From: Octopus sinensis
Lineage: Eukaryota
DNA: 64,000 nucleotides
Assembly (NCBI RefSeq): GCF_006345805.1
Contig: NC_043003.1
Coordinates: 4,960,001 to 5,024,000, forward strand
Direction: 5' to 3'
Positions 1 through 64,000 of this stretch are shown here, in pieces. Made by a program: the position numbers and the translations under genes. The notes beneath the pieces were generated by a model. That model searched no databases, had not been told where the DNA came from, and saw only the letters and a list, made by a program, of their open reading frames with translations. Numbering within the stretch: position 1 is the stretch's first letter; every line of letters starts with the position of its first letter.

Positions 1-84
1 TATAACAGTATATAACGGTTGCTGATGATTCAATAGTGTATGTGTTTTATTGCTTTTATTGGGTAGCAATTATATGGGGTACCT

Positions 85-400
85 GTGTGCAGAGCGTCTA
101 CTGTCCCAGTTGCGATATTGAACAGAAAATGTATTGCGAAAGATGTCAGTTACAAATCTATGTTTCGGATTGTTGTAAGACCTGATATGGCTGGTATTTC
201 CTTTCGCGTGCTAAATACTTCTACCATAATTGGTATAATTTTCTTATTTCCGTGTCCGAAATCTCATTTGTGTCAATTCATCTTCATTCCCTCTGGTTAA
301 TATTTTGGTCAGAACAATTTGAATGTATTAAAAAATTCGATGCAAATCTTGATGCCTATATCAGGTCGGTTATCATTGAACTCTGTTTCAGCCTGGTAAG
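85..400 (-). mobile_element. Possible highly decayed Dong/R4-like LINE 3' (RLE endonuclease) remnant
   Basis: Minus-strand fragments DNRPDI and KIIPIMV resemble the RPDI / KIIPIVIGALG motifs of the element at 57660-57970; many stops. Confidence 0.3.
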
Positions 401-976
401 ATCGACTCATCCAACTGGTGATTCTCATCCTAATCATCATTATTATTATCTCAGTAGTTATTATTGTCATTAGGATGGTTGCTTTTATTATTAATATCAG
501 GGCCATTTTTACGGTTTTATTTTTTTTTGCTAGATTATTGCTTCATTAAACATTGTCCTTGGTTATAACTTCCCTCCGAAGCAGACTAAAGTTAAATTAA
601 TATAATTTCACAACTATTTCATTAAATTTAATGAAATTTCACTCTGATTTTCACATACGTCTAGGCTGTTTGTGCCATAACATTTACCAGTTTTAACTGA
701 TACACCAGTTTGTAACTGTTTATATGGCACATATATGTAAGTATAAAGTATATGGATAGCGAAGAAAGAATAGCAAATTCTTTTGAACATCCCATCGCAG
801 AATCCGAGCGGATAATGAGGATTAAAACTGATTAAATGAATGTATTTTGTGAAGGATACCAATCAAAGATGGCGACTACACTACATCTTCCTGCTTTTTG
901 ATACGCGTCACGAACGCGTTGGTATATTGAATTGTAGAATGATTGATAGCACAATAGATTTTGGGTAATAGCAATC

Positions 977-1008
977 ATATATATATATGCATATATATAT
1001 GTACATAT

Positions 1009-1050
<42 letters not shown>

Positions 1051-1153
1051 GCATATATATGTACACATACAAACATATATATATAAATATATATATATAT
1101 GTACACATACAAACATATATATATAATATATATATATATGTACACATACAAAC

Positions 1154-1187
<34 letters not shown>

Positions 1188-1198
1188 GTAAATATACG

Positions 1199-1230
<32 letters not shown>

Positions 1231-1615
1231 TGTGGGTGTGTATATCTGTATGTATGTATAAATATATGCATGCACTCACACACAAATACTATGTATATAT
1301 ATATAAATATACACATATATATACGTATATATACATACACATATATATACATACATATATATGCATACACATATATATACATACATATATATACATACAC
1401 ATATATATACATACATACATATATATACATACACATATATATACATACACATATATATACATACATACATATATATACATACACATATATATACATACAT
1501 ACATATATATACACATATATACATATACATACATATACATATATATACATATATATGCACATATATATATATATATATACACACATATATATATATATGT
1601 ATATATTATATACAT
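977..1615. repeat. Compound (TA)n/(TACA)n microsatellite
   Basis: Direct inspection; source of the YIYI ORFs. Confidence 0.95.
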
Positions 1616-3239
1616 TCAATCATAGCAGTATATGGAGAGAGGTAGTAAGTAGCAGAATGAGATAAAAGGTGAGAATAAGAGAGGACAGAGAATAAATGTG
1701 TCGCTTTTTCTAAAACTGTTCTCTTGACGCCTCATCCTTTTGGTTCCTTACACCAAAATAACATGTTCAACCTAAATGCAATATATTTGTCCCCACCACT
1801 AGTATTCCGATTCATTCTAGCATGTAAGCTTCCATTCCTCCGGTTAATTCCTTGAGGTATAAATATTCCCAGTTTGACGGTTCAGTGAATCTGATATTCT
1901 TTGCGTAATGCAATCACTGTTATATTGAAGAACTTGTAGAGAAATCTGCGAATATTTGACGAAAGTATTGATATTCTGGTGTATATCGGATGATATAAAA
2001 AAGATGAAAAAAAAAAAAAACGAAAATACCAAACATTGGACGATTTCATAATTCTTTGAAAAATAGGAAATACGGCTGGGTATCGGAAAGGAAGAATAAG
2101 TGCAAATCGATATTGTGACAGTGGGCGTTTCCAGTAAGAGATATGTCCTGCATGTCTAGTTAAGACGTCGTAAATTATCGAGCGTCATTAACAATGTGGG
2201 AAATATCATAACTCGAGCGATAGATAATAACACTCTTAAGATAAATATGTTTGTAGAAAGACAAAGAGATGAGGTCTGTTTAGTTATCTCAACGATAATT
2301 TTAGCAAAGGAAATATAAATGGAAAAATATCAGCCCATACCTGGAACGTCATGCCCTCCACACACCGCTCCTTATTTTCTTTTTAAGAATCAAAAGACAA
2401 AAGTAGAACCGTTAAAGAGGTCACGGATGGTTAATGTCCAAATACCTGCACGCACACAGACAAGCAGTCACTCGAGTCTACACGCTCAGTCACACACACG
2501 CACGCACAGACACATACACACAAACTCATCCTTACCTTCTCTTGTAAGCAACCATATCTACATACACACATACAAGCATACATACACAGAAACATGAGAC
2601 TAATCCTGAGACAGACTCAAGGCAGACATCGAAGTGAGAGGGCATGTTATTGATGAGGTTAAGAAGAGCGACGAAAGGGTTTTAACAAACAAAAACCGAT
2701 TGATTATAATCAACGTAGAGCAACACATCAAACAAACGATCGATTAATTAGCTGGTTAGATATTTAACCAATTCCTATTATTAGTGACGTAATCACTCTC
2801 CCCAGACACAACAAAGCAAAATAAAGGGAAAAACAAACTATTTAAGAATTTGTTGTAATTGCCAACGCAAAACCCGTTGAAAATTACTGGTATTCTGCAT
2901 TAACATATCCAAGTCCAACTCGGTGGTGATCCGGACCCTAACACAGCTAGCAGTTCAAATCTGCTTGTTCATCTCTACACTCTATATGCTATATGCAATG
3001 GGTTATCAGACAAAAAAGCGGGCAGTTCCCCTCATATTTAATTCCGTTTGAGTGTTACTTGAACTGACACACAAAATATTTTTATCGTGGTGCAGTGTGT
3101 ATTTATTCATTTCTTGCTCTGTTCTTCGTCTGTAATTTTGTGTATCGTTTTTGAAATTTGAATAAGTACAAAAAAAAAATGAAAGTATCGATCTAACAAC
3201 CCACTACAGCATATGTGGGCAGCAAACAGCTAATCATCG

Positions 3240-3412
3240 GTTTCAAATTTTGGCTCAAGGCCAGGAATTTCGGGACAGGGGCTTGGCGATTACATCGATC
3301 CCACTGACCAACAGGTAACAGGTAGTTACTTTATTGACCCCCGAAAGGGTGAAATGCAAAGTGGAATTTGGAATTTGAACTCAGAAAGTAAAAAACCAGA
3401 CGAAATGCCGCC
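3240..3412 (-). mobile_element. SINE family 1 copy (decayed)
   Basis: Reverse complement matches 6790-7005 (gacccccgaaagggtgaa...gaatttgaactcagaa...gacgaaatgccg). Confidence 0.75.
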
Positions 3413-3775
3413 ATGGAATGGGGAGTAAATATCGGTAATTAGCGAATCTAAGGGAGGCACTTAGATGTAACTCTCATCATAGGATACAATGTACTCCAGT
3501 CGCACCCACAGGGTCCATGTCGTAAGTACGGGGAAATGAAATCGAAAGCATTCCGAGTGACAACGCTGAGGCTCATACTTTGCAGAAAATGTCAGAGTAA
3601 TAAAGGACTAGGAAGTACTTTGGAGGAGAATTAGCTGTTATTTCTTTGTCCATCGAGTGTAGAGAGGACGTAGTTTATCTGTTGGCCTATATACACCCAT
3701 TCACATGCACATATATACATAAATATCTATAGGTATATACACGCATATATATATACACACACACGTGCGTGTGTA

Positions 3776-3963
3776 CCGTTGGCGATTTTTTCCCTCCGTC
3801 TTCCCTTCCTTGGATCTTTCCTTTTCCTATGTTTCTGATGAAGCGATCCGCTCGAAACGTTAAATCCTCCTTCTTTCTTTTCTTTCCTGAGCGTCCAATA
3901 ACGCTACTTGTTCCATGTCCTCGCGTTGTTGTGTTTTCTCTGTGATTTCATGTTTGGATTAAC

Positions 3964-3964
<1 letters not shown>
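3776..3964 (+). mobile_element. Short HHR-bearing repeat between microsatellites
   Basis: HHR-like motif at 3831-3865; 3' half recurs inverted at 40320-40408 and more decayed at about 43505-43600. Confidence 0.6.
3831..3865 (+). ncRNA. Minimal type I hammerhead ribozyme
   Basis: gttt CTGATGA agcg-atc-cgct c GAAA cg T T aaat: core boxes, stem II with one extra C, palindromic ACGT helix III, short helix I. Confidence 0.6.
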
Positions 3965-4009
<45 letters not shown>

Positions 4010-4780
4010 AAGATTAGATATTTATATATTTATTATATGACACAATAGCATTTGATTTGAGGAATATTTAGCTACAATGTTTTGCAAGTCGAGCGAATAC
4101 GGAGATTGTTTCGCGCATTTAGTATATATGACAGAGAAATACATTTCAAGAATATTTAACTATTATTTTTAGTGAATCGAGCTAATACGATTTTCATCGG
4201 CCTCCATAAGTGCCATAAACCTCTTGTGTTATTCACCAATTTTAGTATTTTGTAGGGAAAAATCTGTGTATTTAACATAAACATATTGCACTCATATTTA
4301 CCGAAGTTATTCTGTTCCTGTAATTATTCTCCAGATAGTTGCTAAGTATTCATCCTTCCAGCAAATTGTATTTATTAATACAGTTGGTTGCACTGCACTG
4401 TATTAGCATTCCTACACACACACAAGCGCGCGCACATACATACATGGACGGAAACACGAACGCATACGAACACAAACACACACACACACACACATACAAA
4501 TACGCACACAAACAAGTAATTCATTCATGACAACTACAGAAAAATGGAACCCAAAAGGAAACCACAAAAACATGACAAAATGATATTGGAAAATGAAACG
4601 GAGCCGACGTGGATGAGAAGCCGCCACTCTGATGGTTATCTATGGAGCACGGGTACAATATAAATAACAGTTCTCGCCTGAAGATTGCAGTGTGCATGTA
4701 TGTATGTATGTATGTATGTATGCCTGTGTATGCATACATGTTTGTTTATATGTTTATATATATATATATATATATATAAT

Positions 4781-5225
4781 AGAAATATTAAAATTACTAA
4801 GTCTCTCTAAAGGAGATTACGGCAGCGTTACTGGAAATTAATAGTTATCGCCATACGTATATGGCAGTCTTATAAATATAAGACTAAAGCTGTCGCTGAT
4901 TAGCTCCAAGAGGCCACCGCCTCAAGCTAGCTATTTGACACACAACCTGCGTTCATTATAAACCTTCGAACAGGGACAGTCAGTAGCGACACCTGCTGGG
5001 TCTCACTACGCTGCATTGATAAAGGGCAAATACCCTGAAACATGTCTGCAGCTGTCTGACTGGCAGGATGAAGCGGCTGACCTCCCCTCTTCGAAGGTTT
5101 ATAATGGACGCAGGTTGTGTGTCAAATAGCTAGCTTGAGGCGGTGGCCTCTTGGAGCTAATCGGCGACAGCTTTAGTCTTATATTTATAAGACTGCCATA
5201 TACGAATGGCGATAACTATTAATTT
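4781..5225. mobile_element. Foldback element with 136-bp inverted arms and central HHR, in a (TA)n tract
   Basis: Arms 4835-4970 and 5090-5225 (about 3 mismatches); unique extension 4781-4834; (TA)n on both sides. Confidence 0.85.
5010..5052 (+). ncRNA. Type I hammerhead ribozyme, U3:A8 core variant
   Basis: gctgca TTGATAA aggg-caaata-ccct GAAA catg TC tgcagc: 6-bp helix I, 4-bp stem II, palindromic helix III, GUC site at 5046. Confidence 0.8.
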
Positions 5226-5408
5226 ATATATATATATACTTAAGTATATATGCCTGTCTCTCGCTAGTGTTACAAACAAGAGTGCTTATACGCACCAAAA
5301 TCCTTATAAGAAGTTCTCTGGTGTTAATTATCGCAGTATTCTGTGTTCTAACACAATATCTACTTTTATGTGTGGATACATTATTACCTAAATAAATAAA
5401 TGTATATA

Positions 5409-5481
5409 TGGTGGTGCTATTAAGTTAGACATGGCCTGGGCCAATAATGGTGGAAACCTATCAAAGTATCAAAGTATCAAA

Positions 5482-5483
<2 letters not shown>
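5409..5483 (+). mobile_element. CR1-like LINE extreme 3' end with 8-bp tandem tail
   Basis: ggtggtgctattaagttagacatggcctgg matches the 3' UTR of the LINE at 52515-53020; ends in (atcaaagt)3. Confidence 0.75.
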
Positions 5484-5519
<36 letters not shown>

Positions 5520-5521
<2 letters not shown>

Positions 5522-5849
5522 CTTATAATTAAGGGCTAAAGAAGGTGATTCTAAAGCCAATACACTGATTTATCCACTTATAATCCACTTGTTACAGGAA
5601 AATTGAACTGATAGCGGGCAACTAACCTTGAAATTAAAATTTTCTAAAGGTTAGTTGCCCGCTTTCAGTTCATGTAACAAGTGGATTATAAGTGGATAAA
5701 TCAGTGTATTGGCTTTAGAATAACCTTCTTTAGCCCTTAATTATAAGATGTTTATACTTCAACCGTAAAGGTTTTTTTAATATACTGCCACGCTTTTTGA
5801 TGGAATCCCTTTCTGTAGAGAAAGGGACTTCATCCTATATTATTAGTAG

Positions 5850-5851
<2 letters not shown>
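5520..5851. mobile_element. Foldback element (about 105-bp arms) with right-side extension, in (TA)n
   Basis: Arms 5520-5629 and 5647-5749; extension 5750-5851; no HHR core seen. Confidence 0.8.
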
Positions 5852-5904
<53 letters not shown>

Positions 5905-5905
<1 letters not shown>

Positions 5906-7820
5906 TGAATTCAATTATCATTGTATCTCTAAGAAAGGAGGCGCTAGCCATCGATTACATCAACATTGAGGAAACAGAACCAGCGTCCATACATGAAATG
6001 AACTCATGCTCCGCAACTGGTCCTGATGGCTTCCTAGCTATTCTCCTGAAGTCACGTAAGCAGGCTTTAGCGAAACCACTTCAGATTCTTTTCCTAAATT
6101 TCCTTGCAACAGGTAAACTTTCTAAAAAGATAAAAGAAGGCATGATATGCCCTATTCACAAAGGTGGAAGCAGAGCAGAGGCCAAAAACTACAGGCCAAT
6201 CTCTCTGACTTCACATATCATTAAAGTCATGGAACACATCATCAGAAAAAAAGTTGATAATGTTCCTAGAAGAAAATGACCAACTGAACAATACGCAGCG
6301 TGGCTTCCGTCCAGGAAGAAGCTACCTCACGCAGCTCCTAGAGCACCTTGACTGGGTTTTGAAACATCTGCTTTTGAAACAGCAGCTTCACCTATCAGAT
6401 ATCATCGTTAGATACCTGACCTTGCAAAGAGATTTGGTATGGTAAATCATGGCATGATATGTCATAAGACAGAGACCATTGTTGGTAAACTGGAAGAGTG
6501 TCTTCATGATTCCCTTAAAGAGAGAAATCAGGCAATTGCAGCCAATGTTAGCCTTTCTGACTAAACTCAAATCCTTAGTGGCGTCCCTCAAGAAACTGTT
6601 CTGGGGTCATTATTGTTCATAATGGCTCGTGTAGACATGCCCACGGTAACTCGGACAGCCACTGTCACTAGCTATGCCAATAATACAAAATTATCACTGG
6701 CAGTAAAATATGAAAACGACGACGTAATCTTACAGATTTCGATATACAGATGGACCGGAATAAACAACATGCAGTTTAATGTGGGAAAAGGCGGCGAGCT
6801 GGCAGAAACGTTAGCACACCGGGCGAAATGCGGAGCCGTATTTCGTCTGCCGTTACGTTCTGAGTTCAAATACCGCCTTTCATCCTTTCGGGGTCGATAA
6901 ATTAAGTACCAGTTACGCACTGCGTTCGATGTACTCGACTTGATCTCTTTGTCTGTCCTTGTTTGTCCCCTCTATGTTTAGCCCCTTGTGGGTAATAAAG
7001 AAATAAATATGGGAAAATTTCAAGCACCACTATCAACTCGCGAATGCACTACAATCTGCATATACAGGACCCAAAGGCACTATAGTACCAGAGTCACAAG
7101 CAGTGAAAGACTTGGGGGATCAGAATGTGCAATGACGCATCATCTTATATGCACATTACCATGAAGGCAGCAAAAAGCATAGAACTGGTAGAATGGTTAC
7201 TGAGGTCCTTCAAGACAAGAGACGAAGAAATAAACTGTGGAGAACCTTTGTTCTCAGCCGCCTAGACTACTACTTCCAGTTATGGTCATCACATAGTGTC
7301 AAACTAACAGCGCAGTTCGAAGCATTTCAACGCCATTACACTAAACGTTTGAAACAGAGCAGCTGATGAGCTACAAGTATAGGCTGAGAAATCTGCAACT
7401 TTACTCCCTGGACCGAAGGCAAGAGATAAGCAATAATCTGCGAATGGAAAACTCTAGGTCTAGTACCTAATTTCGCCATTGCCTGTTATACAAATGCCAG
7501 AACTGGCCATTGTATTTTACCAAAAGTACCATCCACTCCATCTAAATTCAGGACTAAGTACTGCAATTGTCTAGGGATCAAATGCCCAGTTCTTCAATGC
7601 CCCTGCCACAAAAAATTAAGAAATCTGCATAAGGTGGAACAAGATGTCTGGGAAAAGGAACTAGACGTACTCTTCTCCACAACACCAGGTAAACCAACAG
7701 CTGGGACAAAGGCACATACAGGTGTGGGGGTGTGAAACACACCAGACTGAGGAGATCAGAAAGACAACGGTAATGCACCAGGAGGACTGCAGCCGCGTGG
7801 CTGAAACGAGTAAAAGAGTA
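5905..7820 (+). mobile_element. 5'-truncated decayed CR1-group LINE (reverse transcriptase), interrupted by a SINE
   Basis: SATGPDG, PIHKGGSRAEAKNYRPISLTS, GFRPGRS, GVPQ-like and YANNTK (YADD-like) motifs; frameshifts; tail ctgaaacgagtaaaagagta. Confidence 0.9.
6790..7005 (+). mobile_element. SINE family 1 (tRNA-derived, Meta-domain-like centre), near full length
   Basis: A box tggcagaaacg, B box gagttcaaat, gcctttcatcctttcggggtcgataaattaagtacc; TSD aat(g/a)tgggaaaa at 6778-6789 and 7006-7017. Confidence 0.9.
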
Positions 7821-7942
7821 CTATATATATATTTAAAAAAGGAGATGTGGAATACGAGTTGTGATATATAAAAAGAGGAAATGAAGAAAATGCTGACAAA
7901 ATAATTTAAGTAAGGGAGAGTGTATTTAATTAGGTGAAAGTT

Positions 7943-7980
7943 CTTTTTACCGGTTGCGCATTTGTAATGCTTATCAAAAG
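7943..7980 (-). ncRNA. Decayed hammerhead, U3:A8 variant
   Basis: Minus strand: ctt TTGATAA gcatt-aca-aatgc GCAA ccgg TA aaaag; GAAA changed to GCAA, weak helix I. Confidence 0.5.
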
Positions 7981-8225
7981 ATATTTTTTTAAGAGAGATA
8001 GAGTTCCTTTCTGATAAATTTTTTTCTCTTTTATATATATATATATATATAGACACACATACTGATTGCTTTGTGTTTTGGCCCTGGCGGTTCATGAGTC
8101 ATAAAGAGTCAGCTGGCAGAAAAGATGGTTCTTTTCTGCGGGTCGACAATGCGAGTTTCAATTCCAGTCACTCTTAGTATTTTGACTAGCATTTTGGTGA
8201 TGTGCCATCGCACCAATTGCCATTG

Positions 8226-8270
<45 letters not shown>

Positions 8271-8277
<7 letters not shown>

Positions 8278-8571
8278 ATCCTGTGACCGACCAGACCATC
8301 AGATGTTTTACACATCGCTGGTCACAATGCGTTCGCATTGTTTTAGCCTTCGAATGACGCCACCCCGCTGGCTAAGCGAGCAGGCCAACAGAAGAGTGAG
8401 AGAAAGAGTGGTGAAAGAGTACAGCAGGGATCACCACCCCCTGCCGGAGCATCGTGGAGCTTTTAGGTGTTTTCGCTCAATAAACACTCACAACGCCCAG
8501 TCTGGGAATCGAAACCGCGATCCTACGACCGCGAGTCCGCTGCTCTAACCACTAGGCCATTGCGCCTCCAC
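8271..8571 (-). mobile_element. SINE family 3 (tRNA-derived head), tail type Y
   Basis: Head gtggaggcgcaatggcctagtggttagagcagcggactcgcg...ggtttcgattccc shared with 45802-46140; 3' half differs. Confidence 0.9.
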
Positions 8572-9646
8572 ATATATCACTTATGATAAAAGGCAGATTT
8601 TCTCTGCCTCCCAAACCGTTCGTTTTTTATACAATTCTACAATATAGAATTTCTTCAATTGGAATTTACCTATCATTTTTACAAGTAGATTCCATCGGGT
8701 CGTGGCATGTAAAGTTTTTTCAATTTCACCCCCAATTAAGCAAAAATTCGAGAAAAGTAAATATTTTACGATTCCCCTCTTTCATTTCAAGTGCTTCACT
8801 CCTACCATTACCACTACACTTTCTCCTCCTTTCTCTTTGCAAGTGTGCTACAATTAAAGTGAAAGGATTTATATAAAAGGGATGAGCAATTAATACTGGT
8901 CATCCTTTTTGCTAGAAGAAGATCCGCTGTTGTCTTATATGCTACACCACTGGTTTTCATTTCATATTAATCAAATTAATATTCAATTTTTCACCCTTAT
9001 TATGTGTGTGTGTATTAGCAATTCGTATAAAATTGCATCAATGACTTGAACTTGAATAAGTGGTTTCACATAAATGGGGATACATTAAAAAGGTTTGTTG
9101 TTATTATTATTACTGTTTGACTATTGTAATCACGTTTGTTGGTTCCTCGTCAGGGAAACGTTGTTGTGTTGCATTTGTTAAATAATTGTAAATCGTAACC
9201 CTCCCCCTTTCGGAGAAGGGGCTTTGGTTATTGTTTTCAAATTGAATTGTGTCCCTGTTTGGGGAAATTGACAATATTTTCACCGCCTTTACGGAAGCAT
9301 TTTTGTTAAAATGCCTTCGATAGAAGAAAGTCCAAAAATGAATTTCGCTGCAGCCGTACACTTCTATACAAGAGTGGGGACAATATCCAATTGATCGAAA
9401 TTGCAAGAGACGGGCCTACAATTCCAGTCTGTTATATATTTTGAGTATTTTTATCACTAGCGATATCAAGATATAACTTTCTATTTTGTATTTTATGTGT
9501 AGATGTATATATATAGATGTGCATGTAATATGTACACATATATATATATACATATATACATGCATAATATATCTACCCATACACACACGTACACACACAC
9601 ACATACATAGGGGCAGGTGTGGCTGTGTGGTAAAAAACTACGTTCG

Positions 9647-10960
9647 AAGATACTGTACTTGATATGGGCGGTAGCGCCTTGCCGGTCTATGGCCTACCTT
9701 CAACAAACCGGGAAGGCACAAACACTCTGTCTTCACATTTGCTGCGTGAGACATGTTTTAATGTTGACGAGCTTGCCGAGTACATAGCCGACAATGAGCC
9801 AAAGCTCCCTCCAGAACAGAAGTTCGCTTACAACTCCGTTGTTAATTCAGTCCGGGCTAAAGCTGTGGGGATATTTTTCCTGAACGCTCCTGGGGGCACT
9901 GGGAAAACTTTTCTCAACAAATTAATATTGGCTGAGATTAGGCGAACACAAGGCATTACCCTAGCTGTGGCATCATCTGGAATTGCGGCTACTTTGTTGC
10001 CAGGCGGCAGGACAGCTCACTCCACTTTTAAGCTTCCGCTTGACTTAGCGAAGACTGAGACCCCAACTTGCAACATCAGTAACAGCTCCGATCAGGCAGA
10101 AGTCTTCAGACGATGCAAGCTTATCGTTTGGGATGAATGCACGATGGCCCACAGAGGTGCTATTGAGGCATTAGATAGATCTCTGAGAGACATCAAACAC
10201 TCTTCAGCTCCCATAGGAGGCATAACACTTCTTCTTTCAGGGGACTTCCGACAAACACTTCCCGTTATTCCCAAAGGGACTAGAACTGATGCAGTAAGTG
10301 CGTGTCTTAAGTCATCCACATTGTGGCCACTGGTGAAGACTCTCAAACTTCACACCAATATGCGTGCTCATATGCGACGTAATATCACATCAGCAGCATT
10401 TTCTCACTCATACCCTCCTTGCACTTGGCGAAGGCAAAATACCAGGGGATGAAAATGGTAATATTGCCATCGATTCCATTTGTACCATTGTTAAAACGCC
10501 TTCTGATCTCAGAGATGCAGTGTTCCCAGATCTACAAGCTAATTATCATAATATGGATTGGATTGGCCAAAGGGCTATTCTGGCCCCGAGGAATAAAACT
10601 GTTCACCATATTAATGATGAAATGCTAAAACTCATTCCTGGGGATGTCTATGTATATAAGTCTATCGATACAACTCCTGACCCAGAGGACGTCATCAACT
10701 ATCCAATAGAGGTACTCAATTCCTTTGAGCCCCCCGGACTACCACCACACATTCTCAAACTTAAAGTTGGTGCCCCTATAATGCTCATTAGAAATTTGGT
10801 TCCCCCAAAACAATGCAATGGTACACGTTTGATCGTTAAGTCCTTATCTCCCACCGTAAACTTATATCAATATTTGCCTGAATAATCATCATAATTCAGT
10901 GCAATCATTAACAGTACTTTCAAGCAATTCAGCCCCGAGCATCGCCGGGAAAATCTGCTA

Positions 10961-10961
<1 letters not shown>
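9647..10961 (+). mobile_element. Helitron fragment: Pif1-like helicase pseudogene plus intact 3' terminus
   Basis: PGGTGKT, ASSGIAATLLPGGRTAHS, WDEC, GDFRQTLPV, CNGTRL; frameshift near 10410; terminal hairpin cccgagcatcgccggg at 10934-10949 and CTAG at 10958-10961 followed by T. Confidence 0.93.
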
Positions 10962-11010
<49 letters not shown>

Positions 11011-11013
<3 letters not shown>

Positions 11014-11330
11014 TTGATAGGGAAGACAGCGTACTGTGAGCTTTATTTAGTACGACGATCGTTTCGGCTTTCATCTGCACTGCTGGTGAGTGAAGAACGA
11101 TATAATGGAATCGAATACAATCCACATTGCAGAAGAAACCTCATCAGGTTACATAATAATACGCTAAATGTAGCGTATTATATCAGGTGATGAGTCTTCT
11201 TCTGTATTGTGAAGTACATTCGGTTCCATTGTATCGTTCCCCACCCACTAGGTAGGAATGCAGATGTAAGTCGAAAAGATTGTCCTGCTAAATAAAGTTT
11301 ACAGTACACTCTGCCTTCCCTATCACTTAT
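11011..11330. mobile_element. Diverged foldback element with an HHR in each arm
   Basis: Arms about 11015-11166 and 11171-11325, roughly 75-80% identical; centre taatacgcta-aatg-tagcgtatta; AATAAA downstream of each HHR. Confidence 0.8.
11050..11152 (-). ncRNA. Hammerhead ribozyme with long stem II
   Basis: Minus strand: CTGATGA ggtttcttctgca...tgcagatgaaagcc GAAA cgatcg TC. Confidence 0.7.
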
Positions 11331-12529
11331 TTAAAATATAATAGACGTGTCCTTATTACACCTCGAAGTAGGAATCCTTCTCGACTAATTCTCGGATTTC
11401 GAAATCTGTATACCAATTAATGCAAGAATCCTAAAAAAAAAAGATTCCTAAGATTTCACTGGACATTTTGTCACTAAAACACGATAACACTACTACTAAC
11501 TAAACTAGCGTCAAACTGCTTATTATTATACCTACTACTACTACTGCTGCTGCTGCTGATGATGATATAGTGGTGGTAATACTGGTTTTGCTGCTGTTGT
11601 TGGTGGTGATGTTGAAGAATTCGGCGGTGATGATGAGGATGATTATGATGATCATGATGATAAAACAAATAGAAAAGAAGAAGAAGAGAAGACTTAAAGA
11701 GGACAAAAATGATGAGACAAGATGAGAGAAAAAAAGCAAAGCAAAGAAATGACAAAGTATTAAAAAACCGCAAAAATCAGAAGAATTTGACGAAAGAAGA
11801 TGAAGAGGTTGTAATATCGTTTTGTGAATGTCATTTTATTCCATTCAACGCATTCTTCGTCTAAATTTCCGTAAAGTCTGCTAATACTATTGATGTATTT
11901 CAAATTGCAATAATAATAATAATAATAAAGTAGAGATTAAATTGAAAATGGGAATTAGATGGAAAATAATGAAAAAAAATAGAGACAATTTCAAGAAACT
12001 AAGAAGAAATTTAAACACGAAATTTGTTGAATTGAAAAACACCAGAGCAATAGAGGAATTAGGGGAAACATTTCTCAATTCCACTTTATGACCCATTCTA
12101 CGTAATTATCCATTCTTCAAATTCCAATATTTGTTGATATTTCTTCAAAAAAAATCTCTTTCTCTTTTATAAACTTTCATCTCTCTAATGATAAAAAAAA
12201 GACAACCAAAAAATTCGCACTCAATTTTATTGCTTTTGTTTCTAATTTTCGGATATTTTCTTCATATCTTTCTCATCAAGTTTTCTTTAAAATTATATTT
12301 TGATTTCATTGTATTTTTTTTTTTGTATTTTATATTTCGTATTCTTGGTAGAACAGTTTTTTTTTTCTCTCTCAATTGAGATATTATTTAAACATTTTGG
12401 TTTATGTTTGCTCCGTTAAACACTGAAAATGGCCTCTTCATTTTCGCCTATTGTTTCTCCGTTAATCTCTTTGAGAGATCGGTCGCTTTATTGGCAAGCA
12501 CAACAACAAACACACTGGCCAGCGAATGT

Positions 12530-12810
12530 ATATACATACATGCATATATTCATACATACAAACATACACACAGGCACATACAGATGTGCATATATGCATA
12601 CATACATACATACATACATACATACATACATACATACATACATACATACATACATACACGGAAACGAACATAAAGGCACGAATAAATAAACTCAGTCATG
12701 TGCTTATGTATATATATATATCTTTTGGTGATTATATGTGCGTGTAAGTGCTGTCTATGTAGGTATTGCACTATGTATATAAATATATATATGCATCTAT
12801 GTATATATAC

Positions 12811-12844
<34 letters not shown>

Positions 12845-13182
12845 GTATGTATCTAAGTATATATACATATATATATGTATATACACATATATATATATAT
12901 ATGTATATATATATGTATCTAAGTATATATACATATATGTAAATATACATACATATGTATATATATACATATATGTAAATATACATACATATGTATATAT
13001 ATACATACATAGATATATATATATATATACATATATATGTATATATATACATACATACATATATATATACATATATATGTATATATATACATACATACAT
13101 ATATATATACATATATATGTATATATACATACATATATATACATATATATGTACATATATACATACATATATATACATATAT

Positions 13183-13213
<31 letters not shown>

Positions 13214-13264
13214 TATATGTACATATATACATACATACATATATACATATGTATATATACATAC

Positions 13265-13301
<37 letters not shown>

Positions 13302-13680
13302 TATATACATACATACATATATATATACATATATATATATATACATACTATATATATATATATACATATATATATACATACATACATACATATATATATA
13401 TACATATATATATATACATACATACATATATATGTATACATATACATACATACATATGTATATATATATACATATATATATGTATATATATACATACATA
13501 TATACATATGTATATATATATATATACATACATATATACGTATGTATATACATACATATATATGTATATATATACATACATATATATGTATATATATACA
13601 TAAATACATATATATGTATATATATGCATACATTCATACTACATGCATACCTATGTGTGTGTGTGTGTGTGTATATACGT
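12530..13680. repeat. Compound (TACA)n/(TA)n/(TG)n microsatellite field
   Basis: Direct inspection. Confidence 0.95.
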
Positions 13681-14379
13681 GCAACCACCCCGCACCCAAA
13701 AATATTTCTATACATTCATTTGTGTCTATACATTCGTGTATACGACTATATATATGTATAGGTATTCTTGTATAGACTAATATACCTACGAACAATGATG
13801 TATTTGCGTGTAGGCGATGCATGGATGGGTTGGTGCTTGTATGGTATTGAGAGTTTAAACGAGATTTTCACAGATCCTTCAGGAACTGGGGTGGGGGAGC
13901 TTGTCTACGAGATTCTATAGAATTCGCCAATTAAATTCCAATATCGGAGACTCGTTGCATTTAAATCACTACGTAACGAAATTTAATTCAATCCTTATGT
14001 AATTATCAGTCCGTCCATTACTGTAACTTATATACGTAACGTGGACGTATATAAGTCTGAAAAATAAATAAATAGATATCTATCTATCTAGCTAGCTATG
14101 TATTTGTCAATCTGTCTTTGTCTCTGTTGCTCTATCCATCTGTTTGTTTGCCTGTCCATCTACCTACATACCTATCTATCTATGTAATATACCCCTCGAT
14201 CTATATTTCTGTCGCTCTATCAAATGTATAGAAGGAGTAATAATCCAAGATGTGGCTACGTGAGACACATCTACATGTTTTAGCAATCAAATGTATGCAT
14301 TTTGGTGTTTTATTCTAAAGGAATTATACGCAGCATTTGAAAATTCTGCTAAATTCTATTTGCAAAGTAATTACATACC

Positions 14380-15156
14380 GAAATAAAAGACTGGAAATTT
14401 GGTATATCCTAAAAGTGGCGAGAAGTCTTTTCTGGAGAGAGTACTATTGGAAATTGAGAAATGTCTGCATCAGTCTCATGAAAAGGAGAGAGCAAATAAA
14501 GAAGCTTGGGTTATAGAAAATATCAAGTCAAACCCTGAAGCTTTCTTTAAGTTTGCCAAAGAAACAGCCTCAATACGCCACATGATAGGACTCCACGTCC
14601 AGAAGATGGCTCCCTTACAGGAAACCCTATATGGATAAGTGAAATACTGAACGTGCAGATCATTACACCGCTGGGACACGGACAGGTGAACGAACCAGCA
14701 GAATTCTTTACCATTTTACCTGTAATCGAAGAGGCAAAAATTGAGTACATGAACATTGAAGGTGTAACACTGGCCATAGATGAAGTCGACACAAACTCAG
14801 CTGCTGGCCCCGATAGATATCCAATGATCCTTCTCAAATCATGCAAGCGAGCCCTTGAAAAACCATTGCAGCTTCTTTTTCAGAGCTCCCTTGGAAGCGG
14901 TAAGCTCCCAGACAGACTGAAGGAAGGGATAATATGCCCTTTCTATAATGGAGGAATCAGAGCAGACGCTAAAAATTATAGGCGGAAAACTTGAAAGAGT
15001 GGCTGCATGACTTTCTAAAAGAAAGACGTCAGGCAGTGGTGCCAGTGAAGCCACCTCTACGGAAGCACAAATAGCAAGTGGAGTTCCACTATCTTGGGGC
15101 CACTGCTATTGATAGTGGTCCTCTCAGACAAGCTCTCAGCTGCTCAGATAGCCACA

Positions 15157-15192
<36 letters not shown>

Positions 15193-16182
15193 CGATGGGC
15201 TTCTTTCAGTTTCCGTCTACATAATCCACTCACAAGGCTTTGATCGACCCTATGCAGATAGCACAAAAGCCTCTCAGACAATACAAAATCCTGGAAATCT
15301 GCACGTCTACAACGGTCGTTGGATGCAATACAGAGGTGGACTAAGTACAACAAATCGCAGTTTAATGCAGGAAAATTCCAGACCCTCCGCTACCAGCACA
15401 CAAAGCTAAACGACATGCAGACAGGATACACAGGCCCAGGAGAAACTGAAATCCTCGAATCAAAATCAGTGCATGACCTGGGCATTGACATGAGGAATGA
15501 TTCATCTTTCCAATTACATATTGCCAATTTGGTAATAAAATGCAGACGGCTGGCTCCTCTGAAATTTCAAAACGAGTGAAAAGGAGATATTAATGATCCT
15601 TTGGAGAATATATTTCCTCAGCCGCTTGGACCACTGCTCCCAGCTATGGTCATCACACAATATAAAATTGACGGTGGAAATCGAAGCAATCCAATGAAGC
15701 TACACTAAGAAAATCGTCTCGATGCAACATGGTAAAGACTTAAAGACTTAAAACTCTGCTCGTTGGAACGACGGCGGGAGAGATATGCAGTGATATACAT
15801 CTGGAAAATCCTACAAGGCCATGTACCAAACTTTGGCATTGAAAGTTATTCAAACTGCAGAACGGGGCGCCACTGCCTAGTGCCAAGGATCCCAGCATCG
15901 CCATCAAAATACAGAACCAGATACTGCAACAGCTTGGACTTCAAGGTCTTACAGCTCTTCAATATCCTTCCAAAATGCTTGAGAGACCTGCGTGGTGTGG
16001 ATGTGTCTGTAAAACAACACTGTCAAGTGTTCCAGATGAGCAGGAAACACAGATGAGGGTAGCGGCAGCAAACTCCCTTATTGACCAAATGCCACATATC
16101 AGAGGAGGTTTCAAATAATGGTGTATCTCATTCAACAGTGGTGCTCCAGTATGACCGCAGCTTTGCAACTGAAACATTAAAA
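14380..16182 (+). mobile_element. Decayed CR1-group LINE with internal deletion
   Basis: NIKSNPEAFFKFAK, SAAGPD, KNYR joined directly to the WLHDFLKERRQ region, QFNAGKFQ, ERRRERY, LFNILPK; 3' tail ggtgctccagtatgaccgcag...ctgaaac. Confidence 0.9.
15158..15250 (-). mobile_element. SINE family 2 internal fragment inside the LINE
   Basis: acgatgggcttctttcagtttccgtctac...ccactcacaaggctttg matches 27630-27690 inverted. Confidence 0.75.
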
Positions 16183-16231
16183 AAATTTTTAAGATTTATC
16201 GATTTTACATATATATATGTGTATACATACA

Positions 16232-16472
16232 GGCGCGTGGCCTACTGGTTATGGCATTCGGCTCACCAATGTAAGGTTGGGAATTCAATTTCCGGCGATG
16301 CGTTGTGTTCTTGAGCAAGACACTTTATTTCACGTTGCTCCAGTCCATGCAGCTGGCAAAAATCATTAGTACCTGTATTTCAAAGGGCCAGCCTTGTCAC
16401 ACTCTGTGTCAGGCTGATTTGCTTGAGGACTACCTTAAGGGTGCATGTGTCTGTGGAGTGCTCAGCCACTTC
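16232..16472 (+). mobile_element. SINE with CORE-like centre and tail type X
   Basis: A box tggcctactgg; cttgagcaagacactttatttcac; tail cctgtatttcaaagggccagccttgtcac...gtctgtggagtgctcagccactt shared with 46006-46105. Confidence 0.8.
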
Positions 16473-16599
16473 CCAATCAGTCATTTCACTCTCGGGACAC
16501 CAGCCCTTTTCCTTTCCTCGCGATAGCCAGCTCTATTTAAAACATCAGACCCTCTCTACAAAAAGGCAGAGACCCACCACTCTTTTCTAAATCTCGATT

Positions 16600-17050
16600 T
16601 TATATTCGTGAAATTTTTTCATCCTCATGTAACAAGTTTCAATCTGAGCATTCTCTCAACGTTTTGTGGAACTGTTGGAGTGTTAAACAGTGTAGAAAAC
16701 TCCGTCAGCATATCAGAGTCAGTTTCTCTTTCCATGACTGCTTTCTCTGCAAGTAAGTGAGAAGACTGATGTTAGAAAACCTTGCTCAATATCACATCAC
16801 TTTATCAACTCAGCGGCTACAATTTCTCGTTGGTTTGACCAGCACAAATATCATATTCGGTATGTACAACATCTGTAAACACTGACTTCACCACACTAAA
16901 ACATGGCCGTCAGCTATTTTCGTTGGAATACTTCAAACAACATTGTCTGGCAATGAAGTATAATAACAATGTTTGTTAGGCATCAACACACTGGAATTTA
17001 GAGAAGATATTCCTTGGACCGTTTGTCTAAAATATCAAGTGTTTACATGG
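16600..17050 (-). mobile_element. Possible decayed hAT transposase C-terminus
   Basis: Minus-strand PTVPQNVERMLRLKLV resembles the hAT dimerisation motif; otherwise broken. Confidence 0.25.
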
Positions 17051-17149
17051 AAACCCAGTATTAATCAAGATGCTACGTGACTTCATTCAATTCGCAGTAA
17101 ATAGACTTTTCTAAACACCATTGTTCATTGTTGCGTTAACTCCATACAT

Positions 17150-17183
17150 TTATGTGTGCGTATATATATATATATATACATAC

Positions 17184-17228
<45 letters not shown>

Positions 17229-17667
17229 CATGTATACATATATATATATATTTATATATATACATGTATACATATATATATATATTTATATATATACATG
17301 TATATATATAATATATATATATATATACATGTATACATATATATATATACATGTATACATATATATATATACATGTATACATATATATATATATACATGT
17401 ATACATATATATATACATACATGTATACATATATATATATGTATATATGTATACATATGTATATATATTTATATATATACATGTATACATATATATATGT
17501 ATACATGTATACATATGTATATATATATTTATATATATACATGTATACATATATATATATTTATATATATATACATGTATACATAAATATATATGTATAC
17601 ATATGTATATATGTATACATATGTATATTTATGTATGTATATATATATATATGTATGTATACATATG

Positions 17668-17701
<34 letters not shown>

Positions 17702-17863
17702 ATATATATATACATGTATACATATATATATATATATATATATAATATATATATATAATATATATATATATATACGTATGTGTGTATGAATATATGCGTG
17801 TGTGTACATGTGAGTGAATACAGGTGAATAAATGTATGTATAGCTGTCACTAGACATGCATGC

Positions 17864-17900
<37 letters not shown>

Positions 17901-18045
17901 ACCCCCGATGTATACGTTATGTATACATACACTCACAAGCACACACACACACACACACACATGCTCATATATATTTACAGGTGTGTGCAAGGATATATAC
18001 ATGCTTACGCATATACATATCTACATGTATACACACACACACATG
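17150..18045. repeat. Compound (TA)n/ACATGTAT microsatellite
   Basis: Direct inspection. Confidence 0.95.
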
Positions 18046-18539
18046 TACAGAATCGCGCGTGCGCACACGTACGTACCCATATGTATGTACATCAGGTCAG
18101 GTTTTCTAGTTTACTTTTCTAAAATCTAACCGAAGTCAAATTTACTAAGAATTTAACGACATATTAAAACGAACGAATATATTTTAATTCAACACGCGCA
18201 TAACTTAATTAAGTCAATTTATCATAAGTAAAAGAAAGCATTTTAATTATTTTGGTCGTTGCGCCTACAAGACGGACCAAGGGATCATACAGTTTCCCAG
18301 TCGTATAAAAGGCTAGGGATACAGATGTCGTTTAAATTACGTTTAGAATACGGCAACAGGTCCTTACGAGAAAAATAAGAGGAAGAAAGTGATTCTGTGT
18401 CTGCCCTTCCGGTAATATTTTCTGAATCTATCATCTATGTAAAATTGATCGGTTACTAACCTAGAAACAAGGTCTTTTCATTGGGATCCAGACTCCATCA
18501 GCTTGGTAACCATACATCTGCATGAATATGGTTTTGAGA

Positions 18540-18725
18540 TTTCGCACCAGACCAGCAATTCCAATGGAGGGGTTAAGCCGAAAGCATCGACCTCCAGTGC
18601 TCAAATGGGATATATTTTATCAACACCGAAAAAATAAAAGCTACTTCCAACTCGATTGTAAAGTGCCGGAGTAAATACCGCTAATCATTTTGTCCGACGG
18701 TTTATGGATTGTGCCAGCACGCTCC
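18540..18725 (-). mobile_element. SINE family 1 (decayed)
   Basis: catcgacctccagtgctcaaatggga...ttttatcaacaccgaaa...aaataccgctaatcattttgtccgacg...tgccagc. Confidence 0.65.
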
Positions 18726-18751
18726 CTTATACATGTAATTATGTATTATTT

Positions 18752-19014
18752 TATTCCTTTATTTGTTTCAGTCATTTGACAGCGGCCATGCTGGAGCACC
18801 ACCTTGAAGGATTTACTGGGGTAGAAAACATCTACCCCAGGACTTATATTTTAAACCCAGAACTTATTCTATCGGTCTCTTTTGCCGGACCGTTAATTTA
18901 CGGAAATGTAGACACAACACCAGTTGTCAGATAGTGATGGGAGTGTACACAGACACAGTCTCAAAGACACACCTACACACACACGCCTGACACACACACA
19001 TCCACATGTATATT

Positions 19015-19056
<42 letters not shown>

Positions 19057-19200
19057 CACGATAGGCTTCTTTCAGTTTCCGTCTACCAAATCAACTCACA
19101 ATGCTATAATAGAATATACTTGCCCAAGATGCCACGCACTGGGACCGAATCCGGAACCATGTGTTTGGGAAGCAAGCTTCTTACCACACGACCATGCTCG
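18752..19200 (-). mobile_element. SINE family 2
   Basis: Inverted match to 27525-27948, including the central microsatellite and tail. Confidence 0.85.
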
Positions 19201-20299
19201 GCCATGTATGTATATATGTATGCCTAATGCATGAATGTACTTATATGTGTGTGCATGGTGCTATGCATATATTCATGAAAGCATACGGGCATCAACGAAT
19301 GCATGTATGTGTATGTATTTTCTCGATTTATGCTTGCGAATTTGTCACCAAATGGCAAATAATCAGTCTCCCGCCTAGAAACAAATCTACGTCATTAGAA
19401 TTTCCCAAGTTAGTCTTCTGTTTACTTTGGAATATATTTTAAGATTTATTTCTTTGCAGAATTCAAAATGTAGACTCTAACAAGGGTGAGGACAGCTCAA
19501 GGAGTTTGAGTCAACCTGGATTGATTGATGCATGCACGTATACTTGTGTACGTGTGTACGTGTGTACGTGCAGATAAAGTTGCCCGCTAGGGGGTGCGTG
19601 TCTCAACGGAATACAAGTTTGTGTTTCATCACTATTTATCTGCAAAAGTTGAAAGTATATTTAATTGAGTGTCAATATGTCTTCGCTAGAACACTCAAAT
19701 CGAGAAGCCCTACAATATTTTACAAATCCTGTTTCGCTGATCGCTGAAGAATACGAATTAGTCTGTTCTGTTTCATTTTAGAGAACCAAAGCATGGCTAC
19801 AGTTTCATGCAGATCTCTTGTTGTGTAACCCAATGCACCTACAATAACATAAAGAAATGAAAATTGAAAATCTAAACCCTTGGCATAATATCTGTAGGCT
19901 TCTCATCATTTTTCCATAGATGAGCATTTATCCAATTTTTGATGAGATATTCACATCCACTGAGCATCTGATCTCTAAAACGGTGCACAACTCCTGCTTC
20001 TTCACCCCAACCCACCTTTCTTAGCTTGCATTTTGTACTTTTACTGGGTTGCTGCTTTTATTAAAATGTTCCACCTTTCTTTAAATTTAGTAGTGTCGTG
20101 GTTCCTCTGTTATAGTCTTCAGAGCAATTCTTCTCCAGCATTGCATTGTAAACCCTCTTGCAGACAATGCCATATCTCTGCAGTGAACAGATCGTGAACT
20201 GCGTATGGAAGCATGAATATATGGATGTGTGTGCGTATGAAAGCATGCATTTATTAATGTATGTTTATATGCATGTGTATCCGTTTCCACTTATGTACT

Positions 20300-20530
20300 T
20301 ATTTCTTTACTGCACAGAAGGGGCTACACACAGAGGGGACAAACCAGGACAGACAAACGGATTAAGTCGATTATATTGATCCCAGTGCATAACTGGTACT
20401 TATTTAATCGACCCCGAAAAGATGAAAGGCAAAGTCAACGTCGGCGGAATTTGAGCTCAGAACGTAACGGCAGACGAAATGCCGCTAGACATTTCGCCCG
20501 GCGTGCTAACGTTTCTGCCAGCTCGCCGCC
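20300..20530 (-). mobile_element. SINE family 1, full length
   Basis: Inverted match to 6790-7005. Confidence 0.9.
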
Positions 20531-21836
20531 TTACATAACTGTGGACATAACTTCATGTCCACATCTACACATCCGGATGTGCATGTGCCCAGGTAGACAT
20601 GGCTGCACACATAATTGCCATTCAATAAATATGTCTAATTAAATCCAAATCTCCTTGACTGCCTTACACTGGGCTTTTGATAGCTTTTAAGTGTTACCTT
20701 TTGATTATGACGTGTTATAGATGTATGTTATCCATGAATGAGAGAAGATCGGGATGGTCATGGTAGGAAATATGGTTGACTAAATAGCAAAAGCAACATC
20801 ACACGATCTGGTTTTACGTTGGTTTTTCGTATTTCAATCGTGTAGTTCATTGGCCAAACCATCGCTAGTTTTCTATGATTCAAGAAATGTAATTATCATT
20901 TTACAAGTAGTACAATTCGAGATTTAAACGAGATTCTAGAAGTTCACTGTTACTGTGTAGTAATGTGGTCTACATGTTAAAAAAAACAAGAAAGTATTTG
21001 TGCTTAAGTTTATTTGCAATTGCCGGGACCGTGTTTTGTGTACATAATCTTGGGGGAGAGTCTTCTACAACAGCTCCTATTCGGCAAAGTTTAACATAAA
21101 ATGAATTCATGCTTGTTTTATACCCTACAAAGGTAGGCACTACATCGCCTATTTTAACCGATAGCCTATTGGTTGTTTTTATCCGCACTGACTGTGTTTC
21201 AAGAATTCAGACCGAAACCATACACCGAAGGAAGCAAGGTATCTATCTCACTTTCTCCAAGAATTTTGATTGAACCAAACAATAACCATAAAAGCTGTAC
21301 CCACCCACGCCCTAAGATATAAAAAGAAAAAAAGCCGTGATTTAAATAAATGGATTTTAGCAGAGACTTTACTAAACAACACGCCGTATTCTTGAAAACT
21401 ATACTGATAACATTTTATACTAGAATTTTATCATTTACTCTTTACTTCTCGCCGAAAAGAAAAATTGCAGAGAGAAATAAAATCTACATGGTGAAGATTT
21501 TGATTCATAGCAGAATTCAGATAAATTTATTGTCGATAAATAACATATTTCTAACATTATTGCGACCATGTTCAGCTGAGTATTTTATTAAACCCAACTA
21601 ACAGAGACATTCAGCTGTTCACAATTTTCTTCCGAGTTTTCTTCTTCCTCGCCTTTTCTGTATTTTTCTCCATTTTGGCAGCACCAATATAAATAACGAT
21701 TTGACATCATAATTCCACATCGATCATTTCTAATGGAGATGCAAATATGTAGTGTTTCATTGGAATAAGTTTATGTTGGCGGTATATGTCTTGTTTATCA
21801 TTGCGCTGACACACATACATTCATTCCGTGAATTCT

Positions 21837-21839
<3 letters not shown>

Positions 21840-21879
<40 letters not shown>

Positions 21880-21989
21880 CACGTATATATACAAATATAA
21901 CATACCATACATACATGTGTATGCATGTATATATATATATATATATTATATATATATAGACACGTATATATACAAATATAATATACCAT

Positions 21990-22029
<40 letters not shown>

Positions 22030-22185
22030 ACGTATATATACAAATATAATATACCATACATACATGTGTATATATATTTATAAACACGTATATATACAAA
22101 TATAATATACCATACATACATGTGTATATATATATATATATATAAACACAACGTATATATACAAATATAATATACCATACATACA

Positions 22186-22221
<36 letters not shown>

Positions 22222-22286
22222 CACGTATATATACAAATATAATATACCATACATACATGTGTGTATATATATATATATATATATAA
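21840..22286. repeat. Minisatellite: cacgtatatatacaaatataatataccatacatacatgt units separated by (AT)n
   Basis: About 6 units; a further unit at about 23109-23150. Confidence 0.85.
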
Positions 22287-22497
22287 TGTGAAATAGAAAG
22301 ATGAATAATCTTGTAGTGGATAATCAAAAGTTTAACCGATACCTTAGTAGCAAAAATCACAGCAGTGAACAGCACGGTTGGAGGTACAACCATCTGGCGT
22401 TGCAACCGTGCGTTGGTGCGGATAATTGAAATTAAAACATATTGGTGAATTGAAGAAATGGAGCTGAACGCAGATTGAACAGAAATCGTTTATTTCA

Positions 22498-22577
22498 TTC
22501 TACACGTGTTTCGAAAGGCACAAATTACCAAAATCCGATTGAATAATGGGACCATATTGTGTCTTTCTCTTCAGGAA
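22498..22577 (-). ncRNA. Type I hammerhead ribozyme (mirror copy)
   Basis: Reverse complement of 22741-22820. Confidence 0.8.
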
Positions 22578-22740
22578 GAAAAAAGGAAATCCGTTGGAAA
22601 AACAAAAACAGAACAGAGGCAGAGCAAAAAACAAATCGAACTGTGCTCCTAAGAGCCCATGGCTCTTAGGAGCACAGTTCGATTTGTTTTTTGCTCTGCC
22701 TCTGTTCTGTTTTTGTTTTTCCAACGGATTTCCTTTTTTC

Positions 22741-22820
22741 TTCCTGAAGAGAAAGACACAATATGGTCCCATTATTCAATCGGATTTTGGTAATTTGTGC
22801 CTTTCGAAACACGTGTAGAA
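22741..22820 (+). ncRNA. Type I hammerhead ribozyme with long stem II
   Basis: ttc CTGAAGA gaaagacacaa...ttgtgcctttc GAAA cacgtg TA gaa; AATAAA at 22824. Confidence 0.8.
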
Positions 22821-22902
22821 TGAAATAAAACGATTTCTGTTCAATCTGCGTTCAGCTCCATTTCTTCAATTCACCAATAATATATATATATATATGTATA
22901 TT

Positions 22903-23050
22903 TGAGTAGTTGAATGAATTATCTTATCAAGGGTAATTCGGTTAACCGATACCTGGGTAGCAAATTCACGTCAGAAAAACACGGTTGAAGCTACATGCCT
23001 AGGGCAGAGATCACATCCTTTCATGTGGGAATTTGTGTGTTTTTTATCTG
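22903..23050 (-). mobile_element. Solo terminal extension of the foldback family
   Basis: ttaaccgatacctgggtagcaaattcac shared with 41945-42095 and 22330-22360; orientation inferred from the HHR strand in relatives. Confidence 0.7.
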
Positions 23051-23051
23051 C

Positions 23052-23111
<60 letters not shown>

Positions 23112-23137
23112 GTATATATACAAATATAATATAACAT

Positions 23138-23168
<31 letters not shown>

Positions 23169-23452
23169 ATACTATATACATATTCGAGGAGATGAGGGTG
23201 TTCGTTAAAGACACCTTTCGGGGCGGAGCACGGAGAAAGTAGGGGGAGACAGAAAATAGGAGAGAACTGAATGAGGAAGATGATAAAGGAGGAGGAGGAC
23301 AAGGAAGAAGAAGAAGAAGAAGAAGAAGAGAATGAAGACATTGATGACAAGGATAGTGATAAGACCGACAAAAAATAGAAATGTTATTGAGAAAACGGTC
23401 TAAATACAAAATTCTGTTAAAAATATATTCTATCTATGAGTGTGTGTGTATA

Positions 23453-23487
<35 letters not shown>

Positions 23488-23636
23488 ATGTATATACACA
23501 TATACATACGTGTATATGTGTGTGTGTGGAGGGGACAGTGATCAAAATGGATGATATTCGTTGCACATATAATATATTGCCAACTATTCCAAGGTTAAGT
23601 ATATACAAGCAGTCTAACAATACAGTAACTAGTGTA

Positions 23637-23702
<66 letters not shown>

Positions 23703-23786
23703 ATATGTATGCATGTTTGTGTGTGTGTATATATATGTGTATGTGTGCGTGTCAGTGTGTGTGCGCATATGTACCTGCGTCTGCGA

Positions 23787-23817
<31 letters not shown>

Positions 23818-24073
23818 CACAAATACATACACACGTACAAAAACGAATGTCTCACCTCTTTCTGGCTTTATATATGTATAAAATAATAATAATAATAATA
23901 ATGAGCATAGTGATAAGAATATCTAAATGGCAAATATACAGCAAAATCCGACATTTGATATTGCTTCGCTATATCCTCATCTATTTTCAAAAACATTATC
24001 CGGTGAAAGATATATATATATATATATATATATACATCACTACAGGCATACATAATGTAGACGTGTATACAAT

Positions 24074-24115
<42 letters not shown>

Positions 24116-24497
24116 TGAATTTTTTATGTTAGTTTTACTATTTTTTTTCTAATTCTTTGTTTCGAAGGTTTTTCTTCCACAATTTCCACCTCCCTAACTT
24201 CTGTCTATACGAACGTCAATTAATCCTCATGCTATTGTAATCCAATGGGAAATTTCTTCCCAATGGCAACTGTCCAAGACATTGGAAGCATTGTCCGTTT
24301 TTACAACATTATTAGCTTGTCACTAGACTTTGACAACGCTATTCTAGAGATTTCAATAGAAAATTATTCAGGAATGACCAGCTAACTCCTCAGTTTTCCA
24401 TCTACAGGAAAACAAGCAAGCTTTCTCGGCGTATTAAAAACCGTATCCTATAATCGATCTATCATTTTTACAATTAACTGCTTAAGAAAATACAATG

Positions 24498-24528
<31 letters not shown>

Positions 24529-25059
24529 TGATAATAGTCTTTTTTTCTTTATTCGCCGCAAGGACTCGAAGCAAGGAACTTTTAATGGGGGTTAAAATGT
24601 AAACTAGGAGTGCGTAATAAAACACACCTTTATAAATTTAGAAAATGACGTTACGCAACATAAGGTAAACGTATAAAGTATTTGGAAAATGCGTGCACAC
24701 ATACACATATATATATATAAATTTATCTCCACACTACATCTACCAACTTGTATATATTTGCGAACATGACCCTATATATAGATACATATTCGTTGACTTT
24801 TGCATACACACTTCACTGCTTTGGAATAAATAAAAAATTACCATAAAATATACAATAATTATAATTTAAGTAAAAGTGAAAGCCATATAACGACGGATCC
24901 TCAGGTGTGATTTCGAGAACAATATCGTCCCAGCTTGAAAGGTAATATGGCAACGCAGACAAGCAACTCGTTCAATAAAGAAACGAAAATCTACCGGAGT
25001 ACTTTTTGTCCGAAGCTCCAACAATTTTACCAGCTCGACGCCTTAATAATCTGTTCTTC

Positions 25060-25260
25060 TCTAGACACAAGACCTGAAATTTGGCGGAAGAGGATGATCG
25101 ATAACATCGACCCCAGTACTCAGTTAGTACCTTTTTTTTCGTCCCCGAAAGGATGAGAGGCAAAGTCAACTGCTGCGGAATTTGAGTTCAGTAGATGAAG
25201 AAGCAAGAAATAAAGCCAAGCATTTCGCCCGGCGTGCTAACGATGCCACCAGCTTGTCGC
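25060..25260 (-). mobile_element. SINE family 1
   Basis: catcgaccccagtactca...ccccgaaaggatga...gcggaatttgagttcag...catttcgcccggcgtgctaacg. Confidence 0.85.
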
Positions 25261-25864
25261 TTTTGCCGCATTTTGCCGCTCCTTGTCACCGTAAAAACAT
25301 ATTTACTTTCTTTGCTATGATCTCCGTTTAGTCAGAGAAAGATGCAGTTTCTAAAGCAAGAAGGGATGAGCACATTCATTGGAGCGGGGTGCTACAGAAT
25401 CTTTAGTAAAACGACACATTAATTTGCAAGCAACACAGAAATAAATACATAAGAAATGAAAAGGAATTGACATAAATGAAAGCTAAGAAAGGTAGCCCAC
25501 CTTACGAGGGTGAAAAAGAACCATCCAGGTTGTTTTAAAGTAGGTCATGAAATTCCTGGCTTTGGAATCTGTAACTTCCGATATAACTGGAAGTATTATA
25601 TGTTGTTAGGTTAGACTGCTACCAGTGTCTGCCATTTAGGTCTTGTACAAAATCACGTTTTCTGTTTTCAAATGCTGCAGATGAAACATTAAAGCTTTCA
25701 ACGTTAAGGAATATGAACTTCATGCTGTATCAGAACGAATTCGCTTCCTCTTTACGCGTTTGGCTCATCTTTAGCCTGGACTAGCTTTTCGTTTCCTGTG
25801 TCTTCTTTTGAATTATCCAAAGAGCTCATCATTTTCCCGACCACCTTTCGCTCATCACCGCATA

Positions 25865-26655
25865 ACATAATTCCTCATCTCTTAAATATAGAACTGTATT
25901 AATTGAGACATCAAAACATTGTCCTCTGTAACATTTTGATTTCGGGAACCCGACCTTATCGTTATTCTCTCATCCATCCTTTAAAGAGCGAGTATCTGAT
26001 TTATATAATTATCTAATTATAGAAATATCTGATTTATAGAATCATGGTACTATTAGATCAACCCGCTTCGACTTACTGGTATTTAATTTTTGGCACCGAG
26101 GATCAGACAAATTCTCCGTTATTTTCTGAGTTGCGATCAGTGATTCTCTGACAGTAGATGCTTCTGGGATTTCCTGCCCAGTTTAACACTCTTCGTCGTA
26201 TGACTGCTTTTTTTACTTCACTGCATTTCATCCCTTCTGGACTCATCACGTGGTTCTTTTTGTCATTCACAGTAATTCAATTGCATCCTCTACGACATCC
26301 TTCAAACAGGTTTTCACCCTATAACTAAAATGCAATACATGAGCAGTGGTGGGGATCAGGACATATATTTCTCGAATTATTCCCCAAGACACCTAATGAA
26401 GGCTGGAGGTTATATCAGCCGAAACGTTGAGTTAACAACAAACAAGATGAGGACAAATATCCGTCAAATGTAAATAAAGTACATAATTCCTGATCTCTTA
26501 AATATAGAACTGTATTAATTGAGACATCAAACATTGTCCTCTGTAACATTTTGATTTCGGGAACCCGACCTTATCGTTATTCTCTCATCCATCCTTTAAA
26601 GAGCAAGTATCTGATTTATATAATTATCTAATTATAGAAATATCTGATTTATAGA
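25865..26655 (+). repeat. About 175-bp direct repeat (25865-26040 and 26481-26655)
   Basis: Near-identical copies beginning acataattcct. Confidence 0.9.
26380..26514 (+). mobile_element. 5'-truncated copy of the tRNA-HHR element
   Basis: Matches 46558-46688 inverted; HHR cac CTAATGA aggctg...cagcc GAAACGTT with a G5A core change. Confidence 0.85.
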
Positions 26656-27199
26656 TTCTTAATTTCATACTACTTCAAACAAATCAGATTTTAAAAAAAC
26701 TGAGTATATCTGACCCACGTCATTGTACACATAAGAGGGAGACAAGCAATACCATTTGGAAATTGTTACTAAATTCCAATTGGAAAGCAGAGGTCTAATC
26801 ATTAAAGAATCAATGTAAATTAACGATAATTTATGCTTGAAAATGATGGTGAAATTAACCGACTATTAATTATAACGACAATCAGTAACTTGGTACGGAA
26901 AACCGAAACGATATTTTAAATAACAGACACATTGGCAATGGTTAAATTATTCAAATTCATGGTCCAAACTTTAGGAAATACACATGTTGCTAAGATAAAA
27001 GAAAGTAGGAGCTGGACACCTTTTATGTGGAACAGCTCCAATAACAAAATCTTTTCAAAACTCTGGGCGTATCCAGGGCTTGAATGTTGGTACGCTGTTA
27101 TGTGGGAAAAACACACAACAACCATAGATTTAATAATAATAATAATAACAATAATGATTTCATTTAGACTCGCTACCTAATTGATTTGGTAACTTTCAT

Positions 27200-27373
27200 T
27201 TCAAATTTCAGCACAAGGCTATCAAGCTCTGGGAAGCAGGTCAGCCAATTAAATCGACTCCAGCATTCAACTGGTACTTATTTTATCGCCTCCAAAAGGG
27301 TGAAAGGCAAAGTCGGGCGAAATGCCACTAAACATTTTGCATGGCATACTAACGGTTCTGCTACCTCGCCACC
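27200..27373 (-). mobile_element. SINE family 1 (internally deleted)
   Basis: aactggtacttattttatcgcctccaaaagggtgaaaggcaaagtcg...ctaacggttctgctacctcgccacc. Confidence 0.8.
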
Positions 27374-27524
27374 TTAATGAATAGTAATGAACCTAATAAT
27401 GGTGGTGATGATGATGATTATGATGACCTAAATATAGAAATGCAACCTAACGGACGTGGCAGTAGTAGTAATATCCGTGTTGCTACAATGGCTATGTATA
27501 GTAAAATGATTATTCACAATTATA

Positions 27525-27693
27525 GGCGCAGGAGTGTCTGTGTGGTAAGTAGTTTGCTTATCAACCACATGGTTCCGGGTTCAGTCTCACTGCGTGGCAC
27601 CTTGGGCAAGTGTCTTCTACTATAGCTTCGGGCCGAACAAAGCCTTGTGAGTGGATTTGGTAGACGGAAACTGAAAGAAGCCCGTCGTATATG

Positions 27694-27759
<66 letters not shown>

Positions 27760-27948
27760 TACCCCCAACATTGCTTGACAACCGATGGTGGTGTGTTTAC
27801 GTCCCCGTAACTTAGCGGTTCGGCAAAAGAGACCGATAGGATAAGTGCTAGGCTTACAAAGAATAAGTCCTGGGTTCGATATGCTCGACGAAAGGCGGTG
27901 CTCCAGCATGGCCGCAGTCAAATGACTGAAACACGTAAAACAGTAAAG
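27525..27948 (+). mobile_element. SINE family 2 (tRNA head, CORE-like ccttgggcaagtgtctt, central microsatellite, LINE-like tail), full length
   Basis: A box in ggagtgtctgtgtggtaag, B box gggttcagtc; tail ggcggtgctccagcatggccgcagtcaaatgactgaaac. Confidence 0.92.
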
Positions 27949-28850
27949 GGTAACTACTATACTAAAGATCACAAATCTCGACTGGAAATGAGCCTTCTTG
28001 AAAACTGCACAACTTTGTAACAGGATTTTCTACATCGACTCCGACACAACATATTTGAATAAGCAACGGCGTAATAAAGCCGCTCCAGGCAGGCCCAGTC
28101 AAACGATCTTAATTATTTTAAGAAAAAACAACCACTTTCTACTCCTATGAATTTCTTTCTTAAACTACAATATGAAAGTACTACACACCATTCTCATTCT
28201 GACAAATCTCCAAGTATAATACAGTAGGAATATCCTTCAAGACATAAGAGGGATTCCCAGCGTACTAATTACCGACCTATCGTTACCATATTACGACATT
28301 ACTTTATTAGAAACAACATATATTGCTTAATTAACTCTAGTAATTGTAATAAGGCTGAGCACATTCATTAAAATTCGTTATTGTTAAAATTAAAGCTCTT
28401 TTTATTCCGTTGTGGAATAATATTATTCATAACTTTATGGTGGATACGTGACTCCCGTATCTGTCATAAAGTGGTTTTATGGCTATCAGTAATATAATCT
28501 CATAAAAAAATCTCATTAGATATAGTAAAACTCTATCCTTCTCTAACGAAAAAATATTCTCCAAAAATTGTTATATTTTAATGTTTTGTGCTTCATCAAT
28601 GAATCTAGCATCAGGATTATTACGCCTGCAAGGAAATCTCTTTTATACTTTAGCAGGTCATTTAGGGTTCAAATGAACGTTGACGAACTTTTGATGGCAC
28701 CATGTGTAGTAATTAGGGGACATAATTATGTTAAATATTTTTTGAAGGTGGTTTATTACGATACGAGGGATTAAAAAGTGATCGAAATATGAACGATTAT
28801 TGATTAAATGGATTTAGTAAAAGACATCATAATTAGACGTAAGGATTACG

Positions 28851-28895
<45 letters not shown>

Positions 28896-30366
28896 CTGTG
28901 TGTGGTTAATTGTCGGAATATCTTTTTAACTTGTAGAAATTCCGAACAAACCTACCACAAATTAAAAAGAAACCTTTCATGTAACAGCACAATTCGTGTA
29001 GCTTGTATGTAGCATTAGTCAACACGTATTCCATTTACCTTCTGACGATAATAAATAATTGATAATGTCGGTCTGACAGACAAACTTGATTGCATAAAAG
29101 ATAACTATTATAATTATATATCTAAAAGGAGAACAATTAATCTGCGATGATTTAATCCACAGTATACTAGATTGAGAAACGTGTCTTTTATGGTTACAGA
29201 TATTGAACTTTATAATTTTGCATTTGTGGAGCACAAAACCTCTTAAATTCAGCAATTCTTGTGCCGTTGACTATTCAATCTCTGTTATAGTTTCCCACCG
29301 AAATAATATAATTCCCACTAGTTCCTGAACCTGTAATAACCCAGCAATTCGTCTTTTTAATAGTAATGACCTTTGAAGGTCTGTCATTGTAAAAACATCT
29401 CCCTCGATGATAACACTGCTCTTAAATCCAACATTTAGCTTACATTAAATTCCTTTAAAACAAAATATAATCAACACTGACACAAGTATTTGCGTTACAA
29501 AATATTCTCTTCTTCTTTAATAAAACGTCTCCACTATAGCTATACCTTCAAAAATTATGAATACTTTTATCGAAATCTCTTTGGTCCTTAATACATACAC
29601 AGTTTATGGTTTTTAAAATTCACTTACCAAACATTAGTTTTTCTATAATGATATTAATTTTCGGTTCATTGTATGCAATCCTCATTGTCTCCGTGTTCAA
29701 CTGTAAAGCTGATAGCAATGGTTTCAATAAAAAGTTTGAATTTTTCAATTCGGGCTAACATTACGCGAAATTATGATTGGAGAATCTTATATTTTATCTT
29801 ATATTACCCACAAGGCAATTAATGTTAAATATAATGGAAAATATTTTCTGGTAGGAATTTTTTCCTGGAAAATATTACTTTCCTCACTTTTTAAACTTTT
29901 CTCATTTGAGTCAACTACCATGTGCTGTCCGTTATCGGCAAGAAAAACGCTATTTATATTCAAGTTAATTATTGTATATCTTACCTTTTATATCATTATT
30001 ATATCTTCATTTACTAATTCGTTTTTCTCGCATTGATAGCATTACTGTGTGTTTTTAGCAAAGTTACTTCCAAAAATAAACATTTATATTAAAATAACAG
30101 TAAATGTGCAAGAGAGGTTGCACGAAACACATCCATGTATACTCACAATTTTAAATTTTGATGTTCTAAAATTGGTAAGAAAATACCCGGAGTAACGTTT
30201 CTGAAGTTTGAATCATATATATAAATTTTGTTCGTATGTATGTATGTATGTATGTATGTGTACATGTATGTGTGTGTGACTGTGTATGCGTGTATATGTG
30301 TATATATGTATGTTATATATATATATATGTATATATATATGTCTTATATATATGTGTATATATATG

Positions 30367-30455
<89 letters not shown>

Positions 30456-32147
30456 ATATGAAGAAAAAGAAGCAGCCACAATTTTGGACAATAATTATTA
30501 GCGCTTTCGTTCAGTTTTCGAACTCAAGACAAAATCAAAATTGTAAAAACAGATTTCATTGTTCTTTTATATGAATCGGATGTTTTTTTTTTATTTTGGC
30601 GGAGGAGAATATTATTTTTGTTTTGAAAAAAAAGGGGAGAGTGAGAGAAAGAAAAGCAAAGAGGCGGGGAATAGAGAGAAATGATCATATATATATATAT
30701 ATATATATAGGGATTTTGACAACTGTTGTTCTTATAGAACTTACATATACCTGAGAAAGAATACTAGAACCATTTTACCACTGATTAGGAAAGATATCTA
30801 ATGTAGCTACTTGGCAAAGTAATTCGTGAAAAGATCCCTATTGAATTTTCTTATCCAAGCAAGCAAGAAAAAGAAAAATAGATCCTACAAAAGGAGAAAA
30901 GATAGTAAAAAAAAAAACATTTAAGCAGGCCCTGCTTTATCATATAATCTATATTGTACAGAGTAGCTTCCAGCTAAATATACGTGCAAAACTCATTTAT
31001 GAGCTTTGATTAAATGTACTCGGAGAATAGATTGAATTAGAAACAGTACCAGAATACTTTTTAAAATGCTGACTTTATTTTCCTAATTTATGAATATTGT
31101 ACTAATATTTAATGTTTGTTCATGCATAACATAGAATTACACAGAATATGGAACTTGGCTATACAAATGTAAAGGAATATACATTTTCATAAGGGCGCTT
31201 TTTAAATTTTTCAGTGATAGCCGCACTCTTCTCCATTTTCTTATTTCTTTCATTCTATTTCCCAAAATTGACATTTTTGAAAGGTCACCAGGCCTTGTGA
31301 GAAAATGTGTTTAGTCACAATTATGTCGACAGGTATATAACAGAAAGAAAAAAGAAACGAGAAAGAAAAAAGAAATATGCTTGGAAATGAAATTTTTATG
31401 AATTGACCACATCAAAATGGAACAGAAAGCTTTCTCCCTCTCTATCTATGCTTTCTCACCCTTTTTTATTATTTTTTCTCCTCTTTCGTGGCTGTCCTAA
31501 AACCTCCCTCTCTCTCTCTATCCATTTCCCTCTCTTTACTTCTCTCTCTCTCTCTCCTATTTTAAAAAAATGCAGAAACAATATTCTCCTCTTCTGAACA
31601 AAGCAAAAACGCATCCGATTCATGTAAAAGAACAACGAAATGTTCCGTCTTTAACATTTTGATTTTGTCTTGGCGAGGTCAAAAACCGAACTCAAGCGCT
31701 AATAAAGGATTATCCAGAATTCTGACTGTCCCCTTTTTCCCATTATTCAATATCTGTACCCCACTTCAAACATTATGTTTTGCAAACAACTTGCACATGC
31801 AAGTGCAACTAGTGGTGACCTCCGCATACAAGAAGACAACAAGTGTATGAGGTCATCCGCGGAAAAAGCGCACCGTTTCAGGGCCTACCTCTCGACAGCA
31901 TGAATGCACACCACCCAACCTACAACTGATATGAGGCCCCGCTTGCTAGATCAGCTGGTTATTAAATAAAGCTCAATATTCTTCTAGCCATCGCTCAGCG
32001 TCTCTTTTTAACCAAATGCAGTCGATAGATATATGGAGGGATCGATAGATAGATATGTGTATATATATATATATATATATAATTTTAAGACAGATATTCC
32101 GGAGGCATCGATACAGACGCCTCGTGTATATTTGTCTCTCCCAGGTT

Positions 32148-32245
32148 TTTTACTGATGAAGTGTGACCTATGGTAGATTAGCTTAATTTAATTTAATTAA
32201 GCTAATTTAATCATTAATAACACAGAAACGATGCATCGTCTAAAA
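32148..32245 (+). ncRNA. Type I hammerhead ribozyme, copy 1
   Basis: tttta CTGATGA agtgt...acaca GAAA cgatgcatcg TC taaaa; predicted cut after 32240. Confidence 0.8.
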
Positions 32246-32620
32246 GTTGAATTAGGGTAAATGTTTTTAAATTTTCACCTAATTTCTGAATTACTACTAC
32301 TTGGCGGTGTGAGTTATGGCTGCTCTTTCTGGTGGACGAATGGCCTGTTAAGGGTCACTCCTAAATTGTTATATTTATATATTTAGTCTTTGACTATTTT
32401 CTCTTTTCCACTAGGCCGCTGGTAGCGATAAATTCTATTGAATTTTTTGCTACCCTAAATTGACTAATTGATAATTTTCTGAATAATTCTGAGATTGAAT
32501 CGGCAGTTTATATTTACTGCTGATAAGTTTGGCGCGAATACGTCGGTCTTGAAAATTTTAAGACAGATATTCCGGAGGCATCGATACAGACGCCTCGTGT
32601 ATATTTGTCTCTCCCAGGTT

Positions 32621-32718
32621 TTTTACTGATGAAGTGTGACCTATGGTAGATTAGCTTAATTTAATTTAATTAAGCTAATTTAATCATTAATAACACAGAA
32701 ACGATGCATCGTCTAAAA
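32621..32718 (+). ncRNA. Type I hammerhead ribozyme, copy 2
   Basis: Identical to copy 1; predicted cut after 32713. Confidence 0.8.
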
Positions 32719-32935
32719 GTTGAATTAGGGTAAATGTTTTTAAATTTTCACCTAATTTCTGAATTACTACTACTTGGCGGTGTGAGTTATGGCTGCTCTT
32801 TCTGGTGGACGAATGGCCTGTTAAGGGTCACTCCTAAATTGTTATATTTATATTTAGTCTTTGACTATTTTCTCTTTTCCACTAGGCCGCTGGTAGCGAT
32901 AAATTTCTATTGAATTTTTTGCTACCCTAAATTGA

Positions 32936-33012
<77 letters not shown>

Positions 33013-33807
33013 ATATAAGTGGTATACACACACATACACATGTACATACGTATGAAGGGAGATATGGCGGGTTTATAGGGTACCGGAGGTTTCAAATCCA
33101 TAAAGCGCTTGCATTTACAGCGTTTCTTCAGACCCTAAAATCCGTTGGCCTATGGTGTCTCCCTAGCAAATTGCCTCTCTAGAATACAGAGGAGGAAGAG
33201 ACCTAGTTACTGTTTGTCAACAACAGGAGATTGTCTCCCTGTGGCCTCTATCCGTGATTAACTCTGTTGGTTTGTGGGGTTCATGATGTTAGCAGGAATT
33301 CCTGAAATGCAAGCAGGGTCCGAAATCTGCGGAGTTAAGGATGTTCCCCGAGTCAAGGGAGTCGTTTAATATCCTCATCTGTTTAGCTAAGCATAGCTTA
33401 CAACATTTGATCCCGTTGATGTAGGAGACTGAATTTTCTAGGATCATCCATGACATTACATGTGGAATTCCTTCGTCTTTCAGCCGGATTTGTTCGACTG
33501 AAGGCGGTGCTCCAGCATAGCCGGGGTCAAATGAATGAAATACATAAAAGAATAGTGTTAAACTAATCCATCTGTTTGTTGTTTACACATCCGGCATTCT
33601 CTTTTGTTTTGTCTGTTAATACCAACTCTCCCTATATATATATCAAACCCAAGCAGTTTATTCGTTTATTTGCAATGTATTTTTACCCTGTTTTCTCTCA
33701 TAGCCACTCCTTATTCTGTGGACTTAGTCCTCGGCAAACGTTTAGGAGTAGGAGTTCAAATCATATCTATTCATATCTAATTTGAGAACCCCACCTCTCT
33801 CTCTTAT

Positions 33808-33855
<48 letters not shown>

Positions 33856-33931
33856 CATGCACCACCGCACACCATATACATGCACACGTATAGAAGCATA
33901 TTTACACAAATACACGCATCCATTTGTATAT

Positions 33932-33981
<50 letters not shown>

Positions 33982-34979
33982 GAATGTCCATATCTACGCA
34001 TGGGCGAGTGTGGCTGCCTGCATGTGAGCGAGTGCGATAACCTTAGTATTTGCTCGAGAAGAAATAGCTCAAGGAGGCCTGGATTAGATGCCAATCGGAT
34101 GTCGTTCCACTTACCTTGCTAAATGACTTATCAAAGGAACAACTTCACAAAACTTATTCGTTATGCAGAAAAAGACAAAAATATAGAAAATCTCAGCGAA
34201 GATCTTCTTTAAAGAATTTTTTTTTAATGAACTATTCTTTCGACATTCGAATATGCGGTTCTGTTTGAAGAGATTTGTTTGCGTGTATATATATGTATGT
34301 ATATGTATATATCTGAACCCAAACATATATACGCACATGCAAAGGCACACCCATATTCTCGTATATTTATATATATATATATATATATATAACGTTTGCA
34401 AATATATTATATGTATATATGTATGGGATTGTATTATATACATATATATATATATGTGTCTGTGTGTATCTTTATATACATAGGTATATCTCCTTAAATT
34501 TCATACATATATAAATATATATATATATATATGTATATATACAGACGAAGACATAGATATGTATACACATGTAAGTATATAAACAAATGCGTGTATATGT
34601 GTGTGTATATAGGTACACACGCACATACACACGCGCATGCACACACATATATATTATACGTGTGCAGTCATATTTAGCACATCCGAACTCAAACCTTTGC
34701 AGAACTCTGTACGTGGTTCTTAATGTCGGTTTGCTGTTGTAAAAGACAAAAAGCGAAACACAATAGACGAAGCAGATCATATCATGTGTGAAATACAAAG
34801 CTAAGAGAAGCTGTGTTCAGTAGTGATACATTCTCACATCGTTATATAGCTGGTGTGTGTGCATATGTGAGGGAGAGAGGAGGTAGCGGAGAGTGAGATT
34901 AAGAGAGAGAGAGAGAGAGAGAGAAAGAAAAGCTAACAGGGAGAGTGAATATCAGATAAAAATACAGACACAATATACA

Positions 34980-35002
34980 GACATATATATATATATATAT
35001 GC

Positions 35003-35034
<32 letters not shown>

Positions 35035-35073
35035 TTGCATATATATATATGTATATATATATATTTGCATATG

Positions 35074-35118
<45 letters not shown>

Positions 35119-35453
35119 GCAAGTAATAGCGTATACACATATATGCAAACGTGTGAATATACATACATTGATATATATATAAAGATGTACATACGCACTG
35201 ACCCACATGTACAAACATGAATATATATATATGCATTTATATACATATATGTACATACATACTTACACATACATACCTACGTACATATATATATATATAT
35301 GTGTGTGTGTGTATATTTATATGTATACATAAATATACATATACATATATATACATATACATATATACAAAACGGCCTAGAGTTACATCTGCATATTTGA
35401 CGATTAACACCCGACTGCTGGAAAATGTAAACCCCCTCGGGGTGATATGTATG

Positions 35454-35519
<66 letters not shown>

Positions 35520-35807
35520 AACATATATATATATATATATATAGAAAAATCAAGACAAACAATAACAGTGATGATGATGAAGATAACGATATGATGATGA
35601 TGATGATAATAATAATAATAATGATATAATAATAATAATAAAATTTCAATCATAAGTACTTGAAAGAAACGAACACCATCGCAAACTCCCAATAGACATT
35701 TTTGCAAACACCTCAAGAAAGAAGGTGGTACACCTGTTGGTGCCCAACTATCATAACATTGTTCAATAACAAATAAATGAATAATAATAATAATGATAAT
35801 AATAATG

Positions 35808-35852
<45 letters not shown>

Positions 35853-35871
35853 TAATAATAATAATAATAAT
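34980..35871. repeat. (TA)n, (TACA)n and (AAT)n microsatellites
   Basis: Direct inspection. Confidence 0.9.
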
Positions 35872-36328
35872 GTATTTCCTAAAGACAATGGTTTTTATAT
35901 ATTTTCTTTCAACATTCAGATAATGCTAGCGTCTCTAAAATTGTAATCTACAGTTTCTATCTCAACATGTTCACATGCCTTCGTGCGCAGTAACATTTTC
36001 TAGAACATACACGACAAGAGAGCGAAGATATGTCAAATATTATGGATGCACCTGCTTGCATGCTTGCATCTGCTCACACATACCACCAAATACATGCAGT
36101 TTTTTTCGTGCATTCTACCTTGCATACAACAAACACGAGCAATGTTATTATGGTAGATAGTTTATAATAGCTACAAGGTTAGAAATGCATACGCATTTTC
36201 AATGATTGTATATGTATATGTTTGCATGCATATATATATATATAAATATATATAAATCTCTATATACATATATGCATGTGTGTGTTTCTGTACATGTATG
36301 TATATGAAATATTATATGTATGTACGTA

Positions 36329-36374
<46 letters not shown>

Positions 36375-36877
36375 TTATATAAATATACTATGTATGTAAT
36401 ATTATATCTATATATAAATATACATAGGTATGTGTGTGTATATATATATTATATATATATATAATATATATATATATATTATAATATATATCTATATATA
36501 TATATATATATACTCACATATATGTGTGTGTTTGTATGTATGTTTATGTGTTTATATATATTTTTATATACATATATTTGCTATATATATATATATTGTA
36601 TAATATGTATAAATATTTACATGTGTGTATATATATATGTATAAATGATATATTTGAAATTACACAAAGTAAACTGAACTACTCAATACATTCATTTGCT
36701 GAAATATAAGTGAAACATTACAGATGAAATTTAGCCACATAGGTTTCCTGTTCCCTTTATGCCATAAAAGCCCTTAGAGGCAAACTGTCATATATTCCTT
36801 AAAATGAATGGGATCCTTATGGTTCCGTAAATTTAACGTCTTATTGGTTGTCTTCCTGCCGAGTGGGAATATTTTAG

Positions 36878-36911
<34 letters not shown>

Positions 36912-38056
36912 CCCATCCTTCAATCTATCCGCCCATCTTCCCTCACTCCATCCATCTATCATTGCATCACCCTATCGATCCTACTATTCATGTATCCATT
37001 TATTCATTCCTCTATCTATTTCTCCATCAATCCATTCATCCGTCCGTTTTTCCATCCGTCATCAATGTTACGGCCATCAACGTAACGGACATCCGAAGAG
37101 TTTCAAACGAACTTATCAGAAACTATCGAAGTAGGTGATATATCTATTTTACAGGTCGATAATAAGTTTACGAAGGCTCCGGTGGAAGAGGCAATGTGTC
37201 TAATTGAATGCGATGCTCTATGATGTCAGGATTCTTTGAATGCGTCTGTTCCTCACTTTGACATATAGGAAACAGCATTTATCCATTGTCAGGGTTGTCT
37301 ATGTGAATCTCCACAATTACTTCTGCGAGGAAATGTAAACCGTTATCCGCTATGACGGATCTAACAATCCAGCCCTTTTTTCTTCAAATACTAACAGTTA
37401 TGAGAACCTCAGTTGGTCGAGCAATCAGCTGCAGCCTTAAAGCCATATTTAAATACGAAACACTGAAATTCGGAAACAAATATGATAACTTTGAAGATAT
37501 GTTACGATGATTCAGTTTTCTTTTTCTTCATGTCTTTTGCCTAAATTGTCGGCGATGTTTAACTCTTCTCTTTCATACACAACACAGGGTTGTGTTTGTT
37601 CGGTAGCCAGTTAATAAAGTCAGTGAATATTCGGTTACATTTTTTTCCCAGTTTGCTTCTTACAGAATTATCTCCTTCAAATACTAATATACTTATGTCT
37701 CACTGTATTTTGCTATACTAATGTTGTCATCTAATGATTTCTCGATAGATCTCCAAGGTTTTGGAAATTAGGTTATGTGAATTAAACCACGCAGCATATT
37801 ACATTCGCGATTATACAAAGGTTACAATTGACTCCAGAATGGAAAATGGGGACACGACAGTAACTCTAATGGGCACTGAATTATAGACTGATAGCTAAAG
37901 TATCAACGGGACGACCGAATCGTGAAAACTCCACTCAAATTACAGTAAAAGTGTGATGAACACTCTAACGATTCGAGAAAATTCAGCTATAAGGGAAACA
38001 GTTAAATACAAGATCTTAATGAAAGAAATATTAGAAAAAATATGGCGTTTTATTAA

Positions 38057-38303
38057 TATTTCTTTATTGCCCACAAGGGGCTAAACATAGAGGGGACAAA
38101 CAAGGACAGCCAAAAAGATTAAGTCGGTTACATCGACCCCAGTGCGTAACTGGTACTTAATTTATCGATCTCGAAAGGATGAAAGGCAAAGTCAACCTCG
38201 GCGGAATTTGAACTCAGAACGTAACGCAGACGTTGTGAGTTCAAATTTCGTTGTGAGTTCAGCTTTTCGCCCGGCGTGCTAACAGTTCTGCCAGCTCGCC
38301 GCC
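38057..38303 (-). mobile_element. SINE family 1, full length, with 16-bp TSD
   Basis: TSD tat(g/a)gcgttttattaa at 38041-38056 and 38305-38320. Confidence 0.92.
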
Positions 38304-40319
38304 TTATAGCGTTTTATTAATAATGATGCATGTAATGTACCACTTGTAATGAAGAATGAATGTGTCACTATTAATGTGGCGTGACTCACAAATAATGAGG
38401 CATGTGTCACTGATATTAAAGTAAGTGGCACAATTAGGGAAGTGTGAAAGATGTATGTGCCACTCGTAGGGAAGATTGTGTCAATACTAATGTTTGAGAT
38501 TATGAGGTATTCCACGAATATGTCAATATCATTTCAGCTCGTAAACTTCTTCTTCAGCATGTTGACCTCTGTGTACACACAAAAAGAAATTATCAGGGTG
38601 TATAGGGGAGTCAAGACATTTTGCTAATATTATAGACATTCAATAAGATCAACTTCTCCCAATATATCGTAATATATTTAAGAATAGTTTAACGATGGAA
38701 AAGAATAAAACTGTCATAGATAAGACCTGATGTAATAATTTTGATGGTGATATTACGAATATATTTACTAATTTTTCGTAGAAACTTACAAATATTTAAT
38801 TTAACGGAAAAACAGAGAGAGAGAGCAGGTGGATCATCCGACAGTCCTATCTCTTACACAGCTTTGGTGAGACGAGTGTCCGAAGTAATATATCAACTAC
38901 ATCGAAAATTGATTTAGAATATAAGATATAAAGATCACCAGTTATGAAATAAGCGTGAAATCTAGGAGACAGAACACAAAGTATTAGCGAAAGTTTCTGG
39001 GAAAAACTGGAACAGCTACAACTAAATAGAACCTTCGTCTCAGCCATATCTAAACAAATCTAGATAAGCACCTTGGTTCAGTTGAAAGGCTCGGTTCGGT
39101 GTCTGAAAACTGTTTTATGAGGCAAAAACGCAAATACAGGAAACCGAACCATATGGTATAGGTGAGGAGAGAACACTTACTCAAACGGAGGCTGGAAACA
39201 TATGCACTTAACAAGTACATATATTTTCCCATGTTCAGTTAGTTTTTCACGCATTGGCATGTCACTATATGCATAAATACTTATGTACATACACACGTAC
39301 AAACATACTTAGGTACATAAATATATAGATGTAAATTTATAAATATATATATATATATATATATATAGATATATATATATATAAATGTATATAATCATAT
39401 ATAATTGTATGTATGTATAATATATACGTGGATACATATACACATATACATACGACCATATATGCACTTATACACACACACATATGTAGATTTATATACC
39501 TATATATGCTCGCGCGCGCGCGCGTGCGTGTGTGTGTGTGTGTATCTCCGTTAATGTGCTTAGATGTGTAAGTGTAATTTTTCGTCATGCAAACGCTTTT
39601 CTTTTCATCAGAACGGTTAAATCCATCAACTTAGCAAGAACCTAATAGCCTTAGAGAATAAGCAGATATTTCAAAGGTACTTTGAGACAATTTATAAAAA
39701 ACACTTGAGAATTAAAATGATAAAACAGAATAACCAAAGTGTCGGGAAGTAGAAGAAGAGTGGAATTGATTTCGAGCGCGACTAAAGAACGAAACGTTGG
39801 AAGATCAAACGGAAATAATCGAGGTGGCCGACAGGTTCAAAATTCTCCAGAAGATCAAATAGTTTGTTTATACATTAAATTGACATGCTTAAAGTTGAAA
39901 ATAACTACGAAAATAAGCAAATAAGAGAGAAAACAACAAACACAAAGAAAATAAGAAAGAGAAGGAAGTTGTGTCTCGTGGTTTAAAAAAAAAATTTCAT
40001 AATTGTATCTAATTTTCAGCAGGTTTTGTGAAATTGGGTTAAGGACCAGGTTTGAGAAATATGACGAAAGATTTTTACGTTCCATTATACAACGTAACAA
40101 TACCAAATAAAATATTGAATAGTTTTGTGAGTCTGTAAATAATGTGAGATTCATTTGTGATATGCTTGCTTTAAATTTGGCTTCATTCGATATCAGCAAA
40201 CTAATAGTTAAGCCGTAAGAGTTATGTCCCTTGACCCCATATACTAATAACTCTGATCAAGTTAGACATAAATATGAACACACATACGCACGAACACACA
40301 CACATATACATATATATTA

Positions 40320-40408
40320 GTGAATTCAAACAAAGAAGAACAAACTAGAAAAACAATAACGCGAGGACGTGGTACAAGTACTGTGTTATCAGATGCTCAG
40401 GAAAGGAG
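40320..40408 (-). mobile_element. 3' fragment of the repeat at 3776-3964
   Basis: aacgcgaggacgtggtacaagta...gctcaggaaag is the inverse of 3882-3928. Confidence 0.7.
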
Positions 40409-40425
40409 CATTATATATATATATA

Positions 40426-40463
<38 letters not shown>

Positions 40464-40464
<1 letters not shown>

Positions 40465-40834
40465 TTAAATATAAGAGAGTTACCGCTAAGTGGTTAACTC
40501 TAGTGCTAAAAATAGCTCCTTTTATGATTTATAGATAAATATGTGAGTAAAATTGCATATTATATTAATAACGAAACAATTGTTCGGCGTTAATCTATTT
40601 TTTCATTGTATTTCACTTTCCTTACGTTGAATGTAATGTTATTTCTTATTGGAAACAACCTTTGGTGGCTATACCAGAAAAAGGAGCTATTTTTAGCACT
40701 AGAGTTAACCACTTAACGGTAACTCTCTTATATTTAGGTATAAATTTGTATTGTCTCCCTGGTTTTTTATGTGCTAAGCCACTTGGTGTTAAAACTGATG
40801 GTATTATTAACTTAATATCTAATTTTTCACCCTC

Positions 40835-40838
<4 letters not shown>
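40464..40838. mobile_element. Foldback element with 58-bp arms and right extension, in (TA)n
   Basis: Arms 40466-40523 and 40679-40736; spacer holds an HHR 3' half GAAACAATTGTT at 40573-40584. Confidence 0.8.
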
Positions 40839-40881
<43 letters not shown>

Positions 40882-41040
40882 TACAAATATATACATATAT
40901 ACAAATATATACATATATACCAAATATATACATATATACACATATATATATACATCTATATACATATATACAAATATATACATATATACATATATATATA
41001 TATACATATTATATACATATATATACATATATACATATAT

Positions 41041-41083
<43 letters not shown>

Positions 41084-41117
41084 TACATATATATACATAC
41101 ATATATATATATATATA

Positions 41118-41530
41118 TTACTCTTTTTACTCTTTTACTTGTTTCAGTCATTTGACTGCGGCCATGCTGGAGCACCGCCTTTAGTCGAGCAAATCGACCC
41201 CGGGACTTATTCTTTGTAAGCCCAGTACTTATTCTATCAGTCTCTTTTGCCGAACCGCTAAGTGACGGGGACGTAAACACACCAGCATCGGTTGTCAAGC
41301 AATGCTAGGAGGACAAACACAGACACACAAACACACACACATACTTATATATATATATACATATATAGGACAGGCTTCTTTCAGTTTCCGTCTACCAAAT
41401 CCACTCACAAGGCATCGGTCGGCCCGGGGCTATAGCAGAAGACACTTGCCCAAGATGCCACGCAGTGGGACTGAACCCGGAACCATGTGGTTGGTAAGCA
41501 AATTACTTACCACACAGCCACTCCTGCGCC
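41118..41530 (-). mobile_element. SINE family 2, full length
   Basis: Inverted match to 27525-27948. Confidence 0.92.
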
Positions 41531-41539
41531 TATATATAT

Positions 41540-41611
<72 letters not shown>

Positions 41612-41902
41612 GTGTGCATGTGTGTGTAATCCATTTTCACTTCGAATTTTGGGGTAAACTGGCGTTGCTACCAAAGTTGGTACAGAAACATTTGTAACTG
41701 ATCGTTAAAGATATGTTAAAGAATTTCGTTGTCTTCTCATTTGGATAGCACTTTACTCTTCACTAATCCCGTACAACGGTTTCACAGTCCGAAAACAAGA
41801 AGAATTTCGGTATTAGTCTGGAATTCCACAGGATGGATAGTCCAGAACTCGGGCTGAGTGCTTCAATGGAAACACGGTTTCTTTATACCCTACCCAAACC
41901 TA

Positions 41903-41944
<42 letters not shown>

Positions 41945-41947
<3 letters not shown>

Positions 41948-42238
41948 AGAAGGTGAATGAATTATCCTAGTATGGATAATTCGGTTAACCGATACCTGGG
42001 TAGCAAATTCATGTCAGAAAACTCGGTTGAATCTATATGCCAAGGGCAGGGATCCCGTGTTCTCGTGTGTGTAAATTTGTGTGTGTTTTTTTAACTATGA
42101 ATAAATGAAAGAATGGAGTTCGAAACGACGATTTTAACAAAATTCCTCGGAATTAGGAATACAGCCTTCGAAACATGTGTCGAGAGTAAAGGAATTTTGT
42201 TAAAATCGTCGTTCGACAGCATTCTTTCATTATTCATA
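41945..42238. mobile_element. Foldback element with left extension, in (TA)n
   Basis: Arms 42096-42147 and 42190-42238; HHR 3' half cGAAACATGTGTC at 42169-42181; extension homologous to 22903-23050. Confidence 0.8.
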
Positions 42239-42301
42239 TATATATATATATATGTATATAAAATAAGCCTTGATTGGAATTTTTATAAACATTTAAGATA
42301 T

Positions 42302-42334
<33 letters not shown>

Positions 42335-43280
42335 GCAATTTCCTACACAGCTGTAAGACAACGTTAAAGTAGCTGTATCTAAGTTATCCCAAATCAATTA
42401 GCTTCCCTGCGTACATAGAATTTCAATTAGTTTTGTGAAATAGGTAAAAATTTCTTTAAACACATATCGCCAACTTTTGCAGAAACATTATCTATATTAC
42501 TGGAGATAAAAATCACTGAATGCCTCGTGAGGCGCTTTGCGATTTTGTAGATAATTGCTGGTGAGGAACAATTATCTATCTTTTTATTATTTAATTGAGA
42601 ATCATGATGCATCAGGATAAACTATTTATGGTACATTTTTTATTGTGACGCTCCTTTCAAATTCCTCTCTCACATTTAGCGAACAAGCAGCGATCGATCG
42701 GCAAGAAATATTCATGTCGCTCATCTGGAAGTCAATGTTAAGATATAAAGCATGACCTCATTACAGGAAGAATCACAGCGTTTCTGACCTTTTGTTTGAC
42801 CCCATGACCGTTTTAGAGGGAAAAGAGCAATAAATAATGACTCAGTCTTCACTGGTTTAGCAAATAGTGTGTCTATATATAAGTTTGAGACACGCAGTTT
42901 TGATATTTGTACGCACAATATTTGTATACATGTACATGTGTGTATGTGACTAAATACACACGCACACATACGTACGAACGCGTGTATATAATATGTGTGT
43001 GCATGTATATATATATATATATATATAAAAGAGAAAGTACTATAACAATAATATGTGTGTGTGTAGTTGCATGTATGTATATATATATGTGTGTGTATAT
43101 ATATATATGTATGTGGCTAACCCCTAAGGGTGGATGCTACTGTAGCTTGTAGCCCCAGGAGAACATCTCTTGCTGACTATTGACACACTTTCTGTGACCT
43201 ATCGGTATTTGCACATTGTCGTGCAGTTACTGTTATACCTCGTTCAGAGACTTATTATTGCTTTTATGTATATATATATG

Positions 43281-43313
<33 letters not shown>

Positions 43314-43345
43314 TATACATATATATGTATATACACACACATATA

Positions 43346-43376
<31 letters not shown>

Positions 43377-43462
43377 CACACATATATATAATATATATAT
43401 ATACACATATATATATATATACACACATAATATATATATACATATATATTATATATATAATG

Positions 43463-43495
<33 letters not shown>

Positions 43496-45364
43496 TGTGT
43501 ATAGTCTATTCAAATACACAAACAATTCAAATACAATAACGAAAAAACGTGAGGTTGTGTACAAGAAATGTATCGGCTTGACGCTCGGAGAAAGGAGAAA
43601 AGGAAAAGTCCAAAGATGGAGAGGAAGCGGCACCCGTGTAGTTACATTGCTGAAGTGACCGGAAGTATATGTGTGTATATATATATATATATCAAAATAA
43701 GCAAGACGTATATCCGAGGTTTGTTGCTTATTGTGATTATAATCGCTCCATTTGATTTATATGGATAATACCATACGAAATTCTGGTGCCTTTAACTTAA
43801 GTACCATAGTCATCTGAAACTAAATTTTGCGGAACTTATATATATTGGCGATTTAAGTAAGAGTTTTGACTTATTAAAATTTATAAAGCTTCGAAGTCAC
43901 TCTCGTATTTTTCCTAGTAAATGTTTAATAAGTATCTGCTCTAACAAAATAGGTCAGTAATCTTTCAGTTTAATGTAAAACTGTTTTATATACAACTTGA
44001 CATAGAAACAAACAATTAACATATATGTATAGGTGTGTGCGTGCGTGTATATATACGTATATATATATATATATATATATATTCACACCCATACATATAT
44101 GGATGTATATATATATATAGGGATAAACCAGCAGGAAGTATGAAAATGTATGTAAATGTGTAGCAGCAGCGGCATCAGAAGCAGCAGCTACTTTCATATG
44201 TAAATTGATGTAAACCTCGTTTGAACGGAACAATTTCAAAGTCAATAACAAACGTAACTGATGTGAACAGCGGTAAGTCATTCTGGTAAATAAAACGATT
44301 CCAACAAGTACAGTCCTACTTCACTGTGGACAGCTTGTTTTCTTTCTAAACGATTACTCGATAAATGAATAACAGAGAAACAATTCTTAAGATTGTGGCT
44401 AATGGCTGATATATTAAACATTTCTTGAGTGGAATGTCTGTCAATTATTTTGTTCTTTCTCTGCGATTGCTGGCCAAAACACTACTGAATTAGATACAGC
44501 AAATACAAACCTACTGACCATACCGCATTGTAATTATTGCAGAAACGCTGACACCGAGAAGTAGATCAATGTTTCCTCATTAAAAGGATTATTGCTGACT
44601 TTACAGAGGTTTGACGGGAAATTTTCCAAAAGGAACTTCAGTTTAGAATTGTCTGCAAGTGACTGCAATTTTGATTTGATTATGCAAAATGGCGTTTAAG
44701 TGTGCAACGAAGCAAAAATAGTATATCATCAACAGCGACGTCTATAATTGCAAACTGTTCAGAAAAATAGCGGATAATGTGAAGCTATTGACAAATTGAA
44801 TGCCATCTTGTCAGCTTCTATTACATATTATTCGAGTGCACAGCAGTAATTTGTTAAACATTGGATGAATTTAGAAGATGGAATAATGAAGAATCGAGAA
44901 GTCGCAATAGAAATCGCCAAAATAAAGCGAAACATAAATAAATGAATTCACAGAAGCTTTCAACTAATACACACACGTATGCATACATCAAAAACATATA
45001 TACACATACACAGGCATGCATTTGTACATACATACACACACGTACATTAGTTTGTGCGGAAAGTTATGAACTAAAAACGAGGTGTAAATATTGGTAAGAA
45101 TTAAGAAAATTTATGGTAAATTATCAAATTTTAAAACTATCAAAAATTATTTGAAGCCATTACTTTAATTATTACTGTAGGAATTTCAAAGCTGTTGTTG
45201 TTCTTGTTAATTATGTTATTCTTGCTATGCTGCTGTTAATAATTTTGTTGGTGTTTCGAAACAGAGAAATAAATCTAGTGCCGTTGGGGGAAAATAATTT
45301 TGGTGTACTTAAAGAACAAACGAGAAATACTTCTAAGAACAATAAAGTAAAACAGTAAATGTAT

Positions 45365-45485
45365 TTATCTCTACAGTAATACAATAGTTGTAATTTATTT
45401 CTACAGTAATATGATAATTGTAATTCATTTCTACAGTAATATGATAATTAAAATTTAGTTCTACAGTAATATGATAGTTAGAATT
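45365..45485. repeat. 30-bp minisatellite x4
   Basis: ctacagtaat at 45371, 45401, 45431 and 45461. Confidence 0.9.
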
Positions 45486-45801
45486 TCTGTGACAGCATTA
45501 TATGTCGGCAAAATTTTGAAGGAATTGTTCAAAAGAAATCAGAGACTTACATAAATATATGGTGATGGAGTAAAATTCGTCATCATCGCTGAAGGCGTGG
45601 GTGTGTTGTTAAGTTTACTTAATAACGGAGGTCTGCTGCTTCAACCTACGGACTATTGAACTCAGACTCGTGTCATCTAACATGACTTCCGACAGACAAA
45701 GCCTTTCGGGCAAAATTTGGTAGATTCAAAACGTGTGGAAGTTATAGAACCGATCGTCTTATATACATCTTCATTAATATTGTGTTTACACAGAAACCGT
45801 A

Positions 45802-46140
45802 GTGGAGGCGCAATGGCCCAGTGGTTAGGGCAGCGGACTCGCGGTCATAGGATCGCGGTTTCGATTCCCAGACCGGGCGTTGTGAGTGTTTATTGAGCGA
45901 AAACACCTAAAAGCTCCACGGGGCCCCGGCAGGGGATGGTGGTGATCCCTGCTGTACTCTTTCACCACAACTTTCTCTCACTCTTACTTCCTGTTTCTGT
46001 TGTGCCTGTATTTCAAAGGGCCTGCCTTGTCACTCTCTGTCTCACGCTGAATATCCCCGAGAACTACGTTAATGGTACACGTGTCTGTGGAGTGCTCAGC
46101 CACTTACACGTTGATTTCACGATCAGGCTGTTCCGTTGAT
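45802..46140 (+). mobile_element. SINE family 3, tail type X
   Basis: tRNA-like head with A box tggcccagtgg and B box ggtttcgattccc. Confidence 0.9.
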
Positions 46141-46268
46141 AATTTAGTAACTTCTATGCTGAAGTAGAGACAACATGTTCTTTGTCTATCTCCTTAACTT
46201 CTTGGAGATTTTAGGTATAATTATACTAATGTGTCCATCTGTTAAATTTAATTAAATTCTATGTCTTT

Positions 46269-46357
46269 GTGCAGCTGAAGATTGCTCTACATTTTAAATT
46301 GATGTAATGATTGCATTGTTCAATTAAAAAGAGTTGCATGAAACGATCGTACTGCAC
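46269..46357 (+). ncRNA. Type I hammerhead ribozyme with long stem II
   Basis: gtgcag CTGAAGA ttgctct...agagttgcat GAAA cgatcg TA ctgcac; perfect 6-bp helix I; element ends at (TA)n near 46390. Confidence 0.75.
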
Positions 46358-46557
46358 TAACTCTGGATATCCTTGTTGCTTATTTTGATATATATATATA
46401 TATATATTGGTAATTAGAAAGGGATTTCTCTAGAACGTTAACCGGTTTGCTCACAGGTATTAAAAATACGTTTAGAATATAAATCTAGTAATAATTCCCA
46501 TAAAATAAGAATTGAGAGATGCATTCCGTTGGATAATTTTGAATATATTGCGTTTAA

Positions 46558-46905
46558 CAGTTCTATATCTAAGAATTGAGGAATTGTGTTCATTATTTAC
46601 ATTTGACGGGTATTTGTGCTTATCTTGTTTGTTAACACAACGTTTCGGCTGATATACCCTCCCGCCTTCATCAGGTGTCTTGGGGAAATTTCGAACCTGG
46701 ATTCTCATTCCTAAGGTATTTTTCGATGATATTATTATCATTATTATTATTATTATTATTCAGGTCACTGCTTGGAACTGAACTCGGATTCTTGGGATTA
46801 ATAGCCCGCGCTCTTAACCACTATGCCATATGCCAGTGGGCAACCGAAAAGTTGTGTTAACAACAAACAAAATGAGGACAAACATCCGTCAAATGTAAAT
46901 AATGT
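46558..46905 (-). mobile_element. tRNA-headed SINE-like element with HHR and an inverted 3' fragment
   Basis: Head 46834-46761 (tggcatagtgg A box, gagttcagttcc B box), (AAT)n linker, HHR 46678-46635, inverted arm 46843-46903. Confidence 0.82.
46635..46678 (-). ncRNA. Minimal type I hammerhead ribozyme
   Basis: acac CTGATGA a ggc...gcc GAAA cg T T gtgt. Confidence 0.75.
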
Positions 46906-47339
46906 AAATAAGTTACCTTTAATCATTTAGGTTTCCTGGAGTATATATTATCAATAATAATGATACGTATTATTACGAAGTTGAATAGCATTACTTTTAT
47001 TTCCTTTTTATATACATCCAGTTTTACATAGACCTACACATGTTTCAAATGTACCGATTAGGGACCGTTGAATTTGCAGCCCTTCTATGATACCGATGCA
47101 GCTTCTTCACGGTCTTCACTTCAATATCCTTCGATTTAACTGTTTAAGGTTTTTCGGTTGTCCGCTCTGCGTTGTACGATGTGGAGTTGTTCGTTAATTC
47201 ATACTTGGACTATCTTCAGTTCAAGTTTTGATATGATGATCACTTATAGCCCATTATTTCAAAACATTCTGTTCTTTAAATATTTATTACGCATTTATAC
47301 CGAGCAAAGGTGAATATTCTCATGTACAAATGTCTTCCA

Positions 47340-47705
47340 TCTTTAAATGTAAACTTTGGTAAACTTCTTCTGTATATAGGTCACATTTCTGAGAGTGCAA
47401 CTGCACCAATTTTCAAGAAGAGACTAGCTAATCACTTAAGTTCATTTCGAGATAAAAATAAACGATTCCAAACAAGTGTGCGTAAACTAATGTGGTCCAT
47501 TGAAGACAGAAACAAAGACAGTACAATCAATACGGAATTAATTAGTGCTGCAAAACCACACAGAGTTGGAACTAATAAATGTGACCTGTCTTTAAAAGAA
47601 TTTTACTTAATGTTTACATCTAAGGGCAATATAAGGAATTCTAAACAGAAACAAGCTTTAAGATGCTTGCACATGAGAAAATTCACCTTTGCTCAGTGTA
47701 AGTGA
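47340..47705 (+). pseudogene. PLE GIY-YIG endonuclease C-terminal fragment
   Basis: YIG...FKKRLANH..SFR...T..RKLMW...AKP...CDL.LKE...N...RCLHMRKF pattern typical of PLE endonucleases; no RT upstream. Confidence 0.8.
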
Positions 47706-47880
47706 GTAATAAACATTTAAAGAACAGAATATTTTGAAATAACGAGCTATAAGTGACTATCCAATCAAAACTTGAATTGAAGATAGTTCGCCTCTAAATT
47801 AACGAACAACTCTATATCATACGACGCAGAATTGATAAACGAAGAACTTTAGACAGTTAAATCAAAGGATATTAAAATAA

Positions 47881-47966
47881 AGAGCCTGAAGAATTTGCGT
47901 CAGTATTAGAGGAGAGTTGCAGTTGCAAAGGTTGTTAATCGATGCAATTGAAACATGTGTAGGTCT
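47881..47966 (+). ncRNA. pLTR hammerhead with long stem II (partly decayed)
   Basis: agagc CTGAAGA atttgcgtc...gatgcaatt GAAA catgtg TA ggtct; mirror copy at about 47028-47114. Confidence 0.65.
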
Positions 47967-48093
47967 GTGTGAAGCTGTATATGTAAAAGGGAAATAAAAG
48001 TAATGCTATGCAACTTCGTAATAATCTTTATTATACATATATGCATATAGTATGTATACATATCCAGATATATGTTTGTGTAATTGTGTGTGA

Positions 48094-48155
<62 letters not shown>

Positions 48156-48704
48156 CGCACAAATATATATGTAGGTGTGTGTATATACACATATATATAT
48201 ACATTTGTATACTGGTTGATTATTCCTGTCAATGGGTATTACAAATACAACAAATATGAAGCCAAAAACATCCTTGTTATGCCTATTAATTTGGGGAATA
48301 CGGAGAAACGGGGTTAGAATGAAGTCATGATCTATCTACGTATTTTCATCACAGGGAAGCTGGTGAAAGTGAAAAACTTGGACCTTGTTACGTTCTATGC
48401 ATCATAACCATGTTACGGAGATTATAAAGAACACAGGTGTAATACAATTAAATTTTCAACAACTTGATTACGAAGAAGCACGTGTGTGCCTCATATGTGT
48501 GAGTACACATACATACATACATACATACATACATACATACATACATACATCATACATACATACATACATACATACATACATACATACATACATACATACA
48601 TACATACGTACATACATCTTTCTCTATTGGCAAGTAAGCTGGAAATAAAACTGAACGATATACATACACACACACACAAACACACACACATTTAGATATA
48701 GATA

Positions 48705-48918
48705 TTCTTTTCTACTCTATGCACAAGGCCCGAAATATTTGAGGAGGGGGTCAGTCGATTACGTTGACCCCAGTACGTAACTAGTAATTAATTTATCGAT
48801 CACGAAAGGATGAAAGGCAAAGTCGACTTCGGCAGAATTTGAACTCAGAATATAAAGTAGACAGAAAACCGCCAAGCATTTCGTCCGATGTGTTAACGTT
48901 TCTGCCAGTTCGCCGCCT
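48705..48918 (-). mobile_element. SINE family 1
   Basis: Inverted match to 6790-6940. Confidence 0.88.
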
Positions 48919-49824
48919 TTTTTAGACATTGATATCGAAATATCTGTGTAGCAGCTCATACTTTTTTTTTCCCATGCATTATGTATTTTTAAATATATTT
49001 TGAAATAATTGCATTTCTCTCATACTGACATCATTTCTAAGCGTAAGCCACTCATGGAAACGTAAACATCATTACATATTCGCCGAGATGTATCCTGGAG
49101 TGTTCCAATTTTACACTTCATTTTGCTTATCAGTTTTAATTTCACTTTTAATTATTATATGTCCGTATAAAATTACTGAATAGATGCTACAAATAGATAG
49201 ACGTGCACTGAAATGAACCTTCTCCACACGTAGGCTGTTATGCGATGCTGTACAAAATATGCCACAAGTCTCCTCCTTTTCCTTTTTCCTTCTATTTTCC
49301 TTCTTCTTTCACCTTCTCCATTTTCTCTCTTTATATCTAATCTTCTTGTCTCCAATTAAATACTTTTATTACTTTCTCCCTCCACAAAGACTATTTGTCA
49401 GGCTATTTAGCCTCATTTTCGTTGTCCTCTTCTAAAGATTAAATGTGTAAATATATTCACATGTATGTATTTATTTAGATTAATGTAACATTTTTATGTT
49501 TCGGAGAAATATTTGTCTGTCAAGTGATTTCATCTGGGACCATGGGATAAAACTAATGAAAACATAACTTGAAAGTCTAATGTTAGCGATTCAAAATTTA
49601 CGGATTTTAAGTGGCTATTTTTCTTATATATATATATAATATATATATATATATAATATATATATATATATATTATATAGAGCGTAATATAAATAAATAT
49701 TTTCAAAGTGGAAAAATTTACAGATTTTTTCTCTTACGAGGTTTTTCACGCTAACTACTGATAATTTCTTATAAAGATTTTATCCTTAATTAAAAAAAAT
49801 ATATATATATTTTTGATTGCTAAA

Positions 49825-50130
49825 ATGAGTCGGTAAGAAGATCAAATTCTAATCACATGGTATCTGGTTCAGATCCACTGCGCGGCACCTTATAATAACA
49901 AGCCGACTAATGCCTTGTGAGCGATTTTCGTCGATGGAATTTGTGCAGAAGCTCTTCATATATATGTATATATATATATACGTATATGTGTGCGTGACTT
50001 TGTGATTGTGTTTTGTCTCCACCTTTTGTCAACTTCAGTTGTTTTGTTTACGTATCCATAACTTAGCAGTCTCCGGACTTTGCAGTTCGACGAAGGATAT
50101 CGATAGAATAATTACATAATTTTAAAAATA
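49825..50130 (+). mobile_element. SINE family 2 (old, decayed)
   Basis: cacatggtatctggttcagatccactgcgcggcacctt...gccttgtgagcg...cataacttagcagt...cgatagaata. Confidence 0.7.
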
Positions 50131-50170
50131 ACTACTAACGTCCATTATTGACGACTAAAAATTTTCAAGA

Positions 50171-50229
<59 letters not shown>

Positions 50230-50417
50230 TACAAATATATATATACATACATATATATATATATATACATATCTATATACATATATATATATAATATCTA
50301 TATACATATCTATATACATATATATATATATATATATATACATATCTATATACATATACATATATACATATATATATATATACATATCTATATACATATA
50401 TATCTATATACATATAT

Positions 50418-50746
50418 ATATTGTTATATTTCGGAATGGTCATTTTGCCAGTTTAGCCAATAAAAACACACGCACTATATATTTGGTGTTACTTTGCTTC
50501 AGTGTTATTTATTTTTTACATTAATCTTAATCTTATTTCGGCCAGAGTTCTTTCGTCATACGCCTGCGACCGCATCAGTGGTCCTTTGTTTTCTTCTCAC
50601 TTATTTGTGTCTCTCCTTACTAACCGTCAGCCATTTTGCGTGTGTTTTTATTGGCTAAACTGGCAAAATGACCATTCCGAAATATAACAATATCTGTTTC
50701 AACACACGACTTCACATAAAAAATCTTGCACAACAAATATTTAAAC
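50418..50746. mobile_element. Foldback element with perfect 57-bp arms, minus-strand HHR-like motif and right extension
   Basis: Arms 50418-50474 and 50637-50693; minus 50581-50542: cca CTGATGC g gtc...gac GAAA gaac TC tgg. Confidence 0.82.
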
Positions 50747-51484
50747 GTATATATATATATACATATCTATATACATACATATATATACATATCTATATAA
50801 ATACATATATATATACATATCTATATACATACATATATATACATATCTATATACATACATATATATACATATCTATATACATACATATATATACATATCT
50901 ATATACATACATATATATATACATATCTATATACATACATATATATACATATCTATATACATACATATATATATACATATATATATACACACACATATAT
51001 ATATATACATATATATACATATACATATATATATATACATATCTATATACATATATATATATATATATATACATGTCTATATACATATATATATACATAT
51101 GTACATTTTTCTCAATTAAGTTTGTATTTTCATTATTTGGTTATTTAAACTGTCTCCCAAACTAATTATTTAGCAACAAGACATATAATTGCTTCTAGTT
51201 ACTCTGCTAATCTGTTTGAATAATTGAAGTTCCACAAGTGTTATGCAAAATTAATGCCGTGTATTTTAGCTCTTTCTTCTATATTGCCAAAGTTAAGTTA
51301 CCAACTTGCTCTATGGAATATTTCTGCTTCTGTTTGTCTCTCCTACTTCTTTAAGTTTTTAGAATTATATTTTGTTTTATAGTTCCTACATTTTGTACGC
51401 TTATAGAGCAAGAATCGTAATACATACACGTATATGAGTTTGGGTGGGTGTATATATATATGTGTGTGTTTGCGTGTATATATA

Positions 51485-51572
<88 letters not shown>

Positions 51573-51703
51573 ATATATATATACGCACACACGTACATAT
51601 CCATATATATATATGTATATATATGCATACATACATATATATACACTCATACACACACATATATGAGTTTGGGTGGGTGTATATATTTATGTGTGTGTGT
51701 ATG

Positions 51704-51750
<47 letters not shown>

Positions 51751-52025
51751 TATATATTTATATATATATATACGCACACACATACATATCCATATATATG
51801 TATATATATGCATACATACATATATATATATACACGAATACACACACATATATGAGTATGGGTGGGTGTATATATTTATGTGTGTGTTTTTGTATGTATA
51901 TATATACGCACACACATACATATCCATATATATATATATACGTATATATATATATATGCATATATACATACATATACATGCATACACATACATATATACA
52001 TATGCATATATATGAATATATATAA
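50747..52025. repeat. (TA)n/TACATATCTA microsatellites and higher-order duplicated blocks (unique spacer about 51105-51420)
   Basis: atatgagt(t/a)tgggtgggtgtata recurs at about 51432, 51661 and 51850. Confidence 0.85.
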
Positions 52026-52514
52026 TTGTTATACTTAGTTGAATTGGCATTAAATTTAAATAGCAACCACGATATCGCACTAAATGCATACACACTGTTA
52101 GAAGACATGGTGCTCTGGAATTGTCTGAGATAAAATCTATTCAAAGATTCGTGTTAAAAATTCGGCGCGAGGCGAACATCTTCGCTAAAGCGATTCACAA
52201 GGACGACAGATGCATTTTGTCTTTCCTGAAGTATGTCAAAGTCTCATACCTCGAAGAGATTTCGTCATAGCATGGTTGATTTTATATAGAGGCAGAAATT
52301 TCGTTTAGGTGACAAAAGGCAGATATTTTGTGCTGGAGACAATCGAATACACGTCAGTTCCAAGCCTCAAGATAGGTGAAATGCGCCTATGGAGACGTTC
52401 GTCTCCTTACGACACAGATTGTGTTTTGAATACAACACGTACATAAAGAGAATTTAGCCTACAATTCTGCAGCCCCATGTATATAAATTTAGCATTATAA
52501 ACAAATGCATATAT

Positions 52515-53020
52515 ATATAAACTTAGATAAACTTAGATATGTTTCGACCAAAGATTGGTCCAGGCCATGTCTAACTTAATAGCACCACCTGATAGGATTA
52601 TTCGAATCCTGTTTAAGTCAAGTTTTGTTTATGGTCCATTCAAGTAGTGAGTTTTTGTTGGGTGAGTTGTATCCAATTATGGGTGGCTTATCTGGTATTG
52701 CTTGAAGGAATCTATCCAGACTCCGTTTAAAGTTGATGGGATCCTTTTCCTCTTTGATCTCTTTCGGGACAATGTTAAATAGGGCAGGGCCTGTTGAGGA
52801 AAAGAAATTATGTTGCAGTGTACATGTATGCTGTGATCTTGAATTGGGCAGGGGACGTATGGCCCGTGGTCCCAGTCTTGGATGAACCTTGAAGCTAATG
52901 TTCAGGTCGTTTGGGCAAAGTTGGCGGTATATTCTCCACATCGTACAAATGATGTACCGCTCACGGCGATGCTGGAGAGAGTAAGGCTTTAAGGCGATCC
53001 CAATAATCGAGAGCAGCCAT
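52515..53020 (-). mobile_element. CR1-group LINE 3' end
   Basis: YSLQHRRERYII, GPALFNIVPKEIK, FKRSLDRFLQAIPD.P; tail of repeated atctaagttt. Confidence 0.9.
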
Positions 53021-53908
53021 GCCTATTTATATATGTATATATATATGTGTGTGTGTGTGTATATCTATCTCTCTCTTTATATATATATATATATAATACT
53101 GAAGGATTTTAGTTTTGGCATGATGGTTGGCTTTATTGCGAAAATAGTCTGTTAAACAACCAATAGCGAAACACCCCTGATTGCATCAGAAAAATGTTCA
53201 CAATTTCTTCAAGCAATTGGTGTTCCCAATAACGACTGACACTCCTCTACGAAAAATGCAATATATTGCCCTCAACCTCTTCGGCTATTTGTATTCCCCT
53301 CACAGCAATGCTAACGAAATACTTAATTTTCTCCATCGACACAGCATTTTAACAGGTCTATAATTTACAACCTGATTCTCAAATTTCAACTAATGAGCAG
53401 ATCTTCGGAACTGAATACTAATACAGCAATGTGGATTTATTCAGAAGTGAGTAGAAGGACATCTTTTCTTTTCTTTATATAATCTAGGAAAAACTCCTCA
53501 TCTCCGTTCAATAGAATCTCCGCTCAATGTCATAGCCTCTACACCTTTCGCTCAAAACTTTATGCTTTTATAAGACTTTTCTTTAGATATGAATAACATG
53601 ATATTTATAAAAAAAGCTGTCAAACTTGTCTACTCTTCTAGCGAAATCTTCAATTATGAGCTATTTTGCTTTCTCTAAATCCTTTAAAAATAAAAAAAAA
53701 CAACAGCAACCCAGAATTCACACAAGAAAGATCAGAATAATACAAGTAACCCACCAAACAATAAAACCTGTAACTTGAGAAAGTCTATGAATGTTATTTC
53801 TTTTCCGTTTCATGCTGTAGCGTATAAATTTAGAATATTTATTTGGTATAAGGTCAGCATTGCGAGGGGTTAAGGAAACACCTTTGCAACTGAAAATGTT
53901 TATATTAC

Positions 53909-53961
<53 letters not shown>

Positions 53962-53962
<1 letters not shown>

Positions 53963-54191
53963 TGGAACTGCTCATATCCTACGCAAAATACTTTCTATGT
54001 AATCTCAAGTTTTAAGACAAACATAATTTTCGTAAGGTTTTTTTAGACATTCACTAGTACAACACTAAGTACAAAACCAAAATATATGGCACCCTAGGCA
54101 TAACACCAATACGAACTTCCAACGTTTCTCTTGAGGTTTCTGGGTGAGACTTGGAGCCAACTTGTACAAATGTAAAGCAAAAGTCAAACAT
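53962..54191 (+). mobile_element. Dong/R4-like LINE 3' end in (AAT)n
   Basis: GTAHILRKILSM-stop, then UTR gaggtttctgggtgagacttg; (AAT)n on both sides. Confidence 0.8.
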
Positions 54192-54240
54192 AGTACAATA
54201 ATAATACTAATAATACTACTACTAATAATAATAATAATAA

Positions 54241-55075
54241 ATGCCCTGATGCAGTACCAGACAGTGGCTCTCATGGCTTCTGATCTTAACTGATTGGAAG
54301 TGTTATCATGTACATTGTTTTGTCTTGGTATATAAGATGGGCTACAGCAAATATTCTGCTCAATACCACAGATTTGCTTGTCAGTTGTTTGGCCGTAACC
54401 AGTTGAGCATGTCCCTTAGTGGCTGACAATATGTGCATCTCTGATCACAAGCAGAAGTAGTGGGGGAGCATCATAGCCATGTGCTGAGAGGGATTCTTTG
54501 GGCTTTGAATAATTCACCTTTGGAAACATGGGTATTTTGTTCAACATTCTTAAACAACCCTTGCTCATGGACCTTTTGAGCGGGATGGGTTACTCGACCA
54601 GAAGAAAATTCTAACTGGGCCCCACCTGCAAGGTTATGCGCTGTTTATCTTGATATGAGATCACCATGTCGTGCACATATGGGTGTGATGCATGTGCCTG
54701 GTATACCCTTATCAGACGGGTAGTCATGATGTGTATACTGGGCTTCGTATATTTTACCCCAGTGTCGTTTTGATGGCATGCACTGCTCTCTCACTCAATA
54801 ATAATAATAATAATAATAGTTCATCATCCTTAAACAACCCTTATTCAGGGACCTTTTGAGCGGGATGGGCTACTCAACCTGAAGAAAATTCTAACTGGGC
54901 CTCACCCGCAAGGTCACGCGCTGTTTATCTTGATATAAGGTTACTATGTCGCGCACATGCGGTTGTGATGCATGTCCCTGGCATACCTTTATCAGACGGG
55001 TAGTCATGATGGGTATACTGGCTTTCGTATATTTTGCCCACTGTTACTTTGATGGCATGCAATGCTCTCTCACTC
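54241..55075 (+). mobile_element. Two copies of a non-coding (AAT)n-tailed element (54241-54796 and 5'-truncated 54819-55075)
   Basis: 54819-55075 matches 54539-54796; both end ctctctcactc(aat)n. Confidence 0.8.
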
Positions 55076-55101
55076 AATAATAATAATAATAATAATAATA
55101 A

Positions 55102-58075
55102 TAGAAAAAGAGGAAAGTAGACGGACAGATGGAGACATGGTGGAAGCGCAGAATTGAAGGCGATATTTTAACTTTGCGTAAAGATCTGAACCGCATAAAA
55201 GAGCGGTCCAAAGGGCAATGGAAAACCGGAAAAATAAAATGCAACTGCATATCTGGACGTGAAGTACCAAATAGAAACGAAAGTGTTCAAAACTATCATC
55301 GAAACCCTAAAATATTAAAGGTGCAGCGCTACACTGATCGCATGTCGCAGTTCCAGCAAAACTGGTTTTACTCAAATAATCAGAGGCAGTTTTTGTAAGG
55401 GCTTAGGGAGAAATACAGAAGATAATACACCTCCTGAAGTAGAAGAAACCCGCAAAATTTGGGATAACATCTTGGGGAGAGAGGTTTCGCATAAGCACTG
55501 TGCTGAGTGGGTCCGTTCTGTGAGATCCGAACTCCATCTATCGGAGGCTCCACGAGAGGACCACGTGAGCATACCAACGGAAGATATAATTGCACAGATA
55601 TTAAAAGTGCCAAACTGGAAAGTGGCAGGACCAGACGGAATTCAAGGCTATGGGCTGGAGTCGTTTGGGTCAATACGCGAGTATTGCGTTGCAATTAGAC
55701 AATTGCTTACAGAGCCGTGCAGATCCTGCGTTAATGAAAGATCGATCAAAGAGCAATGAGGTTCGCAATTACCAATAAATTGCTTGACTTAACTCTCTAT
55801 GGAAAGTATTAACAGGTACTCTCCCAGGGAAAAGATATACACTCCTTGCGGAAAACAATCTGTTGCCAGTAGAACAAAAGGGTGCCGAAAAGGATCCAAG
55901 GGTACCAAGATGTGGGAACTACGGAAGTCAAACATAAAGATTATCCCTATTGTCATCGGAGCGTTGGGTTCAATACCACCCAATCTGAAAAAAACATCTG
56001 AAAACTTTAGAAATACCCTACAACCCAGATGTATTGCAGAAGTCGGCATTACTTGGAACTGCACCCATATTGCGTAAAGTAGTCTGTCTGAGGTCTTTGT
56101 TGTGACTTGAAACCCCCGGTAGACACAATGTCTTCAATCAACAACCTCACCATTTCGAATGCTGTGCGACGTCTATGATGATAATAATAATGATAAGACG
56201 TTATAATGAAGAACTGTAAACGGTATCCCCAAATACTAATGCATGGACTGGATAGACTTCAAAAAGGCTTACGATATGTTGCCGCATTCGTGGATTTTGG
56301 AAACACTCGACATGTGTGGAATAGTTGAGAACATATGTGCCCTGATAATGAACAGCATGCCTAGTTGATAAACACGTCTTTCCTGTAACAACCAGCACTT
56401 AGCCGAGATAACAATCAAAAGAGGTATCTTCCAAGGAGACTCTTCTTCACCTCTGTTATTTGTTATAGCCTTCATGCCACTTTCTGTAGTCCTACGCATA
56501 ATCAACATGCACTATGAGCTGAGAAAGAATGGACCCCGTCTCAATCCCGTTCTCTCCGTGGATGATTTAAAACTGTTCGCAAAAACAGAGCCTGAAATGA
56601 AGAGGCTGGTTGAGAGTGTGCAAATATGTAGCAAGGATATAAGGATGGAATTCGGTATCTCGAAGTGTGCGGTGTTTACTTTGAAGCGGAGGAAAAGCGA
56701 AAATCGCAGGGGTATAGAATTGCCAAACGGAGAGAGAATGGAAGATCTGGATGATGATGGGTACAAGTACTTCGGGATCCAGGGGCTGGACAATATCTTG
56801 CATAAAGAAATGAAAGACAAGGTCATCACTGCATATTTTAAGCGCCTCAAACTCCTCTTGAAATCAAAATTGAACTCAAGGAAACTTGTGACTGCCATCA
56901 ACAAATGGGCTGTTGCTGGAGTCCGCTATAGTGAACCCATTCTGAGATGGACACAAGCGGAGGTTGACCAACTCGATCACACTACCCGAAAGACAATGAC
57001 AATATATAGTGCCCTCCACCCTAAGGTAAATGTACACAGGCTCTGCCTTAGAGTACGGGAGTGCATCAACATTGAAAGAAAAACATGGTAGAATGTTTGG
57101 TATACAGCAAAAAAGAACTACTACAGTATGCTGCTAGTGCCGAAGGAATTAACAAAAATGGACCTGAGAAGAGTGCTCATGAATTTCGATCAAGAATAGC
57201 CAACGAGAGAGACGAAACCCTACGCCGTATGGAATTACATAGTTAGAATCTCTGCGAAACCAAAGAATTAAAAGACCAGGAAGCGTCATGGAGGTGGCTC
57301 ATCAAAGGTGACCTAAAAATGAATGCTGAAAACATAATCATCGCTCCCCAGGAATTAAATACCCATTCAGCAGCAAAGAATATATATACCACACAAGTGC
57401 ACCAGATCTCTGCAAAATGAGTGAGAAGAGGGTCGAAAGCGTGAATCACATTGTTAGAGCTTGGGAAAGACTTGCGCAGAAAGAGTACAAGCATAGACAT
57501 GACAAGGTAGTCCAAAACCTCCACTGGCTACTATGCTGTAAGTATTGATATGAGGTTAGGGGTTCTTGGTACCAACATATACCGGAAAAGATAATGGATG
57601 AAAAGGGGAAGACAAAAATCCCCAGGGACTTTTGATTTCCAGGTAGGCAGGGTGTTAGAGCACCGAAGGCCGGATAATAGTAACCTTTAGGAGGGACAAA
57701 ATAAGATTGCCTAATAATTGACGTAGCAGTGCCAGGAGATCAACATATTATGAAAGAAAGAGAAAAGGTTGATAAATAAGGAGACCAGAGAATTGAGATC
57801 TCTAAGATGTGGCAGCTACGAGAGTCAAACATAAAGATTATCCCTATTGTCATCGGAGCATTGCGTTCAATACCTCCCAATCTGAAAAAAACATCTGAAA
57901 ACCGTAGAAATACCCTACAATCCAGATGTATTGCAGAAGTCGGCATTACTTGGAACTGCACTCATATTGCGTAAAGTAGTCCGTCTGAGGTCCTTGTTGT
58001 GACTTGACAAACCCCGGTAGACACAATTTCTTCAATCAACAATCTCACCATTCCGTATGCTGTGCGACGTCTATG
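55102..58075 (+). mobile_element. Decayed Dong/R4-clade LINE (RT, zinc knuckle region, RLE) in (AAT)n
   Basis: WWKRRIEGDI, NWKVAGPDGIQG, EQKGCRKGSKGT, WIDFKKAYD, GIFQGDSSSPLLF, VDDLKLFA, YKHRHDKV, RPD, KIIPIVIGAL. Confidence 0.92.
55907..56192 (+). mobile_element. Extra copy of the same element's 3' end nested in the RT region
   Basis: About 90% match to 57804-58085, with its own (GAT)(AAT) tail. Confidence 0.85.
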
Positions 58076-58112
58076 ATGATGATAATAATAATAATCATAA
58101 TAATAATAATAA

Positions 58113-58467
58113 TTGGGGGACAGTCGATTACATCGACCCCAATACTCAACTGGTACTTAATGTATCGACTCCAAAAGGATGAAAGGCAAAGCCGACTTCG
58201 GCGGTATTTGTACCCAGAGAGTAGCGGTAGACGAAACACCGCTAAACATTTCGCTCAGCGCGCTAACAATTTGTCAGATTGCCGCCTTAATAATAATAAT
58301 AATGGTGATAATGATTTAAAGTTTGGCTCTGGTACTTATTTTATCGCCCCCAGAAAGGATGAATGTTAAAGACGACGTCTGCAGAATATGGACTTAGAAC
58401 GTGAATTCAGATGAAATACTGCTAAGCATATCGCTCGGCGTGCTAACGATTCTGCTAGCTCACCGCT
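58113..58467 (-). mobile_element. Two adjacent SINE family 1 copies (58113-58286 and 58329-58467)
   Basis: Both carry inverted Meta-like centre and head sequences; (AAT)n between and around them. Confidence 0.8.
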
Positions 58468-58522
<55 letters not shown>

Positions 58523-58633
58523 TAATATATTCCTCAAACCATTTCGAATGGTTAACAGATGCTCTTTTCTGTTTTCGGTTTTTCGTTTGTTTTACCCCTG
58601 TTAACCATTCGAAATGGTCTGAGGAATATATTA
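58523..58633. repeat. Small foldback with 36-bp arms, flanked by (AAT)n and (ATT)n
   Basis: Arms 58523-58558 and 58598-58633. Confidence 0.8.
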
Positions 58634-58994
58634 TTATTATTATTATTATTATTATACATATAACATTTAATCCAGAAACTTTGAGCAAATAGACAAGAAC
58701 ACAGAATGACATAAGAAAGGATTGTTATACAAAAAGGTCCTGGCCGCTATACAGTGGATTCTCGCATACGTAAGATCGCAGGTTGAAATACATGAATTAG
58801 TTTCGATTACCCGTCCAACAAAAGACAATATATATATTATACGACAACGAATTCTAAAAAAACAGAAAAAGGATTTTTAAAAAATTAATTCAATGAAGAT
58901 ATCTCCAACAACAAAACAACAAGAGCCACTCGGAGTTTTGGAACATAAAGATAACCGAATTAGAAACCGATCGTCAAACTGAACCAGCTGGAAC

Positions 58995-59034
58995 AAAATA
59001 CATGTTTCAACCTCGTTGGTGTTCATCAGTGAGC
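58995..59034 (-). ncRNA. Minimal hammerhead-like motif (helix I decayed)
   Basis: Minus strand: ca CTGATGA acacc-aacga-ggtt GAAA catg TA tttt. Confidence 0.5.
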
Positions 59035-59659
59035 CACAAGCTGGCGATATATAGAAATGACTATGTTTATGAACATACGTATACTCACACACATACACAC
59101 ACACAAATATCTGTATATCTTTGCGCACATATATACGTATGTGTATATGTATATGCGTTATATATGCACACACTCGATATGCGTACGATTCAGGGTATGT
59201 GTTAATTATTGAGCCATAGTTTGTGAGTGTGTGCATGTAAGTGTTTTTCTCTGTGTATGTGTGTGTGAGAAATATATACAAACATTAATCAACGGCATTG
59301 ATTAGAATGCAGACGATAAACAATCTACAATAAATATCCGTAATAACACTCGATCGCGCAACATTAGCCTTGCATGGCTTTAGATTTAGCAGTGCACTCG
59401 GATTTCTACAAATTTTCTAGACAACTATAAATGGAGTATCTAACTCGGAATCAAATTACCTCTTTTCTCAGGTTCAGCTAAGTTAAGACATTGTTAAAAG
59501 CACTTCACTCCTAAAAAGATTCGGTTTGCTTTACAATGAAGGTGTTGCTCTTCCGACTTTTGTTAATAATACTCATGATCTCAAAAATTTCACCCTCGTG
59601 TCACTCACCATGATTACATGCAGTTCATAGCTGACATTTTCCATTTGTTTACTTACATT

Positions 59660-59711
59660 CATACGTACATATATATGTGTATGCATATATATATATGTAT
59701 ACATATATATA

Positions 59712-59761
<50 letters not shown>

Positions 59762-60618
59762 ACATATATACATATATATATACATATATGTATACATATA
59801 TACATATATATATATACATATATATATATGTATACATATATACATATATATATGCATATATGTATACATATATACATATATATATATATTATATATATAT
59901 ATGTATACATATACATATATATATACATATATATATATATATGTATACATATATACATATATATATACATATATATATATACATATATACACATATATAT
60001 ACATATATACACATATATATACACACGCATATATATATATATACATTCATATATATATACGTACATTCATATATATATACATACATTCATATATATACAT
60101 ATGTATACATACATATACATATATATATACATATGTATACATACATATACATATATATATATACATCTATATATATATATGTATATATATATATATGTAT
60201 GTATGTATATATATGTGTAAGTGTGTATACAAATATATATATATGCTTCTTCTTTAGAGAGACATTAGTTCATTATCTGATCAGTCCATGCTTCATCATT
60301 ATCCAATCTAGTCCAACATATAACATACATAGAATAACATGATAACGCAAAGAAATAATTGAAGAAATAAATATATAATGAATACCATAGGAAATAAATA
60401 GAGAAATAAATAGAAAAATCGCTACGTAAATTGTTCATTGTCTGATATTGAGATATAGACATTCCAGAAAGAATGATACTTACGCGTTCGGTGAGTGGCT
60501 TCTGGAAAAACAATATTTTAATAACATGAAAAAAATGTCTATTTCAAATGTACATGTATATATATATATGTTGATATTGATATTTATATATCGAGATATA
60601 TCGAGATATATATATAAT

Positions 60619-60662
<44 letters not shown>

Positions 60663-60684
60663 TATAGATATATATTGATACATA

Positions 60685-60766
<82 letters not shown>

Positions 60767-61045
60767 ATTATATTATATATATGAATGTATGTATACATAT
60801 ATATACATGCACATAATATATATATATTCACACATATGTTGACTATATTCCATGGGTAAATGCGTGCAAAATAATTTATAAGTGAAGATAGCCAAGAGCA
60901 GTGTGCCGCTTAATTCCTGTTAAATAAGAGCGAAAATATAAAGAAATAGAAATAAAATGATGAACAGTTATGGTGTGATGAATGATAAATGGGAGTGTGA
61001 ACGGGAGTGAATACAACAATGATAATAATAATAATAATAATAATA

Positions 61046-61083
<38 letters not shown>
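59660..61083. repeat. (TA)n/(TACA)n fields and (AAT)n
   Basis: Direct inspection. Confidence 0.9.
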
Positions 61084-61086
<3 letters not shown>

Positions 61087-62601
61087 TTACCACTTCCGGT
61101 AATCGTGACCGGAATTAGTCACTCGCCATGTTAAAAAAAATATGCTGAGTTAGTCACAAAAGTATACACTTTACATATTATATGGGAAGTAATTATACGT
61201 GAGTTATGAGGAGCTACGGTTTTTCTTTTTGTTTTACATTGTAGTTGAAGTTTTGCTATGTATATGGTTCTTGGCCGACACTGTAAATTTGCTTTAGTTT
61301 CTATGTAGAAAACTTTAAAAAGAAAAATGTGGAGATGTGTTGCTTTATTGGTCGCAAAATGTTTGGTGTACATACGATAAGTCATTCTCCTAACAAGAAT
61401 CGTATAGTTGCTGAAATTGAAACGGGTGTGAGATATGTTTGAAATGATGTAAGGAACATAATTATATATTTTAAAATGTGGTGTTTCCTGGGGACCAACT
61501 TTTCATAAGGGAGATAGACAATTCAAAAATCAATCTTGTTGAGTTAGGAGTTCGAATTTTAAGTCTATGAGTATTGAGGAAGATGCGTCGAATATACAGA
61601 GTTAATATTTTTTCTTGCTCGTTACAAGGTTGTCAAAATTTCTAGTCCGGCTTAATCGTGTATAAAACCATTTCATTATCATTTTAAATCGTCAACATGA
61701 TGAAACTCCTGTCAAAAAAATTAAACTAAATCATATGGTTGTTGTAATTAAAATGGGCTTGCAGTTTTGAGAATGATTTATAATGATATATCGCTCATAA
61801 TTATGTAGTTGTAATTAAAATGGGTTTACAACTAAGGCTAATTATAATATTACACCACATATATCTTTTATATCATTAAGCTAACATTAATGAATATTTA
61901 TTGATAACTAGGTAGGTCTGTCATGAATCATTCCAGCGATCTAAGCGGTCTCAAGGCTAGCTCTGTCTCTGATAAACATTCTATAGACGACTGAGTCCTT
62001 TTTCTTTCTGTGCATGTTATGTTAACGATATCTGGCTACTGGCAGCAGGTTGAAACTGAACTGGTAAGAGTAGTTTAGTGTTGCACGCGATATGCAACAT
62101 CAAGCCGACCATGATTTCACAACAAATATCTTAAACTCAATTAAATTCTTGTGATCTATACCTCGCCCTCTTTACTAACCAGTGTTCTGACAACATATCA
62201 AGAGATATTTTACAAAGACAGCTGAGTTTCAAAAGCTCCTTTTTTGGTACATAATCTCTTTTTGACTCAAATCAGTTGATCTTTATTAATCAACTTTTTA
62301 ATCTTTACAGATGATTGATAAAGATTCCCTCCTAGATTCAGTTTAATCAGGCGTGATCTTTCCTATAAAAAGGAAGTAAGGTGTTGGAATGTAATCTTCT
62401 TGTGGGTCGCTTTTTCTTAGTTTATCTCTAGAGTGACAAACTTTGTGATATATACGCATTTTCCAAAGATATGTTTACCGATAACATAACACCAAGGTCC
62501 GGGATTATTTCACTTAAATTTACATTTATATATATATATATATATGTATCATGTATTCAGATTACACTATATTCTCCAACTATCTAGCTATCTACTCCTC
62601 T

Positions 62602-62666
<65 letters not shown>

Positions 62667-62667
62667 T

Positions 62668-62715
<48 letters not shown>

Positions 62716-63014
62716 TATATTATATGTATGTCGAGAAGTCCTGATATCATTCTGATTTCTATTTGTTTGCACTGAGAGCCATTCCAAGGAAAATATTATG
62801 GGAGATGTGGAGCGTCACAGTGAGATTACAAATAGAGAAAGAGAGAGAGAGATAGAAAGAGAGAGAGAATGATAGGTCTTAATTACTGGTATCCGCAGAA
62901 AGCAGCTGATGTTATCCCTCAAACAACCAAATACACGCGACCATAATCGTATAACGGAAAACGTTTTATTACAGGTGCGCAAATGATCTTAGAATCCAAA
63001 TTCTTATTGACTTC

Positions 63015-63202
63015 AAATTTTGGAAGAAGTCCCAAAATTTCAAGGGAGGAGGTAAGTCGATTCCATCCATCCCAGTACTCAACTGGTTACCTATTTTATC
63101 GACCCTGAGAAGGTGAAAGACAAAGTGGACCTCGGCGGAATTAGGGTTAGGGTGCCGCTGAGTATTTTGTTTTGTGTTCTAACAATGCGACCAGCTCGCC
63201 GT
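63015..63202 (-). mobile_element. SINE family 1
   Basis: cccagtactcaactgg...ttttatcgaccctgagaaggtgaaagacaaagtggacctcggcggaatt...ccagctcgccg. Confidence 0.8.
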
Positions 63203-63304
63203 TTTAGCAGCCACATTAATATTATCCCTGGACCGAGGTCTTCTACACCACAACCCCTACCAAAACTAATTATAAAGCACATAATCACATAAATATTTTG
63301 AGAT

Positions 63305-63733
63305 ATAATATATATATATATATATATGTACATACATACACGCACAGATGAATAACTGCAAAGATGCACACATTCATATGTGTACACCCACCCACACATA
63401 CATACATATATGTATATATATACATATATATATATACACACATATATATACATATATATATATACATATATATACATACACATATATATATACATATATT
63501 TATATATATATATACACATATATATACATATATTTATATTTATATAAATATATATATACACATTACATACATATATTTATATATATATATATATATACAC
63601 ATATATATACATATATGTACACATATATGTAGATATATGTACATATATATACATATATGTACGTATATATATATATATATATAATTATATATATATATAT
63701 ATATTATATATAATATATATATAATTATATATT

Positions 63734-63776
<43 letters not shown>

Positions 63777-63805
63777 GTATGTATACAGGTGTATATATAT
63801 AGTTG
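63305..63805. repeat. (TA)n/(TACA)n microsatellite
   Basis: Direct inspection. Confidence 0.95.
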
Positions 63806-64000
63806 TGCATGAGTGTGCTATGTAAATGTCTGTGTGTGTGTGTGCCTGTGCATGTGTCTTTATACATATAAAGATATTCAAAGACACATCTATGTGTATT
63901 ACTTAATTCGATATTCTTTTCCTTTCAATCTCATCAGATCGTCTGTCTATCTGGGAATCTCTTTATAGTTTATTAACATTAATATAGATATTAATATTAA

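Follow-up and report, generated by a model that had tools for sequence, protein, structure and literature searches.

The window analysed here, a 64-kb stretch of Octopus sinensis DNA taken in its whole length, carries a number of short inserts made of two inverted arms, commonly placed in (TA)n runs and accompanied by hammerhead ribozyme (HHR) motifs. This raises the question whether such fold-backs are mobile elements in their own right or are left behind by the insertion of something else. In the original prediction they formed a class of non-autonomous fold-back elements. The present analysis leads to the other answer, namely that the fold-back is a product and not the mobile unit. The inserts are probably truncated copies, with two arms each, of coding Penelope-like elements (PLEs) and of short non-coding HHR repeats. 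They lie in (TA)n, one arm reaching to the tail site and the other to a second site that is also fixed; a PLE enzyme likely nicks both target strands, with one cDNA primed at each RNA start site. From the earlier view, the relationship to PLEs, with two 3' ends lying head to head, and the distinction from DNA-transposon MITEs were retained; the proposed class was given up, since junctions vary by copy and two of the seven inserts come from coding PLE families.

Inverted inserts and hammerhead motifs in the window

Self-BLAST of the 64-kb window with microsatellites masked recovered local inverted pairs at all seven predicted sites (7/7) and one more at 46969-47329/47667-48025. The repeat families are named after their window sites as A (4781), B (5520), C (11011), D (22287), E (40464), F (41945), G (50418), H (46969) and R (32082). 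The predicted extension on one arm only was mapped in A, B, D, E, F and G, where it measures 54-155 nt, and is eroded in C. The window, which belongs to an assembly of 2.72 Gb, is rich in (TA)n as a whole. For the window copies, (TA)4+ runs are situated at most 10 nt from both ends in A, D, E, F, G and R, from one end only in B and C, and from neither end in H, against a background of 2.2% of unmasked positions and 11.2% of all positions; this agrees with the prediction of (TA)n at one or both ends of the seven inserts (one end for 5520 and 11011, both for 4781, 22287, 40464, 41945 and 50418).

HHR motifs were counted with two descriptors. The strict one detected 3 cores against a mean of 0.29 in 100 shuffles. 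The relaxed one, which was tuned post hoc on motifs already seen and applied to the unmasked window and to masked shuffles, detected 9 complete folds against a mean of 0.585 and a maximum of 3 in 200 shuffles; one of these nine, at 48459, is probably due to chance. Complete cores are thus enriched over shuffled controls as anticipated, and the abundance of about 15 motifs claimed earlier is reached only with variants and halves included. The halves themselves showed no enrichment: 'GAAA+palindrome' halves numbered 37 versus 28.5 in shuffles, a count reached by 5 of 100 shuffles, and those with palindromes of at least 6 nt numbered 11 versus 8.2, reached by 20 of 100. MFE folding gave significance for only one of six HHRs. 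Among the Rfam matches listed (150 of 612) the hammerhead family was absent, all of them being microRNA-like hairpins below the gathering score.

Three HHRs of the window belong to other sequences. An isolated minimal HHR (3835..3862, plus strand), found by the descriptor scans, lies in a further repeat family, and an isolated complete HHR (46275..46351, plus strand) is situated upstream of a (TA)n run. A SINE-like repeat (46545..46916, minus strand), not at (TA)n, has a minimal HHR at its end (core 46674) and a short inverted 5' arm. By eye its head looks tRNA-like; ARAGORN identified no tRNA in 10 loci of this family.

Non-coding hammerhead units

The units of families A, B, E and R are 365, 486, 497 and 473 nt long, respectively, with a longest stop-free frame of 44-79 aa, and no PLE protein match was found in A, B or E loci. 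The window copy of A (4781..5225, plus strand) is a two-armed insert composed of a tailed arm at 4781-4983 (minus strand; tail 4781-4834) and a tail-less arm at 4964-5225, with an HHR of U3-A8 core at 5016-5046; this core is present in 23/23 matches of the family. The two-armed insert of B (5520..5841, plus strand; tail 5748-5841) is truncated before the HHR and therefore lacks one, because its arms, at 219-220 nt, stop short of the family cut site at 230 nt from the end. The two-armed insert of E (40464..40836, plus strand; tail at about 40752-40836) keeps an HHR remnant, the first core bases being lost at the junction (around 40521) and the 3' half remaining at 40573-40584. An HHR was found in 11/21 B loci and 12/16 E loci. 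Family R is represented by a one-armed tandem of 1.8 units between (TA)n runs (32082..32940, plus strand), an insert absent from the original list, with HHRs at 32153-32240 and 32626-32713. The R core was found in 89 of 102 units, and its helix III is a 12-nt palindrome with two forms (81 and 4 units) differing by a compensatory pair.

The earlier expectation that the inserts usually carry an HHR or a half of one, with a palindromic helix III, holds in part. It fails for the insert at 5520, those at 40464 and 41945 keep a truncated HHR only, and helix III is not palindromic in B and F.

In their sequence, A, B, E and R fit non-LTR retrozymes as described in the accessible portions of PMC7229834 and 10.64898/2026.07.22.740005 and are putative members of that group: their units do not code, are repeated in tandem as dimers to multimers, contain a single type I HHR and have a GC content of 31-42%. 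They differ in unit length, which is at or above the 150-450 bp range given there, and, compared with the retrozymes in those portions, in their two-armed arrays with PLE-type ends in (TA)n.

Coding families and their relatives

The window copy of D (22287..22879, with (TA)n at both ends) is a two-armed copy of a young PLE of 3646 nt; its 5' truncation is extreme, and it represents the shortest kind of insertion of this family. Its tailed arm (22287-22666) is on the minus strand with an HHR at 22574-22501 (minus), and its tail-less arm (22660-22879) on the plus strand with an HHR at 22744-22817 (plus); self-BLAST showed a near-perfect palindrome (98.9%) at 22440-22879. The best 40 of 1057 candidates were sampled for D, all 99-100% identical. 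Copies run on into a reverse transcriptase (RT) and GIY-YIG frame. In one of them, L066, in which units of 3646 nt are arranged head to tail, RT is followed by a C-terminal GIY-YIG domain in a single 625-aa frame, with no N-terminal EN. The whole frame was unbroken in none of the copies examined, which are rich in indels, and the PLE frames had no significant counterpart in Pfam. An HHR was present in 29/29 D loci.

Inspected by eye, the D protein tracks Hydra-1_Obim motif by motif. In common with the Hydra clade, as presented in the accessible text of PMC8557442, it has a C-terminal GIY-YIG, a DKT motif (SDKTRN in the L061 frame), and an endonuclease with CxxC (CNLC) and CxH (CPH) and no CCHH, and the element shares an HHR close to its 3' end, insertion into (TA)n, an inverted 5'-truncated copy and a one-sided tail. 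It differs in its size (3.65 kb versus generally <3 kb), in its tail (147-155 nt versus 30-40 bp for PLEs), in RWL where Hydra-1_Obim has RWK, in a long Ser-rich linker without a visible CxCX5C, and in the 55-nt helix II region of its HHR. D is a different family from Hydra-1_Obim, and it likely belongs to the Hydra clade, an assignment based on a by-eye motif match to one element in which the CxCX5C linker was not seen.

For G, the two-armed insert (50420..50748, (TA)n at both ends) consists of a tail-less arm at 50420-50638 on the minus strand, with a variant HHR-like fold at 50578-50545, and a tailed arm at 50637-50748. Members of the family continue into a GIY-YIG PLE frame, and G is called Neptune-like because of a CX4CxxC linker and CCHH, which visual inspection showed in the L185 frame of 377 aa. 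This frame was matched by 6/24 loci, an unrelated pair being left out, and the predicted HHR-like fold with core CUGAUGC by 25/27 matches. The original statement that the inserts contain no ORF is thus correct for the window copies and does not hold for the families behind 22287 and 50418, which are coding.

The additional inverted pair belongs to H, an old Hydra-like PLE 3' end (46969..48073, plus strand; right end approximate) with 151 genome matches. It retains the end of the GIY-YIG frame between its arms and comprises an inverted arm (46969-47329), the C-terminal frame (47280-47705) and a degenerate HHR (47886-47961). The fragment starts too late for its CxCX5C linker to be read.

Family F is a two-armed insert (41948..42238) with a tail of 146-151 nt and the 3' half of an HHR only (42170-42181); a solo tail fragment of the family (22895..23050, minus strand) is 86% identical to F and 79% identical over 57 nt to the D tail. 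F resembles D in tail and HHR type (73% over 88 nt). Family C (11011..11335, minus strand) is an old two-armed insert, with 70-85% identity, and has an HHR-like fold at 11147-11054 (minus strand) with a helix II of about 75 nt and a bulged helix I; 7/14 of its anchors keep a core about 77 nt upstream. The predicted match between insert arms and PLE 3' ends was confirmed in D and G, members of which continue into coding PLE frames, and not in A, B, E and R, the units of which show no end-sequence homology to coding PLE ends; only F resembles D.

Pairing of the two ends

Every mapped family has two fixed outer ends: the tail end (T) and a second end (S) located 54-155 nt upstream. For A, B, E, F, G and R, 114 loci were classified, window copies included and duplicates (L096, L109, L111-L113, L167, L199-L201, L203 and L243) dropped. 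The searches scored the best 40 of 263-2524 candidates, and the loci are thus samples of the most similar copies. They comprised 82 T+S pairs, one T+T pair (the R array L231) and no S+S pair, next to 10 loci with one unclassifiable end, 20 one-armed loci (13 T, 7 S) and one complex locus. T and S were hence paired in 82/83 two-armed loci, and in 31/31 of the coding family D, the tail being inside the A, B, D, F and G queries, which disfavours S+S in these families and does not disfavour T+T. The E and R queries favour neither end type, and here T+S was found in 25/26 loci (p=4e-7 against 0.5). In A, the locus L095 is a possible S+S case in which an end has eroded. TA was present at 154/176 defined ends.

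The ends of D were recorded in 36 distinct insertions, after removal of 13 re-fetched loci as duplicates. All 36 tail ends adjoin TA. An inverted arm was parsed by script in 33 of the 36, and 31/33 of these arms end 148-156 nt from the tail end, all 31 adjoining TA; the two exceptions are L061, which was mis-parsed (true value 156), and L077, with a 40-nt inversion. Arm lengths range from <200 nt to 3.6 kb. No parsed inverted arm starts at 217, the HHR cut.

Whereas the outer ends are fixed, the junctions between the arms differ among copies, with 9-17 distinct 10-nt bins per family. The 15 G junctions compared are all different base by base. In A some recur (203/316 three times and 193/316 five times), and the junctions of B and F cluster at palindromes.

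Arrays of family R

Twenty R arrays were chosen from the match table, long and inverted ones being favoured, and 19 were kept; 17 are two-armed, with up to about 4+12 units. Substitution divergence amounted to 0.64% on the same arm, 0.70% from one arm to the other and 1.6% from array to array (20 arrays and the window). The variants found were array-wide in 32 cases (19 of them on both arms), private in 70 and common to subsets of units in 8, and none occupied a mirror position on both arms. Inner ends are not piled up at the HHR cut (1/34), and cleaved linear monomers are therefore unlikely templates.

Known systems

The architecture of the inserts, the novelty of which the original prediction had left undecided, has been described already in the accessible portions of PMC8557442 and PMC4209133. 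PMC8557442 reports inverted 5'-truncated PLE copies, a tail of 30-40 bp that is often present at one end, and HHR-bearing Hydra elements in (TA)n, Octopus included, such a PLE being listed for Octopus bimaculoides; the origin of PLE inverted repeats and one-sided tails is stated there as open. In PMC4209133, dual HHRs 100-700 bp apart on opposite strands are ascribed to truncated PLEs. The window HHRs share with its minimal HHRs the U3-A8 core variant, an unpaired base before stem II and a palindromic helix III; they differ in a helix II that is often 40-80 nt long and a helix III of up to 12 nt, and the CUGAUGC core of G was not met among the HHRs in the accessible part of that paper. Within one transcript the two arms of an insert cannot cleave as a dimer, because their HHRs lie on opposite strands. 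For O. vulgaris, 31 recently active Penelope-like families are given in the accessible part of PMC13282606. The inserts are thus largely known PLE insertion products and not a new class of element.

For the Poseidon PLE of Anolis, the accessible text of PMC11167929 describes that in vitro both strands are cut and extended at AT-rich targets, that two adjacent RNA start sites define the tail, and that HHR cleavage is not needed, a dimer being predicted. Those start sites are 30-40 nt apart, compared with 54-155 nt in the window families, and in the same text no difference in start site between strands is seen and the pairing of starts in genomic inverted insertions is not reported. With regard to retrozymes, copying of circles by PLEs is offered only as a hypothesis in the accessible part of PMC7229834, and what mobilises animal retrozymes is stated as open in that of Li et al. 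2026 (10.64898/2026.07.22.740005). The word 'inverted' occurs 0 times in the former text and once in the latter, and 'tail' 0 times in the latter, a preprint whose supplements may bear on array structure. The pairing rule and two-armed retrozyme arrays were not found in the accessible open literature, subscription journals and Repbase lying outside this search. The rule, extended to retrozyme arrays, is what these results add to the known PLE insertion products.

Alternative explanations

A single priming event could also produce an inverted arm if the cDNA folded back or switched template. This snap-back would account for the symmetric junctions, which within 15 nt make up 14/33 in D (permutation mean 1.7, maximum 8 in 10,000), many of them at palindromes, and 4/17 in R, as well as for the gathering of B and F junctions at palindromes. 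Snap-back of a tailed cDNA is nevertheless insufficient, because the tail is on one arm only and the inverted arm is the longer one in 5/33 D insertions (the tailed arm in 14/33). Moreover, the copy would have to halt at a fixed S site in every family, and S ends (7) and T ends (13) both occur alone in one-armed copies, so that we consider this explanation rather improbable. It is also conceivable, if unlikely, that the two arms are made at insertion and the multi-unit arms of the non-coding families grew later by unequal crossover, as has been modelled for retrozyme arrays in the accessible part of 10.64898/2026.07.22.740005. The 8 variants common to unit subsets and a 4-unit periodic variant pattern in L231 speak for it, the latter suggesting a local duplication. 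Against it, divergence showed no trend with distance (rho 0.007, p 0.91, n=278; long-read assembly noise limits the power of this comparison), both arms are equally uniform, and only 4/22 pairs sharing a variant are adjacent units. Uniform arms, the absence of mirrored variants and the lack of a distance trend fit copying from one uniform template at insertion, and within the power left by assembly noise the R data fit a circle as well as a uniform linear multimer.

The reading of the original prediction, in which short fold-backs are themselves mobile non-autonomous units copied whole from master fold-backs, draws on best matches that span whole fold-backs in A, B, F and G and on the identical junctions recurring in A. 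The whole-length matches, however, are selected by the query, the G junctions are all different, and the recurrent A junction coincides with an inverted repeat of 10-20 nt and is found with 0-2 extra units and with either arm tailed. Together with the coding full-length members of D and G, this renders the reading very unlikely. An origin as DNA-transposon MITEs, which would have long terminal inverted repeats and be inserted at TA, would agree with the inverted arms, the short length, the absence of an ORF and the TA flanks; target-site duplications are unreadable inside (TA)n. Yet the ends are not mirror images, given the tail on one arm, and neither identical terminal repeats nor a uniform length were found, the internal length ranging from 0 to >3 kb. 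Tandem and one-armed copies are common, and full-length members code for RT and GIY-YIG and not for a transposase, which contradicts this origin for D and G and makes it scarcely credible overall. Equally hard to sustain is an assembly artefact of hairpin-adapter long reads. Near-perfect palindromes such as 22440-22879 (98.9%) and the indel-rich copies would be expected from it; on the other hand the flanks are not duplicated, two fixed arm stop sites exist in seven families, the arms of old copies are merely 75-85% alike, and contigs of other sequencing runs show the same TA junctions, TA being attached to D at each of its two end sites (loose ends at 311 and 3791).

Proposed mechanism

The two-strand priming that we favour builds on features observed directly in the copies, which are family membership, the two fixed ends, their pairing, the variable junctions and the TA flanks. 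A GIY-YIG/RT protein, probably a dimer, would cut the TA run. One nicked strand would then prime cDNA at T and the other at S, 54-155 nt upstream, and both cDNAs would end prematurely. Repair would join the ends of the two cDNAs in head-to-head orientation, in many cases at palindromes or microhomology; asymmetric D junctions overlap by at least 4 nt in 6/18 cases compared with 1.7% at random, an excess that BLAST overlaps may overstate. Symmetric junctions could be due to snap-back, or to both enzymes having run up to a common RNA 5' end. The non-coding units would borrow the PLE protein in trans. For A, B, E and R there is no coding partner with shared ends, and trans-mobilisation therefore rests on the common insertion signature. 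Their multi-unit arms would be written at insertion, from a uniform template that could be a circular monomer or an uncleaved uniform multimer.

L1 twin priming likewise starts cDNA from both target strands and leaves an inverted 5' part that is joined by microhomology, the second primer annealing at variable internal sites and the arms having no overlap. The window families differ by a fixed second start and by arms that are both copied from the same sequence.

A stronger version, which we put forward tentatively and hold to be somewhat less than evenly probable, is that the PLE RT dimer obligately primes each of the two target strands from a different start site on the same RNA and, when this is circular retrozyme RNA, rolls round in both arms, such that whole inverted multimer arrays of up to about 15 units result from one insertion. 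If true, these arrays would be the trace left in an animal genome by PLEs mobilising retrozymes and by reverse transcription of the rolling-circle kind. Repeats of this kind are liable to be mis-annotated as MITEs or microRNA hairpins. The pairing of T with S, seen in a genome that holds both a coding family and non-coding arrays of young age, allows direct tests of both open questions, the origin of PLE inverted repeats and tails and the mobilisation of retrozymes.

Position of the predicted hammerhead cut

The predicted HHR cut was located 204-251 nt from the tail end, one of the two fixed outer ends of each family, in six mostly unrelated families. These distances were 233, 230, 251 and 227 nt in the non-coding HHR units A (4781), B (5520), E (40464) and R (32082), respectively, 217 nt in the coding Hydra-clade PLE D (22287) and 204 nt in F (41945). 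For the coding Neptune-like PLE G (50418) the distance was 182 nt. The HHR-like fold of G (50578-50545, minus strand; also loci L170-L194) carries C instead of A9 (core CUGAUGC) in 25 of 27 matches, and is a candidate variant. At 59029 (minus strand) a palindromic helix III and an HHR core are present without helix I, and activity of this motif as a ribozyme is doubtful.

Outside the window, an array of R (L231, G000:C5:70773000-70780900) has the tail type at both ends, and its variants recur with a four-unit period. L061 holds two full-length D copies in head-to-head orientation, joined through a small nested junction that is composed of tail pieces (locus positions 4040-4330).

Other repeats and mobile-element remnants

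An abundant SINE-like repeat was identified at 46545-46916 (minus strand) and 26372-26513, as well as at loci L245-L259, with 4453 candidates in the genome search. By eye its head resembles a tRNA, and ARAGORN was negative for tRNA in ten loci of the family. The repeat includes (AAT)n sequence and, close to its 3' end, a minimal HHR. Short inverted arms on the 5' side and two 3' end points are seen in several copies. Its insertion sites are not (TA)n. It is possibly a SINE moved by a PLE.

Fragments of a PIF1-like helicase (9634-10885; PF05970, E 6.5e-65), probably a Helitron remnant, adjoin insert C (11011) on its left. Decayed LINE-like RT fragments are located at 5904-7740, 14551-16056, 52618-53022 and 55319-57091, the last including a PF00078 match (56372-57088, E 9e-7). 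A small fold-back with 31-nt arms (58528-58628) sits within a (TAA)n run, and an old inverted pair (30463-30620 and 31573-31739) is 77% alike with a spacing of 952 nt.

Hammerhead diversity in the genome

Many other unrelated, complete HHRs with a long helix II were found in DNA flanking 16 fetched loci (L049, L083, L086, L090, L092, L095, L099, L141, L144, L150, L174, L177, L178, L185, L190 and L198). They imply that HHR diversity in this octopus genome is large.

Follow-up and report, generated by a model that had tools for sequence, protein, structure and literature searches.

A 64-kb octopus window (the whole stretch of DNA that was analysed) contains a dispersed, non-coding tandem of a 473-bp hammerhead-bearing unit that very probably belongs, as a class, to the retrozyme-type, non-autonomous derivatives of Penelope-like elements (PLEs). 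It is likely a new metazoan non-LTR retrozyme, putatively moved by Penelope-like enzymes. As direct observations we have the anatomy of the insertion, the recurrence of its head-to-tail junction, the single template of its two units and a variation that preserves the RNA fold; a many-copy family follows from sequencing depth. The account that we favour, with moderate confidence, is that the insertion is a young copy of a non-autonomous, non-LTR octopus retrozyme family, made from a circular template and placed in a TA microsatellite by a borrowed PLE reverse transcriptase and endonuclease. The helper is presumably a Penelope-like element, as suggested by the hammerhead type, the TA target, a GIY-YIG-like fragment and the abundance of PLEs in octopus (6.83% of the O. 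vulgaris genome according to the O. vulgaris repeat paper, whose text and supplement make no mention of ribozymes).

Anatomy of the insertion and its hammerhead motifs

The insertion is a two-copy tandem totalling 1.82 units on the plus strand, in which a full unit 1 of 473 bp (32081–32553), circularly permuted relative to the cleavage site and starting 160 nt upstream of the cut, is followed by a partial unit 2 of 387 bp (32554–32940). It is framed by a (TA)11 tract on the left (32060–32081) and a (TA)35.5 tract on the right (32940–33010), presumed to be the two halves of the target microsatellite, and both of its ends lie within (TA)n, masking any target-site duplication. When aligned, the two units are identical in 386 of 389 columns with no substitutions, and differ by two indels in low-complexity runs (2 nt lost from an AT run, and a single additional T). 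These values agree with the reading of this DNA made earlier from the letters alone (hereafter, the sequence-only reading), which had described a 473-bp unit repeated 1.8 times, almost identically, between two (TA)n tracts. Its statement that the unit is non-coding is likewise borne out, the longest stop-free frames round the circle being 48 codons on the plus strand and 52 on the minus strand (GC content, 34%). From cut to cut, the predicted monomer and candidate circle (32241–32713, plus strand) is again 473 nt long.

Elsewhere in the 64-kb window no further copies of the unit were found, no LTR-internal-LTR layout was seen at the 473-bp unit locus, and none of the 37 frames of at least 70 aa between 28000 and 38000 resembled a reverse transcriptase or endonuclease by eye. 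That the other copies are single units attached to a PLE reading frame, a case that the sequence-only reading had set against its own proposal, is unlikely, no coding frame being attached at this locus. ARAGORN reported no tRNA, the 473-bp repeat was absent from the Tandem Repeats Finder output, and matches to the A and B boxes of Pol III promoters occurred only with one mismatch, on both strands and at a chance-like density. The window is rich in microsatellites and (TA)n makes up 5.7% of it, so that a single TA insertion is only modest evidence for targeting.

Hammerhead ribozymes carry the consensus boxes CUGANGA and GAAA, and positions below follow the standard hammerhead numbering. Each of the two units holds a type I hammerhead on the plus strand, with a CUGAUGA box, a GAAAC box and helices I–III, as had been proposed, the base of helix II being non-standard. 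Hammerhead 1 (32147–32246) is composed of helix I strands at 32147–32152 (5′) and 32241–32246 (3′), the boxes CUGAUGA (32153–32159) and GAAA (32225–32228), and a fully palindromic helix III of 12 nt (32228–32239), with a predicted cut after C32240. Hammerhead 2 (32620–32719) is identical to it, with CUGAUGA at 32626, palindromic helix III at 32701–32712 and a predicted cut after C32713. The GUC ends at 32240 and 32713, 473 nt apart, were recovered where they had been placed, and the self-complementary helix III proved to be a perfect palindrome in each unit. Two details required revision: helix I, given as UUUUA/UAAAA, comprises 6 bp including one G.U pair rather than 5; and the base of stem II, given as an A-A mismatch, is indeed irregular but is better read as an unpaired A after A9 together with an extra A before G12.

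The arm that carries helix II (32160–32224, plus strand) is 65 nt long and runs from an extra A through a 4-bp stem, a 5x5 internal loop and a 19-bp AU-rich hairpin to a second extra A, which precedes G12. A32160 is the base left unpaired between A9 and G10.1, and an extra base at this place is typical of Penelope-type hammerheads as PMC4209133 describes them; the further extra A is A32224, which sets the predicted G32161–C32223 pair (p 0.8) off from G12. An alternative register of helix II with two extra 5′ bases reached p ~0.01 vs 0.8 for the favoured one. No loop 1–loop 2 contact motif was recognised in the unit's hammerhead. A strict hammerhead descriptor (helix I of at least 5 bp, helix II of at least 4 and helix III of at least 5) matched none of 100 Markov-resampled versions of the window, and a loose descriptor gave a mean of 0.17 matches per resampled window. 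Rfam returned no match at gathering score across the window and, at E up to 10, 14 weak matches within 32000–33000 with no ribozyme among them, a miss that is probably due to the 65-nt helix II arm.

Predicted folding and a possible route of spread

The plus-strand monomer is predicted to adopt a branched fold with 10 hairpins (−134.4 kcal/mol, z = −6.4) that none of 100 shuffled sequences equalled; the minus strand, too, is more stable than its shuffles (z = −5.3), a behaviour shown by hairpin-rich DNA. One predicted hairpin spans the unit-to-unit junction. In an 860-nt transcript the 12-nt palindromes of the two units cross-pair (p ~1), and the active fold, by energies that take in secondary structure but neither Mg nor tertiary contacts, costs 6.3–6.9 kcal/mol per dimer half vs 15.1–15.7 kcal/mol in the monomeric form, 8.3 kcal/mol in the circle, +4.9 kcal/mol in the isolated ribozyme and +13.3 kcal/mol for the full double hammerhead. 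Helix I has a pairing probability of ~0 in every computed ensemble, the circle and the 1.8-mer included, and ribozyme activity is therefore uncertain.

A predicted blocking strand (32541–32547, plus strand) pairs in the circle (p ~0.6) with 32625–32631, which comprises the last helix I base and the CUGAUG of hammerhead 2. Hammerhead 1 has no such strand upstream, because the insertion begins downstream of it. One junction variant in the family disrupts the blocking-helix pair at 32544 (p 0.61). As a model, the folding predictions favour multimers that cut as a double hammerhead and a circle whose core is blocked.

On the account that we favour, read-through or array transcription would produce an RNA with two or more hammerheads, and the 12-nt palindromes would pair mutually into a double hammerhead that, according to the folding prediction, would cut after 32240 and 32713. 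A host ligase of the RtcB type would then close the ends, as in established retrozyme biology, where both the closure of circles by RtcB-type ligases and their copying into multimeric cDNA are on record (PMC7229834). Within the circle, the complementary strand would sequester CUGAUG and protect it from recutting. Finally, a PLE endonuclease would nick (TA)n, and the reverse transcriptase would prime at an AU-rich spot and run 1.82 laps.

A bolder form of this proposal, which we consider doubtful, would see in the unit a cephalopod retrozyme that is active and carries its own switch: the palindrome would restrict cutting to the double hammerhead in multimers, an anti-core strand 80 nt upstream would lock the ribozyme within the circle, a device known from viroids and plant retrozymes, and an abundant 473-nt circle would target TA microsatellites via a Penelope-like helper. 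The predicted lock bears on how animal retrozyme circles stay closed and, if the switch were true, it would provide an RNA-only answer to how they avoid self-recutting.

A many-copy family and the template of this copy

The stretch is contained in 20 of the 24 listed sequencing runs (9 studies and 3 organism labels, none recorded as RNA). Contigs from four runs were aligned to 31700–32553, a stretch of 854 bases that comprises unit 1 and its left flank, and 2602 contigs of run X1 and 2702 of run X2, which stand under different organism labels, matched it. The whole unit is covered in both of these DNA-type runs by many overlapping variant contigs, and the summed depth over its inner bins ranges from 69,571 to 815,164 (X1) and from 158,168 to 522,857 (X2), compared with 18–60 for all but one of the 16 individual contigs listed for X1 and X2. 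Summed depth is no copy number, but these values are otherwise hard to explain, and we infer a many-copy family. With a hammerhead in each of two consecutive non-coding units and such a family around them, the retrozyme-like HHR-to-HHR tandem architecture that had been proposed is upheld.

In the contigs of the four runs no sites at which many molecules start or stop were reported over the stretch. Two runs guessed to be RNA, X10 and X20, cover the unit and also the flanking repeat, the unit being no deeper; their contigs show neither level nor strand, and they are neutral as evidence on expression. ADAR editing was considered as a source of A>G changes and rejected, the counts of A>G and T>C being similar (11/9, 14/14, 16/17 and 8/13).

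Single-contig evidence bears on the junction between units: one contig of X2, with a depth of 54.7, leads from 32542 back into 32104 across a diverged form of the junction between units, and therefore documents head-to-tail continuity at another locus. The family variation tables that we used are limited to the best-supported rows: 40 of the 145 for substitutions, 12 of the 45 for indels, 15 of the 23 for joints and 24 of the 472 for loose ends. Both units in the window carry 32219A, which accounts for 3.9% (X1) and 11.5% (X2) of the family's depth, and 32247T, which accounts for 0.07% (X1) and 1.1% (X2); they also agree at three common polymorphisms. The two rare alleles common to both units imply a single template for both, and the 1.82-unit A-B-A layout, with its start 160 nt before the cut and both cut sites intact, implies that this template was longer than one unit. 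Two kinds of template answer to this, an uncut multimer and a circle copied over more than one lap. Standing alone and dispersed, with private alleles in each of its units, the 1.8-mer is a clean footprint of reverse transcription beyond unit length.

Zero substitutions over 386 sites bound the pairwise divergence at ~0.8%. With a calibration that equates a JC distance of 0.09 with 25 My (PMC13282606), the insertion would be about one million years old or less, an estimate that gene conversion would bias towards youth. The sequence-only reading had proposed a young insertion made by more than one lap on a circular template; the single template of more than one unit and the lack of substitutions speak for it, but its circle is not distinguished by them, since a linear multimeric transcript leaves the same DNA.

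Variation within the family was compared with the predicted fold for 15 variants, which are selected best-supported rows, some on the same contig and not all independent. Nine of them fall at confidently paired sites and all nine keep the pairing, mostly through G.U pairs, which hold on the plus strand only (chance of a kept pair, 0.55 per transition and 0.005 jointly; 0.05 for the five table-3 rows alone). Read by hand, the family's majority allele at 32247 would give helix I a seventh pair, a helix I variant on a loose end turns G.U into G-C while retaining the extra A, and one helix II variant eliminates a bulge. Neither extra-A position (32160 and 32224) has a variant among the best 40 of 145 substitution rows, a loose end retains the first, and both look like family features.

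The foremost alternative retains the same family and the PLE helper but dispenses with the circle, so that an uncut linear multimer of a homogenised array or of a pseudo-LTR stack would serve as template and the hammerhead would be slow or vestigial. We regard it as possible, though unlikely. The weak helix I and the non-standard helix II base would suit a vestigial ribozyme, but the axolotl hammerhead HHR_Amex2 remains able to cleave despite a U.U mismatch at the base of helix II, and cleaves better as a dimer, which sets a precedent for the irregular base of the octopus unit (PMC7229834). PLE-type hammerheads are weakly active in vitro (PMC4209133), and just one of nine predicted Xenopus dimers cleaved in vitro, the other eight being inactive (Li, Clavereau and Pollet 2026, bioRxiv 10.64898/2026.07.22.740005, hereafter Li 2026); against this, circles were present in all three animal species assayed in PMC7229834. 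Furthermore, PLEs and the non-autonomous Chlamys elements build head-to-tail partial tandems (Craig 2021, PMC8557442), and a homogenised array would also yield two units with common rare alleles, whereas the family's fold-preserving variation, with alleles that strengthen helix I, suggests selection on RNA structure and ribozyme and favours the circular template.

Spread at the DNA level is improbable; this copy would then have arisen without an RNA intermediate, as a satellite or by local duplication, in tandem, of an old fragment from a PLE terminus. Local amplification that turns PLE ends into tandem repeats is a topic of Li 2026, and the differences between the two units are indels in slippage-prone runs, but the A-B-A layout requires a template that was already more than one unit long, the B-to-A junction is present in another, diverged copy, and the insert adjoins TA tracts at both ends and has no second copy in the window, as expected of a dispersed insertion rather than of the edge of an array. 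Still less credible is an assembly artefact in the form of a false duplication: the units show no substitutions and no contig of the four examined runs spans the locus, yet two indels separate the units, the predicted fold crosses their junction, and that junction recurs, diverged, in DNA under another organism label. The one-off local duplication or artefact that the sequence-only reading had held against itself is thus unlikely, given the many-copy family and the recurring junction. An endogenised viroid-like replicon, to which size, strong folding and the hammerhead might point, is largely refuted, since the minus strand of the element has no hammerhead core and no other ribozyme family matched (ribozymes are therefore not present in both polarities), the fold is branched, the unit exists abundantly as genomic DNA, and the 11 loci recovered in a pattern scan for relatives (6 metagenome and 5 viral) share just a 15–17-nt motif, with no relative and no tandem among them.

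Relation to known elements and to neighbours in the window

The metazoan non-LTR retrozymes described by Cervera and de la Pena (2020, PMC7229834) have units of 220–240 nt in coral, 350–390 nt in mussel and 330/350 nt in axolotl. Like them, the octopus element consists of non-coding, low-GC tandem units in many copies, each with a type I hammerhead; also shared are a predicted circle with strong self-pairing and a helix III whose palindrome lends itself to cleavage as a dimer. At 473 nt, however, the octopus unit lies above the ranges given in that paper (170–400 nt and 150–450 bp), and it differs from the members presented there in its 65-nt helix II arm, its 12-nt palindrome and the extra bases flanking helix II. 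Its circle is predicted to have a blocked core, in contrast to most animal circles in the same paper, which, some mussel ones excepted, leave the core free. The unit falls within the 51–972 bp range of Li 2026, and its two consecutive hammerhead units correspond to the working idea stated there. The 35 species sampled in that preprint comprise 31 vertebrates, 3 insects and 1 coral, with no mollusc among them; it ties animal retrozymes to PLE pseudo-LTRs, and the octopus window does contain PLE-like remains.

The hammerheads of PLE pseudo-LTRs, as characterised by Cervera and de la Pena (2014, PMC4209133), are weak, dimeric and marked by an unpaired base between 9 and 10.1, a G10.1-C11.1 pair and a palindromic helix III. 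The octopus hammerhead resembles them in the unpaired base at 9/10.1, G at 10.1, the palindromic helix III, a large helix II and an ill-defined loop 1; it departs from them in having no attached reverse transcriptase-endonuclease frame, a helix III longer than minimal and an extra A before G12. PLE-type and retrozyme features are thus mixed in one ribozyme, which fits the proposed PLE origin. An autonomous PLE is not indicated, there being no reverse transcriptase plus GIY-YIG frame between pseudo-LTRs and the insert being bounded by TA on both sides. With regard to the target, Naiad PLEs are biased towards (TA)n and Neptune PLEs towards microsatellites (Craig 2021), and these elements share with the octopus unit microsatellite insertion that masks target-site duplications as well as partial-tandem insertions, Naiads occurring in Octopus; in contrast to the octopus unit, both are autonomous and coding, and Naiads as described there have no hammerheads.

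In the literature searched we found no cephalopod retrozyme, although the supplementary lists of PMC7229834 may hold one; for the giant squid genome, 235 Rfam hammerhead_1 matches were counted in PMC6962438 and are not analysed further in what that paper reports of them. The octopus element would thus extend animal retrozymes to cephalopods, a modest surprise given that the class itself is established.

Several other elements in the window were noted. The left flank of the insertion (31758–32047, minus strand) is a decayed copy of another many-copy repeat, and the majority letters and loose ends of that repeat family point to a GAAAC box and two CUGAUGA boxes, the latter separated by ~105 nt, on the minus strand, so that it may represent a second, older hammerhead-bearing PLE-type element on the same TA tract. 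At 22453–22879, a near-perfect inverted duplication centred near 22660 adjoins (TA)n at 22880 and carries in each arm a hammerhead-like motif (22744 on the plus strand and 22574 on the minus strand) whose helix II measures 55 nt and whose palindromic helix III measures 8 nt; the duplication has the look of an inverted PLE insertion head. Minimal PLE-type hammerheads with an extra A after A9 lie at 46647–46683 (minus), 26372–26513 (plus), 59029 (minus) and 3835 (plus), the first two belonging to one repeat family (87% alike).

The GIY-YIG-like reading frame (47280–47705) sits inside a 360-bp inverted repeat (46969–47329 and 47667–48025, 81% alike) and was called by the Atlas feature search only (23% of one cluster), protein searches giving nothing at E 0.001 and no Pfam family being matched. 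Two head-to-tail copies of a SINE-like 280-bp sequence, 88% alike and each with a terminal (AAT)n, occupy 54539–55097. LINE-type reverse transcriptase fragments were identified at 55319–57091, 5734–6279 and 14551–14994, with an RVT_1 match for 56372–57091 only and the rest assigned by eye. Lastly, a frameshifted remnant of a Helitron-type Pif1 helicase extends over 9634–10885 and points to an octopod as the likely host, since the top three matches of its frame at 9634–10452 come from Octopus bimaculoides (82–84% identity), compared with at most 66% for other animals among the 120 matches listed.
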